DNA from: a virus
Lineage: Duplodnaviria > Caudoviricetes
Direction: 5' to 3' (one strand)
IMG/VR virus record: IMGVR_UViG_3300022179_001846
Coordinates: 1 to 56,876 of that record
Length of the DNA: 56,876 nucleotides
Shown: positions 1 through 56,876 of the stretch, one piece after another
Position numbering within the stretch: position 1 is the stretch's first letter
How the letters are laid out: each line of letters opens with the position of its first letter
The notes under the pieces: generated by a model
Seen by the model: only the letters and a program-made list of their open reading frames with translations
Databases searched by the model: none
What the model was told of the DNA's origin: nothing
Translations under genes and position numbers: made by a program

Positions 1-874
1 AGGCAGCCTTCCACGGGCCCAGCCGCTTCTTCAGCACCTCGACCTGCTCCGCCGCGAAGCGTTCGGGCCACAGCAGCTCGCCTGCCTCGCTGCGCGGGTC
101 TTCCCAGCCGATGCTGGTGATGAAGCTGCGCTCGGGTTCGTATTCCATGGGCAGCATGAGATGCGTCCAGCCGTCGTCGGTGTCGAGGATGTGGCCCGTG
201 AGGTCCTCTTCGCCCAGACGCTGCTGGATGACGATATAGGCGCCGGTGCGCGCATCATTGAGGCGCGTCGACATCGTGCCGTCCCACCACTCCTTCGTCG
301 TCTCGATAAGCGCCTCGGAGAGGGCCTCGTTGGCGGCGTTCGGGTCGTCTACGACAATGATGTTGCCGCCCTCACCTGTCACGCGCGCGTCGACGGCCGT
401 GATCAGGCGCTCGCCGCGCTTGTCGTTCTGAAAGCGGCCCTTGGTGTTCTGGTCGCCCACGAGCTGAAATCGTTGCCCCCACAGACGCTGGTACCACGGG
501 CTCTCGACCAGCCGGCGCGTCTTGACACTGTCGCGCATCGCAAGCGACATCGCGTAGGACGCGTGCAGCAGCGGCACCTGCGGCCCGCTGGTCGGCGAGA
601 TCTCGCGCTGCGTCCAGACCCACGCCGGGAAGCAGACGCTGACGATGCTCGACTTGCCACACCGCGGCGGAATGTTGATCAGCAGCTTGCGGATATCGCC
701 ATCGACGACCGCTTCGAGGTGTTCGCACATGGCTTCAAGGGGCCAGCCCGGTGTGAACGGCGACGGGTCGACGTACTTCCAAGCCTTCTGCACGAACTCA
801 TGCAGCGACGTCTCGCACTCGACACGTTCGATCTCGCGCAGCGTCTCGAACGGGTTGAGGTCGGCTAGGTTCAT
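1..874 (-). CDS. terL: Terminase large subunit, N-terminal ATPase part (continues across the circular junction)
   Basis: Translated by hand from ATG at 874: MNLADLNPFETLREIERVECE...LLINIPPRCGKSS (Walker A)...GEGGNIIVVDDP (Walker B)...IQQRLGEEDLTG...LWPERF. In frame with ORF 56016..56789; total about 536 aa. Missing from the ORF track because it runs off the end. Confidence 0.93.
   Translation of the reverse strand, partial: MNLADLNPFETLREIERVECETSLHEFVQKAWKYVDPSPFTPGWPLEAMCEHLEAVVDGDIRKLLINIPPRCGKSSIVSVCFPAWVWTQREISPTSGPQVPLLHASYAMSLAMRDSVKTRRLVESPWYQRLWGQRFQLVGDQNTKGRFQNDKRGERLITAVDARVTGEGGNIIVVDDPNAANEALSEALIETTKEWWDGTMSTRLNDARTGAYIVIQQRLGEEDLTGHILDTDDGWTHLMLPMEYEPERSFITSIGWEDPRSEAGELLWPERFAAEQVEVLKKRLGPWKAA
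2..121. repeat. Terminal 120-bp direct repeat (copy 1); circular-assembly overlap
   Basis: Positions 2-121 are identical to 56754-56873; joining the ends restores one continuous terL reading frame. Confidence 0.95.
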
Positions 875-984
875 ACCCGCTTACGGCGAGTGCGCGACGG
901 CGTGTTGGCTTGCACGCGCTTCGCGATCTCCTCGCGCAGGTGCCAGTGGTCGTAGTGCGACTGCCGGATCGCGGCGTTGGTCAC
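871..984 (-). CDS. Small hypothetical protein (37 aa)
   Basis: GTG start overlaps the upstream stop (GTGA); its TGA overlaps the terL ATG, suggesting translational coupling. Confidence 0.45.
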   Translation of the reverse strand: MTNAAIRQSHYDHWHLREEIAKRVQANTPSRTRRKRV

Positions 985-1160
985 GGCTTGGCCTCGAAAT
1001 ACTGGGCGCGGGGGCCGCAAATCTCCCTGTCGGCCTGCGGTGGGCCGAAGCGTTCCGCGTAGCAGTAACGCGGGCCCGGCGTTGTAGTCGGGCGCCCGCA
1101 CATCAGGATGCCGTCGCTGTTGCGCCAGCTGTGGGCGCAGTCGGTGCAGAGGGGGTTCAT
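981..1160 (-). CDS. Small Cys-rich hypothetical protein (59 aa)
   Basis: Hand translation MNPLCTDCAHSWRNSDGILMCGRP...CYAERFG...ICGPRAQYFEAKP; ATGA/GTGA overlaps with both neighbours; below the ORF-track cutoff. Confidence 0.65.
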   Translation of the reverse strand: MNPLCTDCAHSWRNSDGILMCGRPTTTPGPRYCYAERFGPPQADREICGPRAQYFEAKP

Positions 1161-1375
1161 TGCAGCCTCGTGTAGTCGCCGGCGTAGTAGTAGCCGTACA
1201 TGATGTCGGGGGCGTAGGCGTTGGCCATCAGCGCCTCGAAGATCGCGCGCTGCCCGGGGTCACCCGAGTCAGTGACCTCCGCGTAGGCCTCGCCCGTGCC
1301 GGCCCAGCCGACCGTGATGCCCGCGCGCAAGGCGGCGCGCAGCAGCTCGGGGGCGGGCAGGACAGGCCGCTTCAT
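1157..1375 (-). CDS. Hypothetical protein
   Basis: ORF in the co-directional cluster; probable start MKRPVLP at 1375. Confidence 0.55.
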   Translation of the reverse strand: MKRPVLPAPELLRAALRAGITVGWAGTGEAYAEVTDSGDPGQRAIFEALMANAYAPDIMYGYYYAGDYTRLQ

Positions 1376-1389
1376 GGCGCAAGCGTACA

Positions 1390-1587
1390 TCACTCGACCG
1401 TGCGAAAACAATGCCAGAGGGCGTACTCGTCGACGTAGGCCTCGGCATCGAAGGTGCCGCGCGGCTGCGTCAGGGCCATGAACAGCGGCAACAGCAGCGC
1501 CAAATCGCTGCGCGTAGTGACCATTTCAGGCTCGAACGTGTAGGCCTTGCCGCCGATGTGAAAGTGCAGGTCGCTAACGGCTCTCAT
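1390..1587 (-). CDS. Hypothetical protein
   Basis: 65-aa ORF tightly packed in the operon. Confidence 0.55.
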   Translation of the reverse strand: MRAVSDLHFHIGGKAYTFEPEMVTTRSDLALLLPLFMALTQPRGTFDAEAYVDEYALWHCFRTVE

Positions 1588-1594
1588 CTTCGGT

Positions 1595-2167
1595 CTACCC
1601 CTTCGAAGTGTACGGTACCCACTGATGCGCCCATGGTTTCATGCACATGACCCGCGTCGTGATGATGCCGTCTCGTTGAATATCTTCGACTTCGATATGC
1701 GTGTGGTGCCCCGGCACATGCCGGGTGTCGGGTAAATTGAAAGTCTGCGCATCGGCGTCGTAGCCGTAGTCTTTGCCGATTACGCTGTACACTTTCGCGT
1801 CGTTCGCAATCGAAAGGGCGCGGCCGTCCAGCGGATATAGCACGGCGTTGGCGTACCTCGTGATGTTTCCGACGCGGCCCTCCGCCCTGTTGGCGGCCGC
1901 CACAATGTATGGCTCCCACTTTAGCGCCATGCCTCCCTTGAATTCCTCATATTGCACCTTGTCTCTCAGATCGGGGAGCTGGAAGGTCAACCCTCCAGCG
2001 CAGGCGGTGCCCCCCAGCGCAATGAACAATTCAGGGTACTCATAGATGTCCCGCTCGCTGCCATCGCAAGGGAGCATCTTCCCCCTTGAAGCCTCCTCAG
2101 TGTGCGCCGCGGCAAGCAGCGGCACCATAGCAGCGGCTGATGAAAGCAAAAACGCGCGCCTATTCAT
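1595..2167 (-). CDS. Tail-collar-domain protein (two collar-like repeats) with twin-arginine-like leader
   Basis: MNRRAFLLSSAAA leader; LPCDG...YPELF..LGG..AGGLTFQLPDLR and PLDGRALSI...VYSVIGKDYG...TFNLPDTR. Confidence 0.7.
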   Translation of the reverse strand: MNRRAFLLSSAAAMVPLLAAAHTEEASRGKMLPCDGSERDIYEYPELFIALGGTACAGGLTFQLPDLRDKVQYEEFKGGMALKWEPYIVAAANRAEGRVGNITRYANAVLYPLDGRALSIANDAKVYSVIGKDYGYDADAQTFNLPDTRHVPGHHTHIEVEDIQRDGIITTRVMCMKPWAHQWVPYTSKG

Positions 2168-2792
2168 CTTCGGTCTTTCCCTTCGTCGCCTGCAGCAGGA
2201 TGGTTTTCAACTGATCCCTCTGTTCGGGGTCGAGCGCCAGCACGTCGATCCGCGTCGCCTGCATCTCGATGGCGCCGCCGTCCTTGCCGGTCACCTCGGT
2301 GATGACCTTGTCGCCGTAGACCCGTGGCAGCACCTTGCCGAGGAGCCACTTGCGCGTGTCGATGCGCAGCCGCGACCGCATGATGTGCTCCATGTCGGGC
2401 ACCAGCTTGCCCTCCTCGTTCACCACGAAGTCGCCGCGCCTGTCGCGCGCGATCTCGTCGAGGTCGTCGGCCCAGCCGAGGGCCATGAGGTGCCGGGCAC
2501 GTGCGTAGGCGTCAGCGAAACCTTGATGATTGTCAAGCACCCAAGTGTAGACCGTCTGCCTCGCGATCCCGATGTCCTTGCACACGTTCTTCAGCGTTTC
2601 CCCTTCCGCGAGGCGCCTGCAGATGTCGGCCGCAACTTCAGCCGAGTACGTGTCTTCCGGGCGCCCATTGCGGCCGCGCTTCCGAAGCCCTTGATCACGA
2701 GGAAACCCCAGAGGCCGAGCCACACCGGCCACATCAGCGGCAGGAACAGGATCAGCCCCAGCGTCGGCAGAGCGAGCATTACGGCGAGCCAT
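2160..2792 (-). CDS. terS: Terminase small subunit (Sf6 gp1-like)
   Basis: GRP..YSAEVAADICRRLAEGETL...RLRIDTRKWLLGKVLPRVYGDKVITEVTGKDGGAI resembles Sf6-type TerS; start at 2792 is uncertain. Confidence 0.88.
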   Translation of the reverse strand: MARRNARSADAGADPVPAADVAGVARPLGFPRDQGLRKRGRNGRPEDTYSAEVAADICRRLAEGETLKNVCKDIGIARQTVYTWVLDNHQGFADAYARARHLMALGWADDLDEIARDRRGDFVVNEEGKLVPDMEHIMRSRLRIDTRKWLLGKVLPRVYGDKVITEVTGKDGGAIEMQATRIDVLALDPEQRDQLKTILLQATKGKTEDE

Positions 2793-2799
2793 CGCCAGA

Positions 2800-2991
2800 T
2801 CACGCCTTCGCCTTGAGCAGCTCAAGCATGGCGACGACCGAACGCGGGACGGGCGTCTCGCCGGCAAGCCACCGATACACCGTGCGGCCGCTGACGCCCG
2901 CAAGGATTGCCAGCTCGCTGTTGAGGATGTCCATCTCGTCCAGCAATCGGTTGAGGTACCGCGGGGAGAGGTCGGTTGCGATCTCAGTCAT
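2800..2991 (-). CDS. XRE/Cro-like HTH protein
   Basis: NSELAILAGVSGRTVYRWLAGETPVP. Confidence 0.8.
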   Translation of the reverse strand: MTEIATDLSPRYLNRLLDEMDILNSELAILAGVSGRTVYRWLAGETPVPRSVVAMLELLKAKA

Positions 2992-3016
2992 GCTGACACT
3001 CTACGCCAAAACGACA

Positions 3017-3046
3017 AAGAGGGCCAGCCCTTCGGCTGGCCCTCTT
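3017..3046 (-). terminator. Intrinsic terminator (possibly bidirectional)
   Basis: 13-bp perfect stem AAGAGGGCCAGCC-CTTC-GGCTGGCCCTCTT with a T-rich run on the minus strand, downstream of 3063..3347. Confidence 0.8.
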
Positions 3047-3062
3047 CATCGGCGGCAATTTC

Positions 3063-3347
3063 CTAGGCTGCGAGGCGCTGGTTGGCACGGGCCGCGACCG
3101 TGATGCGGGTCGCGGTCGAGGTCTTGGTCGCCTCGGCGAGCTGGGCCTCGGTCAGGTACGTCTTGACCGTCGCGGTGTCGAGGCGGCTGGTCTCGTAGGT
3201 CGAGATCTTGAGAGCGAACTTGTCGCCCGCGATCTCGGTCGCGCCGAGGGCGAGGAGCTTCGCCTTGAGGTCGTCCACGGTCTTCTGCAGCGCCTTGAGC
3301 TGGGCGGTCGCGACGGCGTACTGGTCTACAAACTTGCTGGTTGTCAT
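3063..3347 (-). CDS. Hypothetical early protein
   Basis: 94 aa; has its own promoter/RBS module and terminator; strong GC3 codon bias. Confidence 0.8.
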   Translation of the reverse strand: MTTSKFVDQYAVATAQLKALQKTVDDLKAKLLALGATEIAGDKFALKISTYETSRLDTATVKTYLTEAQLAEATKTSTATRITVAARANQRLAA

Positions 3348-3400
3348 GATCTATCTCCTATTCGATGAACCCTTATACGGCCAACTTATCCACATGTCAA
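3345..3400 (-). promoter_or_regulatory. sigma70 promoter plus repeated RBS module
   Basis: TTGACA-17-TATAAG then CATCGAATAGGAGATAGATCATG. Confidence 0.75.
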
Positions 3401-3597
3401 ACTGTCAATCGGCTTCTCTTCCTCGACGGGTATCGGACGATCACCCCGTCGAACGGCACGTGGCGGTAGGTTCGCCGCCATTTCATGCTGGACACTACGT
3501 GCTTCCACGTGCCGTGCGCGGCTGCGATTGTGCCGTAGGGCCGCGCGTCGGCCAAGATCGCGCGCACCTCGTCGTCACTGAAGACCCTGCGTTTCAT
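3397..3597 (-). CDS. Stand-alone small HTH (HNH C-terminal-type DNA-binding module)
   Basis: FSDDEVRAILADARPYGTIAAAHG...MKWRRTYRHV. Confidence 0.65.
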   Translation of the reverse strand: MKRRVFSDDEVRAILADARPYGTIAAAHGTWKHVVSSMKWRRTYRHVPFDGVIVRYPSRKRSRLTV

Positions 3598-4088
3598 GAC
3601 GCCCCTCTCTGCAGCAATGCCGTCAGCTCGACCTTGTGCCGCTCCTTCATCGCCCGCACTTCAGCCCGCAAGGTTTCGAACGCCGACTGCGGCGCTACCA
3701 AATTGCGGGTGGCGTGCTCATGCGTGATCCGCTGCTTGATCTGGCGGACCACGTTCAGGCTGACACCGTGCCGGAGAGCGATCTCCCGTGCCGGCGAGGG
3801 GTCGAGGAAGATCTCCCTCACTGTTGCAGCGTCGGCTCCACCGCCGCGAGCGCCGCGGGGGACCTCCCCCTCATACGGAACGTGCGCGTACAGGCGCCGG
3901 GTCTTGATCTGGGCGACCATCTGGTACGAAACCCCGTACTCCTTGGCGATCACATCGTAAGCCCGGGCGTCGGCCAGCAGCGCCTGCACGACTTCGGGCG
4001 GCATCTTCTGCCGGCGCAGGGCCGCGATATCGCCGGCCTCCATGACTTCCCGCGCGCCGGGGGTGCGGGCAATGATCCAAGGGTGCAT
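3594..4088 (-). CDS. Protein with tandem small HTH repeats
   Basis: VQALLADARAYDVIAKEYGVSYQMVAQIKTRRLYAHV and VREIFLDPSPAREIALRHGVSLNVVRQIKQRITHEHA. Confidence 0.7.
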   Translation of the reverse strand: MHPWIIARTPGAREVMEAGDIAALRRQKMPPEVVQALLADARAYDVIAKEYGVSYQMVAQIKTRRLYAHVPYEGEVPRGARGGGADAATVREIFLDPSPAREIALRHGVSLNVVRQIKQRITHEHATRNLVAPQSAFETLRAEVRAMKERHKVELTALLQRGAS

Positions 4089-4398
4089 GTTACTTCATCC
4101 TCCACGCAGAAAGAGACGGACGGACTGACCAGACTGGTTTTCATCAACATTCAGTCAATAAACCAAACGATAATAACGACAAGAGCAGGCGGCGGCTATA
4201 CGCGTATTATATTATTTAATTTCTTCTCACGTTATTTACAGAGTTGAGTTAGACCGGAAGCCCCGGCACCCGGAAAACGCCGGTTTCATTGGGTTTCTCT
4301 ATAGGGGTCACAATTCCAGACTGTCGGTCTGCACCCCGGCGTGCTTGACAAATTGTCAAACCCCGGGGTAAAACCGTCTCCTCAGACAGGAGCCCGCC
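4089..4398. promoter_or_regulatory. Divergent control region, AT-rich; possible replication origin
   Basis: Largest non-coding gap, at the strand switch; AT-rich tract at 4205-4240; palindrome TTGACA-AAT-TGTCAA (4345-4359) with candidate -10 TAAAAC. Confidence 0.6.
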
Positions 4399-5118
4399 AT
4401 GAACATCGAAGCCCTTCTCTCCGCCGACGTCATCTACAACGCCGACTACGCCGCGGCGAAGACCGCTCTGAACCGGACCCTTGAGAAGGCCAAGGACGCC
4501 GCCTCGGCCGTCTACCTCGCCATCCCCTACGAGGACCGCTGCACCGACGAGCTGTCGGCGCAGTACTACGGCACGATCTACCCGCACACCCTCCCGGGCT
4601 GGCTCAAGAAGCTGCCCAAGACGGCCAGCCCGACGCACGCCGCGGCCCTCGAAGCCTACCGGGCCTTCGAAGCCCTCGCCCCGATCTGCGCCAAGTTCGT
4701 CGCCGCCAAGGCCCGCGTCGTGAAGGCCCGCAAACCCTCCACGGAACCACGCAAGACCCCGGCGCGCACCCTCGACAACACCGGCACCTGCGCCTGCTGC
4801 GGCCAGAACGTGAAGCTCGCCGGCGGCACCATCGTCCCCCACGGCTACACGATCCGCTGGGGATTTCAGTTGGGTTCCTGCTTCGGCGTCGGCTTCCGCC
4901 CCATCGAGGTCTCGGACGAGGGCCTGCGGGCCGCCCTGAAGGGCTTCGAGAGCCAGCTGGGCAAGGCCCGCCTCGCGCTGGAGTACGGTGCCCTGACGCG
5001 CCGCGAGCGGGCCGAGCTGGAGGCCCGCGTCAGCGGCTCGAAGGCGGCCATCGCCCACTACACGGCGGCGATCCGCGACTGGGCCCCCCGCCCCCTCCCC
5101 TCCGAAAAGAGGGGTTGA
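4399..5118 (+). CDS. Hypothetical early protein with Zn-finger-like motif
   Basis: AGGAG RBS; GTCACCG...HGY...GSCFG. Confidence 0.8.
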   Translation: MNIEALLSADVIYNADYAAAKTALNRTLEKAKDAASAVYLAIPYEDRCTDELSAQYYGTIYPHTLPGWLKKLPKTASPTHAAALEAYRAFEALAPICAKFVAAKARVVKARKPSTEPRKTPARTLDNTGTCACCGQNVKLAGGTIVPHGYTIRWGFQLGSCFGVGFRPIEVSDEGLRAALKGFESQLGKARLALEYGALTRRERAELEARVSGSKAAIAHYTAAIRDWAPRPLPSEKRG

Positions 5119-5173
5119 CACCCCTTCCCCACCTGCCCCATAGTCGGGACATCGAATAGGAGATAGCATCATG
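5115..5173 (+). promoter_or_regulatory. Repeated early promoter/RBS module
   Basis: TTGACA-18-CATAGT-CGGGACATCGAATAGGAGATAGCATCATG. Confidence 0.75.
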
Positions 5174-5449
5174 GCCACCAAGTTCTCACTCACCGCCTAC
5201 TGCCCCTTCGGCCTCGGCGAGATCGAAGTCGACATCGTCTACACCTACACGCCCGGGCGCCCGGCGCGGGGGCCCAGCTACGCCAGCGGCGGCGAGCCCG
5301 CGGACCCGCCCGAGGTCGAGTTCGTCTCAGCGACGCTGCCCAAGGACAAGCTTGGCGACCACCACCAGCTGATGCTGAACGAGTGGGCCGAGGAGTGGCT
5401 TGCCGACGAAGGCTTCGACGACGCCGTCGACAACGCAGAGGAGGCATAG
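5171..5449 (+). CDS. Acidic hypothetical protein
   Basis: Strong RBS; appears paralogous to 5961..6251. Confidence 0.8.
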   Translation: MATKFSLTAYCPFGLGEIEVDIVYTYTPGRPARGPSYASGGEPADPPEVEFVSATLPKDKLGDHHQLMLNEWAEEWLADEGFDDAVDNAEEA

Positions 5450-5533
5450 ATGCGCGTACAGATCCCCGCCTACACCGACCGCTGGATGCGCGGCGACCGC
5501 TTCGAGCCAGATCACATCATCCAAGGAGCCTAG
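5450..5533 (+). pseudogene. Short, probably truncated ORF MRVQIPAYTDRWMRGDRFEPDHIIQGA
   Basis: 27 aa, starting right after the upstream stop; sequence style changes after RGDRF. Confidence 0.4.
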
Positions 5534-5537
5534 AGAC

Positions 5538-5846
5538 ATGAGCGAGTTACTGCCTTGCCCGTTTTGTGGGGCCGCCATGGTCGAGCTTGAGCGCGGGAAT
5601 TATGCCGAGCATCCATGGTCGGAAGCGGACGGATTTTGCCATATGCGCGGCTTTTCTGTTCACAGGTCGCGCTATGACTGGTGGAACCGCCGCTCTCCCT
5701 CCCGCCAATCAATTCTGGAGGAGGCGGTGAAGGTAGCGGATATCTACAGCCGGTTCGGGTGGGCAACGGCGGGCGACGTTGCTCGCGCCATCCGTTTCCT
5801 CTCCCCTGACGGGAAAGCGCCAGCCAAGGAGGGGGATGCGGGATGA
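5538..5846 (+). CDS. Lar-like (restriction alleviation) Zn-binding protein
   Basis: MSELLPCPFCG...WWNRR signature; AAGGAG RBS. Confidence 0.65.
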   Translation: MSELLPCPFCGAAMVELERGNYAEHPWSEADGFCHMRGFSVHRSRYDWWNRRSPSRQSILEEAVKVADIYSRFGWATAGDVARAIRFLSPDGKAPAKEGDAG

Positions 5847-5907
5847 GCGACATGGACGCGGCGGGCAGGGCCTTCGCCAAAAGAGCCGCCGCCCTTTCTA
5901 AAGCCGC

Positions 5908-5963
5908 TTGACGGTGCCCCCTGAGTGCCCCATAATCAGGACATCGCATAGGAGATCGACATG
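5908..5963 (+). promoter_or_regulatory. Repeated early promoter/RBS module
   Basis: TTGACG-17-CATAAT-CAGGACATCGCATAGGAGATCGACATG. Confidence 0.75.
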
Positions 5964-6251
5964 AGCACTTTCAATGACCGCCTCGACGACGCCGTCGACA
6001 ACGCAGAGGAGGCCTATATCATGGTTATCTACACGATCCTCTGGAGCCGCGGCGGCAGCCACGACGGTGTGGACTGGGACGACGAGCAGACGGTCACGTT
6101 TGACGCCGGCCTGAAGGTCACCGCGATCCACCCCGGCGCCGGCAATCACGGCGTGTTTAGCGACATCGCCGACCGCATGTTGATGGGTGAGGCGCAGGAC
6201 TGGATCGAAAACGAGGGCTACGACGAGGCCGTGAAACTACTGGCTGCCTAG
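5961..6251 (+). CDS. Acidic hypothetical protein
   Basis: Strong RBS; C-terminus resembles 5171..5449. Confidence 0.75.
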   Translation: MSTFNDRLDDAVDNAEEAYIMVIYTILWSRGGSHDGVDWDDEQTVTFDAGLKVTAIHPGAGNHGVFSDIADRMLMGEAQDWIENEGYDEAVKLLAA

Positions 6252-6267
6252 TGAAAGAGGTTCTGAG

Positions 6268-6465
6268 ATGCCCAAGCTCACCCCCGAACAGCAGCGGCGG
6301 CAGATGGAGGGCCTCCGCCGCTGGCACGCCTCCCGCAGCGAGGAGGAGAAGCGGATCACCGCGATCAAGGGGCGCCTGACGCGCCAGAAGAACAGCGGCT
6401 ACACGCCCCCCGGCCGCCTGACCGCCCGCAGCTGGGAATATGGCGACGACGAAGATATCCTCTAG
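6268..6465 (+). CDS. Hypothetical basic protein
   Basis: GAGG RBS; 65 aa. Confidence 0.7.
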   Translation: MPKLTPEQQRRQMEGLRRWHASRSEEEKRITAIKGRLTRQKNSGYTPPGRLTARSWEYGDDEDIL

Positions 6466-6518
6466 ACATCCCCAGCGAACTGCCCCATACTCAGGACATC
6501 GAATAGGAGATAGCGATG
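6463..6518 (+). promoter_or_regulatory. Repeated early promoter/RBS module
   Basis: TAGACA-17-CATACT-CAGGACATCGAATAGGAGATAGCGATG. Confidence 0.72.
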
Positions 6519-6710
6519 ATCATCGAAACGTCCGACAACCGCCTCTTCCTCGTCGTCGACTTCGCGACCCCCGGCCTTGCGCACGTCTGGTGCGGGCACC
6601 CCGTCCGCCGCCTGAAGGCGGGCTACAAGGTCACCAAGCACCGCGTCGCGGCGATGGTCCGCAAGGCGGGCAGCAAGGTCGTCGACCGCGCCCCCACCGT
6701 CATCGAATAG
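6516..6710 (+). CDS. Hypothetical protein
   Basis: Follows the repeated RBS module. Confidence 0.75.
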   Translation: MIIETSDNRLFLVVDFATPGLAHVWCGHPVRRLKAGYKVTKHRVAAMVRKAGSKVVDRAPTVIE

Positions 6711-6721
6711 GAGATAGCATC

Positions 6722-6968
6722 ATGGCTCAGATCAAGACCCGCCGCGTCACTTGGAGTTCCATCGTCGGCGCCGCCGCCTTCCGCGAGGGCGTCGAGGACT
6801 ATCAGGCGGGGCGCGCGCCCAACTACGACAGGCCCAAGGGCAACTGGCAGTACGAGCGCGGGCGCCGGTGCGGGCAAGGCCCCGCAGCCCAACCGCCGCG
6901 GCCGCAGCGTTAGCCGGATCGCGATCCACGACTTCGCCCAGCAGTACGGCCCCAACGGCATCCTCTAA
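6722..6968 (+). pseudogene. Hypothetical protein with apparent frameshift near 6865
   Basis: MAQIKTRR...WQYERGR stops at 6913, while the +1 frame continues AGKAPQPNRRGRSVSRIAIHDFAQQYGPNGIL to TAA 6968, which abuts the next RBS. Confidence 0.55.
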
Positions 6969-6980
6969 GGAGATAGCATC

Positions 6981-7172
6981 ATGATCGACCTCATCATCGC
7001 CGTCGACTGCGAGGCCAAGTACCGCCGCTGGATAGCGGCGGACATCTCTGCCCACACGCTCGACGATCTGGCGCCCCTCAGCACACGCCGGGTGTTCACC
7101 CAGCTCTATCGAGCGTTCGCGAGCAAGGAGCTGTTCGCGTACGAGGCCGCCGCCTACGAGAGGAGCCTGTGA
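6981..7172 (+). CDS. Hypothetical protein
   Basis: TAAGGAGATAGCATCATG RBS module. Confidence 0.75.
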   Translation: MIDLIIAVDCEAKYRRWIAADISAHTLDDLAPLSTRRVFTQLYRAFASKELFAYEAAAYERSL

Positions 7173-7516
7173 TGAACTACGCAAAAATCTGGGCCGAGGC
7201 GTGGATGGCCGGCGTCATGGCCGGCATCGCCTGCCGCACCCACCCCATGACCGTGCTGCAGGACGGCAAGGTCATCGAGGTTGTCGACGACGGCCCCTGC
7301 GGCTTCGCTTGGATCAAGATCCGGCCGGCCAATGGCAAGATGGCACGCTGGCTCAAAACGCAGGGCAAGGGCCACAAGGGCTACAACGGCGGCTGGGACG
7401 TCAGCGTCCACGACTTCGGGCAGAGCTTGGAGCGCAAGAGCGCCGCGGCGCAAGCCACGGCCATGATCCTGCGCAAGCACGGCATCGACGCAACCTCATA
7501 CAGCAGGATCGACTGA
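7169..7516 (+). CDS. Hypothetical phage protein (CGFAW motif)
   Basis: GPCGFAWIKIRPANG...QSLERK; overlaps upstream stop. Confidence 0.8.
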   Translation: MMNYAKIWAEAWMAGVMAGIACRTHPMTVLQDGKVIEVVDDGPCGFAWIKIRPANGKMARWLKTQGKGHKGYNGGWDVSVHDFGQSLERKSAAAQATAMILRKHGIDATSYSRID

Positions 7517-7519
7517 ACC

Positions 7520-7777
7520 ATGCTGACCATCCACGACTGCACCTTTCAGGTGAGCTGGAGCGGCTGGGGCCCCTCCACGGTTCACGCCGAGCGCGTCGCG
7601 CTGGGCGTCATGCTCGACCTGCTGGAAATGAGCCCCGACAGCGTCCGGCGCATTGCCCGGTCGCCTGCCGAGTTGGAGCTGACGGCGCGCGTCGCGCGGG
7701 CGCGCGTCGCGTCCATCATCGCGCACAGGGGCCGTGCCGTGCCTCTGAAGGCCGCCATCGTTCTGGAGGCCCTGTGA
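7520..7777 (+). CDS. Hypothetical protein
   Basis: Operon packing. Confidence 0.6.
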   Translation: MLTIHDCTFQVSWSGWGPSTVHAERVALGVMLDLLEMSPDSVRRIARSPAELELTARVARARVASIIAHRGRAVPLKAAIVLEAL

Positions 7778-8007
7778 CCACCGTCCCGGCCCCCGGCGCG
7801 CCCCGCAGGCTCGCCCGCCTCGGGTACCTGCTGCACGGCGCGCAGCACGTCGACTACCTCGCGCGCCTGCTCGGGGTAGACCGCAAGACCGTGTACCGCT
7901 GGCGTCGCGGCACGACGCCCGTCCCCGACTACGTCTGGGAGCCGCTCAAGGTCGCGCTGCTGAAGCGCCGCAACGACATCGAAACCGCATTGAAAGGGCT
8001 TGACTGA
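7774..8007 (+). CDS. XRE/Cro-like HTH protein
   Basis: GTG at 7774 (GTGA overlap); LARLLGVDRKTVYRWRRGTTPVP. Confidence 0.75.
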   Translation: MTTVPAPGAPRRLARLGYLLHGAQHVDYLARLLGVDRKTVYRWRRGTTPVPDYVWEPLKVALLKRRNDIETALKGLD

Positions 8008-8216
8008 TGGTTAGTGAAGAGACGGCCAAGCGTATCGCCGCCGCGCTGGAGCGGTTGGCGACGGTCTACGAGCAGGAGACGAAGGCCTACGAGCAGGAGG
8101 CCCACGACTATGCGGACGGCACGGGGAAGAGCGCGTGGGTGTCGCAGGCCATGTGCTTCCGCTGCTACCCGCCACATCCGATGGACTGGCACAACCCCTG
8201 TGAGAAGTACCGATGA
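8007..8216 (+). CDS. Hypothetical protein
   Basis: TGATG coupling; CFRC motif. Confidence 0.65.
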   Translation: MVSEETAKRIAAALERLATVYEQETKAYEQEAHDYADGTGKSAWVSQAMCFRCYPPHPMDWHNPCEKYR

Positions 8217-8464
8217 AGCCCCTCACGGATCCTGCCCTGCCTCTGGGCGAGCGCTTGCGCAGGCTCGCGGCGGCGCAAGGCAAGAAGCCGAAGGACATCG
8301 CCGCCGAGCTGAACGTGTCGGTGCAGCACATCAGCCGCCTCTACACCGGCAAGAAGACCATGCGCCCGATGATGCTCGACGGCTTCATCATGGCGCTGGA
8401 CCTTGAGTACATGGCCCCGGCACTGCACGCCGCCGCCGCGCGCGAGTACGGGTTTCGGTTGTGA
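8213..8464 (+). CDS. XRE-family HTH protein
   Basis: LGERLRRL...PKDIAAELNVSVQHISRLYTG. Confidence 0.8.
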   Translation: MKPLTDPALPLGERLRRLAAAQGKKPKDIAAELNVSVQHISRLYTGKKTMRPMMLDGFIMALDLEYMAPALHAAAAREYGFRL

Positions 8465-8697
8465 ACCGCTACATCCTCGCCCTGATTGTCTTCGGCTTCG
8501 TGCTGCTCTGCTGGGGCGTCGCGAAGGCCGACTGGCAGGTGCAGGAGTGGGACGGCACGGCGTGGGTGCCGGCCGTCACGCCCAAGGGCCGCGCGGCCGC
8601 GGCCAACATCGAGAAGACGGCCTGCGAGCTGGATCTCGCAAGCCTCTCGACGGTCAAGCCGTCGGGCGCTAAACTGCGATGCTCGAAAATAAAATAG
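8461..8697 (+). CDS. Small secreted or membrane protein
   Basis: Hydrophobic N-terminal signal ending AKA. Confidence 0.7.
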   Translation: MNRYILALIVFGFVLLCWGVAKADWQVQEWDGTAWVPAVTPKGRAAAANIEKTACELDLASLSTVKPSGAKLRCSKIK

Positions 8698-8706
8698 GAG
8701 AATAGA

Positions 8707-9312
8707 ATGGAAAACGACGTTCGGCTGGTCATTCGCGCCAAGAACAACCTGCTGCTGACCCGCATCGAAGAGCAGGGTTTTCCGACCGCCGCGGCGTTCT
8801 GCCGTCGCGCGAACGTAACGTATCAGACGCTCAACGAATTCACATGCATGCGCCTCAGCCCGCGCATGAAAAACGGCGAGTGGCGCAAGTCTGCTCTCGA
8901 CATAGCAGAGGCGCTGGGCACGCCCCCGGAAGACTTGTGGTCAACCGAACAGCAGGAGCTGACGGACCCCGTGAAGCCCGCTGAAGTCGTGATGTCGATG
9001 GCCGAGTACGGCCGCCGGCTGGCCGCCAGCAACCCCGAGCGCCAGATCGAGGCACGGCAGTACAGGGAATTGATTGCAAGTGCCGTCGACACGCTCAAGC
9101 CCCTCGAACGCCAGATCGTGCGCCGCCGGTTTGGCCTTGAGACAGGAGAGGCGGAGACTTATCGCGCCATTGGTAGAGACTTCGGCGTTACCGGGGCTCG
9201 CGTGCAGGAAATTGAACGCCGCGCTATCCGACGGATGCAGGGTCGCCTGCGCGAGGTAGGCATCACCAAGGCGAACGTGGAAGACGTCGAGGAGACGCTC
9301 GTCACCGAGTGA
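8707..9312 (+). CDS. Sigma70 region-4 domain transcription factor with N-terminal HTH
   Basis: LKPLERQIVRRRFGL...TYRAIGRDFGVTGARVQEIERRAIRRM; AGGAG RBS. Confidence 0.82.
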   Translation: MENDVRLVIRAKNNLLLTRIEEQGFPTAAAFCRRANVTYQTLNEFTCMRLSPRMKNGEWRKSALDIAEALGTPPEDLWSTEQQELTDPVKPAEVVMSMAEYGRRLAASNPERQIEARQYRELIASAVDTLKPLERQIVRRRFGLETGEAETYRAIGRDFGVTGARVQEIERRAIRRMQGRLREVGITKANVEDVEETLVTE

Positions 9313-9376
9313 ACACCGCGTCCTGCACTTCGGCCTTGAACGTCAGGCGCGGGTAGACGGTATCCTCCTCGACAGT
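9312..9376. repeat. 65-bp direct repeat, copy 1 (duplicate of helicase 3' end)
   Basis: Matches 9912-9976 with one mismatch. Confidence 0.95.
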
Positions 9377-9429
9377 CAAGCCGTCGGGGACTCGCCTGCG
9401 GTGCGCCAAAACGAAGTGAGGAATACGTC

Positions 9430-9939
9430 ATGGCATTGCATGAACAGCCTGTGGGGGCCACTGACGAGTGGTATACACCGCCGCATGTTTTCGCCGCGAT
9501 GGGTGAGACATTCGACGTCGACGTCGCGTCCCCCGGTCCTGAGATCGTGCCGTGGATACCGGCGCAGTCCTGTATAACAGCGCGAAGTTTGACCGAGACA
9601 TGGGCCGGGTTTGTGTGGATGAACCCTCCGTTTGGCGGCCGTAATGGGCTGGTGCCGTGGCTCGATAAATTCGTGAAACATGGCAACGGCGTGTGCCTTG
9701 TACCGGATAGAACTTCAGCACCATGGTGGCAGCAGTGGGCTCCTGTTATGGGCGCGGTTCTGTTTGTCAGCCCGAAGCTGAAGTTCATTTCCGCCAAAGG
9801 TATCGCGGGTAAAAGCCCTGCGCAGGGAACGTGCCTCGGCGGAATAGGCCCTCGGGGTGTTGCTGCTGTGACGCGCGCAGCCGCTACTCTCGGGGTGTTG
9901 ATGACCCCTCAAACACCGCGTCCTGCACCTCGGCCTTGA
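9430..9939 (+). CDS. Phage DNA N6-adenine methyltransferase
   Basis: DEWYTP, FDVDVAS, VWMNPPFG, PDRTSAPWWQ motifs. Confidence 0.88.
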   Translation: MALHEQPVGATDEWYTPPHVFAAMGETFDVDVASPGPEIVPWIPAQSCITARSLTETWAGFVWMNPPFGGRNGLVPWLDKFVKHGNGVCLVPDRTSAPWWQQWAPVMGAVLFVSPKLKFISAKGIAGKSPAQGTCLGGIGPRGVAAVTRAAATLGVLMTPQTPRPAPRP

Positions 9940-11218
9940 ACGTCAGGCGCGGGTAGACGGTATCCTCCTCGACAGTGTCGACGGCGACGGTCGCGTAACT
10001 GATCGTCTCCGGTGCCCTCTGACCCTCGCGCGCGAGGCGCATGACGGTCTGGTCCGCGTGGTCCAAACTCCACGGCAGCGAACACCAGCAGATGATGTGA
10101 CCCCCGAACTGCAGGTTCAGCCCGTGGCTGAACGCGGCCGGGTGCGCGATCAGCACGCGCAGGCGTCCTGCGTTCCAATCCTCGACGGCCGCAGCAGCGG
10201 CCTTGCGCTTCGTGCCGCTGCCCAGCACCGGCGCGCCGGGGTACCGGCGCTTCAGTTCGTCGAGCTGCTCGCGGTAGTCGTAGACGAGCAAGACAGGCGA
10301 CGTCTGCGCGTCGACGACGTTGCAGATCGCGTCGACGCGGAACATGTCAAGGCGCTGCCCTTCACCCGTCTCGTCGTAGATGAACCCGGCGCAGACCTGC
10401 CGCATCTTGTTGACGACCTGCGCCCGGCCGCCGGGCATCATGACGTCGCCCTCGATGTTGGCGACGCTCGTCTTGTCGAGTTCTTCGTAGACGCGCCGAA
10501 TGTCGAGGGGCAGCTCAACCGGCACCTTGACGTGACGCACGGGCGGCGGAGCCCAGTTCTCAGGCGACAGGATGAACGTCATGTCGGAGATCGCGGCGAG
10601 TGTCTTTTCAAGCGTGCCCTTGCGGCACTTCCAGACGTTCTCCGTCTGCTCCCACATGTTCGCCGCGCGCCACTTGACCCAGTCGCGGCCGAGCCTGCGG
10701 CCGTGGTCGATGATGCGCGTCTGGGCGAACAGATCTTCGGGGCCGTTGGGTACAGGCGACCCGGTGAGGCCGATGCGGACTTTCATGTGCGTCGTGTGCT
10801 TCAGCGTCGGCCGCCACTTCGCCGACGTGGGCCCCTTGAACTTCGACAGCTCGTCGATCACGAAGCAGTCGAACTCGCCGCCGCGCTGTTCGAGAAAGTC
10901 GACGAGGTTCTCGTGGTTCACGACGACGATGTCGCCGCCGACCGCCGCGCGTTCCTTCGGCGTGCCCGTGGCGACGCCGATCTTGAGGTGCCGCAAGTGT
11001 TCCCACTTCTGGCCTTCCTGCTGCCAGACCAGCTCCGCGACACGCAGCGGCGCCGTCACCAGCACGCGCCGCACGACGCCGTCGCGCAGCATCTCGCTCA
11101 ACGCCGTCAACGTCACGACCGTCTTTCCGGCACCGGGGCGAGCAAAAACAAGGCTCTCGTTGCGTTCGTAAATGTGGGTGATTGCCTGCTCTTGGACAGG
11201 CCGCAGCTTCACGGACAT
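9884..11218 (-). CDS. SNF2-like superfamily 2 helicase
   Basis: PGAGKT, IDELS, LTGSP, HGLNLQ, Q..RLAREGQ motifs. Confidence 0.92.
   Translation of the reverse strand: MSVKLRPVQEQAITHIYERNESLVFARPGAGKTVVTLTALSEMLRDGVVRRVLVTAPLRVAELVWQQEGQKWEHLRHLKIGVATGTPKERAAVGGDIVVVNHENLVDFLEQRGGEFDCFVIDELSKFKGPTSAKWRPTLKHTTHMKVRIGLTGSPVPNGPEDLFAQTRIIDHGRRLGRDWVKWRAANMWEQTENVWKCRKGTLEKTLAAISDMTFILSPENWAPPPVRHVKVPVELPLDIRRVYEELDKTSVANIEGDVMMPGGRAQVVNKMRQVCAGFIYDETGEGQRLDMFRVDAICNVVDAQTSPVLLVYDYREQLDELKRRYPGAPVLGSGTKRKAAAAAVEDWNAGRLRVLIAHPAAFSHGLNLQFGGHIICWCSLPWSLDHADQTVMRLAREGQRAPETISYATVAVDTVEEDTVYPRLTFKAEVQDAVFEGSSTPRE
9912..9976. repeat. 65-bp direct repeat, copy 2
   Basis: Matches 9312-9376; period exactly 600 bp. 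Confidence 0.95.
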
Positions 11219-11469
11219 AGGGCCTCGAAATCCGATACGTTGTCGATGACGTGAACTTCAAATCCTAGCCCACGCAGCTTCGCGTGCCAAGCCGCCTGCA
11301 GCGGCGTCGGTTTCTTGCCGGGTGCCTTGAATTCGATGAACGTAACGCGGCCGGGGGACAGCATGAGACGGTCTGGGACACCCGGATACCCGGCCACGAC
11401 GAGCTTCCAGAACACATGCCCACGGGCTTTGGCGATCTTCCGGCACTTCGCTTCTATGTGCTTTTCCAT
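11209..11469 (-). CDS. VRR-NUC domain nuclease
   Basis: EKHIE...GVPDRL...FIEFKAPGKKPTPLQ. Confidence 0.9.
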   Translation of the reverse strand: MEKHIEAKCRKIAKARGHVFWKLVVAGYPGVPDRLMLSPGRVTFIEFKAPGKKPTPLQAAWHAKLRGLGFEVHVIDNVSDFEALCP

Positions 11470-11540
11470 GCTTTAACGTATCAGGCTTGACGACAGCTTG
11501 TCACCGGGCGTAGCTTCCCGCCAACAAACAGGAGACAGGA

Positions 11541-12659
11541 TTGCAACACGCACCATTCGGATCGTCGACCGCCGAGCGCGTCATCAACTGCCCCGGCTCA
11601 GTCGCCCTCAACGCTAAATCTCCTGAACAGCCCCCGAGCGAGTACGCCAACAAAGGCAGCGCGCAGCACGCCCTGATCGAGCACCTGCTCCTTGAAGGAG
11701 GCAAGCCCGACGAATACGTCGGCGCCGTGTTCGCCGGCGTCGAGATTGACGCGGAGCTGGCTGAAGGCGTGCGCGTTGCTTTCGACGCAGCCGAGGCATT
11801 GCTGGCTGATTACAGCGGCGACCAGCTCGTTGAGCAGCGGCTTGTCATCGCCGAGAACGAAATCTTCGGCACCGGCGACGTCATCGGCATTTCCGAGGAT
11901 GGCACGCGGGCTCTGATCGCAGACCACAAGTTTGGCTACGTCGAAGTCTCCCCCGACAGCCTGCAGCTGAAGTTCCTCGCCGCCGCTCTGCTTGCGGACC
12001 CTGCGTTTGGTGCCATCTCGAAGGACATCGAAGAGTTCGAGTTGGCAATCATCCAGCCCGCCTTCGATCCTCCCGTGACGAAGTCAACGATAACGCGCGC
12101 CGAGGCCGAGGTCTTCCTGCGGACCATCAAGCTGGCGCACTCAGCCAGCAAGGCTCCTGCTGCCGACGTGCGGATTGGCGACTGGTGCAAATGGTGCCGC
12201 GCCAAGGCGATCTGCCCCGCGCAGCGTCAGATGTTCGCGGACCTGATCGACGTGAAGATCCACCCCGACTGGTCGCCGCAGGAGCTGGGCGATATCCTGC
12301 TCAAGGCCAAGGAAGTCGAGAAGCTGATCGAGCACGTGCAGGACCGTGTGAAGCACGAGCTGGCCAACGGCCGCACCGTGCCGGGCTGGCGGCTCAAGGC
12401 GGGCTCGACGCGCCTCGCGTGGGCGCAGGCCGCGAAGGACACGATTGCCGCGCTGCGCGGCCTCGGCCTCAAGGGCGACAAGGCCATTCAACCGATTACC
12501 CCGGCAGTCGCCAAGAAGGCGCTGGGAGAACTTCCCGACGATCTCGTCGTGAAGACCACGAGCGCGCCGTCGCTCGCTCGTGACACCGACGCCGCAGACG
12601 CTGTCCTGCCGGTGGCGGCCTTTGCAAAGGCAGCAGCACTGTTGAAAGGAAACAGGTAA
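11541..12659 (+). CDS. DUF2800 / Cas4-like PD-(D/E)XK exonuclease
   Basis: HAPFGSSTAERVINCPGS, GSAQH, FGTGD, ADHKFG, WCKWCRAKAICP; TTG start with AGGA RBS. Confidence 0.85.
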   Translation: MQHAPFGSSTAERVINCPGSVALNAKSPEQPPSEYANKGSAQHALIEHLLLEGGKPDEYVGAVFAGVEIDAELAEGVRVAFDAAEALLADYSGDQLVEQRLVIAENEIFGTGDVIGISEDGTRALIADHKFGYVEVSPDSLQLKFLAAALLADPAFGAISKDIEEFELAIIQPAFDPPVTKSTITRAEAEVFLRTIKLAHSASKAPAADVRIGDWCKWCRAKAICPAQRQMFADLIDVKIHPDWSPQELGDILLKAKEVEKLIEHVQDRVKHELANGRTVPGWRLKAGSTRLAWAQAAKDTIAALRGLGLKGDKAIQPITPAVAKKALGELPDDLVVKTTSAPSLARDTDAADAVLPVAAFAKAAALLKGNR

Positions 12660-12660
12660 C

Positions 12661-13359
12661 ATGAGCAATCAACTGAGCCTCTTCTCGAAGGGCGGCCTCC
12701 CGCCTGCCGACGTCAACGCCTTCAAGCAGTCGCTGAAGGCGATGTCCTCGGCGGCGAAGTCGTCGCTGGGCGGCCTCCCGTTCCTGCGCATGGGCAAGGA
12801 CGGCGAGTGGGTCTACGGGGCCGACAACACCGAGGTCGAGGAGAACAGTCTCTGGGCCGTGAACCCGTTCTCGATGTCGCTCGGCTTCATCGCGTGGGGC
12901 ACCGGCGGGCAGGAAGGCACCGTCCTCGGCGAGCAGATGGCCCGCGTCGGCGAGGTGCCGGTGCAGCGGGGCAACCTGCAGGATGTCGGAGCCGAGTGGA
13001 CGCCGTGCTGCTCGTTCGAGATGGTCTGCCTCAACGGCGAGGATAAGGGGACGCACGTCCTCTACAAGACCAACTCGGTCGGCGGCCGCCGCGCGTTCGC
13101 CGACATGATGCAGCTGATCGCGGCCGCGATGGACGACGCCGAGGGCAAGTGCGTTCCCATCCTGAACCTCGACTGTGACAGCTACCCGCACAAGAAGTAC
13201 GGCAAGATCTACACGCCGATCTTCGACATCAAGAAGTGGGTCATGCCGGACGCGCAGGAGCTTGGGGGCGCGCCCGTCGAGGTGGAGCCGTCGAAGGTGG
13301 AGGCTAAGGCCTCGACGCAGCCTGCCGAGGAGGGCACGGTTCGTCGTCGTCGTCGCTGA
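12661..13359 (+). CDS. Probable single-stranded DNA-binding protein
   Basis: Lies between the exonuclease and PolA; FLRMGKDGEWVYG, YPHKKYGKIYTP; low-complexity tail ending RRRRR. Confidence 0.65.
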   Translation: MSNQLSLFSKGGLPPADVNAFKQSLKAMSSAAKSSLGGLPFLRMGKDGEWVYGADNTEVEENSLWAVNPFSMSLGFIAWGTGGQEGTVLGEQMARVGEVPVQRGNLQDVGAEWTPCCSFEMVCLNGEDKGTHVLYKTNSVGGRRAFADMMQLIAAAMDDAEGKCVPILNLDCDSYPHKKYGKIYTPIFDIKKWVMPDAQELGGAPVEVEPSKVEAKASTQPAEEGTVRRRRR

Positions 13360-13367
13360 AGCCTGAC

Positions 13368-13399
13368 TGGGGGCGGCCGCAAGCCGCCCCCATTTCTTT
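13368..13399 (+). terminator. Intrinsic terminator
   Basis: TGGGGGCGGC-CGCAA-GCCGCCCCCA followed by TTTCTTT. Confidence 0.75.
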
Positions 13400-13409
13400 G
13401 GAGAATAGA

Positions 13410-16274
13410 ATGGCATTGATCCTGTCCCTTGATTACGAGACTTCCGCGCGCCTCAACCTGACTGAGGTCGGCGCCTACCGCTACGCCCAGAGCGCCAAGA
13501 TCATGTGCGCCGGCTACGCGATCTACGAAGAGAACACGTTCGAGCCCGCGATGGTGAAAGTGTGGCGCGCTTGGAAGGGCGAGCCGATGCCGGCTGACCT
13601 GCTCGCGGCGCTGTCCGACGAGCGCGTCAGGAAGTTCGCGTGGAACGCCCAGTTCGAGCGCCTGATCACGCTGCACGCCGCGGGCCTCGCGGTGCCGCAG
13701 GAGCAGTGGTTCTGCACCGCCGCCCGCGCCCGCGCCTCAGCCTACCCCGGCAAGCTCGACCTGTGCGCGAAGGCGTTGGCGATCCCGCAGAAGAAGGATC
13801 TGGCGGGCGGCAAGCTGATGAAGAAGCTGTCGACCGAGGGCACCGGCACCGAGGAGGAGTACGAGCGCGTCCTCGAATACTGCCTGCAGGATGTCGTCGT
13901 CGAGGCGACCATCGGCATGGTCGTCCGCGACCTGACTGCCGAGGAGTGGAAGGATTACCACGTCTGCGAGCGCATGAACGACAGGGGCATTCCCATCGAC
14001 GTCGAGCTGGCGCGCGCCGCGCAGAAGTACGCCGAGGTCGAGGCCGCCGAAATCGCCAAGGAGCTGGCGGCTGCGACGAACGGCGAAATCACCAGCGCCA
14101 AGCAATTCGCCCGCATCAAGAAGTGGGTCGCCGTGAGGGCTCCCGAGATTGAGGAGCAGTTCACCGACGAGGAGACGGGCAAGTTCTCGCTCGACAGGTC
14201 GGCTCGCACGGCCATCTTCGAGAGCGACCTGCAGATCAGTGAAGAGGTCCGCGAGGTTCTGGAGCTGATCGACGACGCCGGGCGCGCGAGCACGGCCAAG
14301 TACGCCGCCATCGAGAACCGCACCGACACCGACGGCCGGTTGCGCGGCGCGTACCTGTTCAACGGTGCGGGGCAGACTGGCAGATACTCCGCCATGGGAC
14401 TTCAGCCGCATAATCTGGTGCGCGACAAGCTCGACAACAGCGGCGACGTGATCGAGGCCGTGCTCGACGGGGCCTCTGCCGACGAGGTCACGACGCTCTC
14501 CGGGCAGAACATGCTGACGACGCTGGCGCGCATGCTGCGCCCGACCATCGTCGCGGAGAACGGCAACGCGCTGGTCTGGGCCGACTACTCGGCCGTCGAG
14601 GCGCGCGCCCTGCCGTGGCTCTCGGGGACGCCGGACGCGGAACCCTTGCTCGACCTCTTCCGCAAGAACGAGGACGTCTACAAGCACGCGGCGTCGGGCA
14701 TCTACGGCGTGCCCGCCGACAAGGTAGACAAGGCGCAGAGGCAAATCGGAAAAATTTCTACCCTCGCTCTAGGATTCGGCGGGGGAGCAAACGCTTTCCG
14801 CAAGATGGCGCGGGCCTACGGCCTGAAGATCACCGACACCGCCGCAGAAGAAATCAAGGTCGCGTGGCGTCTGGCGAACCCGTGGGCGCGGACTTTCTGG
14901 GCCGAGCTGGAGGGTGCCGCGATCCGCGCCGCGCGCCACCCCGGCGTCGTCGCAGAGGCGGGGCGCATCAAGTACCTGATGCACGGTGACATGCTCTACG
15001 CTCTGCTGCCCTGCGGGCGCCTGATTGCCTACCCGGAAGCCGAGGTGGTGATGGTCGACGGCCAGAGGGGGCCGCAGCCGCGCCTGTCGGCGCTGAAAGC
15101 CTCAATGCACCCCAAGAAGGGTGAGACGGCGTGGCCCCGCGTGACCCTCTATGGTGGTTTGCTGGCCGAGAACTGCCTCGCCGGTGATACGGAAGTGCTG
15201 ACGATCCACGGATGGCTCCCTCTGACCGCCGTGGGGGGTCTGCCTGTCTGGGACGGCGAGGAGTTTGTGCTCCACGACGGTCTGGTGGCTAAAGGTTCGC
15301 GGCCTGTCGGCGCGCTGGACGGCGTCCGCATGACCGCCGATCATAGCGTATTGACACAGGAAGGATGGAAGAATGCCTCGGCCCTTGAAGGACATATCCG
15401 GGCAGCAGTTCGGCTTCCTTACGACAATGAAGTGTGCAGGCTCGCGCAACGGGAAGCGCCTGTGGCTGACGCGCTGCATCTGCGGGGCCGAGAAAATTCT
15501 TGTTGGCGCCGAACTTACGAAAGGGCGCGTGCGTTCTTGCGGCTGCAAGAAGGGGGAGTTGCTTGGCGAGGCGCGGCGTACGCACGGCATGTCGCTGCAT
15601 CCTGCTTTCGCAGTCTGGAGTTCTATGCTGGCGCGGTGTCAGCAGCCTTCTCACCGGGTGTGGCAAAATTACGGAGGGCGCGGCATCACTGTGTGCCCTC
15701 AATGGCAAAAGTTCGAGACGTTCTGGGCCGACATGGGGCCGACGTATCAAAGCGGGTTGTCGCTGGAGCGGGTAGACAACGCGCAGGGGTATGGGCCAGC
15801 GAATTGCCGCTGGGCTACGCGAGCGGAGCAGGCGCGGAACACCCGGCGCTCCCGGTTCATCGACACGCCTTGGGGGCGCATGACAGTGGCGGGCGCAGCG
15901 GAACGGTCGGGCATCGGGGTGACGACGTTGCTGTACCGTTTGGGGCGTGGGAACCCGCTGTTCACGAAGCCGTCTACGACATTCTGAATTGCGGCCCTCG
16001 ACAGAGGTTTGTTGTGCGCGGCCATTCAGGGCCCTTCATCGTACACAACTGCACGCAGGCATTCTGCGCCTCGCTGCTGCGCGCCGCCGTGCGCCGCCTC
16101 GACGAGGCCGGGTGGCCCGTCGTCATGCACACGCACGACGAGGTGCTCGTCGAGGTGCATGAAGGCGAGATCGACGACGCCAAGGCGGCGCTGCAGGAGG
16201 CGATGCTGACGAACGAGTGGCCTGATTTGCCGCTTGCCGCTGAACCGGAGTACGGCTACAGCTACGACAAGTAG
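13410..16274 (+). CDS. polA: DNA polymerase family A (intein-containing)
   Basis: Exo motifs LDYET, AWNAQFE, YCLQDV; polymerase motifs TGRYS, ADYSAVEAR, RQIGKISTLALGFG, HTHDE. Confidence 0.95.
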   Translation: MALILSLDYETSARLNLTEVGAYRYAQSAKIMCAGYAIYEENTFEPAMVKVWRAWKGEPMPADLLAALSDERVRKFAWNAQFERLITLHAAGLAVPQEQWFCTAARARASAYPGKLDLCAKALAIPQKKDLAGGKLMKKLSTEGTGTEEEYERVLEYCLQDVVVEATIGMVVRDLTAEEWKDYHVCERMNDRGIPIDVELARAAQKYAEVEAAEIAKELAAATNGEITSAKQFARIKKWVAVRAPEIEEQFTDEETGKFSLDRSARTAIFESDLQISEEVREVLELIDDAGRASTAKYAAIENRTDTDGRLRGAYLFNGAGQTGRYSAMGLQPHNLVRDKLDNSGDVIEAVLDGASADEVTTLSGQNMLTTLARMLRPTIVAENGNALVWADYSAVEARALPWLSGTPDAEPLLDLFRKNEDVYKHAASGIYGVPADKVDKAQRQIGKISTLALGFGGGANAFRKMARAYGLKITDTAAEEIKVAWRLANPWARTFWAELEGAAIRAARHPGVVAEAGRIKYLMHGDMLYALLPCGRLIAYPEAEVVMVDGQRGPQPRLSALKASMHPKKGETAWPRVTLYGGLLAENCLAGDTEVLTIHGWLPLTAVGGLPVWDGEEFVLHDGLVAKGSRPVGALDGVRMTADHSVLTQEGWKNASALEGHIRAAVRLPYDNEVCRLAQREAPVADALHLRGRENSCWRRTYERARAFLRLQEGGVAWRGAAYARHVAASCFRSLEFYAGAVSAAFSPGVAKLRRARHHCVPSMAKVRDVLGRHGADVSKRVVAGAGRQRAGVWASELPLGYASGAGAEHPALPVHRHALGAHDSGGRSGTVGHRGDDVAVPFGAWEPAVHEAVYDILNCGPRQRFVVRGHSGPFIVHNCTQAFCASLLRAAVRRLDEAGWPVVMHTHDEVLVEVHEGEIDDAKAALQEAMLTNEWPDLPLAAEPEYGYSYDK
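15174..16049 (+). mobile_element. Intein (292 aa) in PolA
   Basis: LAEN|CLAGDTEVLT (block A), TADH (block B), VYDILN (block F), FIVHN|C (block G, Cys+1); removal restores LAENCTQA. Confidence 0.93.
15373..15987 (+). CDS. HNH homing endonuclease nested in the +1 frame inside the intein
   Basis: DISGQQFGFLT, RCICG, SCGC, THGMS, MLARC, YGGRGITVCPQW..FETFWADMG, LERVDNAQGYGPANCRWAT..EQARN; RBS AGGAAGGA upstream. Confidence 0.88.
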   Translation: MPRPLKDISGQQFGFLTTMKCAGSRNGKRLWLTRCICGAEKILVGAELTKGRVRSCGCKKGELLGEARRTHGMSLHPAFAVWSSMLARCQQPSHRVWQNYGGRGITVCPQWQKFETFWADMGPTYQSGLSLERVDNAQGYGPANCRWATRAEQARNTRRSRFIDTPWGRMTVAGAAERSGIGVTTLLYRLGRGNPLFTKPSTTF

Positions 16275-16282
16275 AGGTCGAT

Positions 16283-18562
16283 ATGGAATTGGATAATTTT
16301 ATCGAGCACGTCTTCGGTGACGTGCCCGACGACGAAATCGTCGGCATCGTCCAGCGCGGCAAGGATAACCGTGGCTGGCTGACGACACCCTACAAGCAGG
16401 GCCGCACGAAGCTGCGCCCCGACGCCGCGAGCTACTACTGCATCTCGACCCTGAAGAGGCCGCCCGCGGGCGAGCCGCTGCGGCGGCTGATGCCGAACAT
16501 GGCCCGGTGCCGCGTCATCGTCCTCGACGACATTGGGACCAAGATTGATGCCGAGAAGTTCAAGGGAAAGGCCGGGCCGCACTACGTGATGGAGACGTCG
16601 GCGGGCAACTTCCAGTACGGCCTGCTCTTCAACGGGACGGTGGAAGAGGCGCAGGTGCTGATCGAGGCCCTGATCGAGGCCGGCTACAGTGACCCCGGCG
16701 CGCGCGACGTTCACCGCCTTGTGCGCCTCCCCGGCTCCCTGAACTACAAGAGCAACCCGCCCTTCGTCGCGCGTCTCGTCGAAGAGGACTGGGAGCAGCC
16801 CGCGTGGACGTTCAAGGAGCTGTGCGAGGAGTTTGGCTTGACACCGCGCGAGCCGACGAGCCTGCGCTCGACCAAGCGCGCATGGAGCGGCGACACGGGC
16901 GGTGACGTGATCCTGAAGTGGATCACCGAGAAGGGTATGGCCCTCTCGGAGCCCAACTCCGACGGCTGGATGTTCATCGAGTGCCCGTGGGCCGACGAGC
17001 ACAGCGACGGCCGGCGCGACGCCAAGTGGCAGGTCGGCAACGGCACGACGGGCGCCTACCACTGCTTCCACGGATCCTGCCAGCACCGGACGCAGGGCGA
17101 CTTCCTGCTCTGGTGTGAGGCGAACGGCGCCCCCGACTTCGAGGCCGAAGCCGTCGCGCAGATCACTACCATCGGCCAGAAGCTGGCGACGATACCGCGG
17201 GGTGCCTTTGCGCTGCCGGGCCCTTTAAATCCCCCGCCGAGGGGGGCCGCTGCGGGGGATATCCTTACTGGGCTCGTGCTGACGTATGCCGGGAGAGTGA
17301 AGAAAGAGCAGCTGCCGTCGCTCGAAGTGACGGCAAGGGCCGGCGTCCCAAAGGACATACAGAAAGTCACCATCGAAAACGTGCAGCATGTCGTCGCGGA
17401 ATGCGGCTTCTCCGTTCTAAGAAATCACATGACCGGCGAAGTCGAACTGTCCCATGCGGACGAAGCCTTCAATGCGATTGAAAACCCCTCGGAGCGCGCC
17501 CTGATGACCCGTGAATTCCTGATATCCCTCGCCAATCGTGCAGGCATCTCGCTGCGCGCCACGCTCGACGAGCTGCTGACCACACTGTCGTCGAACAACG
17601 GGTACCACCCCGTGTTCGACTGGATTACCTCGAAGCCTTGGGACGGCGTCGACCGCTTCCGCGCGCTGGCCGACACGGTCGATGCGAAGAACCCGCAGTG
17701 GCGCGACATCGTCATCTTCCGCGCGTCCATTCAGGCCATTGTGGCGTGGACCAACTGGGAGCGGGAGACGCCTGTCAGCGTTCCCCATGTGGTGGTTTTC
17801 GTCGGCCCGCAGGGCTGCGGCAAGTCATCGTGGATCGGCTCGCTGCTGCCCGCGGCGTGGCGCCTGCTGGAGCAGAGCGCGAACCTCGGGCACGCCAGCA
17901 GCAAGGACGACGAGCGCAGGCTGACAAGCTCCCCGCTCGTCGAGATGGCCGAGCTGGAGGCCATCATCAGCCGCATCGAGGCGGGGCACCTGAAGAGCTT
18001 CCTCTCGCGCCCCGTCGACAAGATCCGCCTCCCCTACGACCGGCTCATCACCACGCGCCCCCGCGTGACCTCGTTCTGGGCCAGCGTGAACGACGGACAG
18101 TTCCTCAACGACCCGACGGGCGCACGGCGCTTTTGGCCTGTCGAGGTCACGCGCTGCAACGCTTTCCACGGCATCGACATGCAGCAGTACTGGGCCCAGA
18201 TGCTCCACTACTTCCGGCAGGGCGAGGGCTGGAACCTGACGCGCGAGGAGATACAGCTCCACAGCGCCATCGTCGAGGAACACCGCGTCGAGAGCCCCGC
18301 CGAGGGCCGCCTGCAGGAGCTGTACGCGCGCAAGAAGCACGTCGCGGCGAAGGACTGGACCTTTGCCACGGCGAGCGACATCGGGCGGTACTACGGGCTG
18401 CCGGACAACTACGGGACATCGCGCGCCGTCGGCAGCGTGTTGCGCAAGATGTTCGGCGAGAGGATCAGCAACAACGAACGGAAAGGATGGAAAGTGCCGA
18501 TAAAGCAGACTGAACTGAGGGCGGGTTTCTCCGCCTACATTCCCCCGGAGGACGTGTCGTGA
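16283..18562 (+). CDS. Primase-helicase (RepB-like primase, Zn-binding domain, VirE/VapE-like P-loop)
   Basis: VLDDIG, METSAGNFQ, RLPG; CPWADEH...CFHGSC; GPQGCGKS, RLPYDR, FLNDPTGARRFWPV. Confidence 0.9.
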   Translation: MELDNFIEHVFGDVPDDEIVGIVQRGKDNRGWLTTPYKQGRTKLRPDAASYYCISTLKRPPAGEPLRRLMPNMARCRVIVLDDIGTKIDAEKFKGKAGPHYVMETSAGNFQYGLLFNGTVEEAQVLIEALIEAGYSDPGARDVHRLVRLPGSLNYKSNPPFVARLVEEDWEQPAWTFKELCEEFGLTPREPTSLRSTKRAWSGDTGGDVILKWITEKGMALSEPNSDGWMFIECPWADEHSDGRRDAKWQVGNGTTGAYHCFHGSCQHRTQGDFLLWCEANGAPDFEAEAVAQITTIGQKLATIPRGAFALPGPLNPPPRGAAAGDILTGLVLTYAGRVKKEQLPSLEVTARAGVPKDIQKVTIENVQHVVAECGFSVLRNHMTGEVELSHADEAFNAIENPSERALMTREFLISLANRAGISLRATLDELLTTLSSNNGYHPVFDWITSKPWDGVDRFRALADTVDAKNPQWRDIVIFRASIQAIVAWTNWERETPVSVPHVVVFVGPQGCGKSSWIGSLLPAAWRLLEQSANLGHASSKDDERRLTSSPLVEMAELEAIISRIEAGHLKSFLSRPVDKIRLPYDRLITTRPRVTSFWASVNDGQFLNDPTGARRFWPVEVTRCNAFHGIDMQQYWAQMLHYFRQGEGWNLTREEIQLHSAIVEEHRVESPAEGRLQELYARKKHVAAKDWTFATASDIGRYYGLPDNYGTSRAVGSVLRKMFGERISNNERKGWKVPIKQTELRAGFSAYIPPEDVS

Positions 18563-18810
18563 AGCTGTTGATCCACATGAACATGCCCTCGGGCAAGAAC
18601 GACGGGACGCATCAGGTCATTCTGGACGTGCCCGACATGAAGACCCTGAACGATGTGTCGTACCTGATCGGGCAGGGCTACTTGCTCGGCGATCATCTCG
18701 TCTACGAGCGCGCCGACAACAACACGCGCACGTGGGCCAGCCGCGGGCCTTTGGTCGTCAACTGGGAGCACATTGGCAAGATCGCCGAATACTATGAGGG
18801 AAAGTCATGA
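18559..18810 (+). CDS. Hypothetical protein
   Basis: GTGA coupling, GGAGG RBS. Confidence 0.75.
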   Translation: MKLLIHMNMPSGKNDGTHQVILDVPDMKTLNDVSYLIGQGYLLGDHLVYERADNNTRTWASRGPLVVNWEHIGKIAEYYEGKS

Positions 18811-19082
18811 AGCACACTGACATCATCACCGAGTCGATGACGCTCTTGGCACCGCGTGGCGCCGTCTACGGCTCCGTGAAGGAGAACCACGAACGCATCG
18901 CGCGCATCGCCACCGAGCTGTCCGGCAAGGACTTGAAGGCAGTCGACGTCGCCATGGTGCTGGTCGCCGTGAAGCTTTCGCGGATCGCGCAGTCGCCCGA
19001 CCACGTCGACAGCTACGTCGACGCCATCAACTACTTGGCCTTCGCTGGGGAGTTCGCGACCGATGCCAGCGAAGAGAGGTGA
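18807..19082 (+). CDS. DUF6378-like protein
   Basis: RGAVYG...KLSRI...HVDSYVDAINY. Confidence 0.75.
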   Translation: MKHTDIITESMTLLAPRGAVYGSVKENHERIARIATELSGKDLKAVDVAMVLVAVKLSRIAQSPDHVDSYVDAINYLAFAGEFATDASEER

Positions 19083-19266
19083 AGACAGCCCGACAGCGAA
19101 ATTGACAGAGAAGGAGGTGTACGCGATCCGGCGCGATACCCGGCAGGACAAGCTCGTCGCCTATGACTATGGGATATCGCAGATGCACGTCTGGCGTATC
19201 CGGCACCGGATAAAGTGGAAACATTTGAAAGAGGAGAATGAAAATGACACACGTAGTAGCGACTGA
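19063..19266 (+). CDS. Stand-alone small HTH (HNH C-terminal-type)
   Basis: RGEDSPTAKLTEKEVYAIR...YGISQMHVWRIRHRIKWKHL. Confidence 0.75.
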   Translation: MPAKRGEDSPTAKLTEKEVYAIRRDTRQDKLVAYDYGISQMHVWRIRHRIKWKHLKEENENDTRSSD

Positions 19267-20047
19267 AGTTGTGACGCCCGAGATGGCCCGCCGCTGGCTG
19301 GACCCGGAGATCAACAAGACCAACCGCAGGCTGAAGCCCGTGGTCGTGCGGAAGTACATCTCCGACATGAGCGAATCCCACTGGGTCTTCAACGGGGATT
19401 CTCTCAAGTTCGACACCAACGGCAAGCTGCTCGACGGTCAGCATCGGCTGCACGCAGTCGTCGCCATGGGGCGCCCGGCGGAATTTTTGGTTGTGCGCAA
19501 CCTGCACCCCGACGCCTACCTGACGATTGACATCGGCGCCCGCCGCACGATGGGCGACATGATGCAGCGTATCGGCAGCAAGCAGTCCTCTGCCGCCGGC
19601 GCGGCCGCCAAGGTGCTGTACTGGTTCGAGACCGGGCAGACGATGGATTTTAACGCCACCTACTCCACCGCGCAGCTGATCGCCACCTACAAGGAGCACC
19701 CGGAGCTGGAGGCATTTGTCGCGCACTACGTCAACTCGCCGATCCGCAGGAAGCTCCTCGCCGGCTCTGCGTGGCCTGTCGTGGCATACGTCGCCTCCCG
19801 CCGATACCCTGTGGAGTGGGATGAGTTTCAGCAGGCCGTTGCCGAAGGCAGCGATCTCGCGAAGGGCGACCCCCGGCACACGCTTCGTGAGTGGCTCCTG
19901 AACAGGGCTTCCCGCAAGCGGCAGGCTCGCAACGACGAACGGTTCAACATCTTCGCGAAGGCGTGGAACGCTCACATCGGGGGCCGCGCGCTCTTCGTGT
20001 TGGTGCATCGCTTCAACGAGGCTCCTGTGGTCCCTGTAGGCGCCTGA
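19238..20047 (+). CDS. ParB/Srx-like (DGQHR) domain protein
   Basis: VTPEMARRWL, NRRL, LLDGQHRLHAV, IDIGARRT. Confidence 0.82.
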   Translation: MKMTHVVATEVVTPEMARRWLDPEINKTNRRLKPVVVRKYISDMSESHWVFNGDSLKFDTNGKLLDGQHRLHAVVAMGRPAEFLVVRNLHPDAYLTIDIGARRTMGDMMQRIGSKQSSAAGAAAKVLYWFETGQTMDFNATYSTAQLIATYKEHPELEAFVAHYVNSPIRRKLLAGSAWPVVAYVASRRYPVEWDEFQQAVAEGSDLAKGDPRHTLREWLLNRASRKRQARNDERFNIFAKAWNAHIGGRALFVLVHRFNEAPVVPVGA

Positions 20048-20244
20048 TGAGTGAATTGGAACAGCACAGCGCCCTCTACTGGGCGCTGTGCCGGCACGCC
20101 CGGCAGGGGCGCCTCTGGACGGCCAACGCCACACTCCTGATCACGCGGCTCTTGCACAGCCCGCACGAGCGTGTCAGGCTCCTCGCTTGTGATTTATGGT
20201 ATAGGATAACAGCAGATGAATGCAAAGACGCGACGCACGATTGA
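20047..20244 (+). CDS. Hypothetical protein
   Basis: TGATG coupling; MSELEQHSALYW. Confidence 0.55.
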   Translation: MSELEQHSALYWALCRHARQGRLWTANATLLITRLLHSPHERVRLLACDLWYRITADECKDATHD

Positions 20245-20449
20245 GCAGACGGCTCAACGCGAGGGCGCACTCAGGGTCGAGTGGGTGCGGGGCCAGACCC
20301 ACACCATAGCCCGTTTCCACATGCCTGACGGCCTCATCGTCTCGATGCCGGTGTCAAAGACCAGCCGCATCGACGAGTACAAGTACAAGGGGTGGACGCG
20401 GCAGTACATCCGCAACCCCTCCAAGTGGCACGTCAGGAGCCCCTCATGA
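20216..20449 (+). CDS. Hypothetical protein
   Basis: AGGA RBS; operon packing. Confidence 0.65.
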   Translation: MNAKTRRTIEQTAQREGALRVEWVRGQTHTIARFHMPDGLIVSMPVSKTSRIDEYKYKGWTRQYIRNPSKWHVRSPS

Positions 20450-20793
20450 GAAGCACGCGAATGGAAAACGCCATGATTGCCGCCGACAGGCTGTGGGGCA
20501 AAGCCATGGCCGTCAGCCCCGAGTTCGTGGAGAAGTATCTGGAACTCTGCGAGCAGTTACTCACGGAGCGCCCGTATGTTCGTGGCGACGTGTTTCGTGA
20601 ATACTGTCGTGACAAGGGGCTGGTGCGCCCCGCCCGTCTGCACCCCAATGTGTGGGTCAGCGGCCCCCGCGCCATGGAGCATCTCGGGTGGATTGAAAAG
20701 AACGGGAAAGTCGAACCGCTGGCGGCGCACAATCACATGCCCAGCGTAACGCTATGGCGCAGCCTCCTCTACGTCAGGGTGCCTCCCGCCTAG
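20446..20793 (+). CDS. Hypothetical protein
   Basis: ATGA coupling; LHPNVWV, HMPSVTLWRS. Confidence 0.65.
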   Translation: MRSTRMENAMIAADRLWGKAMAVSPEFVEKYLELCEQLLTERPYVRGDVFREYCRDKGLVRPARLHPNVWVSGPRAMEHLGWIEKNGKVEPLAAHNHMPSVTLWRSLLYVRVPPA

Positions 20794-21097
20794 CCGGCGG
20801 CAGGGTAACGCGCCACTGCTCTAGGCCCGTGATCCGCCTGTCGTGATTGAGGATGGTGGCGGACGTCACGCGCCCCTCCCCGATGACCTCTGTGATCCTG
20901 AGGTTGAGGGTGTTGATCGACATGGTCAGGTCTTTGATGTTCCCCAGCGTCTGGACGGCGATGTACGTCACGACGCTGATGAACAGCAGCAGGATCGTCG
21001 CGGTTACGCGGAAGAGGGCTTGAAATGCCGGGGTATTGAACATCTCGACAGTTGCCTTCAAGGGGTCCCCGCTAAGGGTATCTGGGTTGTTCGGCAC
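20774..21097 (-). CDS. Membrane protein (TM plus coiled coil; possible lysis accessory)
   Basis: Single TM then heptad repeat ending HDRRITGLE; last gene of the virion operon. Confidence 0.65.
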   Translation of the reverse strand: MPNNPDTLSGDPLKATVEMFNTPAFQALFRVTATILLLFISVVTYIAVQTLGNIKDLTMSINTLNLRITEVIGEGRVTSATILNHDRRITGLEQWRVTLPPARREAP

Positions 21098-21141
21098 GAG
21101 TGCATTCCCCTCTACGCATATCTCGACGATGTTTTCCTGCG

Positions 21142-22533
21142 CTAGGAAATTGCGCCGTCAGACTCAGTGACGCGCATGTACACTGTCCCTCCGGGCACCA
21201 GCACGCCGCCGCCCGTCAGAGTAGAGCCGATAGTGAGAGCCGTAGCCGATGCAACCTGATACGTCCCAATGACGCGAAATGAACTAGCGTGGGCGGCTAG
21301 GTTTGTGTACAGCATGTAGGCCGTGTTGAGCGTTGACGCACCGACGGTCACCGTCAAAGAATTGGTGGTGTTCGAGCCGCCAATAGACGGAATGTCGACT
21401 TCAACGGTCAGGATAGAAGTGGACCGGAGGGGCGTGTAGGAGAAGCTGAACGGGAATGCCGCGATGGCCTTCATCGTGACGTAGACGGGGTTGGCGGCGA
21501 CGGGCTGCCCGCTCGCGCGGGTGTAGTAGAGGCACCGCCAGTTGCCCGAGCCGTCGGAGACGAAGCCCGCCGTGTCGCCCGCCGCCGTGGTGATGTTCGC
21601 CGCCGTCGGCAGGATCAGCGACGTGGCGTTGTGGGTGAGCGTCAGCGCACCGGCGAAAACCACGTCGCGATAGATACCCGAGGCGACCGTGCCCATGCCG
21701 GTGATTGTCGTCGTGCCCGTGATGCGGACGTAGTTGGAGGCCGCCGCGCCGATGGCACAGGTCGTGGCCGAGGCCACGTCGACCCGCACGGCACCGTTGA
21801 TCGCGGCGGCCGTCATGGTGAGCGTGCTGCTGAGCGTGGCACCGGCGGCCGTCAGCAGCCCGGTGGTCGTGAGGGCGTTCGTCGTCTTGTTGAACACCAG
21901 ACCGGCGTCGCCGGCGAACACGCCGCCGTCGTTGAACTGGACCTGCGTGTCGGATCCGGCGGGGGCCGCCGCCGACGTCTGCGTCGTGTTGTCGGGGAAC
22001 ACCACGCCCCCCGTCGACGCATCGAGCGTGTGCGCCGTGAGGATCGTGCCGTCGAACGTCATGTTGGCGCTGCCCGCCAGCACGCCCGCGTTGTTGTACT
22101 GGACCTGCGTCGTGGAGCCGCCTGCCGAGGCCGTCGTGTCGTTGCGGACCATGCCGGTCGCCGTGCCGTCGCAGGAGATCTGGACGTTGTCACCGGCGTT
22201 GATCGTGACGTAGGTGCCGCCCGAGGCCGACTGCACGCGCACGCCATACCCGCCCGTCGTGCCGTTACGCACGACCCACTGCCCGCCGGTCGCCGCCGGA
22301 ACCGTGTAGGTGACGATGCCGCCGGGGGTGCCCGAGATCGACAGCGTGAGGGGTATGCACTGCGCCGCCGACAGGGCGACGGTCGTGCCGCCCAACCCGG
22401 TGGAGTTCAGCAGCGTGCTGCCGCCCAGCGCGAGGTCGATGTAGCCGAAGTTGGTGTTGAGGGGCCCGGTGCCCCACGTGTTGGCGTTGGAATTGTAGGC
22501 GGGCTGGTCGAGCCCCTTGTTGGGTGTCGTCAT
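21142..22533 (-). CDS. Tail fiber-like protein
   Basis: Gly/Thr/Ala rich; repeated GSTTQVQYNNAG / GSDTQVQFNDGG; LTHNATSLILP motif. Confidence 0.75.
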   Translation of the reverse strand: MTTPNKGLDQPAYNSNANTWGTGPLNTNFGYIDLALGGSTLLNSTGLGGTTVALSAAQCIPLTLSISGTPGGIVTYTVPAATGGQWVVRNGTTGGYGVRVQSASGGTYVTINAGDNVQISCDGTATGMVRNDTTASAGGSTTQVQYNNAGVLAGSANMTFDGTILTAHTLDASTGGVVFPDNTTQTSAAAPAGSDTQVQFNDGGVFAGDAGLVFNKTTNALTTTGLLTAAGATLSSTLTMTAAAINGAVRVDVASATTCAIGAAASNYVRITGTTTITGMGTVASGIYRDVVFAGALTLTHNATSLILPTAANITTAAGDTAGFVSDGSGNWRCLYYTRASGQPVAANPVYVTMKAIAAFPFSFSYTPLRSTSILTVEVDIPSIGGSNTTNSLTVTVGASTLNTAYMLYTNLAAHASSFRVIGTYQVASATALTIGSTLTGGGVLVPGGTVYMRVTESDGAIS

Positions 22534-24836
22534 TTCAGGGCCTCGTCGGCAATGGCGAGCGCCTTGGTGATGGCTTCATCAGGCTGCTCTAGGAGGGGTT
22601 CCGTCGTCGTGTTGTGGCCCTTCTTGGCCTTCTCCGCGGCGCGGATCAGCGACATCGCGATGCTGCCATGATCAAGCCGCCCGATCCGGCCGCCGGCCTT
22701 GCGCCCCGGGCGCGGCTCTGACTGCATGCCCGCCTGCGAGCGAGTGCCGGTAGCCGCGAGTTCGGCGAGTGTCGTCGTCACACGACCGAAGTAGGCGTTG
22801 GCAGCGGGATTGGACTGCAGGAGCGCGCCGAGCTTCGCCACATCGGCGGGGTCAGACGATTGCGCGAGACGAACAACCTCAGGCGCGATGCGCCGCTCGG
22901 CGGCGTACTTGATGCTCTTCGTCGCCTGATCGAAGGCGACACCGGCAAGGATCTTGGCGGCCGCGCCTGCGGGCAATCCCGCCGTGTAGGGGATCAGCTC
23001 GACCGCGCTGGCACCGATGGCTGCCGCGAGGCCGGCGTGGCCGTTCAGCCAGCTCTTCGGCGGTGCCGTGGCCATGATCGTCGAGGCGTTGCTCAACAGC
23101 TCGGTGTTGCGCGAGTAGCCGTGAAGCTGATTGTATCTGGCGTCGCCCAGCGCCGCGCGCAGTCGCTCGGCGTTCTCCGGGTGGGACAGGTACTTGACGA
23201 ACGTCTGCGGCGTTGCCTGAGCCTTGGTGAGCAGGGTGTCGCCCACGCCTCTGGCGAACAGCTCGCGCTCCTCGGGCGACATCGCCGCCAAGGTCTTCTT
23301 GATCTCGGCCGTCTGGAAACTGTTCGGTTTGGTCGCGAACTTGGTTCCCGCCTCAAGCGCATCCTCAGCCTGAAAGCCCACACGAGCGTTCGCGCGCGCG
23401 GCGTCGTACCCTTTCACCTGACTGTCGAGTTCGTGGAGAATCTCCTTGCGCCACGTATCGAGGTAGTGCGTGTCGCCTCCCGACCGCTTGAGTGTGTTGA
23501 TCTGGGCGTCGATGTCGCGTTTTACATGGTCCCAGAAGTTGAGATTGCCGGGGGTCGCCGCCATGGGAGGCCCTCCGAACGAGGGGGCCGCAATCGGCGG
23601 TTGGATCCCGAACTGAGGGTCCTCGGCGAGCTTCGTCACGCGGGCGATGGAAGGTTTGATGGCGTCGTATCTGGCCAGCTCTTCGAGACGCGGCGTCGTG
23701 ACTGCCGCCGCCGAAGGCTCTGCGCGCGCGAGACGGTAGAGCTGGTCGTTCTGGCGTTTGTGCGCGAGCTGTAGCGCCGTCATCTCGTCACCGGCGCGGT
23801 TGGTGAGGCCGAACGCGTCGGTGATGAACTGGCTGTTGGCCGTCCGCATCGCCTCGTTGCGCGCAAGAATACCTGCGTTGAGGCTCCCCAGCTCTCGTGG
23901 CGACATGCCGCCCATGCGCGACAACAGCTCCTCGGTACGCGGGCCGGCCATGTCGAAGATGCTCGGCGAGTGCCCCGCCTGATGCGCCTCCTCGATCTGC
24001 TGCGGCGTCATCTTCGCCTTGCCGTTGCGCAAGTCTTCCTGCAGCGCCTGCGCCAGCCGGCTCTCGGCTTCGGCGTTCTTGCCGGTGAAGGCGCGGATAC
24101 CCCCCGCCGTGCGCGCGGCGGCGCTGTTGGTCAGGACGGCTCCGAGGAACCGCGCGGGACCTTCGTAGTCGCCAGCTCCGAATGTCTTTGCGACATCGCC
24201 CGCGGCCTCACTACCGATGCCTGCAGCCGTGCCTATGAGCACCTGTTCAGCCGCCGTGCGACCGGGGCCGCCCGCCAGCGCGTTGACGCCCATGCGCGCG
24301 CCGCTTCCCGCGTACTGACCGGGCTTGGTCTGCGGCGTGTAGTCGAGGGCCGGTATCTTCGCGCGCAGGAGTTTCTCGGCTTCCTCGCTGGTCGGGGCGG
24401 AGGTGATGCCGAGGTCACCGCGTGAGCCGTACTTCTCCGCGTACTTCTTGGACTCGGGAGTTTCGAGGCTCTCCCACCACTTCGCGATGCTCTTCGGCAC
24501 CGTCTCGGGCGTGTGATTGCCCGGCAGCATGCCGATCTTGTCCGCGCCTTCGAGGGCCTTGCGGCCAACCCAGTCGAGGCCCTGACTGGCAAGTTCGCCC
24601 AACGTGCCGGGCATCGTGGCGATGTCGCCAAGGCCAAACACAGCCTGCGTTCCCGCGCTCTTGGCAATGTCTTCGGCGTAGCCCGGCTTCTTCGCCTCGC
24701 CCGCCGCCAACTCGAACGTGCTGCCACTAGGCGTCGCAGCAGGCGTAGCTTGCGGCTCTTGTGACGGCCAGCGTGTGCTGGTGGTAGCGCGGTCCTCAGA
24801 GTTGCCAGCGTCCAGCTCGAAACCCATCACTCCCAC
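22530..24836 (-). CDS. Internal virion / DNA ejection protein
   Basis: 768 aa, Ala-rich helical; follows the large ejection protein; C-terminal RKAGG motif. Confidence 0.65.
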   Translation of the reverse strand: MGVMGFELDAGNSEDRATTSTRWPSQEPQATPAATPSGSTFELAAGEAKKPGYAEDIAKSAGTQAVFGLGDIATMPGTLGELASQGLDWVGRKALEGADKIGMLPGNHTPETVPKSIAKWWESLETPESKKYAEKYGSRGDLGITSAPTSEEAEKLLRAKIPALDYTPQTKPGQYAGSGARMGVNALAGGPGRTAAEQVLIGTAAGIGSEAAGDVAKTFGAGDYEGPARFLGAVLTNSAAARTAGGIRAFTGKNAEAESRLAQALQEDLRNGKAKMTPQQIEEAHQAGHSPSIFDMAGPRTEELLSRMGGMSPRELGSLNAGILARNEAMRTANSQFITDAFGLTNRAGDEMTALQLAHKRQNDQLYRLARAEPSAAAVTTPRLEELARYDAIKPSIARVTKLAEDPQFGIQPPIAAPSFGGPPMAATPGNLNFWDHVKRDIDAQINTLKRSGGDTHYLDTWRKEILHELDSQVKGYDAARANARVGFQAEDALEAGTKFATKPNSFQTAEIKKTLAAMSPEERELFARGVGDTLLTKAQATPQTFVKYLSHPENAERLRAALGDARYNQLHGYSRNTELLSNASTIMATAPPKSWLNGHAGLAAAIGASAVELIPYTAGLPAGAAAKILAGVAFDQATKSIKYAAERRIAPEVVRLAQSSDPADVAKLGALLQSNPAANAYFGRVTTTLAELAATGTRSQAGMQSEPRPGRKAGGRIGRLDHGSIAMSLIRAAEKAKKGHNTTTEPLLEQPDEAITKALAIADEALK

Positions 24837-27800
24837 CTAGTCTTTCCAGTTTGCGGGTTGAGGCCCATATATCGCGCTTGCTTGAATTGGCCGTTACCGA
24901 CGGGGACCATGTACATCTGGCCCTCGGTGAGTTTCGACGGGATCGGTTTACCCTGCCGGTCGAGGGCGTCGTTGATATCGCCCAGCACGGCCGTGTTCTT
25001 GTACGTCTCTCCGATCCTCTTGATGAGGTCGGCCTCGTTCTTCGCGCCCCATTCCTGCGCCGCGCCGCCGCGGTCGATGTGGGCGCCGTAGCGTTGCATC
25101 TGGTCGTACAGCCACTTGTCGCGTTCCTTCGTCCATTCAGCCTTGGCCTTGAGCTGGGCGATGATGGCCTTGTTCGTGTTTGGCGGCAGATCGGGGTAGG
25201 CCGAGGCGTCGATCTGCGTGCCGAGTTGCATGTCGGTGCGCGTACCTGAGGAGCCGAAGCTGTCGTTGATCAGCTTGTAGGCGTCCTTGCGCGCCTTGTA
25301 GTACGCTTCGGGGTTCGACAGCATGGTCCGCACGTCAACGCCGGCGAGCTGCGCGATCAGCGAAGTGTACTTGTTGATCGTGCCAGCGGCAGGGCCCGAT
25401 TGCACTTCCTGAAGCGCCCTCGTCAACTCATCGATAGTGGCCAGTTGCGACGTGTGTTGCGTCTGCCGGGGTTCGTACGTGTTTCGCCATTTCGTGTTGT
25501 CGTCGACGCGCTCTACTTCCGAGCGCGCGTCGGACCAACCGGGCAGTGTCATGACGCCATTCTTCGTCGGCACCTTGCCAACGTCGAGCATCGTCGTCTG
25601 AATGCGATTGGCTTTTTCAAGCAGATCCTTGACGATTTGCCCGTTCGGGTCCGTCTGCGCCGCCTGCGCCGCGCGCTGACGCAGTACGTCGGGATCCTGC
25701 ATCGGGTCGATGTTCTGCTTGATCAACGCCCTCTGCTGGTCTGTCGTCTGCGCTCGCCGCGCCCACATCGGGATGTCCGACTGATCGCTCGCGGGTGCCG
25801 GCTGGCCGCCTACAGGCGTAGGCGGGCCGCCGCCGGGCGCGGCCGTCGGAGCGCCGCTGGCAGGCGCGGCCGTCGGAGCACCGCCGCCGGGCGCGGCCGT
25901 CGGAGCGCCGCTGGCAGGCGCGGCCGTCGGAGCACCGCCGCCACTACCCCCGCCGGTAAGCAGTTCAGCCGCCTCCTCCGGACTCTTGACGTATTTCCCA
26001 ATCAACCTGTTGATCTGACGCGAGAGGTTTTGGTACTGCTTCTGCAAGGGGTCAAGATCGACCCCCGGCACACCCTGCGAATTGGCGATCCGCGCGCCTA
26101 GATCAGTGTAGACGCCGTAAAGCTGGCGCGCGGCCGCGATGTCAGCGTTTTGCTGTTGAATATCGAGACCCTGCTGCTTGAAGCTGGCCCCCAATCCCGT
26201 CTGCGCGCCTTCGGCGAGGCCCTGACCGATGGCGACGCCAAGGTACGGCGACGGCGACGCGAGCATCTTGCCGATGCCGCTGACGGCCGGGAGCAGCCAG
26301 TTCTGATTGCGGCCCATCCAGTCGCCGGTGCGGGTAAAGAAATCGCGATCTTCCGGCGGCTTCGAGGAGCCCCCCGGCGCGCCCACAGGCGGCGCCAATC
26401 CCGCAGCGGTCTGCGCCTGCGGTGCCGTGCTGGGGCCCCCTGCTACGACGGGCGTAACGGCGGGCGGGTTGTTGCCGCCGACCGTGGCCACGTTGCGAGA
26501 GGCGAGCGGAGGCGCGACGGCAGGCGCTGAACCCGGCGGGTTGTAGCCGCTAAGATCGCGGTCATCGCGTGTGCGCTCTGCGGGGGAAACGCTTCTCGGA
26601 GGAATAGGAATGCTGGTCGGCGCAGGCATAGGAGAGCTGCCGCGTGCTTCAGCGTCGAGCGACGCCTTGACGTGGGGCTCAAGGGCAGGCGGCAGCTGAT
26701 GCTGCGGCAAGTTCATGCCGCCGAGGCCGCTGGGCCGTGCGAACGGCGCGCTGCGAACACCCCTCTGCAGCTCTTCCTCTGAGATACTCGGCACCACCGG
26801 CTGCGCCGCCGCGAGTTCCGCTTCCACCGCGCCGTCTGTCTGGTAGCCGTGGCGGGGCACGAGGCCGCCCGCCGCAAACCGGATAGGCATCTCGAAGTCG
26901 TTGAACATCTCGAAGTCGTCGTTCGCGTCGACAGGCGGCGGCGCTTCGACTTCAGCATCGTGAAGCGGCGGCGCGATGCCTGCGCTGCGCTGCGGCGGTG
27001 CCTCGGTGCGCATGTGCGCCTCGGCCGGCGGCGCGCCGCCGATGACCTTGCGGACGTAGTCTTCGGTCGACATGTTGGCGTCGCGCCGACCCTGACGACG
27101 CGCCTCGGCCAACGGAAGGTTGCTGTGCCACATCGAGGCGGCATCGGCGAGGTTGCCGTGCTGGTCGAGGAACTTGCCGAAGCGATGCTCGAAGACGCGC
27201 TCCTGCGCCTCCGGGCTCTTCAGGAATTCGGCGGGCGTCATGCGTCGTCCGAGGGCTTCCTCGGTCCAGCTCGGAATGTTGTTCGGCATCACCTGATATT
27301 TGCCGTGCGCGCGACCCTGCCCCGGCACGTCATGTTCGCCAAGAATGTCGTACCGGCCGCCGCTCTCGACGCGCGAGATCAGACGCTTGGCGTGCTCGAT
27401 GTCGGCCGCACCACCTCGGGCCAAGAAGCTCGAAGCGCCACCAAGGACACCACCGGCTAGCGCGCCCCACGGCCCAAACGTAGCCCCTGCCGACGCGCCA
27501 GACATCGCGCCCTTGAGCGCGCCCCCCGCGGGATCTTTCTTCTGGCCGCCGCCCTTATCGCTCATGTCGAGCTTGTGCCCGATCTTCTGGTCCTGCGACT
27601 TCATCGGGTCATCAGCGATATCTTCAATTATCGATTTGTCGTCACCGCCGGAATACGGAAGCGCCGGGTTGCTGCCCGTCAGACCGCCGCCTTCGTAGCC
27701 AATGCGGCCGCCGCGTGCGGCAAACATTGACATGCCTTCACCGAGGTCCGCGATGTCTTCCGTCGGCAACGCATCAAGCGACGCTACCGCGGTTTCGGGC

Positions 27801-29803
27801 GCAAGCCCGGATCCTGCGTCGGCAACCCGCGTCGGGGTGGCGGCACCGAGCCCGCTCGTCTGCGCTGGCGGTGCGCTCGTCTGCGCCGGCGCAGGCAGGT
27901 CGGTACTCGTGATCTTGTTGCCGCCAGTCGTAGCGCCGTCAGGCGACACGCCGCTAGGCTGACGGTCAAGCTGCTTCTGGGCCCATTTGTAAACGTCTTG
28001 GCCGCCCTTGTAGACATCCTCGCCAGTTCTGTAGGCCCCGACGGCATCCTTGACGCCGCCTATGGCCTGCGACAGGCCCGTGGACTGCTGTTGCTGCGGC
28101 AAGGACGGAAGCGAACCCTTGAGGAGGGGCGACGCTTTGGCGACACCCGGCGACCACGCTCCCGGCTTGTGGGGCAGTTTGCCGTTCGCGCCATGCGGCG
28201 TCGTCCCGCCCATGGGGTTGACCAACGACTGCAAGAGCTGTTGCGTGTAGGCGTCGACGCCCGGCGTCACTGCCCCCGCCGTGGCAAACGCGCGACGGGG
28301 CGCGAGCCCGCGCAGCATCTCGTCCACCTCCGGGTTCGCGCCCGGCACCGGGGTGCCGCCGCTCGCGAAGCCGAGGCCCGCCATGCTGGGATGCACGGCG
28401 CCGCCCTCCGACGACGGCATCAGGCCGCCGCCGTAGGCGCGCTCGGCGTGCTGGGTCGCCATGTCGTAGTCGACGGCCTTGATGCCCTCGGGCGTCTCGC
28501 TGACAGCCTCCGGGTGGTGCTTTTCGACGTCCTGCGCCGAGAGGCCGATTTGCGGCTGGTTCGAGCCCTTGTACTTGAACTTGATGATCTTCTGGCCGTC
28601 GTGGGTGCGGCCGATTTCGGTGATGTCTTCCTTGACGCGCTCGTCCGAGAAGAACGGCGTCGGCTGCCCGGTGACGCCGGATGTCGTGCTGCCGTAGAGC
28701 GGCCCGGTGCCCATCGCGATGTTCGCGAGGAACTGGGCGACCTGAAACGGGTACCCCTGCTGCTGCTGGTACTGGTTGTAGAGGGCCGCATTGAGCTGCT
28801 GCTGGGTCTGCTGCTCCAGCGTGCCGGCGCCAAGCAGCGCCTGACCGCTCGCCAGACCCGTCTGCGTGCCCATCTGGCCCAATCCGGCGAGGCTCTGCGA
28901 CACACCCTGCCCATAGCCGAGGAGGCCCTGCCCGAGGCCCTGCTGGGCCTGCGCAGCCGCCATGGGCTGCTGGAAGGCCTGCTGCCCGATCTGGAGGAGC
29001 TGGGGCGAGAGCTGCTGCATCGCGGCCCGGTTGGCCTGCTCGGCCCCGAGGCCTACGCCCTGCTGCTGCTGGGCCGCCTGCAGGGCCTGCCCGTAGCCTT
29101 GCGACAGGAGGCCCCCCTGAGCCTGCTGCGCCGCCAGACCCTGCTGGCGGGCCAGATTTGCGGCCGCAATCGAGCCTCTGTCGCCGCCGAAGGCGCCGCG
29201 CATGGCCTGTGAGCCCATGAGCTGGCTCTGCTGCTGCTGCTGCTGCTGGTACAGACCCTGCATCGTCGGTGCAACTACCGACTGCAGGTAGGGGTCCATG
29301 TACCGCCCGATGTCGAGCTGCCCCGGGTTCACCGACTGCGCACCGGCCAGCCCCGCCATCGTGGCCGCGCCCGTGTAGGGAGCCCCCGCCGCCTGCGCCG
29401 CGCCGATGTTCTGCCCCGCCTGCCCGTAGTAGGGGAGGGCCGCCTCGGCGGATCCTGTCAGGGCCGTCGTCGCCGCCTGCTGGTAGGGCTGGTAGCCCTG
29501 CCCCGCGTTGGCAATCTGGGCGGTGCCGGCCTGCTGAGTGGCCGTCAGCGGCGCGACGAACTGGCCCTGATACGGCTGGAACGGCTGCTGCGCGACCTGC
29601 TCAGCGCGGGCGTTGACGGCGTTGTAGCGCGCCTGAACTTCCGGTGGAATTGTCGTCGTCTGCTGCTGGTAGGTCGTGCCGCCCGAGCCGCCCTTGCCGC
29701 CACCGAACGCAAGATGCCGCCGCGCAACCGGCGGGGCTCCGTCGCGGCCCATGAAGTCCTCGAAGGGGGCCCCGTCGTTCCATATCTTGCGTTCAGAGAA
29801 CAT
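24827..29803 (-). CDS. Large DNA ejection protein with internal peptidase S74 chaperone and lysozyme-like domain
   Basis: Q/G-rich N-terminus; SDERVKEDI...IGLSAQDVE..PEAV...VDY (S74); ISRVESGGRY...GKYQVM (transglycosylase-like). Confidence 0.78.
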   Translation of the reverse strand: MFSERKIWNDGAPFEDFMGRDGAPPVARRHLAFGGGKGGSGGTTYQQQTTTIPPEVQARYNAVNARAEQVAQQPFQPYQGQFVAPLTATQQAGTAQIANAGQGYQPYQQAATTALTGSAEAALPYYGQAGQNIGAAQAAGAPYTGAATMAGLAGAQSVNPGQLDIGRYMDPYLQSVVAPTMQGLYQQQQQQQSQLMGSQAMRGAFGGDRGSIAAANLARQQGLAAQQAQGGLLSQGYGQALQAAQQQQGVGLGAEQANRAAMQQLSPQLLQIGQQAFQQPMAAAQAQQGLGQGLLGYGQGVSQSLAGLGQMGTQTGLASGQALLGAGTLEQQTQQQLNAALYNQYQQQQGYPFQVAQFLANIAMGTGPLYGSTTSGVTGQPTPFFSDERVKEDITEIGRTHDGQKIIKFKYKGSNQPQIGLSAQDVEKHHPEAVSETPEGIKAVDYDMATQHAERAYGGGLMPSSEGGAVHPSMAGLGFASGGTPVPGANPEVDEMLRGLAPRRAFATAGAVTPGVDAYTQQLLQSLVNPMGGTTPHGANGKLPHKPGAWSPGVAKASPLLKGSLPSLPQQQQSTGLSQAIGGVKDAVGAYRTGEDVYKGGQDVYKWAQKQLDRQPSGVSPDGATTGGNKITSTDLPAPAQTSAPPAQTSGLGAATPTRVADAGSGLAPETAVASLDALPTEDIADLGEGMSMFAARGGRIGYEGGGLTGSNPALPYSGGDDKSIIEDIADDPMKSQDQKIGHKLDMSDKGGGQKKDPAGGALKGAMSGASAGATFGPWGALAGGVLGGASSFLARGGAADIEHAKRLISRVESGGRYDILGEHDVPGQGRAHGKYQVMPNNIPSWTEEALGRRMTPAEFLKSPEAQERVFEHRFGKFLDQHGNLADAASMWHSNLPLAEARRQGRRDANMSTEDYVRKVIGGAPPAEAHMRTEAPPQRSAGIAPPLHDAEVEAPPPVDANDDFEMFNDFEMPIRFAAGGLVPRHGYQTDGAVEAELAAAQPVVPSISEEELQRGVRSAPFARPSGLGGMNLPQHQLPPALEPHVKASLDAEARGSSPMPAPTSIPIPPRSVSPAERTRDDRDLSGYNPPGSAPAVAPPLASRNVATVGGNNPPAVTPVVAGGPSTAPQAQTAAGLAPPVGAPGGSSKPPEDRDFFTRTGDWMGRNQNWLLPAVSGIGKMLASPSPYLGVAIGQGLAEGAQTGLGASFKQQGLDIQQQNADIAAARQLYGVYTDLGARIANSQGVPGVDLDPLQKQYQNLSRQINRLIGKYVKSPEEAAELLTGGGSGGGAPTAAPASGAPTAAPGGGAPTAAPASGAPTAAPGGGPPTPVGGQPAPASDQSDIPMWARRAQTTDQQRALIKQNIDPMQDPDVLRQRAAQAAQTDPNGQIVKDLLEKANRIQTTMLDVGKVPTKNGVMTLPGWSDARSEVERVDDNTKWRNTYEPRQTQHTSQLATIDELTRALQEVQSGPAAGTINKYTSLIAQLAGVDVRTMLSNPEAYYKARKDAYKLINDSFGSSGTRTDMQLGTQIDASAYPDLPPNTNKAIIAQLKAKAEWTKERDKWLYDQMQRYGAHIDRGGAAQEWGAKNEADLIKRIGETYKNTAVLGDINDALDRQGKPIPSKLTEGQMYMVPVGNGQFKQARYMGLNPQTGKTRWE
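25827..25942. repeat. Coding tandem repeat, 27-bp units (54-bp period), APTAAPASG/APTAAPGGG
   Basis: Four copies of GCGCGGCCGTCGGAGC. Confidence 0.85.
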
Positions 29804-30360
29804 CAGTGTTCAGCCTTGTTGGTGCCGCCCGGCGGCAGTTTGTTGGTCACCCCGGTCTCGGCCCCGCACAACCAATAGGCACCGGAGGGCTTCCCGAAGA
29901 TGCGCTCGTAGAGCCGCACCTTCCCTTCCGTCCGGCTGTTTGAGAGGATGCCAATCATCAAGGGCATCTCAAGCTTCGCCGCGGCCGCCTTGGCGAACTC
30001 GCACAGCTTGCGCGCGCGGCCGCCCTTGGCGCTGCGATACTCCGGGTGGACGAACACGCCGCGCTCCTCGAGCACGATCTGGTCGCTGTACCAGAGCTTG
30101 CAGGTGCGGAGCAGGATGCCGCCCTCGAAGTGGTCGGCGCCGGGAGCCCCGATCACGCCGCAGATGCCGCCGTCGCGGTTGAGCGCGGGCCACACTTCGG
30201 CGAGGAGCTTCTGCGGGTCAGGCTGTACAAAACCATTCTCCTCGCTGCCTTGCAGGCAGAGGTCCATAAATTGGTGAACGTCTTCGGGTGTGCCGACGCG
30301 CACTCTGATGTCGGTCATCTGCTTCTCCTCAAGCATTGACGGGGTTGAGGGGGTACTCAT
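29803..30360 (-). CDS. GNAT-like acetyltransferase
   Basis: VFVHPEYRSAKGGRARKLCEFAK acetyl-CoA-binding-like motif; start could be at MTDIRV. Confidence 0.7.
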   Translation of the reverse strand: MSTPSTPSMLEEKQMTDIRVRVGTPEDVHQFMDLCLQGSEENGFVQPDPQKLLAEVWPALNRDGGICGVIGAPGADHFEGGILLRTCKLWYSDQIVLEERGVFVHPEYRSAKGGRARKLCEFAKAAAAKLEMPLMIGILSNSRTEGKVRLYERIFGKPSGAYWLCGAETGVTNKLPPGGTNKAEH

Positions 30361-30980
30361 TAATCTTTCTTCGGCCCGGGTAGGCTTTCGAGCGTCTTGA
30401 TGGTCTTTGCCCGGAACTTCTTCACGAATTCGTCGAGGATCCGGTGCCCGTCGTCGAGCGAGCCCTTGCCGAGCCGCACGACGTCCTCCGGGTGGATTAC
30501 GTACTCGCCGCCGGCGGCGACGATGGGGACCGTCGCGCTGCCGCCCTCTGCCTTGCCCGGCATCGGCGCGTTGTAGGGCAGCACGTCCTCGACGTAGGGT
30601 TGGTCGCCTTGGGCGTCGTAAGGCTCGCCAGACTGGCCGTAGGGCGCCCCCGCGCCCGCCTTCGAGGCGTCGTAGAAGGGTGAGGTGAAGATCGACTTGG
30701 CGACCTTGAAGCCCGCCGTCGTGTTGCCCTCGCCCATGGCCGAGATGATGTCGGCCGGGATCACGTAGGCCCCGGAGGGGACGTGCATTGGGAGATGGTC
30801 CGTTCTCCCCGCGACGGCGCTGTGGATCGCGCCGGTGTGAACCTTGCCGCCGGTGGCGCGCGTCTTGCGCGCCGTGTTCAGGGCGGCGGCGATGGCCTGC
30901 TCGCGCGGGCGCCCTGACGAGAGCATCTCGCGGATGTTCGCGCTGATCGTGGCCTGCGAGGAACCGCGCTTCAAGGGCAC
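30360..30980 (-). CDS. Virion-associated protein with xxGG...G(A/E)YVI repeat domain
   Basis: RATGGKV..GRTDHLPMHVPSGAYVIPADII and KAEGG...GGEYVIHPEDV. Confidence 0.75.
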   Translation of the reverse strand: MPLKRGSSQATISANIREMLSSGRPREQAIAAALNTARKTRATGGKVHTGAIHSAVAGRTDHLPMHVPSGAYVIPADIISAMGEGNTTAGFKVAKSIFTSPFYDASKAGAGAPYGQSGEPYDAQGDQPYVEDVLPYNAPMPGKAEGGSATVPIVAAGGEYVIHPEDVVRLGKGSLDDGHRILDEFVKKFRAKTIKTLESLPGPKKD

Positions 30981-31044
30981 TTAAATACTCCGGGTAACAG
31001 GCTACTATACCGCGCCTTGCGAAGCCCCCAAAGATGTCACCGTG

Positions 31045-31515
31045 TCAGGACACTTGAACTACTGACACGATGATCGAAGGGACGCTTGGTTGAACCGGCG
31101 GTCCCACGGCCGCCGCCGTAGCGTAAACGCCGACCGGCGTGGCGGTGCCCGCCATCCACAATTCGTAATAGTCGCCCGCCGTCGTGCATTCGAGGTTTAT
31201 GACTACGGCGAGAATAGTGGGTTCGCCGTTCAAGCAAATGACTTTTGTGTTGCTGGCCGCGACGTCGGAGCCGTTTTTACGAAACCAGATCGAGCAGCTT
31301 TTGTTTGCCGCTGTCGCCTGCACCACGGCCGACACCGAGAACAGGTAGGTGCCGATGGCCGGCAACGTAATGCGCGAAGTGGTGACCAGCGTGATGCCGT
31401 CGGCGGCGCCCGTCGTGTTGAACGCAATGACTTGCGCCGTGTTGGTCGCCGCGATGGTCTGCGTCGCGGTGTCGTAGACCGTGATGTGGGGCGTGGGCGG
31501 AAGGCGGTATGTCAT
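31045..31515 (-). CDS. Beta-rich (C1q/jelly-roll-like) virion protein
   Basis: IAFNTT...GTYLFSVS...GDYYELW; TGATG coupling. Confidence 0.65.
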   Translation of the reverse strand: MTYRLPPTPHITVYDTATQTIAATNTAQVIAFNTTGAADGITLVTTSRITLPAIGTYLFSVSAVVQATAANKSCSIWFRKNGSDVAASNTKVICLNGEPTILAVVINLECTTAGDYYELWMAGTATPVGVYATAAAVGPPVQPSVPSIIVSVVQVS

Positions 31516-31904
31516 CAGATGATCCGCCACCCGGTATTGGTTGAGATCATCGAGATGCTCTGATACTGCACGACTAGGAGCTGCGTTGCTGCGCCGTCGA
31601 TGAATTCGCCGCCGGCGGCTGCTACGGTGATGACGCCGGTGCCGCTGTTCTTCACGGTGTATATCTGGCCCTGCGCCCCCGCCGCTGTGGGCAGCGTCAC
31701 GGTGAACGTGTTGGCCGTGCAGTCGACGACGCAGTCGTTCGCAGCGACCGTGTAGGTGCCGCTGACCGGCGTGTACTTGACCTTCAGGGCGGCGCCGAGC
31801 GCGGGCTGGATCAACGTCAGGAAGTCGCCCATCAGGCGCTGGATGCCGTTGACGGCAACGACACCGTTCTTCTGGACCGTAATGACGTCGTCAAGCGAGG
31901 CCAT
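31515..31904 (-). CDS. Small tail protein
   Basis: TVTLPTAAG..GQIYTVKNSGTG..IDG motif common in tail fiber domains. Confidence 0.7.
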   Translation of the reverse strand: MASLDDVITVQKNGVVAVNGIQRLMGDFLTLIQPALGAALKVKYTPVSGTYTVAANDCVVDCTANTFTVTLPTAAGAQGQIYTVKNSGTGVITVAAAGGEFIDGAATQLLVVQYQSISMISTNTGWRII

Positions 31905-34234
31905 TAGAACTTTCCTGCCGGTGTGATGCGGTAGCGGGGGGCGCCGATGCGCCAGAACGTGTCGACATCGTTGCTCTCAAACTTGATCGACACCAGCCGC
32001 CCGCGCAGTCGGGGGGTGATGTACTGGGTCGCCTGTGTCAGCGTGTAGGGGCCGTGGACGCGCGGCGTCTGGCTGGGATAGTCGGCGACGTAGAATGTCA
32101 TCAGGAGCGAGGCGTTCTGGGCGCCGTTGTAGTAGCCCCACTTGAAGTCGGGCCAGACCTGATCAATGAACGAGAGCAGGTCGCCGTCCTGCAGCGTGAA
32201 GTACCCCGTCTGGAAACTGGCCGCCAGCGGCTGGCCGTCGGCGTTCGGCGACGTCTCGTGCTGGAAGATGAGGCCCGTCGGGGCTCCGCCGATGGGCGGC
32301 CCCAGTACCGACTGGTTGATCCACGCCGTGCGCGAGAGGTAGCCGTAGTCCCAGCTGCTGGTGCCCGCAGAGTACTTCACGTAAGCGTCGATCTCGCCGC
32401 CGCCCGCAGTCGTCGGGAAGAACCACGAGATTTCGTTGAACCGCGAGTTGGGCGCGCAGCGGATCTTGTCGACGTTCGCCGTGTCGAGCTGCTGGAACAC
32501 GAAGTCCCACACGGTGCAGGGGAGGTCGCGCACGCCGTCGCTGTAGATGTAGAACTGCGACGGGCCCATCCAGAACGTGACGTTGTTCAGGAAGCCGAAC
32601 GCCTTCTTGGCGATCAGGCCGCAACCCGTCGCCAGCTCGTTGAAATTATAGACGTCGGGCAGGTTGACGTACTGCATCGCCCAGAGCGCGAGGTCCGTCC
32701 AGAGCAGGCCCTGCTGCGGCCCCTGCGCGCCGCCAATGATGCGGCTACCCTTGGTCAGGCGGTATGAGCCCGCCTGATTGACGGGTGTGGCGATCCACGA
32801 GTTGAAATTGTTGAGGTCGCACCACCGGATCAGCAGGTGATCCTGCACGCCCGTGAACGTCGAGGCGAGCGCCACGATCTGGCGCTGCGGCATCGCGAGG
32901 AAGACGCTGTGGTTCGTGATAGGCGCCTGCGGGATGATCTGGGCATTCTGCAGGCCTGTCGCGGGGCCCCACTGAAATATCGGGCCGCCGGGGTCGGCGT
33001 CTACGGTCTGCGTCGGCGCCCCGTCGGGGGAGGCGATCAGGATTTCGCCCCAGTTATCCAGCGACCAGTCGTCGGCGGTAATGGGAAAGCCCACGGCAGC
33101 CGAGGGTGTAGTCCCGGTCGAGTAGCCGCCGACGGAGTACCCGCCGGTCGAGTATCCCCCTCCCGGGGGAAGCGGCCCGTAGCTGATGTAGTAGACGTAG
33201 CGGGCGTCGCCGCCGTTGATTGACACGGTTTCAGTAGTCACCGGGTCTTGGGGCGCCTGAATTGTGAACGTGTCGACGGTTGGCACCGTCAGTACGGTGT
33301 AGTCCCCCTCCAGCGTCGTGCTGCCGACCACCGTCTCTATGAGGATGGGGTAGGTATCCCCGACTGCGTACCCGTGGTCGTTCAGCGTGACCGTGACGAT
33401 GGATGTCCCGGCCGTTGAGTCGAATACGGCGACGTCGCCGCCGTTGGTGACATTGGCGGTGGCGAGCGCGGGATCGCCCAGCACGTCCGTCGCCGCGATC
33501 TGGTACGTGGTGGAAGACGCCGCGATGCATGGGTAGACCCCGAACAGGATCAAGCCGCCGACGCTGATGTGCGCGGGGATGAACACCGCGTCGTAGCCAG
33601 TGATATTGCTGCCGCCGCTGCCGACGGTGCCCGCAACAGTCTGCACCCCGGTCGTGGCGTTGGCGTAAGACACCGAGCCGGCACTGGAGGCCGTCACGGT
33701 CGCGGTGGCGTTGTAGCCTCCCGGCGTCACGCCCGCGACGACGACCGTCGCGCCGACGGGGAAGACATACGTCCCCGCGTAGGTGATCGTGGCGGTGGTA
33801 CCGTCGCCCGAGGCGCCTGTCGTGGCGGCGCTGAAGCCGGGGTCGGCTATGGTGACGATGTCGCTCCCGAGTGTCGTCGTGCAGTCGACCGCAGTGTTCT
33901 GGACGTAGTACTGCGGGGTGATCGCCTGCAGCACACCCCCGTCGACGTCGTAGACGTACAGCGGCGCGCCGACTGCCGGCGTCGACACTGACGTCTCGCA
34001 CCCGATGGCGAGGTAGTCGTTGGCGAGGTTGTCGCGCCAAGCCCACAAGGCCCTCGGCACGGCAGGCACCGCAGTGGGGTAGAAGCGCGTCCAGCCCCCG
34101 AGCTTCTGCACGAGGCCGAGGTTCTCCCGGTCGCGCATGAAGCGGATTAGTTGGGTCTGGTTGATCGCGGCCTCGTTCAGCGCGGGCGTGCGCTGCGTGT
34201 CGACCGTGGGGATCAGCTTCAGGCTGGCGTGCAT
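31904..34234 (-). CDS. Tail stabilization / nozzle protein (P22 gp10-like) with inserted beta domains
   Basis: WSLDNWGE, IRWCD, WTDLALW, NEISWFFP, RLRGR; two Thr-rich insertions. Confidence 0.72.
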   Translation of the reverse strand: MHASLKLIPTVDTQRTPALNEAAINQTQLIRFMRDRENLGLVQKLGGWTRFYPTAVPAVPRALWAWRDNLANDYLAIGCETSVSTPAVGAPLYVYDVDGGVLQAITPQYYVQNTAVDCTTTLGSDIVTIADPGFSAATTGASGDGTTATITYAGTYVFPVGATVVVAGVTPGGYNATATVTASSAGSVSYANATTGVQTVAGTVGSGGSNITGYDAVFIPAHISVGGLILFGVYPCIAASSTTYQIAATDVLGDPALATANVTNGGDVAVFDSTAGTSIVTVTLNDHGYAVGDTYPILIETVVGSTTLEGDYTVLTVPTVDTFTIQAPQDPVTTETVSINGGDARYVYYISYGPLPPGGGYSTGGYSVGGYSTGTTPSAAVGFPITADDWSLDNWGEILIASPDGAPTQTVDADPGGPIFQWGPATGLQNAQIIPQAPITNHSVFLAMPQRQIVALASTFTGVQDHLLIRWCDLNNFNSWIATPVNQAGSYRLTKGSRIIGGAQGPQQGLLWTDLALWAMQYVNLPDVYNFNELATGCGLIAKKAFGFLNNVTFWMGPSQFYIYSDGVRDLPCTVWDFVFQQLDTANVDKIRCAPNSRFNEISWFFPTTAGGGEIDAYVKYSAGTSSWDYGYLSRTAWINQSVLGPPIGGAPTGLIFQHETSPNADGQPLAASFQTGYFTLQDGDLLSFIDQVWPDFKWGYYNGAQNASLLMTFYVADYPSQTPRVHGPYTLTQATQYITPRLRGRLVSIKFESNDVDTFWRIGAPRYRITPAGKF

Positions 34235-34237
34235 CGA

Positions 34238-34963
34238 CTACCCTCGCGTCGGCGTCGCGGCAACCGCCGGTGACATCGAAGACCACGCGCCCGCTTCAAA
34301 TTTCTTTCTGAACTCTTCAACCAGCGCGCTCTTCAGCAGGGTCTGGTACTGCGTCTCGTAGTTGATGGGCATGCCGGCATCGTTCGGCTGGCTGGCGCCG
34401 AGGGCGAAGTCGCGCTGATAACCGCTGATGAAGACCATTGAGGCCATCAGGAACAGGTCGGGCAGGTACGTGCTGATGAATGTCGTCACGTTCGATACCG
34501 AGAGCGAGTCAGGGCGAACGGTGCCGACGATCTCCACGCTGTAGTTGGCGTTCGGCCACGGCGCGATCAGAGCCGTGTTCTGGTTCAGCATCGCCATCCA
34601 CTGCGGGACGCCTGTCGCGCTGGGGGAGGCGTAGACCGTGTCCATCCAGACTTTGGTCGTCGGCAGCAGGTTGACGCGCGTCCCCGCGTCGGGGTTCGCG
34701 GTGCCGACGGGGGTGATGACGTTGATCTCCTGCACCGTCACGAACTGGGAAATCGGCCATGTGATCTGGCGGCTGCCGGTCGCGCACGCGAACCCGGAGG
34801 CCGCGGTGACGGTCGTCAGCAGGTCGAGGTCGCGGTAGATGCGGTTCTCGGCGTAGGTGATGCACTGCGGCAGGTTGGCGACGAAGTTGACGTCCGCCGG
34901 ATCCACCACCGCGAGGTTGGCCAGCTCGGTGACGAACGTGGCGTAGGTCAGTCCGGTCGTCAT
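34238..34963 (-). CDS. Head-tail adaptor-like virion protein
   Basis: AENRIYRDL, APWPNANY, YLPDLFLMA; position upstream of the nozzle gene. Confidence 0.65.
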   Translation of the reverse strand: MTTGLTYATFVTELANLAVVDPADVNFVANLPQCITYAENRIYRDLDLLTTVTAASGFACATGSRQITWPISQFVTVQEINVITPVGTANPDAGTRVNLLPTTKVWMDTVYASPSATGVPQWMAMLNQNTALIAPWPNANYSVEIVGTVRPDSLSVSNVTTFISTYLPDLFLMASMVFISGYQRDFALGASQPNDAGMPINYETQYQTLLKSALVEEFRKKFEAGAWSSMSPAVAATPTRG

Positions 34964-34972
34964 TTCAGCCCC

Positions 34973-35503
34973 CTATCCACGGGCGAGTTTTTCGAGCGCA
35001 TTGGTCTTCTGCGCGGAGCCGGCGGAGCTGCCGACCCAGTATCCTACCACTGCCGTGAATGAAGTACCAAGGCTGCCCAGCATGATGTTGGCGAGCGTCT
35101 GGGAACTCTCGGGGATTTCTTGGCGGATCACGACGTACAGCATCGCGAAGAAGCCGACCGTGATCAGTATGCTGATGATCGGCGCGCCCCACGCGATAGC
35201 CGAGCCGGCCTCGGCGAGCTTTACCGTCTGGTTGCGGGCGTTCTGCACGTCCGCGAGCTGCGCCTGCAGGGTGTCGAATTCCTGCCGGCGAGCGTCGGCC
35301 TCAGCCTGAATCATCGCCATCTTGAACTGCAGGGCGAGGTTGGGGTCCGCGGCGATGGCCCTCTCGATGCCGGCGGCGTCGGAGGTCCCCAGAAGATCTT
35401 GGGCGATGCCCGTGATCTTGGATACGGCGGCGCCGGTCTTATCGCCCATAAGCCAGCTGGCGACGGTCGGCGCGAGGCCGAGCAGCAGAGGGAGGAAAGG
35501 CAT
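34973..35503 (-). CDS. Holin (3TM-like)
   Basis: DVQNAR, two C-terminal TM helices, YWVGSSAGS; adjacent to endolysin. Confidence 0.72.
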   Translation of the reverse strand: MPFLPLLLGLAPTVASWLMGDKTGAAVSKITGIAQDLLGTSDAAGIERAIAADPNLALQFKMAMIQAEADARRQEFDTLQAQLADVQNARNQTVKLAEAGSAIAWGAPIISILITVGFFAMLYVVIRQEIPESSQTLANIMLGSLGTSFTAVVGYWVGSSAGSAQKTNALEKLARG

Positions 35504-36081
35504 TAGGAGGGTGCTCCCTGTGCGTAGCGGAGATCGCTCAAGAACCCGTGGTGGTAGCCGGCGATCAGGTCGGCTTTGTCGGTCCCATTTATTATTTTCC
35601 GTGCGCCAATCGGGTCGTCTACCGTGTCGTTGAAGTACATCTCAAGGCACTTGCCGGTGAAGTCGCCGACGGTGCTGTCTGCCTTCATCATACCCTCGAA
35701 CATGATCGCGGCGGCGATGCGCGGGTCCATGGCGAGGTCGAGATTGGCCAAGAGATCAACGCCCAGCAGGCGGCCCATCTTCTTGTAGTTATCCTCCCAT
35801 GTGAGCTGCACGTAGCCGCGGCCATACCACGGGTAATAGCGCAGGTTCCGGCGGCGCCACTCCTCCGACAGCCAGTAGGCTTCGCGAACCGGCTGCATCG
35901 TCATGTTCGTCTCGTGATAGGTCGTGGCGAGCATGTAGGCCAGCCAGCGCAGGTCCGTCAGCTTGCGCACCTCCCACTCGTCAAGAATGGCGTCGATGCC
36001 GTTCACCTGATCCTGTGTGAGCGTGCCGCTAAACAGGTCCGGGCGGATGCCGTCGAAGAAGACTTTCCGGTTCGTGCTCAT
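35503..36081 (-). CDS. Endolysin, GH19-like
   Basis: AYMLATTYHET, YGRGYVQLTWEDNY, ARKIINGTD. Confidence 0.88.
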   Translation of the reverse strand: MSTNRKVFFDGIRPDLFSGTLTQDQVNGIDAILDEWEVRKLTDLRWLAYMLATTYHETNMTMQPVREAYWLSEEWRRRNLRYYPWYGRGYVQLTWEDNYKKMGRLLGVDLLANLDLAMDPRIAAAIMFEGMMKADSTVGDFTGKCLEMYFNDTVDDPIGARKIINGTDKADLIAGYHHGFLSDLRYAQGAPS

Positions 36082-36284
36082 GGGATTCTCATGGACAACT
36101 GGCCTAACAGGATCAGGCCGACGTCCTTCATGGAGTCAACAATCGTCCCGCCCGTGAGGATCAAAGTGCAGATCACGACGAAGCCGCCGACTGAAATGAA
36201 GCCGATCAAGTCGGCTCGCCATCCACCCTTCATTGCTTTTGCTCCCTTAACATCGTCACGACGAGACGGCCTTGAGTACCGCAA
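36078..36284 (-). CDS. Small membrane protein (start uncertain)
   Basis: Hydrophobic segment; ATGA overlap with endolysin. Confidence 0.4.
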   Translation of the reverse strand: MRYSRPSRRDDVKGAKAMKGGWRADLIGFISVGGFVVICTLILTGGTIVDSMKDVGLILLGQLSMRIP

Positions 36285-38646
36285 AGTTTATCACCAACGC
36301 CTCCGAGAGATTTCCACCCGTTGTGTTCGTGAGCGTCACTGTTGCGCTGCCAGCGTTTGAAACGCCTCTGATTGCGTAAGCGCCGACTGTGCCGCCGGAG
36401 TTGTGTTGAAAAAACAAAACGTCGGTCGCGGCGATGTTGCTGTTGGTCATCGTGAAAGAGACAGACGCACCAGCATTAAGCGCGTCGTTGAATGTGGTGA
36501 CGACGCCCGATGGATTGTTCAAAACGCAGGTCGTGGCCTTGCTCGTTAGCTGCGTTACCGCGCCGCCAGCCCCGGTCCCATAGCCAACGCCACCCGCCGT
36601 GGCTGCCGTGCTTTTGATCGCTCCGGTGCCAGTGAGGTTGGCACCCGAAGAGCCGTCGCCCTTCTGCACGAACAAAGCGCCAGCGTTCCAGACGAGCCTG
36701 CCGTCCGACGAGGTTGCGCCGCCAAACCGTACCGCCGAAGAAGTCGCGGTAACGATGCTGGCCTCCAAAGGGGCGTTGGCGCTGCTGTTGCCTTTCTGAA
36801 CGATGAGTGTTCCGGAGTTATTGATTAGCCGCGTGTCGGTAACAGTCGCGCCACCAAGATACACGGCCGCACTGGTTGCGGTGAAGATGCTCGCTTCGAC
36901 AGGGGCGTTGACGCTGCTGTCGCCTTTCTGGACCACCAGTTTTCCAGAATTATTGGCTAGGCGCGTGTCGGTAACAGTCGCGCCGCCCAGATACATGACC
37001 GAAGAAGTCGCGGTAACAGTACTCGCTTCCACAGGGGCATAGGCTGAAGTGTCGCCCTTTTGAACAACGAGCTTGCCGGAATTATTAGCTAGGCGCGTGT
37101 CGGTAACAGTCGCGCCGCCCAGATACATGACCGAAGAAGTCGCGGTGAAGATGCTGCCATACGCTTGTGCGTATGCACCCCCGGCACCCGTCTGGAAAAC
37201 GACCGTGTCGTTGTTTCCTGCGATGCGCGCGTAGGAAGCAGTCGGGTAGCCTAAGACAACCACAGCGCCGCTTGCCTGCAGGATGTTGCCGCGAACGGTT
37301 CGCTCTCCACTACCCAGCGACGCGGAGCCGACGCCTTTGTTCCGCATGAACTGGTCGGTGTAGTCACCCATCCATTCAGCACCACGAAACGCTGGATGGA
37401 TGCCGTCTGCGAACCACGTCGTGCTGGAATGCGGCAGCGACATGATATCGGTGAAATCGAGGACCAGATCACCGGGGATGGTGCCGTCACGGACAGCCTG
37501 AGATACCGTATCAACGTGCGTGACGTAGGCGACCGTTCCGCTGGTAAACGGCTCAAGCACGTTGATGACGATATAGCCGTCTGCTTGGGCCGCCACCGCG
37601 ATAGACGTCAGGTTGTTTATGGAATGCGTAGTCGTCTCGCCGTCGATTGCATCCGCGTAGGAAAGACAATCGAGAAAAAGAAAAGCGCGGCCCGTGTTGC
37701 CAGTAACCGCCGGAGAGATGTCGTGAGGAGCCGGGATCACTCTGCCGTTGTACGACGTTCCCGCCGTGTAGGCCGCCAGCTGATCGGCGGTGCGAGCGCC
37801 GTCTTTGCTGCAATTCCAAAACGTGCCGCGATCAACGGCCCACTCGCCGCGGGAAAAAACATCCGGCCAGCAACCAGCGAGGCCGCCCCAGACCAAACTC
37901 TCGGAGGCGTAGTGCGTCCCAGATTGCGTGCCACTAAAGTCGAGGGCCGCGCCGCCTGCCGTTGAGGAGACGGTGTAGTTGTCAGCGTCAATGACGGTTT
38001 TGACGTAGTAGACCACCGTTGAAGTGACTATGGGCGTCAGCGTCGTGCCGCCGGAGGAAACGCTGAACTCAAGGGGTGTGTTTGCCGCGTACCCATGTGC
38101 GACCTGCGTGACCACGCCGGGCGTGCCAATGGTCATCGTTATCGTATTGACGACACCAGCACCACCGCGCGGAATCGACGTGCCAAGCCAGACGAACAAC
38201 TGGTCCGCTTGATCCTGCTTCCAACCGCCGCTTGTGGCGGCGTCGTAGAGACGATTGTACCGGCCCGCCGCGCCACTGGTGCATTCGACGACAAACTCGT
38301 CGTCTGCCGTCGTGGTGGATCCCACGACCCACTGCCACATCCCGGCGGCTGATCCAGTCTTGACGATCACGCTCTCAGGTCGTGAGGTCAGAGCTTTCAA
38401 GGCGGCGAGATCTTCTACAGTCAACGCCGTATCGAGGTTCTGCGATGCCGCCTGCGCGGTGGTGGCTCCGGTGCCGCCATTGGCGACGGGGAGAGTCCCC
38501 GAATCGAAGGGGAAGACCGTGGTGAGATACGCCCCGAGTTGGGCGGTGTTGACCCTAACCGACGACCCTGCCTGCACGGCTTCAAACTGTTCCGTCCCGC
38601 CCAGCGCGATGGCGGCCGGCAAATTCGGGATCTGTTGGTTGCTCAT
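36256..38646 (-). CDS. Tail spike/fiber with SGNH-esterase-like domain and 44-aa repeats
   Basis: VWLGTSIPRG ... DGIHP; 132-bp repeats TATSSVMYLGGATVTDTRLANNSGKLVVQKGD; lower GC than flanks. Confidence 0.72.
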   Translation of the reverse strand: MSNQQIPNLPAAIALGGTEQFEAVQAGSSVRVNTAQLGAYLTTVFPFDSGTLPVANGGTGATTAQAASQNLDTALTVEDLAALKALTSRPESVIVKTGSAAGMWQWVVGSTTTADDEFVVECTSGAAGRYNRLYDAATSGGWKQDQADQLFVWLGTSIPRGGAGVVNTITMTIGTPGVVTQVAHGYAANTPLEFSVSSGGTTLTPIVTSTVVYYVKTVIDADNYTVSSTAGGAALDFSGTQSGTHYASESLVWGGLAGCWPDVFSRGEWAVDRGTFWNCSKDGARTADQLAAYTAGTSYNGRVIPAPHDISPAVTGNTGRAFLFLDCLSYADAIDGETTTHSINNLTSIAVAAQADGYIVINVLEPFTSGTVAYVTHVDTVSQAVRDGTIPGDLVLDFTDIMSLPHSSTTWFADGIHPAFRGAEWMGDYTDQFMRNKGVGSASLGSGERTVRGNILQASGAVVVLGYPTASYARIAGNNDTVVFQTGAGGAYAQAYGSIFTATSSVMYLGGATVTDTRLANNSGKLVVQKGDTSAYAPVEASTVTATSSVMYLGGATVTDTRLANNSGKLVVQKGDSSVNAPVEASIFTATSAAVYLGGATVTDTRLINNSGTLIVQKGNSSANAPLEASIVTATSSAVRFGGATSSDGRLVWNAGALFVQKGDGSSGANLTGTGAIKSTAATAGGVGYGTGAGGAVTQLTSKATTCVLNNPSGVVTTFNDALNAGASVSFTMTNSNIAATDVLFFQHNSGGTVGAYAIRGVSNAGSATVTLTNTTGGNLSEALVINFAVLKAVSS

Positions 38647-39146
38647 GTCAGTGGTCCTGTCTCGGGGACGTCAGTGTTGTTGTACGGCAGGCCCGGGTCA
38701 TCGTTACCCGGCGCGTTGGGGTCGGTGCCCGGCTGCTCGTTGAGGCTCCCCGGGGCGGCGCCCGTCTGCTGCGTGACGCGGGTGTCGTCGTTCTGCGTGA
38801 TACGCCCGTCGTTGCCGGGGATCGGGATGCCCGTCCAGAAGTCAACCGTGTCCTGCCCGCTGGTCGTGCGTTGCGTCGTGGAGGCGGCGACGAAGTCTTG
38901 AACGCGGGGGTTCATGATCGGCACCGGATCCGCAGGGATTACGATGGAGCGAAGCTGCTGCTGCTGGTCGTCATTGCACTTGCGGCAGACGAGAACGCGC
39001 GTGTTCTGCAGCGTCGCGCCGCGCCAATCCCACTGAAATTGTAGTGTGCTGTGCGTGTACACAAACCCGCAACGGTCACACACCCCCGCAGCTTGCGGCC
39101 CTGATGGGCTGATCCGAGCGCGACCCTGCCTGCTTGCGTAGCCCAT
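38643..39146 (-). CDS. Hypothetical virion-module protein (CxxC pairs)
   Basis: MGYASRQG..CDRCGF...LVCRKCND. Confidence 0.7.
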   Translation of the reverse strand: MGYASRQGRARISPSGPQAAGVCDRCGFVYTHSTLQFQWDWRGATLQNTRVLVCRKCNDDQQQQLRSIVIPADPVPIMNPRVQDFVAASTTQRTTSGQDTVDFWTGIPIPGNDGRITQNDDTRVTQQTGAAPGSLNEQPGTDPNAPGNDDPGLPYNNTDVPETGPLT

Positions 39147-39148
39147 GG

Positions 39149-39730
39149 CTACTCCGCCCAGAACAGGTGCCGTTCGTCGGCGGGCACCCTGTTCTTCTTG
39201 GAGATGTTGTCGAAAGCCGTAAGAACCTGAAGGTTCCACGGAACGTGAAGGCCCGCGAAGTTGCGGCCCTTTAAAGGGTGGATGTGATCAACATGATGCT
39301 TCACACCAGTCTGAACCGTCCGTGCTTCGGCGATGTCGTACATCTCTTGGATTTGCGCATGGTGAATTGCAGTAAGCCATGATGGCGCCGCGCTAACTTT
39401 CATCGCCGCGCGCCTTCGCTGTTTTGCGGCGAGTTTTGCGCTGTTTTTCACTGACCAAGTGCGCATGTAGTTTTTTGTGTACTCGGGGTGCTCTATCTGC
39501 CACACGCGCGCTTTAGCGCGCTCATTCTCAATATTCGCTTGGTAGAACTTCTTGCGATTAGCGCGCGACCGCTCGCGGTTGATGTTGTGCCACTCAAGAT
39601 TGCGCGCCGCGCGACAGGTCTTGCAGCGTGAAGCGAGATTGTTGCGGTCGCCGCGCCCCGGCTTAACGCTGGAAAACGCGCCAAAAGGCTTAGAAACTCC
39701 GCAGCCGTTGCATGTTTTGGTGTCGGGCAT
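39149..39730 (-). CDS. Free-standing HNH endonuclease
   Basis: CNGC..CKTC Zn finger; HHVDHIHPLKG..GLHVPWNLQVLTAFDN..KKN. Confidence 0.9.
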   Translation of the reverse strand: MPDTKTCNGCGVSKPFGAFSSVKPGRGDRNNLASRCKTCRAARNLEWHNINRERSRANRKKFYQANIENERAKARVWQIEHPEYTKNYMRTWSVKNSAKLAAKQRRRAAMKVSAAPSWLTAIHHAQIQEMYDIAEARTVQTGVKHHVDHIHPLKGRNFAGLHVPWNLQVLTAFDNISKKNRVPADERHLFWAE

Positions 39731-39746
39731 GCCTCATCCTACCTCA

Positions 39747-40439
39747 CTAGGGCCGATAATAACCCGCCAATTGCGGCGAGATGAATTGTGAGGCGACCTC
39801 GATGTTCTGTTCCGCCGCGATCTTGTACGTCTCGTCGGCGATGGCCTTGAGGCCTGCGGCGATCTGCGGGTTCCATACCTTGGCGAGCCGGTAGGCGAGG
39901 CCGTCGGCGAAAGCCTCAAGCCACAGGTAGGGAATCTCGACAGTCTGGCCGCTTGAAAATTCGGCGTCCTGCATCCTGCGGACGCGGTAATACTTGAGCG
40001 ACGACGTGCTAGAGCCGTCCGGCACCGGCCAGAGCGTGACCGTCGGGCTGATTAGGCGGTCAAACCAGAAGACCGTCGGGAAGCCCTGTTGGGCCTTATT
40101 CGGGTACGAGGCGTACTCCGTGCGGCTGACGGGCATGATGATGCGGTCGGTGCTGACACCGCTCTGAGACGTCACCATGTAGGCGTCGAGGATCATGACG
40201 GTGTTGGCGTCGACCGGGTATGTCGAGACGCCCTGCGATACCGTCGTCGTCACGAGGTCGACGGCCCACAAGTTGACGCCTTGGTTCGCCCACGAGGCCA
40301 GCATCATGTTTGTCGCCATGCGAGCGCTCTGCATGTGTTCCTGCACGAGCGACGTCGGCCGAATTTGACAGAGATTGAACGCGTAAAGCGTCAGCTCGCC
40401 GAGGCCGGGATTGAAGGTATATGTGCCACTCGTCGTCAT
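39747..40439 (-). CDS. Head-tail connector / tail tubular protein-like
   Basis: MTTSGT, WANQGVNLW, SRTEY..PNK..G.P, LWPVPD. Confidence 0.65.
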   Translation of the reverse strand: MTTSGTYTFNPGLGELTLYAFNLCQIRPTSLVQEHMQSARMATNMMLASWANQGVNLWAVDLVTTTVSQGVSTYPVDANTVMILDAYMVTSQSGVSTDRIIMPVSRTEYASYPNKAQQGFPTVFWFDRLISPTVTLWPVPDGSSTSSLKYYRVRRMQDAEFSSGQTVEIPYLWLEAFADGLAYRLAKVWNPQIAAGLKAIADETYKIAAEQNIEVASQFISPQLAGYYRP

Positions 40440-41080
40440 CAGAACGGCACGACGCCCGTCTGGGTGACCGTCGCCCTGACGTAGGCGGGGTTGGTGTTGC
40501 TATTGATTTGAATACGGATCCACAGCGGGGCGTAGGCCGCATTCGTGGTTGCTGTAGTCGCCCCCGCGGCAGCGAACGTATTCCACGTCATAGCCGCAGG
40601 CAGCACAGGGTCCGTTGCTGAATTGGGGTCATCGTTTGAGTACTGCACGGTGTAGTTGATCGTGCCTGAGACTACCGCCTGTACGGACGCATTCGGCAGC
40701 GCCCACTCGTCAAGGCGCACCCATGTCGAGCCGCCGACGCCGTTGGTGCCGATGGTTACGTTGCCCGTCGGTGTGGCGCTGGCGGTGACACTGGTGACCG
40801 TATAGAAATCGAGGGCGGTATAGGTCGACGTGTTGTTGACGCCGGCCACGGCCTCGCTGAGCACGTCGCCGGCGCTGTTTGCGCCCGTTACCGTGAAGGT
40901 AAGGGCTGTCTCGTCGGCGACCGTGGTGATCAGCACCCGGCGCGGCGCGCCCAGCAGGGCAACGCCGCCCGAGACGAGGGCACCGTTCAACGTGAAAGTG
41001 GCGGCGGGCTTCTGGGCTTGCGCGATGCCATCGGCATCGGGGGCGGCCAACGGACCCGCGGTGACAGTAATCGGGCGCAT
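40439..41080 (-). CDS. Hypothetical virion protein
   Basis: Thr/Ala/Val-rich beta protein in the structural operon. Confidence 0.7.
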   Translation of the reverse strand: MRPITVTAGPLAAPDADGIAQAQKPAATFTLNGALVSGGVALLGAPRRVLITTVADETALTFTVTGANSAGDVLSEAVAGVNNTSTYTALDFYTVTSVTASATPTGNVTIGTNGVGGSTWVRLDEWALPNASVQAVVSGTINYTVQYSNDDPNSATDPVLPAAMTWNTFAAAGATTATTNAAYAPLWIRIQINSNTNPAYVRATVTQTGVVPF

Positions 41081-41091
41081 TTACGAGGCTC

Positions 41092-41367
41092 CTAGCATTT
41101 CACGTCCCACTTCTTCAGCGCGAGGTTAATGCGGCTGTTCGGATCGTGGGCGGTTTTTGAGGATGTCAGCTTTTCCTTCATCCCGCACATGCGGGCGCGG
41201 AAGCTGTCGCGGCGCGCGGCGGACGCCGGGCTGCCCTTGGCCTGCTCCGCGGTGACGGGCGGCTTGATGTTGTATCCGGTGGCGCGCAGGGACGCCCGGC
41301 CGGTGGCGTTCAAGCCGCCTGACGGGTTCTTTCCCTCGCGACGCTGCCATGCCGGTGTGCGGGCCAT
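41092..41367 (-). CDS. Small basic protein (DUF6321-like)
   Basis: PAWQRREGKNPSGGLN...RRDSFRARM..SRINLALKKWDVKC. Confidence 0.7.
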   Translation of the reverse strand: MARTPAWQRREGKNPSGGLNATGRASLRATGYNIKPPVTAEQAKGSPASAARRDSFRARMCGMKEKLTSSKTAHDPNSRINLALKKWDVKC

Positions 41368-41378
41368 CAGGCACCTCG

Positions 41379-41406
41379 AAAAAGAGGACGGGGGCCGAGG
41401 CCCCCG
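41379..41406 (-). terminator. Probable intrinsic terminator
   Basis: CGGGGGC-CGAG-GCCCCCG hairpin with a downstream T5 run on the minus strand. Confidence 0.5.
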
Positions 41407-41413
41407 CCGTAGG

Positions 41414-41713
41414 TCAGCAGCTGCTCTGCTTGCTGCTGCGGCCCCGAGCGGGGGTACCACTATGAGCCGAGGAGAGCGGGTTCATGTTCGAGCCCGTGCG
41501 GCCGCCGCTCTTGCGAGGCATGCGGCCGGCGTTGAGCTTGGACATCTTGCCCTGCATCTTCACGGTCTTGCCGCCGCGCTTGCGCTCTTCGGCAGCGTCC
41601 GTGACATCGTCGGCGCCGGGACCGTTGTACTTCCCGTTCTTCCGGCTGAGGTCTTCCTTGTAGGCGGCGACGCCGCCGCCGGCTTCACGGTTCTTGCGAT
41701 GACGAGCCTTCAT
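41414..41713 (-). CDS. Small basic xxGG-motif protein
   Basis: REAGG, RKRGG, RKSGG; AAGGAGG RBS. Confidence 0.75.
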   Translation of the reverse strand: MKARHRKNREAGGGVAAYKEDLSRKNGKYNGPGADDVTDAAEERKRGGKTVKMQGKMSKLNAGRMPRKSGGRTGSNMNPLSSAHSGTPARGRSSKQSSC

Positions 41714-41724
41714 GGCCTGCCTCC

Positions 41725-42753
41725 TTACGACGGGTTGACGGCGATGCCGCTGGTGGCCGCTGTGGGCGCGGCGCCATCGACGTAGATCTGACCCAGCGAA
41801 TTGGCGTCAGTGCCGAATTCGGTGATGCCGACGAGCGTGCATTCCTTCATCAGCAGCAGGCCACCCGCCGAAGCCGGGAGCGTCGCGAGGGCGCTCATGG
41901 TCGTCGAGGTTGACTTGATGCTGTTGATGAACGTGCAGCGGTCGAACTTCTGCCAGCGATCAATGCCGGCCGCGGCCGCCACGATGATGCCCAGCGTCGT
42001 CGCGGAACTCGTCTGGAAGGCGAAGTTGCAGCCCCTGAACGTGTTGCGCGCGGTGCCGCCCGAAAACTGCAGCGTGGCGTTCGCTACCGTGCGCGTCACG
42101 GTGTCGAGGCCAAGTTCGCAGCCTTCGAAGGTGTGCTCGCCGGTTCCGCTGATCAGCAGCGAACGGCTGGTGGTCGCCTGCGCCGAGGCCGCGTCGCCCG
42201 CACCACCGAACATGACGTTCGAGTAGTAGTTGCGGCCGCCGCTGTCGGTCCACGCGATCTGGCTGGCGCCGCCGGTCGAGAAACCGTTGAACACCGAGAA
42301 GTTCGCGAAGATGCATCCCGACGCCGACACCGTCACGAAATTGCCCGACCCGAAGGTCGCCATCGTGTAGGTGCCCGTCGGCGGCGCGATGCGAGCGCGC
42401 TGGCTGACCGCGGTCGGAGCACACATGCCAACGATGTGGCAGGCGTTCTTCGACCAGACCAGCGTGCCGGCGGTAGCCGTCGGGTCGAGTACCTGCGCAT
42501 TGGCCAGCGACAGGCGCTGGGTGGCAGTCGTCGAGCCGTCGCCGACGATCACGGCCACGTCGTTCTGACCGGCCGTCATCTTGTAGTGCGCTCCGTAGAG
42601 CGTCTGGAGGGGGCTGTCTGCCGATCCGGTGTTGCCGTCGCTTCCGTTGACGTAGTCAACGAAGTAGACGCTGCCGGTGGTCAACGGAAGACCGGACATT
42701 CCCATGGTGGGAATGCCGGCTACCGCCAGCCCGCTCAGGTGAGTGATACCCAT
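41725..42753 (-). CDS. Virion protein, beta-helix-like
   Basis: VYFVD..GSDGNTG..SPLQTL motif; directly after the capsid gene. Confidence 0.7.
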   Translation of the reverse strand: MGITHLSGLAVAGIPTMGMSGLPLTTGSVYFVDYVNGSDGNTGSADSPLQTLYGAHYKMTAGQNDVAVIVGDGSTTATQRLSLANAQVLDPTATAGTLVWSKNACHIVGMCAPTAVSQRARIAPPTGTYTMATFGSGNFVTVSASGCIFANFSVFNGFSTGGASQIAWTDSGGRNYYSNVMFGGAGDAASAQATTSRSLLISGTGEHTFEGCELGLDTVTRTVANATLQFSGGTARNTFRGCNFAFQTSSATTLGIIVAAAAGIDRWQKFDRCTFINSIKSTSTTMSALATLPASAGGLLLMKECTLVGITEFGTDANSLGQIYVDGAAPTAATSGIAVNPS

Positions 42754-42769
42754 GTTGAGCGGCTCCTTA

Positions 42770-43684
42770 TCAGGCGGTGGGGAACGATCCGAAGATGGAC
42801 CTAAAGTTATAATAGCCGAAGCTATATCTCTCGTAGCCCTTCACCAGAAGGTTGTCGGTGACGAAGTCCACCTGCATGTCCGTCTCGAACTTGATGCGCT
42901 CCATGTAGGAGAGCCCGTCGATGTTGGTCATCAGGAACCACGCGTAGGCCGACGTGAGGAAGTCGTTGACCATGTAGCCCTCGGGCAGGCCGCCCGCGGT
43001 CGACATGATCGCGTTGACGTCGTTGTCGGCCGTGCCGGGGCGCAGCTCGGTCTTGGTCAGTCGGATGGCGACCGGCTCAAGCTGCGGCGGCACGACGAGC
43101 TTCCGGGCGCGGGCGAAGACCTTGAGGCCCGCCTGATCCTTGAAGTTCGTCCGGACCGCGATCATCGAGTTCAGCAGCGACGCCTCGTTGAGGTCGACCT
43201 GAACCGCCGGCTTGTTGGCGACCGTGCCGCCGTCGATGGGATGGTCAGTGGCGCAGAGCGCCTTGCCGTCACCGCCGATGGAGGCGTTGTAGGTGGTCGC
43301 CGTGTTCAGGATGTTCGCGCCGTAGATTTCCTTGGTCTGCTGGAAGCTCTCGATCAGACCGAGGTTCGACGGGTGGAACTGCGTCTTGTACAGGTTGTCG
43401 TCGATGGCCTTGCGAGTGATCGCGTAGCCGAGGGCGATTTCCGTGTGCTCCTGATTGTAGACGAAGCGTTCGCCGGCGCCGTTGTCGAAGGCAGTCTGGC
43501 CGCCTTCGGTCTTCAGCTGGGCGAGCCCGAGGTACCGCATTTCGGCGGTGCGCTCGAGCGCCATCTTCGAGTCGTGCTTGGTGAAGATCTTGTCGTACTG
43601 AGACGGGATCATCTCGTACTTGCCCTCGACGCCACGCAGGCCGGGGAGGAGCAAGTCCTTGATGGCGGAAAGATTAACAGCCAT
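42770..43684 (-). CDS. Major capsid protein
   Basis: LLLPGL, ALGYAIT..AIDDNLY, GDGKALCATDHP, KLVVPPQL, ERYSFG; AAGGAG RBS; strongest codon bias. Confidence 0.88.
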   Translation of the reverse strand: MAVNLSAIKDLLLPGLRGVEGKYEMIPSQYDKIFTKHDSKMALERTAEMRYLGLAQLKTEGGQTAFDNGAGERFVYNQEHTEIALGYAITRKAIDDNLYKTQFHPSNLGLIESFQQTKEIYGANILNTATTYNASIGGDGKALCATDHPIDGGTVANKPAVQVDLNEASLLNSMIAVRTNFKDQAGLKVFARARKLVVPPQLEPVAIRLTKTELRPGTADNDVNAIMSTAGGLPEGYMVNDFLTSAYAWFLMTNIDGLSYMERIKFETDMQVDFVTDNLLVKGYERYSFGYYNFRSIFGSFPTA

Positions 43685-43697
43685 TGGTCATTACTCC

Positions 43698-44327
43698 TTA
43701 GCTGATGCCGGTGGGGCCGGCGCCGTTCGAGCGCAGCCATTCGTTGTTGAAGCCGACGATGACCTGATTGTAGGCCGTGGTCGGATCAGCACCGTTGGAG
43801 CCCGGCGGGGCGGCAATCAGGCCACGCACGATGAACGGGAGCGTTACCGTGGTGTTGACGCTGTCGAGGTAGGCACCGGACTGGCCGGTGGACGTGTTGC
43901 CCGTGCCGATGGCGAACTGGGCGTACTGGCCGACCTTTGAGCTGGTGACCGTGGTCAGCGTGCCCGAGATGTTGAAGGTCGTGCTGGCGCCCATGACGAC
44001 GAACTGCGCGTTCGGGTCGTCGATGATGTAGGCTTCGACGTCACCCGAGGCGTCGCTGCCGGGCCAGTAGCTGTTCCACACGGTACGCTTCTGCGAGGTG
44101 GACAGGTACTTGCAGCCGACAAAGATGCCGGCGAGCGTGGTGGTGCCGGCCGCGGCCTGCGTGATGTAGCCGTTCGCGGTGGAGACGACCGGCATGACCG
44201 GGTCGCCGCTGTAGATGGCCGTGGTGTCGGTGGACGCAATCAGACGGGTCGACTGGGCGAAGGTGGGAGCGCCACCAGAGCCGCCGTAGTACTGACGGAA
44301 ACCGAAAGGCGCGTTCGTATTCGCCAT
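43698..44327 (-). CDS. Capsid decoration / minor head protein
   Basis: MANTNAPFGFR, GIFVGCKY, DDPNAQF; AAGGAG RBS. Confidence 0.7.
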   Translation of the reverse strand: MANTNAPFGFRQYYGGSGGAPTFAQSTRLIASTDTTAIYSGDPVMPVVSTANGYITQAAAGTTTLAGIFVGCKYLSTSQKRTVWNSYWPGSDASGDVEAYIIDDPNAQFVVMGASTTFNISGTLTTVTSSKVGQYAQFAIGTGNTSTGQSGAYLDSVNTTVTLPFIVRGLIAAPPGSNGADPTTAYNQVIVGFNNEWLRSNGAGPTGIS

Positions 44328-44468
44328 GTCGGAAACTCCTTTGTGAAGGAAGGTCCGCAGGCGTCCCGAGACGTCGCAAGAGCCGTGAAAATCAAAGCCT
44401 CGCACCGGGGAGGCAGCGTATATAATGCGCCAAGACGGCCAGCGGCTTCAACTTGACGATATGTCAAG

Positions 44469-44492
44469 AAAAAGGGGGCCCGAAGGCCCCCT
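44469..44492 (-). terminator. Intrinsic terminator
   Basis: GGGGGCC-CGAA-GGCCCCC with a T-run on the minus strand after 44512..45102. Confidence 0.8.
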
Positions 44493-44511
44493 CAGACTGA
44501 GAGACGGACCC

Positions 44512-45102
44512 CTAAGCGTCTTTCGGGATCGGGATTGCCTCGAAGCTCTTCTTGATGACGGGGCGCGTGCGCGCGTCGGAGAACTCGGCCTCCATCGTGC
44601 CGGGCGGCGCAGCGTTGAGCTGCTGCTCCTTCGCCCTGATCTGGTTGCGCGCGCGGTGTCGGTCCATCTCCTCGATGCGGTCCGTGATGGCCTTCGGGCG
44701 CTGCATCAAGACCATGCCCTTGCGCTCAATGCTGTCGCCCTTCCAGTGGACGGGCATCATCTCCGGGTGGCGACGCGCAGGCACCGGCTCCCAGCCGGTG
44801 CGCGCGAGCGCGACCTGATAGGCAGGATCCTCCTGCCCCATGATCGTGCGGCGCTTCCATTCGTAGGTCCACCCATCAGGAACCTGATCGGGCGAGAAGA
44901 AGAATTCGTCCGTCCCCTCGTTCATGTCGCCAAGGTGGCCAAGGATCTCAGCCTCGCGTCGTGCAGCGGCGGCGCGGGGGTCGTCGTCACGCAGCGGGGG
45001 CCGCATGTCGGGGCGCGGAGACGTGTCGAGGACCGTCTCTTCCGTCTCTTCGGGGCGGCGCGCGCGGCGGCGACGGCCTGCGGTCTGGGGCAGCGTGTCC
45101 AT
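44512..45102 (-). CDS. Conserved head-module hypothetical protein
   Basis: PDGWTYEWKR...GWEPVPARRHPE...GMVLMQRP. Confidence 0.75.
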   Translation of the reverse strand: MDTLPQTAGRRRRARRPEETEETVLDTSPRPDMRPPLRDDDPRAAAARREAEILGHLGDMNEGTDEFFFSPDQVPDGWTYEWKRRTIMGQEDPAYQVALARTGWEPVPARRHPEMMPVHWKGDSIERKGMVLMQRPKAITDRIEEMDRHRARNQIRAKEQQLNAAPPGTMEAEFSDARTRPVIKKSFEAIPIPKDA

Positions 45103-45905
45103 CAGTTCAACCGTCCTTCCTTCTTGAGCGCGACCTTGTTCTTCGCGTACTCCTCGGGGGTCATCTTCATCATCGCGGCCATCTCACGCTCTTCGCCAGA
45201 GAGGCGGACCACGTTGCCGCCCCGCGTCTCGCGGGATACCGGCGCAGCCGGTGGTGGTGTCGAACGCCTCGCGGCAGTCGACAGCGCCTCTTCGTTCGCG
45301 GGGGCCTTGCGAACCCCCAGCACACCCTCGACAGCTTCGAAATACTCGTCGCTGTCGGCGGCGTGGCCGTCGGCCACGGCCAGATTGTGCGCCGCGATCA
45401 TCTTCTGGTTCAGGCGCGGGTCGTTGACGAACTGCGGGTGCCTGCGCACCCACTCGGCCGAGCGCGGCGAGAGCTGCGAGGCGAACGCTTCGACAGGATC
45501 TGACGGTCGCGAGACCGGCATGGCGGGGGCAGGCGTCTTCTCCAGCGCCTGCTTGCCCTGTTCGAGCTGCAGAAGCTTGGCGGCATGGCTCGCCATGTCT
45601 TCCTGATAGCCTGCGGCGGCGTCATAGTCGCCGTTCGACATGGCCGCCTTGTAGTTGGCCTTGGCGATCTCGTTACTCTGGCGCAGCGTGTCGATGGCGT
45701 TGGACACGAGCTGCAGGTTCGTCTCCTGCACCGTCCCCTGCGCCTCGTGCGCCGCCATTTCGGCACTGTATCGCGCCTCTTCGGCGGCCTTGGCACGCGC
45801 CTCGGCCGCAGCCAAACGCTGCTTCAGGTCGTCGACGCCCTCGTCAAGCGTGACTTCCTTCGGCGCTGCCGCCTCTTCCTCAATGACAATGTCTTCGTTT
45901 TCCAT
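45102..45905 (-). CDS. Capsid scaffolding protein-like
   Basis: Acidic coiled coil; C-terminal VRLSGEEREMAAMMKMTPEEYAK; GAGGA RBS. Confidence 0.7.
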   Translation of the reverse strand: MENEDIVIEEEAAAPKEVTLDEGVDDLKQRLAAAEARAKAAEEARYSAEMAAHEAQGTVQETNLQLVSNAIDTLRQSNEIAKANYKAAMSNGDYDAAAGYQEDMASHAAKLLQLEQGKQALEKTPAPAMPVSRPSDPVEAFASQLSPRSAEWVRRHPQFVNDPRLNQKMIAAHNLAVADGHAADSDEYFEAVEGVLGVRKAPANEEALSTAARRSTPPPAAPVSRETRGGNVVRLSGEEREMAAMMKMTPEEYAKNKVALKKEGRLN

Positions 45906-45912
45906 GCTGTCC

Positions 45913-46305
45913 TCACCACACACGGTCGGGCTGGTCGACCTTGCCCCTGATCGCCGTGTCGTCGATCAGTCTGCAGGCGACGCCGTTGACGTTGATCGCC
46001 CAGCCATCACTGGGCCTGAAGATGACCCAGTCGCCCTCGTTGATGCTGGCGTCGGCAAACCACTCACCGCGCTCGTCAACGAAGGCCCTCGGACCCTTTT
46101 TCACGACAAGGCCCGCCTTACCCTGAATGCGGTCCTCAGACGTGTAATTGTCCGTCAGGTAGATACCCGACTTGGTCCGGTTGGGCCGCACGTAGATCGC
46201 GACCAGAACCGCGTTATTGAAGACGTCGACACCGGACGTGTCGCCAAGCGTGGCGAGCAGTTCCTTCTTCGGGTCAACCTCGTGTTTCATAGCCATCTGT
46301 GGCAT
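45913..46305 (-). CDS. groES: GroES-like co-chaperonin
   Basis: VLV...RTKSGIYL...GLVVKKGP..F....GDWVIF...RLIDDTAI. Confidence 0.8.
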   Translation of the reverse strand: MPQMAMKHEVDPKKELLATLGDTSGVDVFNNAVLVAIYVRPNRTKSGIYLTDNYTSEDRIQGKAGLVVKKGPRAFVDERGEWFADASINEGDWVIFRPSDGWAINVNGVACRLIDDTAIRGKVDQPDRVW

Positions 46306-46306
46306 G

Positions 46307-46507
46307 TCAGCTCCTCTCTGCGCCTTTAGTGATCGCCTCCGCTTCCTCGTAGATGTCGAGCGCCTCGCGGAGGCCTTGGAAGCGCCCGGTTTCGCGAGCG
46401 TACTCACGCTCGGTCATCGTCCCGTTCATCACGTTGTGCGTGATGACGGTCATGCGTTCGGCGGCAAGGTCATTGAACTTGCGGCCCAGTCTCGTGTCGA
46501 ACTTCAC
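46307..46507 (-). CDS. Small hypothetical protein
   Basis: GTG at 46507 with GGAGGAG RBS; EYARETGRFQGLREAL. Confidence 0.7.
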   Translation of the reverse strand: MKFDTRLGRKFNDLAAERMTVITHNVMNGTMTEREYARETGRFQGLREALDIYEEAEAITKGAERS

Positions 46508-46583
46508 TGGCTCCTCCCAGTGGCCGAAGGTGGGACGCTGCGCCGTGAGGAGCCGTCGCAGCGTCCCGGTCGCCGGCCAGCGA

Positions 46584-48035
46584 TTATCGCTTGTGCTTCT
46601 GGATCGCGATCTTCTCGATGCGGCCCATGCCGCCCAGAGCGCCCGCGTCCATGTCCTTGTAGGAGCGCGCGCGGCCGCCCGAGAGGCGCCCCACACGCTT
46701 GCCGTGCTCGATCTCGACCTTCTCCAGACGTCCCATGCCGCCCAGAGCGCCGGCGTCCATGTCCTTGTAGGACTTGTAGGCGGCGCGGCCGCCGCTCTTG
46801 CGCGGCATCGGGGGCATGCCCGGCGGGCCGCCCAGACCCGGCGGCGGGCCGGGAGGAGGCATCGGCATCGGCGGGGGCGGGCCAGCGCCCATGCCCGGGG
46901 GCACGATGGGCGGAGGCGGCATCGGCGGCAGCGTCGGCGCCTTCGGCATCATCGCCTGCTGGTCGTCGGGCTTCCCGGCGTTGATCGAAATGACGATGTT
47001 GGTCTTGCCCTTGGCGCGGCCGCCGCGCTTGCGCTCGACGCGGCCGCCCTTCTCGTAGCCAAGGACGTCGCGCAGCTTCTTCGTGCTGTTGCCAATCGGC
47101 GTCTCTTCTTCGGTCCACCCCTTGTCCTTGTCGTGGACTTCACTGACAGCGTGAAGAACGCCGTTCTTGTAAGAGTGCTTCAGGCCATGCTCCTTGAGCG
47201 CGCGGATCATGTGCGCGTCAGAGGCGCGAGCCGGTGCGCCCGAGAAATAGCCTTCATCATCGTCCGCGCCGCCTCCCTTGGCCTTGGCGAGGCGGCCGCC
47301 GGCGGGGCGCGTGCCGCCGTAATAGGTGCCGCCGCCCTTGGCCTTCTTGGGCATCATCGTGCCGCCGGGCGGGCTCGTCTTATCGCCCTGACCCTCGGCG
47401 GGGCCCTTGCCCGTCTGCAGCTTCTTCCAGTCTTCGTACTTGGGCTCGGGCGCAGGCGTCTCAGCTTCGCCGCCGGCGGCCTTCTTGGTGCGGCCGCCGC
47501 TCTTCTTACCCTCGATGAGCTTCTTGGCGAGCATCACGGGGGAGAGCGCCTCCAGCAGGCCGCCGCCTTCCTTGTGGGCGCGGCCGCCCTTCTTCAGCTT
47601 GATGTCTTCCTTCTTGCCGCCGTGCATGTTCTTGTCGTGCTGACGCAGGGCCTTCTTCACGAGTTGCTTGTCCTGCTCGACGTCGCCGCCGCTCTTGTAG
47701 CCGCCGACGTGCTTGTCGCCGCCCTCGCGGGCCTCGTTCGCCTTCTTCTCGTTGCGGTTGATCAGGTCGGTCACCAGCGAGCGGCCGCCGCTCTTGCGCT
47801 GCTTGCGGTCGGCGCGCATGGGGGCGGGGCCGCCCTCGCACTTCTCGATGACCTTGCCGCCCTTGCGGAAGGCGCGCCGCGAGATCGGACGCATGCCCGT
47901 CTTGACGTCGGTGTTCATCATCTCGGGCGGCGTCCAGTCCGAGGAATCGACCTTGGCCCTCGGCTCGCCCTTGCCACCCATGCGGTTGGCCTTGGCCTTC
48001 ATGGCCGCGCGTGCGGCCTTCGACATCTCACTCAT
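46584..48035 (-). CDS. Basic low-complexity xxGG-repeat protein with polyproline tract
   Basis: About 13 xxGG motifs; duplicated SYKDMDAGALGGMGR(L/I)EK; AAGGAG RBS. Confidence 0.8.
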   Translation of the reverse strand: MSEMSKAARAAMKAKANRMGGKGEPRAKVDSSDWTPPEMMNTDVKTGMRPISRRAFRKGGKVIEKCEGGPAPMRADRKQRKSGGRSLVTDLINRNEKKANEAREGGDKHVGGYKSGGDVEQDKQLVKKALRQHDKNMHGGKKEDIKLKKGGRAHKEGGGLLEALSPVMLAKKLIEGKKSGGRTKKAAGGEAETPAPEPKYEDWKKLQTGKGPAEGQGDKTSPPGGTMMPKKAKGGGTYYGGTRPAGGRLAKAKGGGADDDEGYFSGAPARASDAHMIRALKEHGLKHSYKNGVLHAVSEVHDKDKGWTEEETPIGNSTKKLRDVLGYEKGGRVERKRGGRAKGKTNIVISINAGKPDDQQAMMPKAPTLPPMPPPPIVPPGMGAGPPPPMPMPPPGPPPGLGGPPGMPPMPRKSGGRAAYKSYKDMDAGALGGMGRLEKVEIEHGKRVGRLSGGRARSYKDMDAGALGGMGRIEKIAIQKHKR

Positions 48036-48716
48036 CTATTTTCTCCTTGTAGCCGCGAGCGCACGCTCGACAATGTTGTTCGTTCGACCGCCACGTTTGA
48101 ACGCGCTGCCGCCGCCGGCGCTGCTGGCACCGCCGTCGCCGCCCGCGCCGTCAGCCCCTGCTGCGCCTGCCCCTCCGGTGCCGCCGCCGGCGTCGGCAGC
48201 GCCACTGCTGCTGCCGTCGCCTCCCATCAACGAAGCCATCCAGCTTCCGTAGTCGAACGCGGGGGCGTTCGGGATCCCGACGGGGGCCGCTGCCGTCGGT
48301 GCCGCGGGTTCCGCTGTCGTCGGTGCCGCGGGCGTCGCGGCTTTCGGGAACAGGCCCTCGTAAGTCTTGCCGTTCAGCGCCTGCGCCATCATGCGCTGGT
48401 AGGCATCGTTGGGGGCCTGCCCGAACATTGCCTGATAGTTGGCGGGTGCCTGCTGCTGCTGAGGAGCCTGCGCCGCAACCTGCTGGTTGAGGTTGCTGAA
48501 GGATCCTTTCAGGTTCTGCAGGAGCTGGTCGACGCCACCGCCGTCCGCGTAGCCAGCGCGGCCACCATTCCTGAAGTCGACACGGCCGCCGCGCTTGCGC
48601 GGTTCCGGCAATTCCCACCATTCAAGGCGGTGTTCCCCGGATTCGTGATGGTGATAGTGATCGTGGTTGTGAAACTGGGCGTGAAAGTCGTCAATTTCGA
48701 GCTTGGGGCGCTTCAC
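48036..48716 (-). CDS. Low-complexity xxGG-motif protein, His-rich N-terminus
   Basis: GTGA coupling; RKRGG, FRNGG, YADGG, FKRGG. Confidence 0.7.
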   Translation of the reverse strand: MKRPKLEIDDFHAQFHNHDHYHHHESGEHRLEWWELPEPRKRGGRVDFRNGGRAGYADGGGVDQLLQNLKGSFSNLNQQVAAQAPQQQQAPANYQAMFGQAPNDAYQRMMAQALNGKTYEGLFPKAATPAAPTTAEPAAPTAAAPVGIPNAPAFDYGSWMASLMGGDGSSSGAADAGGGTGGAGAAGADGAGGDGGASSAGGGSAFKRGGRTNNIVERALAATRRK

Positions 48717-51700
48717 TTCCCGCCTCCTGTGTCGTTCGTCTTGACTGGGGGTGCCGCGCGCTGAGTCTTGATCGTGACTATGCGGTTGGTCGGGAGCGTG
48801 TCGCCCAACATGGGCTTGCCATCCTTGCGCAGACCAACACTCGCGCCCCGCATGTAAGTGCCCTTGGCCGTTTTCTGTAGTCCGGGGTCGTACTTCACGA
48901 AGAAACCCTTTGAGTCAACGTGCGCGTTCGCCGTTGTGCCGGTGGCTTTCTTGTTTTTGAGGCCAACAATGACGCCGTCGGCACCGCGCGGCTGAATGTC
49001 AAGCGGCCGAAAGTCGTGCTTGTCACCGTTCACAACCTTGTAGTGCTTCCCAGTCTCTTCGTCGTGAACCATCTCGGGTAGATGTTCGCGATCACTAAAC
49101 GCCATAGCGACGTTCGACCCCGTGTCGAGGCGCTTGCGCATCTGCTTCCAGTTGCTGTGCGGGTTGTCGACACCGTCTTGCGACACGCCGGTCGACGAGT
49201 AGGTGTAGTGATGGTTTGGCGCAATCGGATTCGTGTTGTTCTTGGTATAATCGTAGAACGTCACGTCGGGATGGTTCTCGATGATCGCCTTGTGGATGCG
49301 CGGGTTGAGGTCCGACAACACATTGAGGCGGATGCCGAGGTGGTTGCCGTTCATCGCGGCCTCGCGCTTGGCGGACTCGATCTCGTCGTTGAGGCGCACT
49401 GCGAAGTTCTCGGGGTCGCGCAGCATGCCTATCGTCTTCTTCAGGCTGTTGAGGCGCGGCCCCTTGAAGGCGCTGAGATCCTTGCCGCCGCCGACCTTGA
49501 AGTAATTGCCTGACGTCTTGCCGAGGCACTCTGCCTTGCACGATGCGGAGTTAGGGCAAGTCGTAAACTTGCCTTCTTCGTAAGCAGGAGCCAACGCCAG
49601 ACCCACAGTCTCAACGCCGCGCCCATCAGGCAGCTGCACCGGCTCTTCATCACCGTAGCCTGTCTCCGACTTCAGCAATTTGGCATTCTTGGAAAGCAGT
49701 GGCACCGGGCGGCCCGTCTGCAGGCGCCCGATGTGCGCGCCCAACGAGTCGGCGGCGCGCTTGCTGTTAGCGATGCGGTCTGCAGGCTTCAACGCCAGAT
49801 GCTCGGAGATGCCTTTGTCGAAGGCATCCGAGAGAGACTTGACGCTGGTCTTGCCGACCTCGGTCGGTTGCGTCGTGATGTTGCGCAGCGTCGACTGTGC
49901 CTGCGCTATGGGGCTGCGCGGCTGGGCCAGCGACGTAAGATCGAGGGCGCGAGATACAACCGGGTTGTCGGCCCCGCCACCGTCAGCGTAACGCTGGCGC
50001 ATTCCTACATCTCCACCGCGCTTGAATGAGTTGAAGCCGTTGCCCTTGATGCTGTCGCGCATCTGCGGCGTGACGTCGAGGCTGTGCAGAGGTGCGGGCT
50101 GCGCCAGCTTGTCGCCGACATCGAGATCCCGCTCGGATTGCTCCCTGCGAGCATGCTCCATGTGATCGTTCTGAAGATCAGGAGCCAGTCTGTTCCACGC
50201 GGCCTCGGTCGGTGAATCGATGTCGTCTACGTTATGCGCCGAAGTGATCGCGCGCTGTCTGACGGCGTTGCTGTCAGGGGCGGCATTCAAACTATGTGCG
50301 TGCAGGTTCACCTTCGCCTGCGGGTCGTGCTGCTGCGCGAGAGCCTGCAGGCGCTTCGGCAGGATGTTGTCGTAGTAGCCGCGCATGCCCGCGCCGCCCA
50401 TCTTGAGGCCGTCGCCCTCAAGCTCGTGGTAGAATTCGCCGCCCAGCCGGCCGCGACCCTCGTAGCGTTGGGGGTTCTGCTTCAGGATTCGGTCGGCGGC
50501 CTCCTTGCCGATGTGCTTGGCCAGATCTTCCGGCTTCACGTCGTTGTGGTCGATGCCCCTGCCGTCGTGCGTCTCCGCGTTCAGGTAGCCGATGTCGGGG
50601 AAGTAAGTGATGTTCTTGACCTGACTGCTCAGGTCGTACCGCTTGTTCTGCTCGTCGCCCGGCGTGACGACGATCTTGTCGTAGCCGCCGTGCGCGGCTT
50701 CGTGCAGGACGCGCTTCAGTGCGAGGTCGGTCCACTTCTGAGTGTTGTCGACGTAGGGGCCGCGAGGGATGCCGGGCTTGTTCGGTGTATCAAAGTCGCG
50801 AACTTCGAGCTGCCCCTTCAAGCTATCGGGCAGCGTCTCGAAATACTTCTGCGCCTCTTCCTGTGTGTCGAAGGGTTGCGACCTGTTACCAGAGCGCCGG
50901 TTGTAGACCTCGTACTTGCTTTGGCTGGGCTCGGCGAAACCCTGATCACGGCCCTGCTGGCCCCAGTCGCTCTGGGCTTCCTCAAGGTGGAGGATCTTCT
51001 CGCCGCGGGGGCCTTTGCGGTCGGACATGCGGACGTGCGCGAGGACGTTAGGCTGCTCCCAGTGCCCCGCTGTGAAATGATCGGGGGCTTCGCGCAACGC
51101 GTCCATGGCCGCGTGGTACTCTTTTTGCGCCGGCGTCAGACGCGACATGATCTCTTTCGCCGCTTCAGGATCGCTATTATCCCCATATTCAGCGACCAGA
51201 CGGTCTTTCTCTGCGCGCGCGGTTTTCGCTCTTGCCGCCAGCGCCGTGCGCTCGCTCGGCGTGTGCAGCAGCACCTCGCGGTAGTTCTCCCCGCCGGGGA
51301 GGGTCAGAGTGGGGTCGCCGCCGAACTTGGTATCCTCGCCGCCAAGCTGCGTTTCCCCAAAGGGAACCGCATTATCCTCAAGGTGCTTGATCACCTCCTC
51401 TCGGGGAAGGGCCTTCGAGCCCAACGTGTCGAACTTGGAGTGCTTCAGCTCGTCGGGCTTGATGCCCGGCATCGCCGCGTACTGCTGCGGCGTGGCCTTC
51501 TTCTGGCCTTTGGCGCCGATGATCTTGGCCGCGCCGCTGTGGAGCTTGAAGGGCGGGACAGGGCCGCCGGTGGCGCGTTTGGCGCGCGACCAGTATCCGT
51601 ATTCATGCAAGCTATCGCCGTTCGTATACACCTCGTCGGCGCGCACGGTCTTGCCGATTACCTTGTACTTGCCGCGCAACGCACTCTCACCGTGCGCCCG

Positions 51701-53410
51701 CGCATACGCCGGATTCGTCGTGACCCAGTCACCGTGGTTGATGGTGTCGCCAGCAGTCTTAGGCACCGCGCGAAAAATAGGAATTTGCGCTTCAGGTTTA
51801 CCCCTTACTTCATGCGCAATTTTCAGCGTCTGGCGATCCATGGAAGTATCACCAGTGCCGTAGTAGCGGGCCCCCTGCGGACCGTACACATCATCAGGGT
51901 AGACCGTGCCGTTCGCCGTCAGATCGTGCAACGGCGCGCCGCCGTCGGGACCGGGAGGCCGGTGCCCGCCGCCGTAGTCGTCGACGCCGCCGCCATCAGC
52001 ATAGTGCGAGGGGCCGATGTACTTGCCGCCGCCGGGGCCGCTGTATCCGCCGCCGCCCGGAGACGGGTCCATGCCCCCGCCGGGGCCCGGGTAGATGTTG
52101 GCGATGCGACGCAGCAGGTTGCGCTGGTCGCGAGCGATCATGAGGGCGCGCTTGGTGGCGCTGCCGCCTGCGGCCTTGCCGATGTCGGCCTCGCTCGGAT
52201 CGAACGTGCCGCGGTTGCCGATGGCGCTCTTGATCTGCGTCGGATCCTTCAGGATGACGGCGACGTTTTGCCCTTCGGGCGTCCAGCTGTCGTAACCCTG
52301 CGCGCGGAGCTGATCGAACCACTCCGACTGCGCCTTTTTGTAGTTCTGCGCGCCCAGAACGCCTTCAGGAAGCGGCCCCGTGTGCGACTTGCCCAGCTTC
52401 AGGTGAACCGGGATGACGCGGCTGCGTGTGTTGGTGGGGATGAACTTGCCGCCTTCGTACTTGTGACCCTGACTGTCGTTGTTCTCGGCGTACATCGACG
52501 CGTCCTTCGGGTCGCGTGCGAACCACGCGCCGTGCCGGCCGATCTTGAACTTCGAGAAGTCGACGTCCTTCGACGTGCCGTGATACCACCGCTCGGGGGA
52601 GCCGCCCCACTGCTCGAACGCCTGCTGGCGCCCGGGGCTGCCGACCGCATGACGGACATCACCGCCCCGCGCGTAGTTCACGTGCATGTCTTCGGGGTCG
52701 TACTGCCCCCGGTTGCCGATAGCCGACTTGATCTGCGCGCGCCCCGGCGGGTGCAGCGCGATGACCTCCTCGTCCTTGCTGGGATGCTCGCCGATGCCGT
52801 GGTCGTCATAGAACGCCTCGTCCTTCGCCGTGGCGTCGAACCCGGCCCAGAGGATCCCGTCATAGCCGTCTTCCAAAAGCATCTTGCGCGACTCTGACGA
52901 GATCAGCAGCGGGAACTCTCCGCTGCCTTTGGCGTAGCTCTGTCGAGCCCAGTCGCGCATGCTCTTGTTGTCGATCACGAGCGGGTTGCGGATGTCGGCA
53001 TGCACCGGCATCACGTTGGCACCGCTCTTAAACTTGTCCTCGAACCCGCCGACGTGATGCCCCGCCGGCTGCTTGTCGGGGTACGGCGACAGCCACGTCG
53101 CGGGGCCGCTCGGCATCTCGTTCGCGGGGTTCGGCCCGCCGGGGATGAACGTGTCGAAGCTCTTGGGCGTGGCGTGGTAAAGCCGCAGGGGGTTGCCCTC
53201 GCCGTCGCGGATCTTGCTGTTGCCGTGCCAGCGGTTGAAGTTCTCCTCGCGCTCGGGCGTGCCGGGAGGAGAGAAGCTGCCGTGGCCCTCGCGCGCCATC
53301 TGGTCGGTCTTCCACGCCGCGCGCGCGTCGGGGTCCATCGAGGCGTAGGTCGACGGAACCTTGAGCGGCTCCGACGCAATCATCAAGGCGCGGCGGACGT
53401 CCTTAGCCAT
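48713..53410 (-). CDS. Large polyvalent protein (ADP-ribosyltransferase-like domains, LPD-like domain, GP88-like C-terminus)
   Basis: YHATPKSFDTF and YHGTSKDVDFSKF each ending QIKSAIGNRG.(Y/F)DP; FRAVP..INHGDWVT; GGENYREVLL..LEEAQSDW; CPNSASCKAEC..RLNVLSD..FYDYTK. Confidence 0.8.
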   Translation of the reverse strand: MAKDVRRALMIASEPLKVPSTYASMDPDARAAWKTDQMAREGHGSFSPPGTPEREENFNRWHGNSKIRDGEGNPLRLYHATPKSFDTFIPGGPNPANEMPSGPATWLSPYPDKQPAGHHVGGFEDKFKSGANVMPVHADIRNPLVIDNKSMRDWARQSYAKGSGEFPLLISSESRKMLLEDGYDGILWAGFDATAKDEAFYDDHGIGEHPSKDEEVIALHPPGRAQIKSAIGNRGQYDPEDMHVNYARGGDVRHAVGSPGRQQAFEQWGGSPERWYHGTSKDVDFSKFKIGRHGAWFARDPKDASMYAENNDSQGHKYEGGKFIPTNTRSRVIPVHLKLGKSHTGPLPEGVLGAQNYKKAQSEWFDQLRAQGYDSWTPEGQNVAVILKDPTQIKSAIGNRGTFDPSEADIGKAAGGSATKRALMIARDQRNLLRRIANIYPGPGGGMDPSPGGGGYSGPGGGKYIGPSHYADGGGVDDYGGGHRPPGPDGGAPLHDLTANGTVYPDDVYGPQGARYYGTGDTSMDRQTLKIAHEVRGKPEAQIPIFRAVPKTAGDTINHGDWVTTNPAYARAHGESALRGKYKVIGKTVRADEVYTNGDSLHEYGYWSRAKRATGGPVPPFKLHSGAAKIIGAKGQKKATPQQYAAMPGIKPDELKHSKFDTLGSKALPREEVIKHLEDNAVPFGETQLGGEDTKFGGDPTLTLPGGENYREVLLHTPSERTALAARAKTARAEKDRLVAEYGDNSDPEAAKEIMSRLTPAQKEYHAAMDALREAPDHFTAGHWEQPNVLAHVRMSDRKGPRGEKILHLEEAQSDWGQQGRDQGFAEPSQSKYEVYNRRSGNRSQPFDTQEEAQKYFETLPDSLKGQLEVRDFDTPNKPGIPRGPYVDNTQKWTDLALKRVLHEAAHGGYDKIVVTPGDEQNKRYDLSSQVKNITYFPDIGYLNAETHDGRGIDHNDVKPEDLAKHIGKEAADRILKQNPQRYEGRGRLGGEFYHELEGDGLKMGGAGMRGYYDNILPKRLQALAQQHDPQAKVNLHAHSLNAAPDSNAVRQRAITSAHNVDDIDSPTEAAWNRLAPDLQNDHMEHARREQSERDLDVGDKLAQPAPLHSLDVTPQMRDSIKGNGFNSFKRGGDVGMRQRYADGGGADNPVVSRALDLTSLAQPRSPIAQAQSTLRNITTQPTEVGKTSVKSLSDAFDKGISEHLALKPADRIANSKRAADSLGAHIGRLQTGRPVPLLSKNAKLLKSETGYGDEEPVQLPDGRGVETVGLALAPAYEEGKFTTCPNSASCKAECLGKTSGNYFKVGGGKDLSAFKGPRLNSLKKTIGMLRDPENFAVRLNDEIESAKREAAMNGNHLGIRLNVLSDLNPRIHKAIIENHPDVTFYDYTKNNTNPIAPNHHYTYSSTGVSQDGVDNPHSNWKQMRKRLDTGSNVAMAFSDREHLPEMVHDEETGKHYKVVNGDKHDFRPLDIQPRGADGVIVGLKNKKATGTTANAHVDSKGFFVKYDPGLQKTAKGTYMRGASVGLRKDGKPMLGDTLPTNRIVTIKTQRAAPPVKTNDTGGGK

Positions 53411-55793
53411 CCGACTTCGCCTTCGGCTTCATGCGCGCGATCTCCTTCTCGTGCGCATGCTGAGCCTCGCGCTCGCTCGTCGCGTGCGCCTGCGAGGCCT
53501 TGGTCTTCATCAGGTCGCCCACCAGACGCAGGTTCGCCTCCTGCAGCTCTGCCTGCCGTTCGAGGTCGCGGTTCTCGTCTTCCTTGAGCGCCCGCTCCTG
53601 CTTGAACTGCACGTCCTTCGCCTTCGAGGCGATGTCGGCAGCCTTCAGGGCCAGCTCTTGGCTCTTGTCCTCGGGCGGCGCCAGCCCCGTCGGGGGCTTG
53701 CTGGCCTCGATCTGCAGCTTGGCCTGCCCGAGCTGGCCGTCCTGCTGCAGCTTCGCCTGATCGAGCTGCATCTTGGCGGCGTCAGCCTGCGCCTTCATCT
53801 GCAGACCCTCGCGCTTGATCTGCTGGTCGCTGTGCTTGAGCTTCAGCTCCTCGATGCCCTTCAGGACTTCGGGCGGGGGCTGGTTCATGGCCGCCGGCGG
53901 CGCGAAGAACTGCTCCGGGTTGTTCCACCCCAGCGCCTGCAGCGCCGCCGTGTCGACGGCCTTGGCATCGTACAGCTGCGGGCTCATGCCCTGCAGCTGC
54001 TTCAGGGCCATGACCTTGATGATGCGCTGCGTGTGGCTCGCCGTGTTCGGGTCCGCCTGCGGCACCAGCGACTGCGCGTACATGTCGAGCGCGTCGCGGA
54101 AGGTCTTCTCGTCCCACGCGAAGGCCGGCTTGCGATTGCGCTGCCAGAAGCTCTTCGGGTTCTCCTTGAAGCACTTGACGAGGAGCTGGAACTCCTCGGC
54201 CTGCGCCGCGTGCATGCGCTTGTGGACGCTGTTCAGGATCTTCTGCGCCTGCTCGATCAGCGCCAACGTCGTGCCCACGGGCGCGTCGGCGCGGCCCTCG
54301 CCGACCTGCTGCTCGCTCGTGCCGCCCAGCCGGGATCCGGTCGTGGCGATGTTGTCGACGAGCGTCATCAGCGCGCCGCTCGGCTCCTTGTAGGGGAGCG
54401 GCATGATCGCCTGATTGAGCGGCATGCCGCCCGTCTTCACGAGGGCGCCGCCGCCCGGCGGGACGCGGAAGATGTTGGTGTTCTGGCGGCCGCCGGCGTC
54501 GCTGAACAGGAAGCCCGGGAAGTTCGCGAACATGCCCGCGTCGAGCAGCTCGCGCCACGCCGCGGTGATCGCGTTGGTCGTGTTGCCGAGGATGTGCAGG
54601 AGGCCGATGGGATAGAAGCCGAAGCCCGGCACGAACATGTACGGCACGAACACGGGGCGCGCTTCGGGCAGCTCTGCGGTGTCCTCGTCGTAGTTGCGGA
54701 CGACCGACAGGATCTGCTTCGAGCTGACGTCGATGGTCACGCGCCACGGGATTTCGAGGCCGCTCTCCTTGCCCTTCCATTTGTGCTCGAAGCCCTTGAT
54801 GTTCAGCTCGCAGTAGCACTCGAAGATCTCGCGGTCGCGGTCCTCCGGGTTCAGCGCCTCGGGCTCGACGCCCTGTTGCGCCTTCTTCTCGCGCTGCGCG
54901 CTGTCGAGATCCTGCGGCAACGGCGCCGAGAGCTGGATGTCGCGGTAGACGCCGAGGATCTGCAGGCGTTTCACCGTCGAGGGCCGCATCATCACGCGAT
55001 GCGTCGCGCGCTTGGCGCTGCGTATGTCAGTCGCGGCCGCGTTGACGATCAGGTCTTCGGCATCAATCGATTCGCTGACCGGCCGGTTACGCAGCGGGCA
55101 GAAATACACCTTCTTGAACGAGAGGCCGCCGAAGCCAAGCATCAGCAGCATGCGGTCGGTGTCGGGGTAGTACTCGGTCGCGATAGCCGTCAGGTAGTGG
55201 TTGAGATCCTTCTCCAGCGCATCAGCCATCTGGTTGGTCTGGTGCGTGCCGTTGTTGTCGTCGATCCTGATCTTGACCGGGCCGTCGGTCGGCAGCATCT
55301 CGGAGCGCGCGTTCGCCTGAAAGCGCAGCACGGCTTCGAGCAGCAGCGGGTGGCGAACGCGGTTCATACCCTCCACCGGCGCGCCCTCGGCGGAACCGCC
55401 GATGCCCGGCACCTCGATCTTCAGGCCCAGCAGCTTGATGCCCTGCGCGCGGTCTTCGATCCAGTCCTTGCGACTGTCGTTGTCGTCGCCGATGCCACGG
55501 ATCAGCTCGTCGGCGATGCGCGACAGCTCGCCCTCGTCGATCTTGTCGACGATGTTGCCAAACCACTCGGCGTTGTCTTCGTCGGCGCTCTCCTCGACCG
55601 GCTTGCCGTCGAGGCTGATCGTGATGCTACCGTCGTCGTGTTCGATCTGGATGACGTTGCCCTTGTCGTCGAGGTGCTCGACGTCGGCGCCCTCGGGCGC
55701 GTTCTCGACGACGATATCCTCGCCCGGCGGAAGCTCGTCGGGGTCAGGCTGGACCAAACGGATCGAGGGGCTCAGCCCCGGCACTAACGCCAT
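53403..55793 (-). CDS. Portal protein
   Basis: 796 aa, first gene after terL; SRKDW, HPLLLEAV.RFQA, FKKVY, PLPYKEPS, APVGTTLAL, VHKRMH. Confidence 0.85.
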   Translation of the reverse strand: MALVPGLSPSIRLVQPDPDELPPGEDIVVENAPEGADVEHLDDKGNVIQIEHDDGSITISLDGKPVEESADEDNAEWFGNIVDKIDEGELSRIADELIRGIGDDNDSRKDWIEDRAQGIKLLGLKIEVPGIGGSAEGAPVEGMNRVRHPLLLEAVLRFQANARSEMLPTDGPVKIRIDDNNGTHQTNQMADALEKDLNHYLTAIATEYYPDTDRMLLMLGFGGLSFKKVYFCPLRNRPVSESIDAEDLIVNAAATDIRSAKRATHRVMMRPSTVKRLQILGVYRDIQLSAPLPQDLDSAQREKKAQQGVEPEALNPEDRDREIFECYCELNIKGFEHKWKGKESGLEIPWRVTIDVSSKQILSVVRNYDEDTAELPEARPVFVPYMFVPGFGFYPIGLLHILGNTTNAITAAWRELLDAGMFANFPGFLFSDAGGRQNTNIFRVPPGGGALVKTGGMPLNQAIMPLPYKEPSGALMTLVDNIATTGSRLGGTSEQQVGEGRADAPVGTTLALIEQAQKILNSVHKRMHAAQAEEFQLLVKCFKENPKSFWQRNRKPAFAWDEKTFRDALDMYAQSLVPQADPNTASHTQRIIKVMALKQLQGMSPQLYDAKAVDTAALQALGWNNPEQFFAPPAAMNQPPPEVLKGIEELKLKHSDQQIKREGLQMKAQADAAKMQLDQAKLQQDGQLGQAKLQIEASKPPTGLAPPEDKSQELALKAADIASKAKDVQFKQERALKEDENRDLERQAELQEANLRLVGDLMKTKASQAHATSEREAQHAHEKEIARMKPKAKSDG

Positions 55794-55892
55794 TCAGAAA
55801 CCTCGTGGGAATGCAAGGATAACACACCGGGCGTCATTCAGAATAGTGACAGATTGTCAAGAGCATTGTTCGCTGGATCAAGGACTTGGGTT

Positions 55893-55901
55893 TGTTATGG
55901 T
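55893..55901 (+). promoter_or_regulatory. Candidate extended -10 promoter for the tRNA-like RNA
   Basis: TGnTATGGT located 4-6 nt before the 5' stem. Confidence 0.4.
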
Positions 55902-55904
55902 GAC

Positions 55905-56015
55905 GTGTCGCGGCGGCGTGGAAGGACACGCAGCTACGAGAAAGTACGTGGTAGATCTCGCCAATACTAGTCACGGTAGAGCCACGCAGCCGGCATCGAG
56001 CCCGGTCCGCGACAC
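55905..56015 (+). ncRNA. tRNA-like structured RNA with expanded anticodon domain
   Basis: GTGTCGCGG/CCGCGACAC closing stem; D-like arm GCGTG-GAAGGA-CACGC; T-like arm GCCGG-CATCGAGC-CCGGT. Confidence 0.55.
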
Positions 56016-56873
56016 TTAAATCCCATACAGGCTCGCCGGCGGCGCGCCCCTATGCCGAAGGCTTTCACCCACCTCGGCAATATGCTCGCTGCTGCGCGTC
56101 AGCATCGAGGCCTGCCGCAGATGCGTCAGGGCCTGCGATACGGTGTCGACGAGGTCGTCGTGCTTGCCGCGGGGGAACGTCGTGGTCTGCCCTATGACCA
56201 TCTCGGCCCACTGGCGGTCGGGGGCGAAGATCATGCCCTCGGCGAACAGGTGCTGCACGGCGTATACGCGCGCGACCTTGTCGAGCATGCCCGGATTGAC
56301 GAGCTGGACGGCGAAACCGTCGTAGCCGAAGAGGCGGCGCAGCTCCTGCGCAACAGAGTGTCCAGCACTCTTATCTTCGATCAGGAGCCGGTCGACCTTC
56401 ATCTCCTTGCAGGTCCGCTGGACGCGCAGGACGAGGTCGTGCAGCTCAAGCCGCTCCTGCCAAGCCTGCATCAGCATCACCTTGGGCGCCTGATTGCCGT
56501 ACTCGCGCGGGTCGACGTTGGTCAGGCGCTCGCCTCTGATGACCTGCTTCGAGGGCTGCGCGACGGTGTCGGACGTGAAGATGCCCCACACGGTCAGTGC
56601 GCTGAAGTCGTTTTCTTGCTTCGTCGTGAAGGCGGTGTCGAGCGAGGCGACGACGTAGTCGAACTGAGGGAAGTGCGGCGCATCATGCAGCTGCCACCAG
56701 TCGCGCTTGATGATGCCGCCGCCCTTCGGTTCCGGGCGCTGCTGCAGCTGGCCGGCAGCCTTCCACGGGCCCAGCCGCTTCTTCAGCACCTCGACCTGCT
56801 CCGCCGCGAAGCGTTCGGGCCACAGCAGCTCGCCTGCCTCGCTGCGCGGGTCTTCCCAGCCGATGCTGGTGAT
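56016..56873 (-). CDS. terL: Terminase large subunit, C-terminal nuclease part
   Basis: QLQQRPEP, SLDTAF, DFSA, IEDKSAG, FPRGKHDDLVD: RNase H-like terminase nuclease motifs. Confidence 0.93.
   Translation of the reverse strand: MTSIGWEDPRSEAGELLWPERFAAEQVEVLKKRLGPWKAAGQLQQRPEPKGGGIIKRDWWQLHDAPHFPQFDYVVASLDTAFTTKQENDFSALTVWGIFTSDTVAQPSKQVIRGERLTNVDPREYGNQAPKVMLMQAWQERLELHDLVLRVQRTCKEMKVDRLLIEDKSAGHSVAQELRRLFGYDGFAVQLVNPGMLDKVARVYAVQHLFAEGMIFAPDRQWAEMVIGQTTTFPRGKHDDLVDTVSQALTHLRQASMLTRSSEHIAEVGESLRHRGAPPASLYGI
56754..56873. repeat. Terminal 120-bp direct repeat (copy 2)
   Basis: Identical to positions 2-121. Confidence 0.95.
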
Positions 56874-56876
56874 TCT

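What the first reader, a model, noticed from the sequence alone, without database searches (positions are those of the whole stretch)
15174..16049. Dual-coding intein: homing endonuclease overprinted in the +1 frame inside a PolA intein
Seen: the 292-aa intein has intact splicing blocks (C1, TADH, VYDILN, HN|C), but its central ~200 aa has no recognisable domain. The same DNA read in +1 (15373-15987) is a complete 204-aa HNH endonuclease (YGGRGITVC, ERVDN..GY..NCRWAT..EQARN). The intein frame has no stop across the 615 nt and must stay open, because PolA motif C (HTHDE) lies downstream. Known: intein homing endonucleases are normally in-frame domains of the intein polypeptide. Inference: this is a different architecture, in which a separately translated nuclease mobilises the intein and the polymerase precursor carries a passenger linker that is spliced out.
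Basis: partly seen in the sequence, partly recalled or inferred. Interest (0 to 1): 0.92.

Follow-up and report, generated by a model that had tools for sequence, protein, structure and literature searches.

The report
Polymerase intein with overprinted nuclease gene
A self-splicing protein insert (intein) in this phage's DNA polymerase carries a separate nuclease gene in a shifted reading frame of the same DNA; the layout is real and conserved in many phages, but inteins of this general kind have been reported before.

Summary
The family-A DNA polymerase gene (13398..16274) holds a 292-codon class-1 intein (15174..16049). All its splicing residues are present. In the model, residues 1-88 and 251-292 form a confident Hint fold and residues 89-250 are disordered.

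The +1 frame (15373..15987) encodes a confidently folded 204-aa nuclease-like protein (PHROG 374, E 1e-52). It has its own ATG, and an AGGA lies 7 nt upstream.

The layout is not an assembly error or chance:
- The same +1 offset occurs in 83 of 84 sources examined.
- Frame 0 is open across the nuclease ORF in 77 of 78 unique loci, against about 6.5 stops expected from synonymous shuffles.
- Cultured Shewanella, Caulobacter and Hamiltonella APSE phages share the layout.
- In the overlap, dN/dS is about 0.10 in the nuclease frame and about 2.0 in the intein frame.
- Metagenome contigs carry alleles that lack exactly the 876 nt.
- One relative is a split ("fractured") version, and another has a partly deleted nuclease.

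The nuclease lacks the canonical first His (Arg133). Its weak best structural match is PacI.

The general architecture is already published (dnaX and actinophage inteins, 2025-26). This scan has also noted the same family before on other DNA. I rate it a new member of a known kind.

The parts
13398..15173 (+). N-extein of the family-A DNA polymerase (exonuclease and N-terminal polymerase part), ending ...YGGLLAEN
   Evidence: ORF list. Pfam DNA_pol_A E 1.9e-18. Aligns with intein-less polymerases up to ...EN.
15174..16049 (+). Class-1 intein, 292 codons, in frame with the polymerase (C1 ... HN, followed by +1 Cys)
   Evidence: Invariant C1, T54, H57, D269, H291, N292 in 59 sequences. The AF2 model's top Foldseek hits are mini-inteins. 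Absent from intein-less alleles.
15174..15437 (+). Hint N-lobe (intein residues 1-88, blocks A and B); its last ~22 codons overlap the start of the nuclease ORF
   Evidence: Block mean pLDDT 92-97 for residues 1-80 and 66 for 81-90. Pairwise identity is 52% for residues 1-66.
15438..15923 (+). Frame-0 linker (intein residues 89-250): kept open but with no conserved or foldable protein
   Evidence: pLDDT < 50 for residues 89-250. The whole overlapped part (residues 67-271) has 27% pairwise identity against 48% for the +1 frame. Frame-0 dN/dS is about 2.0. No stops, against 2.68 expected.
15924..16049 (+). Hint C-lobe (intein residues 251-292, blocks F and G: VYDILN ... VHN)
   Evidence: Block mean pLDDT 77 for residues 251-260 and 94-96 for 261-292. 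Pairwise identity is 68% for residues 272-292.
15373..15987 (+). Nested nuclease gene in the +1 frame (204 aa). Three parts: an N-terminal CxC...CxC beta domain, a central domain resembling a PacI-type His-Me finger (about residues 73-160), and a C-terminal helix-turn-helix. The TGA stop lies across the Leu-Asn codons of intein block F.
   Evidence: PHROG 374 E 1.2e-52. AF2 mean pLDDT 91. PacI Z 6.6. I-HmuI HNH motif E 0.067 and LCoR HTH E 0.037. dN/dS about 0.10 in relatives.
15358..15365 (+). Shine-Dalgarno-like AGGAAGGA, ending 7 nt before the nuclease ATG; it is made of the frame-0 codons for Q-E-G of the conserved block-B tail (..LTQEGWKNA)
   Evidence: Read from the sequence. An SD-like 4-mer lies at -17..-4 in 42 of 78 relatives, against 12.5% of other ATG/GTG in the same loci. 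Start contexts are listed.
16050..16274 (+). C-extein, beginning with the +1 Cys (CTQA...) and containing polymerase motif C (HTHDE at 16128..16142)
   Evidence: Aligns with intein-less polymerases from TQA onward.

Best explanation
This is a mobile intein of a phage family-A DNA polymerase. Its homing nuclease is a separate gene overprinted in the +1 frame, not an in-frame domain.

The polymerase is translated as one 958-aa precursor. A bipartite Hint domain (intein residues 1-88 and 251-292) folds around a disordered linker of about 160 residues. It then splices out the whole 292 residues and joins ...LAEN to CTQA..., restoring the polymerase.

The same mRNA stretch is read from an internal ATG (15373) behind an AGGA box. 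This gives a 204-aa three-domain DNA-binding nuclease. It is a His-Me finger that lacks the usual general-base His, and its best structural match is PacI. The nuclease presumably cuts or nicks intein-less polA alleles near the ...GAG AAC TGC ACG... site, so that repair copies the intein in.

Selection therefore acts on the amino acids of the +1 frame. In frame 0 it acts only against stop codons and frameshifts, plus the Hint strands at both ends of the overlap.

Shown here: the anatomy, its conservation, the frame-specific selection, the Hint fold (predicted) and the precise presence/absence polymorphism. Inferred: splicing, separate translation, nuclease activity, target site and homing.
For: - **Layout in relatives.** The same +1 offset, with a spanning open frame, is found in 83 of 84 sources. 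Frame 0 is open in 77 of 78 unique nuclease ORFs, although synonymous shuffles give a mean of 6.45 stops and a median P(open) of 0.0005. This holds in loci of 46-50% GC as well.
- **Cultured phages.** Independently sequenced cultured phages share the layout: Shewanella SFCi1, Caulobacter GB2A/RW/RLK/KcrB and Hamiltonella APSE-1, where the +1 ORF 2527..3177 of L085 lies inside P45.
- **Splicing residues and fold.** The splicing residues are invariant. The AF2 model has block mean pLDDT of 92-97 for residues 1-80 and 94-96 for 261-292, and below 50 for 89-250. The top Foldseek PDB hits are mini-inteins: Ssp DnaB E 2.8e-4, then Npu DnaE, Msm DnaB and Mtu RecA, all at probability 1.00.
- **Selection by frame.** In the central overlap, the nuclease frame has a median dN/dS of 0.10 and frame 0 has 2.04. 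Sixty percent of differences fall at nuclease codon position 3 (13 close pairs). Pairwise amino-acid identity is 48% in +1 against 27% in frame 0.
- **Own start signal.** Start codons are ATG 58, GTG 19 and TTG 1. An SD-like 4-mer is present in 42 of 78, against a 12.5% background.
- **Precise insertion.** Intein-less polymerases read ..ENV-TQA... Contigs from three runs join 15170 to 16047, skipping exactly 876 nt.
- **Life-cycle stages in relatives.** L003 has a 336-nt in-frame deletion of the nuclease 5' part. L068 is a split-intein 'fractured' form with the nuclease free-standing.
- **Nuclease identity.** PHROG 374 E 1.2e-52. AF2 mean pLDDT 91. The best structural match is PacI at Z 6.6, rmsd 2.1-2.5 over 74-76 residues. 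PacI is an active nuclease that lacks the catalytic His and uses a Tyr in the omega loop (PMC5714182 passages). Tyr140 is invariant here.
Against: - No expression, splicing or cleavage data exist. No RNA run was available.
- Pfam and NCBIfam recognise neither the Hint nor the HNH domain.
- The residue that aligns with the catalytic His of I-HmuI is an invariant Arg, so nuclease activity is not assured. The PacI match (Z 6.6) is below the level the tool calls safe, and Foldseek alone gave nothing at E <= 0.001.
- For this window alone, frame-0 openness is only P = 0.041.
- The 80 relatives were the best tblastn matches to a frame-0 query, which may favour open frames.
- The dN/dS rests on 13 non-independent pairs, and NG86 is biased in overlapping genes.
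- SD-like boxes are absent from 36 of 78 chosen starts, and some of my start choices may be wrong.
- No sigma-70-like promoter lies in 14900..16400, so translation would have to start internally on the polymerase mRNA.
- The intein-less contigs differ from the window in their flanks (2 to 9 other letters in the flank pieces of 43-104 nt). They are therefore relatives, not the same strain. The full-length contig may be the source assembly.
Confidence: 0.8

Rival explanations
1. The intein is real, but the nested protein is not (or is no longer) its homing nuclease. It could be a His-less DNA-binding protein with another role, such as regulation, target-site binding only, or help for another nuclease. 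It could also be a selfish free-standing gene that merely shelters in a tolerant linker.
For: An invariant Arg stands where the HNH general-base His should be. There are no Pfam or NCBIfam HNH hits. Relatives of the protein are common as free-standing phage genes: 1172 phage records match. The PacI match is only Z 6.6.
Against: The intein-borne copies are closer to each other than to free-standing ones. In one search the top 17 rows all lie under polymerase genes at 52-55% identity, and the next rows are at or below 41%. The position and +1 offset are fixed in 83 of 84 sources. Purifying selection acts on the ORF. Presence/absence of the whole 876 nt is precise. PacI shows that a His-less member of this fold can cleave DNA (PMC5714182 passages).
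Confidence: 0.13
2. The nuclease ORF in this particular phage is a relic on its way to loss, and the element is now a vertically inherited mini-intein with a junk linker.
For: The closest relative, L003 (80% identical to the window over the aligned intein plus flanking extein), has already lost 336 nt of the ORF. Decay is the expected end of the homing cycle. The window-only openness statistic is weak.
Against: The window's ORF is full length and carries every invariant residue of 58 relatives. It folds confidently and keeps its start and AGGA box. Intein-less alleles, which are possible targets, are present in the same kind of samples.
Confidence: 0.05
3. Artefact or chance. Either two compensating indel errors hide an ordinary in-frame HNH intein, or a GC-rich alternative frame is open by accident and the polymerase is really broken or split.
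For: The record is a metagenome assembly. GC is 63-65%, and P(open) is 0.041 for the window alone.
Against: The same offset is seen in 83 of 84 sources, including cultured phages and loci of 46-50% GC where P(open) is below 0.001. The laid contigs show no inserted or deleted letters. Only 1 of 78 loci is truly split (L068).
Confidence: 0.01
4. The insert is removed at the RNA level (a group I intron carrying an HNH ORF) rather than by protein splicing.
For: HNH ORFs are common in phage group I introns, including polymerase genes (abstract of PMC3428280 in the listing).
Against: No Rfam intron family matches at E <= 1 in 14900..16400. The intein catalytic residues and Hint fold are conserved. 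Strong selection keeps frame 0 open, which an intron would not need.
Confidence: 0.01

Closest known systems
Actinobacteriophage 'non-canonical' inteins with an endonuclease VII-like homing endonuclease in frame 3 of the intein (Gosselin, Arsenault, Gogarten, bioRxiv 10.1101/2025.01.02.630785; I read the abstract, sections 8 and 15, and passages)
   Same: A same-strand nuclease ORF sits in another frame between the splicing blocks. The intein frame is open and structureless there. The authors explain it as invasion of a mini-intein by a free-standing nuclease gene.
   Different: The nuclease family differs (Endo VII-like there, His-less and resembling PacI here). The frame offset, hosts (Actinobacteria there) and exteins also differ. 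In what I read, that survey lists HNH only as an in-frame type.
Cyanobacterial dnaX intein with an out-of-frame LAGLIDADG endonuclease (Phillips, DeSimone, Gogarten, bioRxiv 10.64898/2026.09.14.751524; I read the abstract and section 17; that text credits Gorbalenya 1998)
   Same: An overlapping nuclease ORF has low dN/dS while the overlapped intein frame has raised dN/dS. Full, mini and empty alleles coexist.
   Different: That is a cellular gene with a LAGLIDADG nuclease and a +2 ORF. Here it is a phage polymerase with a +1 ORF of another nuclease superfamily.
ShiLan domain: a hidden out-of-frame HNH in a mycobacteriophage methylase insertion (Arsenault et al., Genes 2025, PMC11855218; I read the abstract and section 19)
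   Same: An out-of-frame HNH ORF lies inside an insertion that stays open in the host frame.
   Different: No splicing domain was detectable there, so that insert is thought to remain in the protein. No RBS was found there. Here a complete Hint domain flanks the ORF and an SD-like box precedes it.
[quoted passage not shown] 2009, PMC2677866; I read passages)
   Same: A free-standing nuclease gene sits at the endonuclease position of an intein, and its 3' end overlaps the downstream intein part. Relative L068 has exactly this layout.
   Different: In the window, frame 0 has no stop and needs no restart, so the intein is contiguous (cis-splicing). The nucleases there are GIY-YIG and Vsr-like.
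Hamiltonella phage APSE-1 P45 DNA polymerase intein with nested CDS P46 (GenBank AF157835 / NC_000935). The intein is mentioned in PMC7313666 (passage). The original description, van der Wilk 1999, is not held and I did not read it.
   Same: It is a homologous element. The nuclease is 54% identical, it is in the +1 frame, frame 0 is open, and it sits in the same polymerase motif.
   Different: The insertion point is three residues upstream (YGGKS|C...HN|CEN). The databases annotate only the C-terminal 140 aa of the 216-aa ORF. No paper I could search describes the two-frame design.
PacI restriction endonuclease (PDB 3m7k / 3ldy)
   Same: It is the best structural match to residues 73-162 of the nested protein (Z 6.6). 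Both lack the catalytic His of the His-Me finger, and both are small, Cys-rich proteins with an invariant Tyr after the first strand.
   Different: Identity over the aligned part is 20%, and the Z score is in the range the tool warns may reflect only a common arrangement. PacI is a restriction enzyme, not a homing enzyme. Equivalence of Tyr140 to the PacI tyrosine was not tested.

Membership tests
Class-1 intein (Hint domain) | Cys/Ser at position 1, and a Cys/Ser/Thr as first residue of the C-extein | tested here: met
   Cys at 15174-15176 and Cys at 16050-16052. C1 is invariant in 59 of 59 sequences.
Class-1 intein (Hint domain) | Block B TxxH, block F Asp, block G His-Asn at the C-terminus | tested here: met
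   T54, H57, D269, H291 and N292 are invariant in alignment A3.
Class-1 intein (Hint domain) | Hint fold | tested here: met
   In the AF2 model, block mean pLDDT is 92-97 for residues 1-80 and 94-96 for 261-292. The top Foldseek hits are mini-intein structures at probability 1.00, best E 2.8e-4. Pfam itself gave no hit.
Class-1 intein (Hint domain) | In-frame insertion at a conserved host-protein site, absent from homologous alleles | tested here: met
   Intein-less polymerases read ..ENV-TQA... Contigs skip exactly 876 nt.
Class-1 intein (Hint domain) | Protein splicing activity | not testable with these tools
   Needs expression of the precursor.
Intein with an out-of-frame (overprinted) homing endonuclease | A complete nuclease ORF on the same strand, in another frame, between blocks B and F, with the intein frame open across it | tested here: met
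   +1 in 83 of 84 sources, and frame 0 open in 77 of 78 unique loci.
Intein with an out-of-frame (overprinted) homing endonuclease | Purifying selection on the nuclease frame and not on the overlapped intein frame | tested here: met
   dN/dS 0.10 against 2.04 (13 pairs). Identity 48% against 27%.
Intein with an out-of-frame (overprinted) homing endonuclease | Separate translation of the nuclease | tested here: inconclusive
   There is an ATG with AGGA 7 nt upstream. SD-like boxes occur in 42 of 78 against 12.5% background. No expression data were available.
HNH / His-Me finger nuclease | Beta-beta-alpha-metal fold | tested here: inconclusive
   PacI is the top match but only at Z 6.6. Foldseek gave nothing at E <= 0.001. 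The profile hit to the I-HmuI HNH motif is E 0.067. The PHROG 374 'HNH endonuclease' hit is E 1.2e-52.
HNH / His-Me finger nuclease | Catalytic general-base His (the first H of HNH) | tested here: not met
   The aligned position is Arg133, invariant in 58 sequences. The protein is therefore not a canonical HNH. A PacI-type Tyr substitute (candidate Tyr140) is possible but was not tested.
HNH / His-Me finger nuclease | Pfam HNH-clan model match | tested here: not met
   No Pfam family at E <= 1. No NCBIfam family at E <= 0.01.
HNH / His-Me finger nuclease | DNA cleavage or nicking | not testable with these tools
   Needs purified protein and an intein-less target.
[quoted passage not shown] | A stop codon ends the N-part and a new start begins the C-part | tested here: not met
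   The window has no stop in frame 0. The feature is met in relative L068 only.
Group I intron with an HNH ORF | Group I intron RNA structure | tested here: not met
   No Rfam intron family at E <= 1 in 14900..16400. The only row is a sub-threshold THF riboswitch match at E 0.56.

The most novel reading that the evidence does not exclude
This is one old and still mobile lineage in which a His-less, PacI-type (possibly tyrosine-dependent) His-Me finger protein serves as a homing endonuclease, a role not documented for this nuclease class. The conserved block-B codons of the intein double as the nuclease's ribosome-binding site and start, and block F supplies its stop, so intein and nuclease are physically locked together. 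The same lineage shows contiguous, decaying and split (fractured) forms, and at least four insertion points within one polymerase motif. That would give a natural series for how free-standing nucleases and mini-inteins merge, how split inteins arise, and how target sites shift.
Probability: 0.4. Interest if true: 0.6.

Novelty: new member of a known kind. Interest (0 to 1): 0.45.

Why it matters
The window is a clean example of a very large natural family, with at least 441 IMG/VR loci and several cultured phages. It illustrates the 'splicing domain first, nuclease invades later' model of intein origin. The nuclease is still a separate gene, and selection on the host frame is reduced to avoiding stops.

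The family offers culturable systems (Caulobacter, Shewanella and APSE phages) in which to test several things: internal translation initiation inside a polymerase mRNA, homing by a His-less nuclease, and the step from a contiguous to a split intein.

There is a practical point too. Gene callers annotate these polymerases as one long protein and usually miss or truncate the nested gene. APSE-1 P46 is an example.

The concept itself is not new. It was published for other inteins in 2025-26, and this scan has repeatedly noted the same family on other DNA.

Tried and rejected
- **Family searches.** Pfam and NCBIfam gave no hit for the intein frame or the +1 ORF.
- **Fold searches for the nuclease model.** Foldseek against PDB gave nothing at E <= 0.001; PacI 3ldy_A was rank 3 at E 0.7. 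The VIA-align searches put PacI first, but only at Z 6.6.
- **Promoters and terminators.** No promoter-like or terminator-like sites were found in 14900..16400.
- **Rfam.** The only row was a sub-threshold THF riboswitch match (E 0.56), which I treat as chance.
- **Sequencing runs.** No RNA holder was listed for the stretch, so nothing can be said about expression.
- **Laid contigs.** Runs X2, X3 and X4 covered only parts of the stretch. I draw nothing from the uncovered parts.
- **Fused forms.** 23 longer proteins matched. Two carry a PolA Pfam domain (P0007, P0012). Both have the N-intein joined in frame to an N-terminally shortened nuclease and then run on in the nuclease frame. I read them as shifted or broken alleles or assembly errors, not canonical in-frame inteins. 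The tool warns that finding none is weak evidence.
- **Junction patterns.** My first junction regexes missed the N or C junction in several loci. A profile-based pass resolved most, but it merged two inteins in some polymerases. One regex row (L013, 'CGRIK') is a false pick; one search shows HN|CTQAI there.
- **Literature.** Searches found no paper describing a +1-frame HNH inside a family-A polymerase intein. The first description of APSE-1 (van der Wilk 1999) is not held, and supplements were closed. Either could contain such a remark.
- **Not run.** I did not run a phylogeny of intein against extein. I did not use complex prediction or the protein atlas.

Full report
**What is there.** The window is a complete IMG/VR virus record of 56,876 bases (CheckV 100%) with a single copy of the nested gene. 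ORF 13398..16274 (958 aa) is a family-A DNA polymerase (Pfam DNA_pol_A, E 1.9e-18). Between ...YGGLLAEN and CTQAF... lie 292 in-frame codons (15174..16049). They begin with Cys, carry TADH and VYDILN, and end with His-Asn before a Cys. Polymerase motif C (HTHDE, 16128..16142) is downstream. In the +1 frame, 15373..15987 is a 204-codon ORF. The described features are all present at the stated coordinates.

**Which frame encodes what.** The +1 product matches PHROG 374 'HNH endonuclease' at E 1.2e-52. The frame-0 product gives only weak PHROG hits over residues 25-71. Pfam and NCBIfam recognise neither.

I predicted both structures with alignments of relatives (A3 with 59 inteins, A4 with 58 nested ORFs).
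- The intein model has block mean pLDDT of 92-97 for residues 1-80 and 94-96 for 261-292, and below 50 for residues 89-250. Its best PDB matches are mini-intein splicing domains: Ssp DnaB (E 2.8e-4), Npu DnaE, Msm DnaB and Mtu RecA, all at probability 1.00.
- The +1 product folds confidently throughout (mean pLDDT 91).

So the intein is a bipartite Hint domain around an unstructured spacer of about 160 residues, and the same DNA encodes a folded protein in +1. About 22 codons at the 5' end and about 20 at the 3' end of the overlap belong to both folded proteins. The linker is therefore not purely a passenger.

**Not an error and not chance.** Shewanella phage SFCi1, a cultured phage, has a homologous intein in its annotated 1100-aa polymerase. 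It carries a 224-aa ORF in the +1 frame, and frame 0 is open. So do Caulobacter phages GB2A, RW, RLK and KcrB, and the Hamiltonella APSE phages. In APSE-1 the nested +1 ORF is 216 aa (L085 2527..3177). GenBank annotates its last 140 aa as P46, which RefSeq names 'HNH endonuclease'.

Of these, 441 encode a relative, and the best 80 were kept. With the window, L001, L003 and L004, that made 84 sources.
- All 84 have a full-length or, in L003, partial match to the nested-protein profile.
- In 83 of 84, another frame spans that ORF, and the offset is +1 every time.
- After removing duplicates there are 78 unique ORFs, and frame 0 is open across 77 of them.
- Synonymous-codon shuffles, 2000 per locus, give a mean of 6.45 stops and a median P(open) of 0.0005. 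The largest P is 0.236, for the truncated L003.
- The window alone gives 0 stops observed against 2.68 expected, P = 0.041, with 6 stops in the third frame.
- Loci of 46-50% GC, such as L004, L009, L054 and L084, gave no open shuffle out of 2000.

One caveat applies. The 80 loci are the best tblastn matches to a frame-0 query, which could favour open frames.

**Selection.** Over 58 sequences (1653 pairs), mean pairwise amino-acid identity in frame 0 is 52% for intein residues 1-66, 27% for the overlapped residues 67-271 and 68% for residues 272-292. It is 48% for the +1 protein.

Thirteen pairs are 72-99.5% identical in nucleotides. In these, 60% of differences fall at codon position 3 of the +1 frame (330/259/874). 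In the central overlap, NG86 dN/dS has a median of 0.10 in the +1 frame (11 pairs with defined dS) and 2.04 in frame 0 (13 pairs). The pairs are few and not independent, and NG86 is biased in overlapping genes. The asymmetry is nonetheless what is expected if only the +1 amino acids are selected.

**Start and stop signals.** In the window the ATG is preceded by AGGAAGGA, ending 7 nt upstream. This box is built from the frame-0 codons of the conserved block-B tail (..LTQEGWKNA). The TGA stop spans the Leu-Asn codons of block F.

Across the relatives:
- The chosen starts are ATG 58, GTG 19 and TTG 1.
- An AGGA, GGAG or GAGG lies at -17..-4 in 42 of 78, against 2049 of 16411 (12.5%) of other ATG/GTG in the same loci.
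- The ORF starts a median of 67 codons into the intein, and stops a median of 11 codons before its end.
- Two recurrent start contexts are visible.

No sigma-70-like promoter is found nearby.

**Mobility and life cycle.** Intein-less polymerases (MW202483 and Ralstonia phage RpY1) read ..ENV-TQA.. exactly where the window has EN-[292 aa]-CTQA.

I laid Logan contigs of four runs on 15100..16150.
- Contigs in three runs (X1 depth 2.5; X3 depth 9.9, a 2569-nt contig; X4 depth 5.5) join 15170 to 16047 and skip exactly 876 nt. There is a 6-letter ambiguity that includes the exact intein boundaries.
- A further X4 contig joins across with 13 other letters, giving an ..EN-A-TQA.. allele.
- These contigs differ from the window in their flanks, so they are relatives.
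- The full-length X1 contig (depth 35.9, no differences, no gaps) may be the source assembly and is not independent support.

The closest relative, L003, is 80% identical to the window over the aligned intein plus flanking extein. It has an in-frame 336-nt deletion that removes the 5' part of the nested ORF and leaves a 180-aa intein.

L068 is the split form. Its polymerase N-part plus N-intein ends at a stop. The nuclease follows as a free-standing gene with its own start. An ATG that overlaps the nuclease's stop then begins the C-intein plus polymerase C-part. This is the 'fractured gene' layout of Dassa et al. 2009 (passages).

Full, decaying, split and empty alleles are thus all seen in this family.

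**What the nested protein is.** A profile of 58 relatives hits the HNH motif of I-HmuI only weakly (E 0.067). That alignment places an invariant Arg (R133) where I-HmuI has its His. It also hits an HTH (LCoR, E 0.037) at residues 171-201.

The best structural match to residues 73-162 is the restriction enzyme PacI: Z 6.6, rmsd 2.1-2.5 over 74-76 residues, 20% identity. According to the His-Me finger classification paper (passages), PacI lacks the catalytic His and uses a Tyr in the omega loop. Tyr140, seven residues after R133, is invariant here, as are N144, W147, N156 and a CxC...CxC set.

I therefore call the protein a His-less nuclease-like His-Me finger that resembles PacI. This is an inference from a modest Z score, and the protein does not meet the canonical HNH definition.

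**Comparison with what is known.** Inteins whose endonuclease lies in another frame or on the other strand have been reported in three places.
- The cyanobacterial dnaX intein (credited to Gorbalenya 1998 in the text I read). The Phillips et al. 2026 preprint shows the same frame-specific dN/dS pattern.
- Actinobacteriophage inteins, in the Gosselin et al. 2025 preprint. These have an Endo VII-like nuclease in frame 3, or antisense LAGLIDADG and Vsr-like nucleases.
- An out-of-frame HNH in a non-splicing methylase insert (Arsenault et al. 2025).

The APSE polymerase intein is mentioned in the literature. None of my five searches found a description of this +1 nuclease in a family-A polymerase intein.

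Earlier notes of this scan already report the same family on other DNA: 116 notes in at least 95 genomes. One of them led me to the dnaX preprint.

**Verdict.** The element is real, is under selection in both senses, and is probably mobile. It is a new member of an already published kind rather than a new architecture. Splicing, internal translation, nuclease activity and homing remain inferred.

Noticed in passing
L068:1483-4212: A split ('fractured') version of the same element. The polymerase N-part plus N-intein ends at a stop (1483..3282). The nuclease is free-standing (3269..3907). The C-intein plus polymerase C-part (3904..4212) starts at an ATG overlapping the nuclease stop, and its C-intein ends in Ser-Asn instead of His-Asn.
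   Followed up: partly
L003:3001-3540: The closest relative of the window (80% identical over the aligned intein plus flanking extein) has an in-frame 336-nt deletion that removes the 5' part of the nested ORF. This leaves a 180-aa intein and a 92-codon remnant ORF, which looks like nuclease decay.
   Followed up: partly
L005-L084 (junction strings): Homologous intein-plus-nuclease units sit at several insertion points within one polymerase motif (YGGKLxENxTQA). The counts in 77 unique loci are: EN|C-xQ 54 (55 with L013), L|C-EN 10, K|C-xEN 8 and ENx|C-Q 2. Two more lie in another context (..QIS|C...HN|CG..).
   Followed up: partly
L007, L062, L065, L067, L070, L083 (second profile hits); L007, L057, L058, L062 (merged intein hits): Some polymerase genes seem to carry a second intein upstream. 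In several of them there is also a second, weaker match to the nested-nuclease profile on the same strand.
   Followed up: no
window 15170/16047 (joints): Freshwater, lake and drinking-water metagenome contigs hold intein-less alleles of related polymerases. One type keeps Cys at the +1 position (ENCTQA) and one has Ala (ENATQA). The hexamer AACTGC is repeated at both intein boundaries.
   Followed up: partly
P0007, P0012: Two database proteins have the polymerase N-part and N-intein joined in frame to an N-terminally shortened nuclease, and then continue in the nuclease frame. They may be shifted or broken alleles, or assembly errors.
   Followed up: partly
L085:2527-3177 (APSE-1): GenBank and RefSeq annotate only the last 140 codons (P46, 2755..3177) of a 216-codon +1 ORF that starts at a GTG with the same N-terminal motif as the relatives.
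   Followed up: yes
window 16283-18562: A 759-aa ORF starts 9 nt after the polymerase stop. It has no NCBIfam hit. In the intein-less relative MW202483, a gene annotated 'virulence associated protein E' lies two genes downstream of the polymerase, after one hypothetical protein.
   Followed up: no

Follow-up and report, generated by a model that had tools for sequence, protein, structure and literature searches.

The window, by which we mean the whole 56,876-nt stretch of Caudoviricetes DNA analysed here (IMG/VR record IMGVR_UViG_3300022179_001846), encodes seven late proteins punctuated by a short Gly-Gly motif, namely a polyvalent cargo protein next to the portal, an ejection polyprotein, a conserved 206-aa carrier, a 768-aa virion protein, and three Gly-rich, mostly basic proteins of 483, 226, and 99 aa (Table 1). 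The polyvalent protein matches the Pfam families ART-PolyVal at residues 270–403 (2.1e-26) and GP88 at 1239–1488 (4.6e-19), with PHROG matches at 55–239, 476–608, and 1255–1491, and its position next to the portal is kept in 20 related loci. A GNAT gene lies between the carrier and ejection genes, and at the same place in 7 of 12 related loci. The head module includes a Cpn10-like gene (45913–46407), which is also found in distant relatives.

The ejection protein is laid out as a leader, GGGKGG, a Gln-rich N-domain, an internal S74 domain, and motif-separated segments that include a lysozyme-like part; the leader ahead of G-G-G-K-G-G, of about 33 residues, is conserved. The S74 match (E 1e-05, 26.1 bits against a cut-off of 22) contains the S-D-x-R-x-K site with Ser at residue 386 (nt 28646–28648), a site present in 7/7 orthologues, and the RAYGG motif comes after the domain. 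It is unusual for the domain to be internal and not C-terminal. The initial annotation had overlooked this otherwise ordinary domain, as well as a companion helix of R-A-L type that caps the N- and C-termini of motif-bearing proteins.

Table 1. Motif-bearing genes, their sites, and neighbouring features (matches, number of strict pattern matches in the ORF).
Feature	Position (nt)	Strand	Matches	Remarks
768-aa virion protein	22530..24836	-	2	last ~57 residues form a constant tail starting at RKAGG (22689-22703)
R-A-L-type helix	22548..22571	-		extreme C-terminus of 768-aa protein
Ejection polyprotein, 1658 aa	24827..29803	-	4	PHROG 'DNA ejection protein', 'virion structural protein'
Ejection protein motif sites	28427-28441, 28355-28369, 27707-27721, 27683-27697, 27410-27424, 26864-26878	-
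S74 intramolecular-chaperone self-cleaving domain	28502..28648	-		Pfam Peptidase_S74 PF13884, residues 386-434
GNAT acetyltransferase	29803..30360	-		Pfam Acetyltransf_7 and Acetyltransf_1, both below cut-offs; PHROG acetyltransferase
206-aa conserved carrier	30360..30980	-	2	N-terminal helical hairpin, RATGG, module 1, KAEGG, module 2
Carrier motifs	RATGG 30846-30860; KAEGG 30540-30554	-
99-aa basic protein	41414..41713	-	3	pI 10.9; GC3 0.83
483-aa protein	46584..48035	-	11	pI 10.1; Gly- and Pro-rich
226-aa Gly-rich protein	48036..48716	-	4	terminal R-A-L-type helix
R-A-L-type helix	48048..48071	-		extreme C-terminus of 226-aa protein
Polyvalent cargo protein, 1565 aa	48713..53410	-	7	start overlaps portal stop
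Polyvalent protein motif sites	52661-52675, 52163-52177, 51989-52003, 51563-51577, 50012-50026, 49976-49990, 49487-49501	-
R-A-L-type helix	53375..53398	-		N-terminus of polyvalent protein
R-A-L-type helix	49934..49957	-		internal in polyvalent protein, few residues past YADGG junction
Portal protein	53403..55793	-	0	Pfam SU10_portal

Enrichment and consensus of the motif

The initial annotation had counted the motif about 35 times in at least seven late proteins and had not seen it in portal or capsid. Both observations hold up: scored strictly as [KRYF][AKRE]xGG, it gives 33 matches spread over 7 of the 29 late ORFs, with all the named examples present in the genes given for them (AARGG and LARGG of the ejection protein fall outside the strict pattern), and the remaining 22 late ORFs have none, including portal and capsid protein despite their 7 and 4 GG dipeptides, respectively. 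Per-protein shuffling of the late ORFs leaves 5.5 ± 2.4 matches and shuffling inside 30-residue blocks 5.9 ± 2.4, and 33 was reached in 0/2000 shuffles of either kind, a significance that is overstated because the pattern was chosen by eye on the same sequence. The 31 early ORFs have 1 match against 1.7 expected. We considered whether Gly-rich low-complexity sequence could have produced the motif by chance, for which it can be said that several motif carriers are 15–16% Gly, that bare GG dipeptides are also in excess in late proteins (201 versus 133), and that the pattern was picked after viewing the data. However, both the global and the local shuffles stay below the observed count, so Gly-rich composition does not explain the motif, and relatives keep it at the same positions, which also fall at homology breakpoints; we regard chance as very improbable. 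Given that the pattern was fitted, independent support comes from this conservation and this coincidence.

When 315 GG contexts from 26 ORFs are tallied without bias, Tyr/Phe is enriched 3.7–4.4-fold at −3, Ala/Lys 2.4–2.8-fold at −2 with Ala as common as Lys, and Val 4.3-fold at +2 after GG, so that conservation reaches both sides of G-G. The consensus is a bulky or basic residue, Ala or Lys, any residue, Gly-Gly, any residue, and Val or Ile. Such a peptide could be read as a GroES mobile-loop mimic that recruits host GroEL together with the phage GroES-like protein, and here the Cpn10-like gene would fit, as would the K-T-K-G-G-I/L that relatives' GroES-like proteins carry at the loop; or the lysine of K-x-G-G could be acetylated by the GNAT encoded beside the carrier and ejection genes. 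The motif nevertheless lacks a hydrophobic triplet after G-G, which we take to be what GroES uses, and Ala is found at −2 as often as Lys; specific readings of this kind appear improbable.

The motif is kept in related phages. It recurs in the Pelagibacter phage HTVC027P, whose GC content of 35% indicates that selection acts on the protein, and since the peptide is constant from 35% to 65% GC, what persists cannot be homology at the DNA level. Our literature search found no description of the motif.

Motif positions at module joints and protein ends

Six of the seven motif sites of the polyvalent protein sit between Pfam/PHROG domain matches, as the initial annotation had proposed for the motifs of this protein, whereas the seventh (residues 1304–1308) sits within the GP88 match. 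In tblastn comparisons with related polyvalent proteins, whose loci are not independent samples, 100 of 142 HSP ends lie no more than 12 residues from a motif (chance 15.8 ± 13, 0/5000); counting distinct breakpoints only, 14 of 38 are at a motif against 4.1 ± 2.3 expected (1/5000). The 768-aa protein ends in a constant tail that relatives attach to unrelated bodies. In eight of 12 related loci the match to this protein starts at 705–713, where the tail begins at the motif; in three it starts at 565, and in one it covers the full length. Among 21 complete related ORFs, eight carry the tail of the 226-aa protein as the C-terminus of the large polyvalent protein itself, and the tblastn matches of the 226-aa protein to relatives start at residues 37–51, which is the motif cluster. 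The carrier has 3147 relatives, and 92 of 230 parsed family members have a cargo insert at the first motif, the inserted domains including ART-PolyVal, methyltransferase, and NUDIX; the motif stands at the left edge of the insert in 85/92 and at both edges in 46/92. In these comparisons, relatives exchange, insert, or divide their modules exactly at the seams.

Within the basic proteins, the motif is conserved to different degrees. The 483-aa protein, probably an internal head protein, has more than 3000 relatives, none of them named, and no Pfam domain; its motifs are mostly of the basic form R/K-K/R-x-G-G-R/K. In a 17-sequence alignment its conserved islands include the motifs at 59, 83, 111, 116, 188, 234, 338, and 415, and in distant orthologues GG residues are kept at 20/51 compared to 76/432 for other residues (Fisher p 0.0007), while a window-level conservation test for this protein was not significant (732/5000). 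For the 99-aa protein, tblastn found 127 relatives, and two of its three motifs are kept in 26/26 aligned sequences. Each named site of the ejection protein recurs in 4–6 of the 7 orthologues.

The motif might instead be passive, a flexible linker that is handed down with the cassettes, acts as a recombination seam through a sequence similarity that aids in-frame exchange, and is read by nothing. This alternative would account for the homology breaks at the motif and for the duplicated motifs that flank the carrier inserts. It would also agree with the AF2 model of the carrier (mean pLDDT 65.7, no PDB match), in which confidence is low at the motif region (pLDDT <50 at residues 41–45 and 101–148). 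Against it, specific flanking residues are conserved, 62 carrier sequences all retain G44, G146, and G147 next to a variable linker, the peptide is kept across the range of GC content given above, and the motif also occurs at termini, where no linker is needed. We therefore consider a passive joint rather unlikely.

At protein ends, 16 of 21 complete related ORFs have GG among their last 30 residues, against 5.9 expected, and the motif is also found 2–4 residues from genome-encoded C-termini; many relatives have short N-terminal leaders ahead of it. The R-A-L-type helix lies within the first 25 aa in 17 of 20 first post-portal ORFs of relatives and within the last 25 aa in 10 of 21 complete related ORFs. 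These positions bear on a second alternative, an uncut handling or docking tag, in which the seam and the helix would be bound by a shared partner (a chaperone, the portal or tail channel, or a host envelope factor during ejection) and each module would carry its own tag for loading or threading. Both elements are present at genome-encoded termini, and a motif 2–4 residues from a C-terminus, where cutting achieves little, is easier to understand as a tag than as a cleavage site. Both flanks of G-G are conserved, unlike those of many cleavage sites, the Pfam scans found no protease apart from S74, and as the motif is common to tape-measure and head-internal proteins, a partner shared by all ejected proteins is conceivable. 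On the other hand, such a tag has no known partner, T5 pb2 is cut at the only motif of this kind with a mapped event, and if the tag served head loading, tail tape-measure proteins should be without it. An uncut tag is possible in our view, if on balance doubtful.

In summary, the motif is a conserved seam peptide, often paired with the amphipathic R-A-L-type helix, and it marks joints and ends of exchangeable modules in proteins that are probably packed and injected by a short-tailed phage. The seam-bearing set (the polyvalent, ejection, 206-aa carrier, and 768-aa proteins and the three Gly-rich, mostly basic proteins) is most likely carried in the particle and ejected.

Proteases and known maturation events

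Domain release by proteolysis has been proposed for polyvalent proteins (Iyer, Burroughs, Anand, de Souza, and Aravind 2017, PMC5512222), and the passages found of that paper propose embedded peptidases of zincin-like, assemblin-like, LonC, and DD types. As in the class outlined there, the polyvalent protein of the window strings unrelated effector domains (ART-PolyVal, a ParB-C-like module, and GP88) and is encoded beside the portal, presumably to be delivered with the DNA; unlike many members of the class, in which an embedded peptidase is frequent without being required, it has no recognisable one, and neither Pfam nor PHROGs assigns it a peptidase family. The words 'linker' and 'glycine' are absent from the same passages, so the seam peptide is not described in them. 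The sole HExxH, at residue 903 in the 613–1135 module, shows no conservation among 13 orthologues.

Apart from S74, no protease was found by Pfam in 36 ORFs, nor by PHROGs or NCBIfam; C39 or clan CE had no match in the 36 ORFs scanned with Pfam, and JAB domains (PF14464, PF01398) had none in six frames of the whole record. Pfam, PHROG, and fold searches agree with the initial annotation that no canonical prohead protease gene is recognised, the ORFs from portal to capsid being the Cpn10-like one and three without family. The AF2 model of the 196-aa ORF gave a best Foldseek E of 0.75 and a best VIA Z of 3.4, with no protease among the matches, and neither its fold nor that of the 206-aa carrier matched a protease, although a new fold could still escape matching. 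Adenain, ASFV pS273R, coronavirus PLpro, and C39 bacteriocin peptidases process polyproteins or leaders at G-G sites and cut after G-G. The analogy that the initial annotation drew with ubiquitin/SUMO-type, adenovirus, and ASFV proteases gained no support: no such enzyme or JAB domain was detected, and the cut in T5 precedes A-x-G-G.

The T5 tape-measure protein pb2 matures into pb2* and pb2C by a cut after R1127 (Linares et al. 2023, PMC10038345). In the GenBank sequence of pb2, R1127 is the first residue of a pattern match, one of only two in 1219 aa; the cut between R and A-E-G-G thus fits the motif, but falls before A-x-G-G and not after G-G. Going by the excerpts of that paper, pb2 is ejected like the window's cargo and the released fragment carries an enzymatic part. 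Unlike the podovirus proteins of the window, pb2 is a siphovirus tail protein, and no sequence homology was found between its C-terminus and the carrier profile or the window proteins. The title of an older reference, cited in PMC10038345, speaks of host involvement. In lambda, gpH is converted to gpH* and gpHC, with a C-terminal piece of ~14 kDa lost from a Gly-rich region and the catalyst stated to be unknown in the sections found of PMC12617516. The only two pattern matches of gpH, at 733 and 778 (F-A-T-G-G and Y-A-T-G-G-Y-V), are both in the Gly-rich C-terminal region in which the cut lies, its exact site being unmapped in those sections. An hhalign comparison of a 62-sequence carrier profile with gpH 687–853, which takes in the module between these two motifs, was weak (21 columns, E 0.0064, probability 5.9%), and the carrier has no tape-measure PHROG match.

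The P22 ejection protein gp7 loses 20 N-terminal residues to host oligopeptidase A according to the GenBank BK000583 note and the parts found of PMC4992974. Its cut immediately precedes K-G-G-K-G-G, and as with the window's ejection protein, this is a podovirus without prohead protease in which a leader stands ahead of GG-K-GG. There is no BLAST or PHROG link between the two proteins, and the register of the gp7 cut relative to G-G differs from that in T5 pb2. We infer that an oligopeptidase could hardly reach the internal joints of a 1565-aa protein.

The T4 capsid-targeting sequence and encapsulin cargo-loading peptides are short transferable end peptides that send cargo inside an HK97-fold shell, the T4 tag being removed by the prohead protease. 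The R-A-L-type helix is likewise terminal, and G-G often so. In contrast, the motif has no sequence likeness to these peptides and occurs also at internal joints and in tail tape-measure proteins. As tape-measure proteins never enter the head, this argues against a purely head-packaging signal. What stands of the tag for modular polyproteins envisaged in the initial annotation is a conserved mark of module joints, seen in breakpoints and inserts.

Interpretation of the seam

Our preferred reading, put forward tentatively, is that the seam is a conserved module boundary cut as a processing signal by a protease with no recognisable gene in the phage. This protease would be a host enzyme or one of unrecognised fold and, if T5 pb2 is a guide, would cut immediately ahead of A-x-G-G. 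Processing of this kind may release the modules either while the particle is assembled or once they have been ejected, and the ejection protein would additionally cut itself at its ordinary S74 site.

A wider and more speculative proposal, which we think unlikely but worth stating, is a common 'ejected-protein code', in which cassettes from lambda and T5 tape-measure proteins to podovirus polyvalent, ejection, and basic internal proteins would be bounded by one seam peptide and cut by a single, probably host-supplied protease. If true, it would explain not only gpH and pb2 maturation but also the way in which injected effector modules come free in phages that have no prohead protease.

Distribution and conservation of the Gly-Gly motif

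The window is an entire virus record, 56,876 bases long with about 65% G+C and rated complete, and its late genes form one long operon, listed in the table. By portal sequence, the nearest named phages are Pelagibacter HTVC027P and HTVC023P, Roseobacter CRP-901 and CRP-902 and Caulobacter RW, at only about 30% identity, and metagenomic relatives are plentiful, with 431 portal matches.

Features of the window, with the late genes in operon order
Feature	Position	Strand	Remarks
Early and replication genes	roughly 1-21,000		
Open-ended ORF	2-874	-	at the record end opposite the terminase
958-aa ORF	13398-16274	+	family-A DNA polymerase match split into two stretches, consistent with an intein carrying a nested nuclease gene
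Late operon	from large terminase to 21142	-	
Large terminase	56016-56789	-	match limited to the C-terminal part of terminase profiles
Portal	53403-55793	-	Pfam SU10_portal; next after terminase
Polyvalent protein	48713-53410	-	1565 aa; ART-PolyVal, ParB-C-like PHROG module, 520-aa unnamed module, GP88
226-aa Gly-rich protein	48036-48716	-	after polyvalent protein
483-aa Gly-rich protein	46584-48035	-	after 226-aa protein
Duplicated unit of 483-aa protein	46584-46850	-	C-terminal, tandem, about 38 residues
Cpn10/GroES-like gene	45913-46407	-	head-assembly module, between cargo genes and scaffold-like gene
Coiled-coil scaffold-like protein, then two ORFs without assigned role			ahead of capsid gene
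Capsid protein	42770-43684	-	
99-aa basic protein	41414-41713	-	after capsid gene
DUF6321 protein	41092-41460	-	longest ORF overlaps 3' end of 99-aa gene
Adaptor, tail and lysis genes			after 99-aa gene
SU10 adaptor domain, two paralogous genes	39747-40439, 34238-34963	-	about 5 kb apart
Putative endolysin	35503-36081	-	suggested by Glyco_hydro_19 (chitinase class I-like) match
206-aa carrier	30360-30980	-	opens the end of the late series
GNAT			after 206-aa protein
Ejection protein	24827-29803	-	1658 aa
Peptidase_S74 domain	28502-28648	-	ejection protein residues 386-434
768-aa protein	22530-24836	-	last of the series

It may be that the linear record represents a circularly permuted sequence, opened within or close to the terminase region (56016-56876 and 2-874). 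The Cpn10-like gene occupies the same place in MW202675, Caulobacter phage RW and Pelagibacter phage HTVC027P, and its loop, T-K-S-G-I-Y-L, has a single Gly in the window compared to two in relatives. Since the Pfam match of the DUF6321 ORF begins at residue 43, its true start is probably further in.

The initial annotation had described about 35 copies of a Gly-Gly motif in at least seven late proteins, none evident in capsid or portal. The strict pattern [KRYF][AKRE]xGG bears this out, with 33 matches in 7 of the 29 late ORFs, and every example named is present; the other 22 late ORFs, capsid and portal among them, are all zero. In the 31 early ORFs there is 1 match, against 1.7 expected. 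Shuffling the late proteins whole gave 5.5 ± 2.4 matches and shuffling in 30-residue blocks 5.9 ± 2.4, with 33 reached in 0 of 2000 shuffles in each case.

As the pattern had been fitted to this same sequence, support independent of it was sought. All GG dipeptides were collected from 26 ORFs of polyvalent type in the window and its relatives (315 unique contexts), and enrichment was found for Y and F at -3 (3.7- and 4.4-fold), for A and K at -2 (2.4- and 2.8-fold) and for V two residues past the G-G (4.3-fold). Basic proteins carry a basic variant, R/K-K/R-x-G-G-R/K, with 13 matches against 1.6 expected, and a composite form of two motifs eight residues apart recurs in the 226-aa, polyvalent and ejection proteins.

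Conservation in relatives was followed in several families. With 127 relatives, the 99-aa ORF is a genuine gene, and two of its three motifs occur in all 26 aligned sequences. The 483-aa protein (more than 3000 members, no PDB relative) evolves fast, and its conserved islands among 17 orthologues include the motifs at 59, 83, 111, 116, 188, 234, 338 and 415. Its seven most distant orthologues keep 20 of 51 GG residues, whereas for the remaining residues the figure is 76 of 432 (Fisher p 0.0007); conservation of 6-residue windows around eight basic motifs is not significant (732/5000), several copies lying in regions of variable copy number. Even the most distant orthologues keep its duplicated C-terminal unit, in which S-Y-K-D-M-D-A-G-A and G-R-L/I-E-K come after a basic G-G motif. 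The motif recurs in portal-adjacent proteins of HTVC027P, at a locus of 35% G+C, so that the peptide is conserved and not the DNA. Enrichment of the strict pattern is only mild there (5 against 1.6, with 5 reached in 51 of 2000 shuffles), and a broader pattern, picked afterwards, was matched by 0 of 2000. Neither the cargo genes nor the motif is present in phage RW, which is distantly related by portal.

Module borders and natural insertions

The motif had been noted to fall between modules of the polyvalent protein, and comparison with relatives agrees. In tblastn against 80 related loci (80 HSPs, leaving out HSPs with more than 97% identity and ends truncated where a contig stops), 100 of 142 HSP ends lie within 12 residues of seven motif sites, compared to 15.8 ± 13 for random placement of seven sites (100 reached in 0 of 5000), although these loci are kin and their HSP ends non-independent events. 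Counting distinct breakpoints only, 14 of 38 are near a motif site, against 4.1 ± 2.3 (1/5000).

A comparable picture was obtained in other proteins. In 8 of 12 loci related to the 768-aa protein, only the last ~57 residues are shared, behind unrelated bodies, and the match begins at residues 705-713, i.e. at RKAGG; three of the remaining loci match from residue 565 and one over the full length. The 226-aa protein has its own gene in the window, and its tail is the C-terminus of the polyvalent protein in 8 of 21 complete related ORFs. The ejection protein shows no more than a partial association, with breaks at 472 and 993 near motifs and at 612, 653, 1021 and 1139 away from them, while each motif site is retained in 4 to 6 of 7 orthologues.

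The 206-aa carrier belongs to a family of 3147 members (E <= 0.001, near-length search) plus 453 longer forms. From 240 members retrieved, 230 were parsed, 138 without an insert and 92 with one of more than 20 residues, always at the position of the first motif, where the N-terminal helical hairpin gives way to the conserved core. The motif stands on the left edge of 85 of the 92 inserts, on both edges of 46 and on neither of 7. An ART-PolyVal insert is present in 6 of the 120 longer forms listed, and methyltransferase, PF18823 and NUDIX domains also occur among them. The carrier is thus a natural insertion platform. Across 62 sequences G44, G146 and G147 are invariant, as are many His, Asp, Ser and Arg residues of the core (e.g. 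G-R-T-D-H-L at 58-63), which suggests a candidate active or metal site. The AF2 model (mean pLDDT 65.7) has two repeats of a β-hairpin and two helices, and neither a structural match (best Foldseek E 2.9) nor a sequence relative was found in the PDB; hence the invariant His, Asp and Ser stay an unexplained hint of such a site. For the carrier, ESM Atlas matches were limited to unnamed viral clusters.

These data show that the motif is real, conserved and linked to module exchange. We consider it improbable that it is a passive seam.

Proteases and known cleavage sites

No canonical prohead protease had been recognized in the initial annotation, and Pfam (36 ORFs), PHROGs (17) and NCBIfam (6) likewise give no peptidase except the self-cleaving Peptidase_S74 domain of the ejection protein. 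Its site, S-D-x-R-x-K, is kept in 7 of 7 orthologues, making the ejection protein a polyprotein by an ordinary mechanism. Instead of standing at the C-terminus, the domain is internal, and about 1200 residues follow it. Lambda gpK is said to carry a JAB domain; JAB families were therefore sought in all six reading frames across the record, with no match.

Two candidates were set aside. The residues of an HExxH in polyvalent module 613-1135 are not conserved, and the 196-aa ORF between the scaffold-like and capsid genes, which was folded (mean pLDDT 68.3), has no convincing match (best Foldseek E 0.75, best VIA Z 3.4, with winged-helix and GNAT-like chance rows only). Complex prediction for the portal with polyvalent residues 1-45 returned 'no answer' (score 0.00) and weighs neither way.

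Tape-measure proteins offer the closest parallels. T5 pb2 is reported, in a passage of PMC10038345, to be cut after R1127; in GenBank AY543070 R-A-E-G-G begins with this residue, and the pattern matches only once more in the 1219 residues of pb2. The 92 residues that follow equal the length of pb2C as named in a passage of PMC12617516. A passage of the latter also has lambda gpH losing a C-terminal piece in a Gly-rich region, where both of its only two pattern matches (733 and 778) lie. What cuts gpH and pb2 is called unknown in this literature. In P22 gp7, a host protease removes 20 residues directly before K-G-G-K-G-G (GenBank BK000583; a passage of PMC4992974), and the ejection protein of the window similarly has a conserved leader ahead of G-G-G-K-G-G, although the two proteins give no BLAST match and belong to different PHROGs. 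The T5 and P22 cuts differ from each other in register. Profile comparison of the carrier gave a weak match to gpH (probability 5.9%) and no link to pb2. The likeness to T5, lambda and P22 is one of motif only. The searched passages of the polyvalent-protein paper (PMC5512222) mention no such linker, and a full-text literature search, with supplementary proteomic tables (T5, lambda, SU10, crAss) outside its scope, found no description of the motif.

Cleavage at the motif, which the T5 site and the motif-flanked inserts would favour, is the reading best supported by this analogy, and we put it forward tentatively.

Terminal elements and meaning of the motif

A second element, an amphipathic helix with the consensus I/V-x-R/K-A-L-x-I/L-A/T, has four copies in the late proteins compared to 0.41 expected (0/1000): one at the polyvalent N-terminus, one past an internal junction and one at the very C-terminal end of each of the 226-aa and 768-aa proteins. 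When the pattern is relaxed, 17 of 20 ORFs that come first after the portal in relatives have it in their 25 N-terminal residues, and 10 of 21 complete ORFs have it in their 25 C-terminal residues, compared to 0.1-0.2 in random windows. GG is present among the 30 C-terminal residues of 16 of 21 complete ORFs (5.9 expected). Where the gene is split in relatives, the split point is a few residues past G-G. Given this terminal placing, the internal joints resemble fusions of a C-terminal tail, marked by G-G, with an N-terminal head, marked by the helix. Terminal copies of the motif favour a tag by which the protein is handled uncut; the T5 site and the flanked inserts favour cutting. We regard an uncut handling tag as rather unlikely. 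Proteins bearing the motif are probably ejected ones, as opposed to those of the shell.

Polyvalent and ejection proteins are the main phage vehicles for delivering anti-defence enzymes. The seven-residue seam, common to thousands of uncultured phage proteins, is a concrete, mutable handle on them. It agrees with the only tape-measure cut mapped so far. With it the cutter of gpH and pb2 becomes testable, and likewise whether injected effector strings get cut up and whether foreign cargo can be inserted at the seam, as occurs naturally in the 206-aa carrier family. Its presence also serves as a sequence marker by which ejected phage proteins can be predicted.
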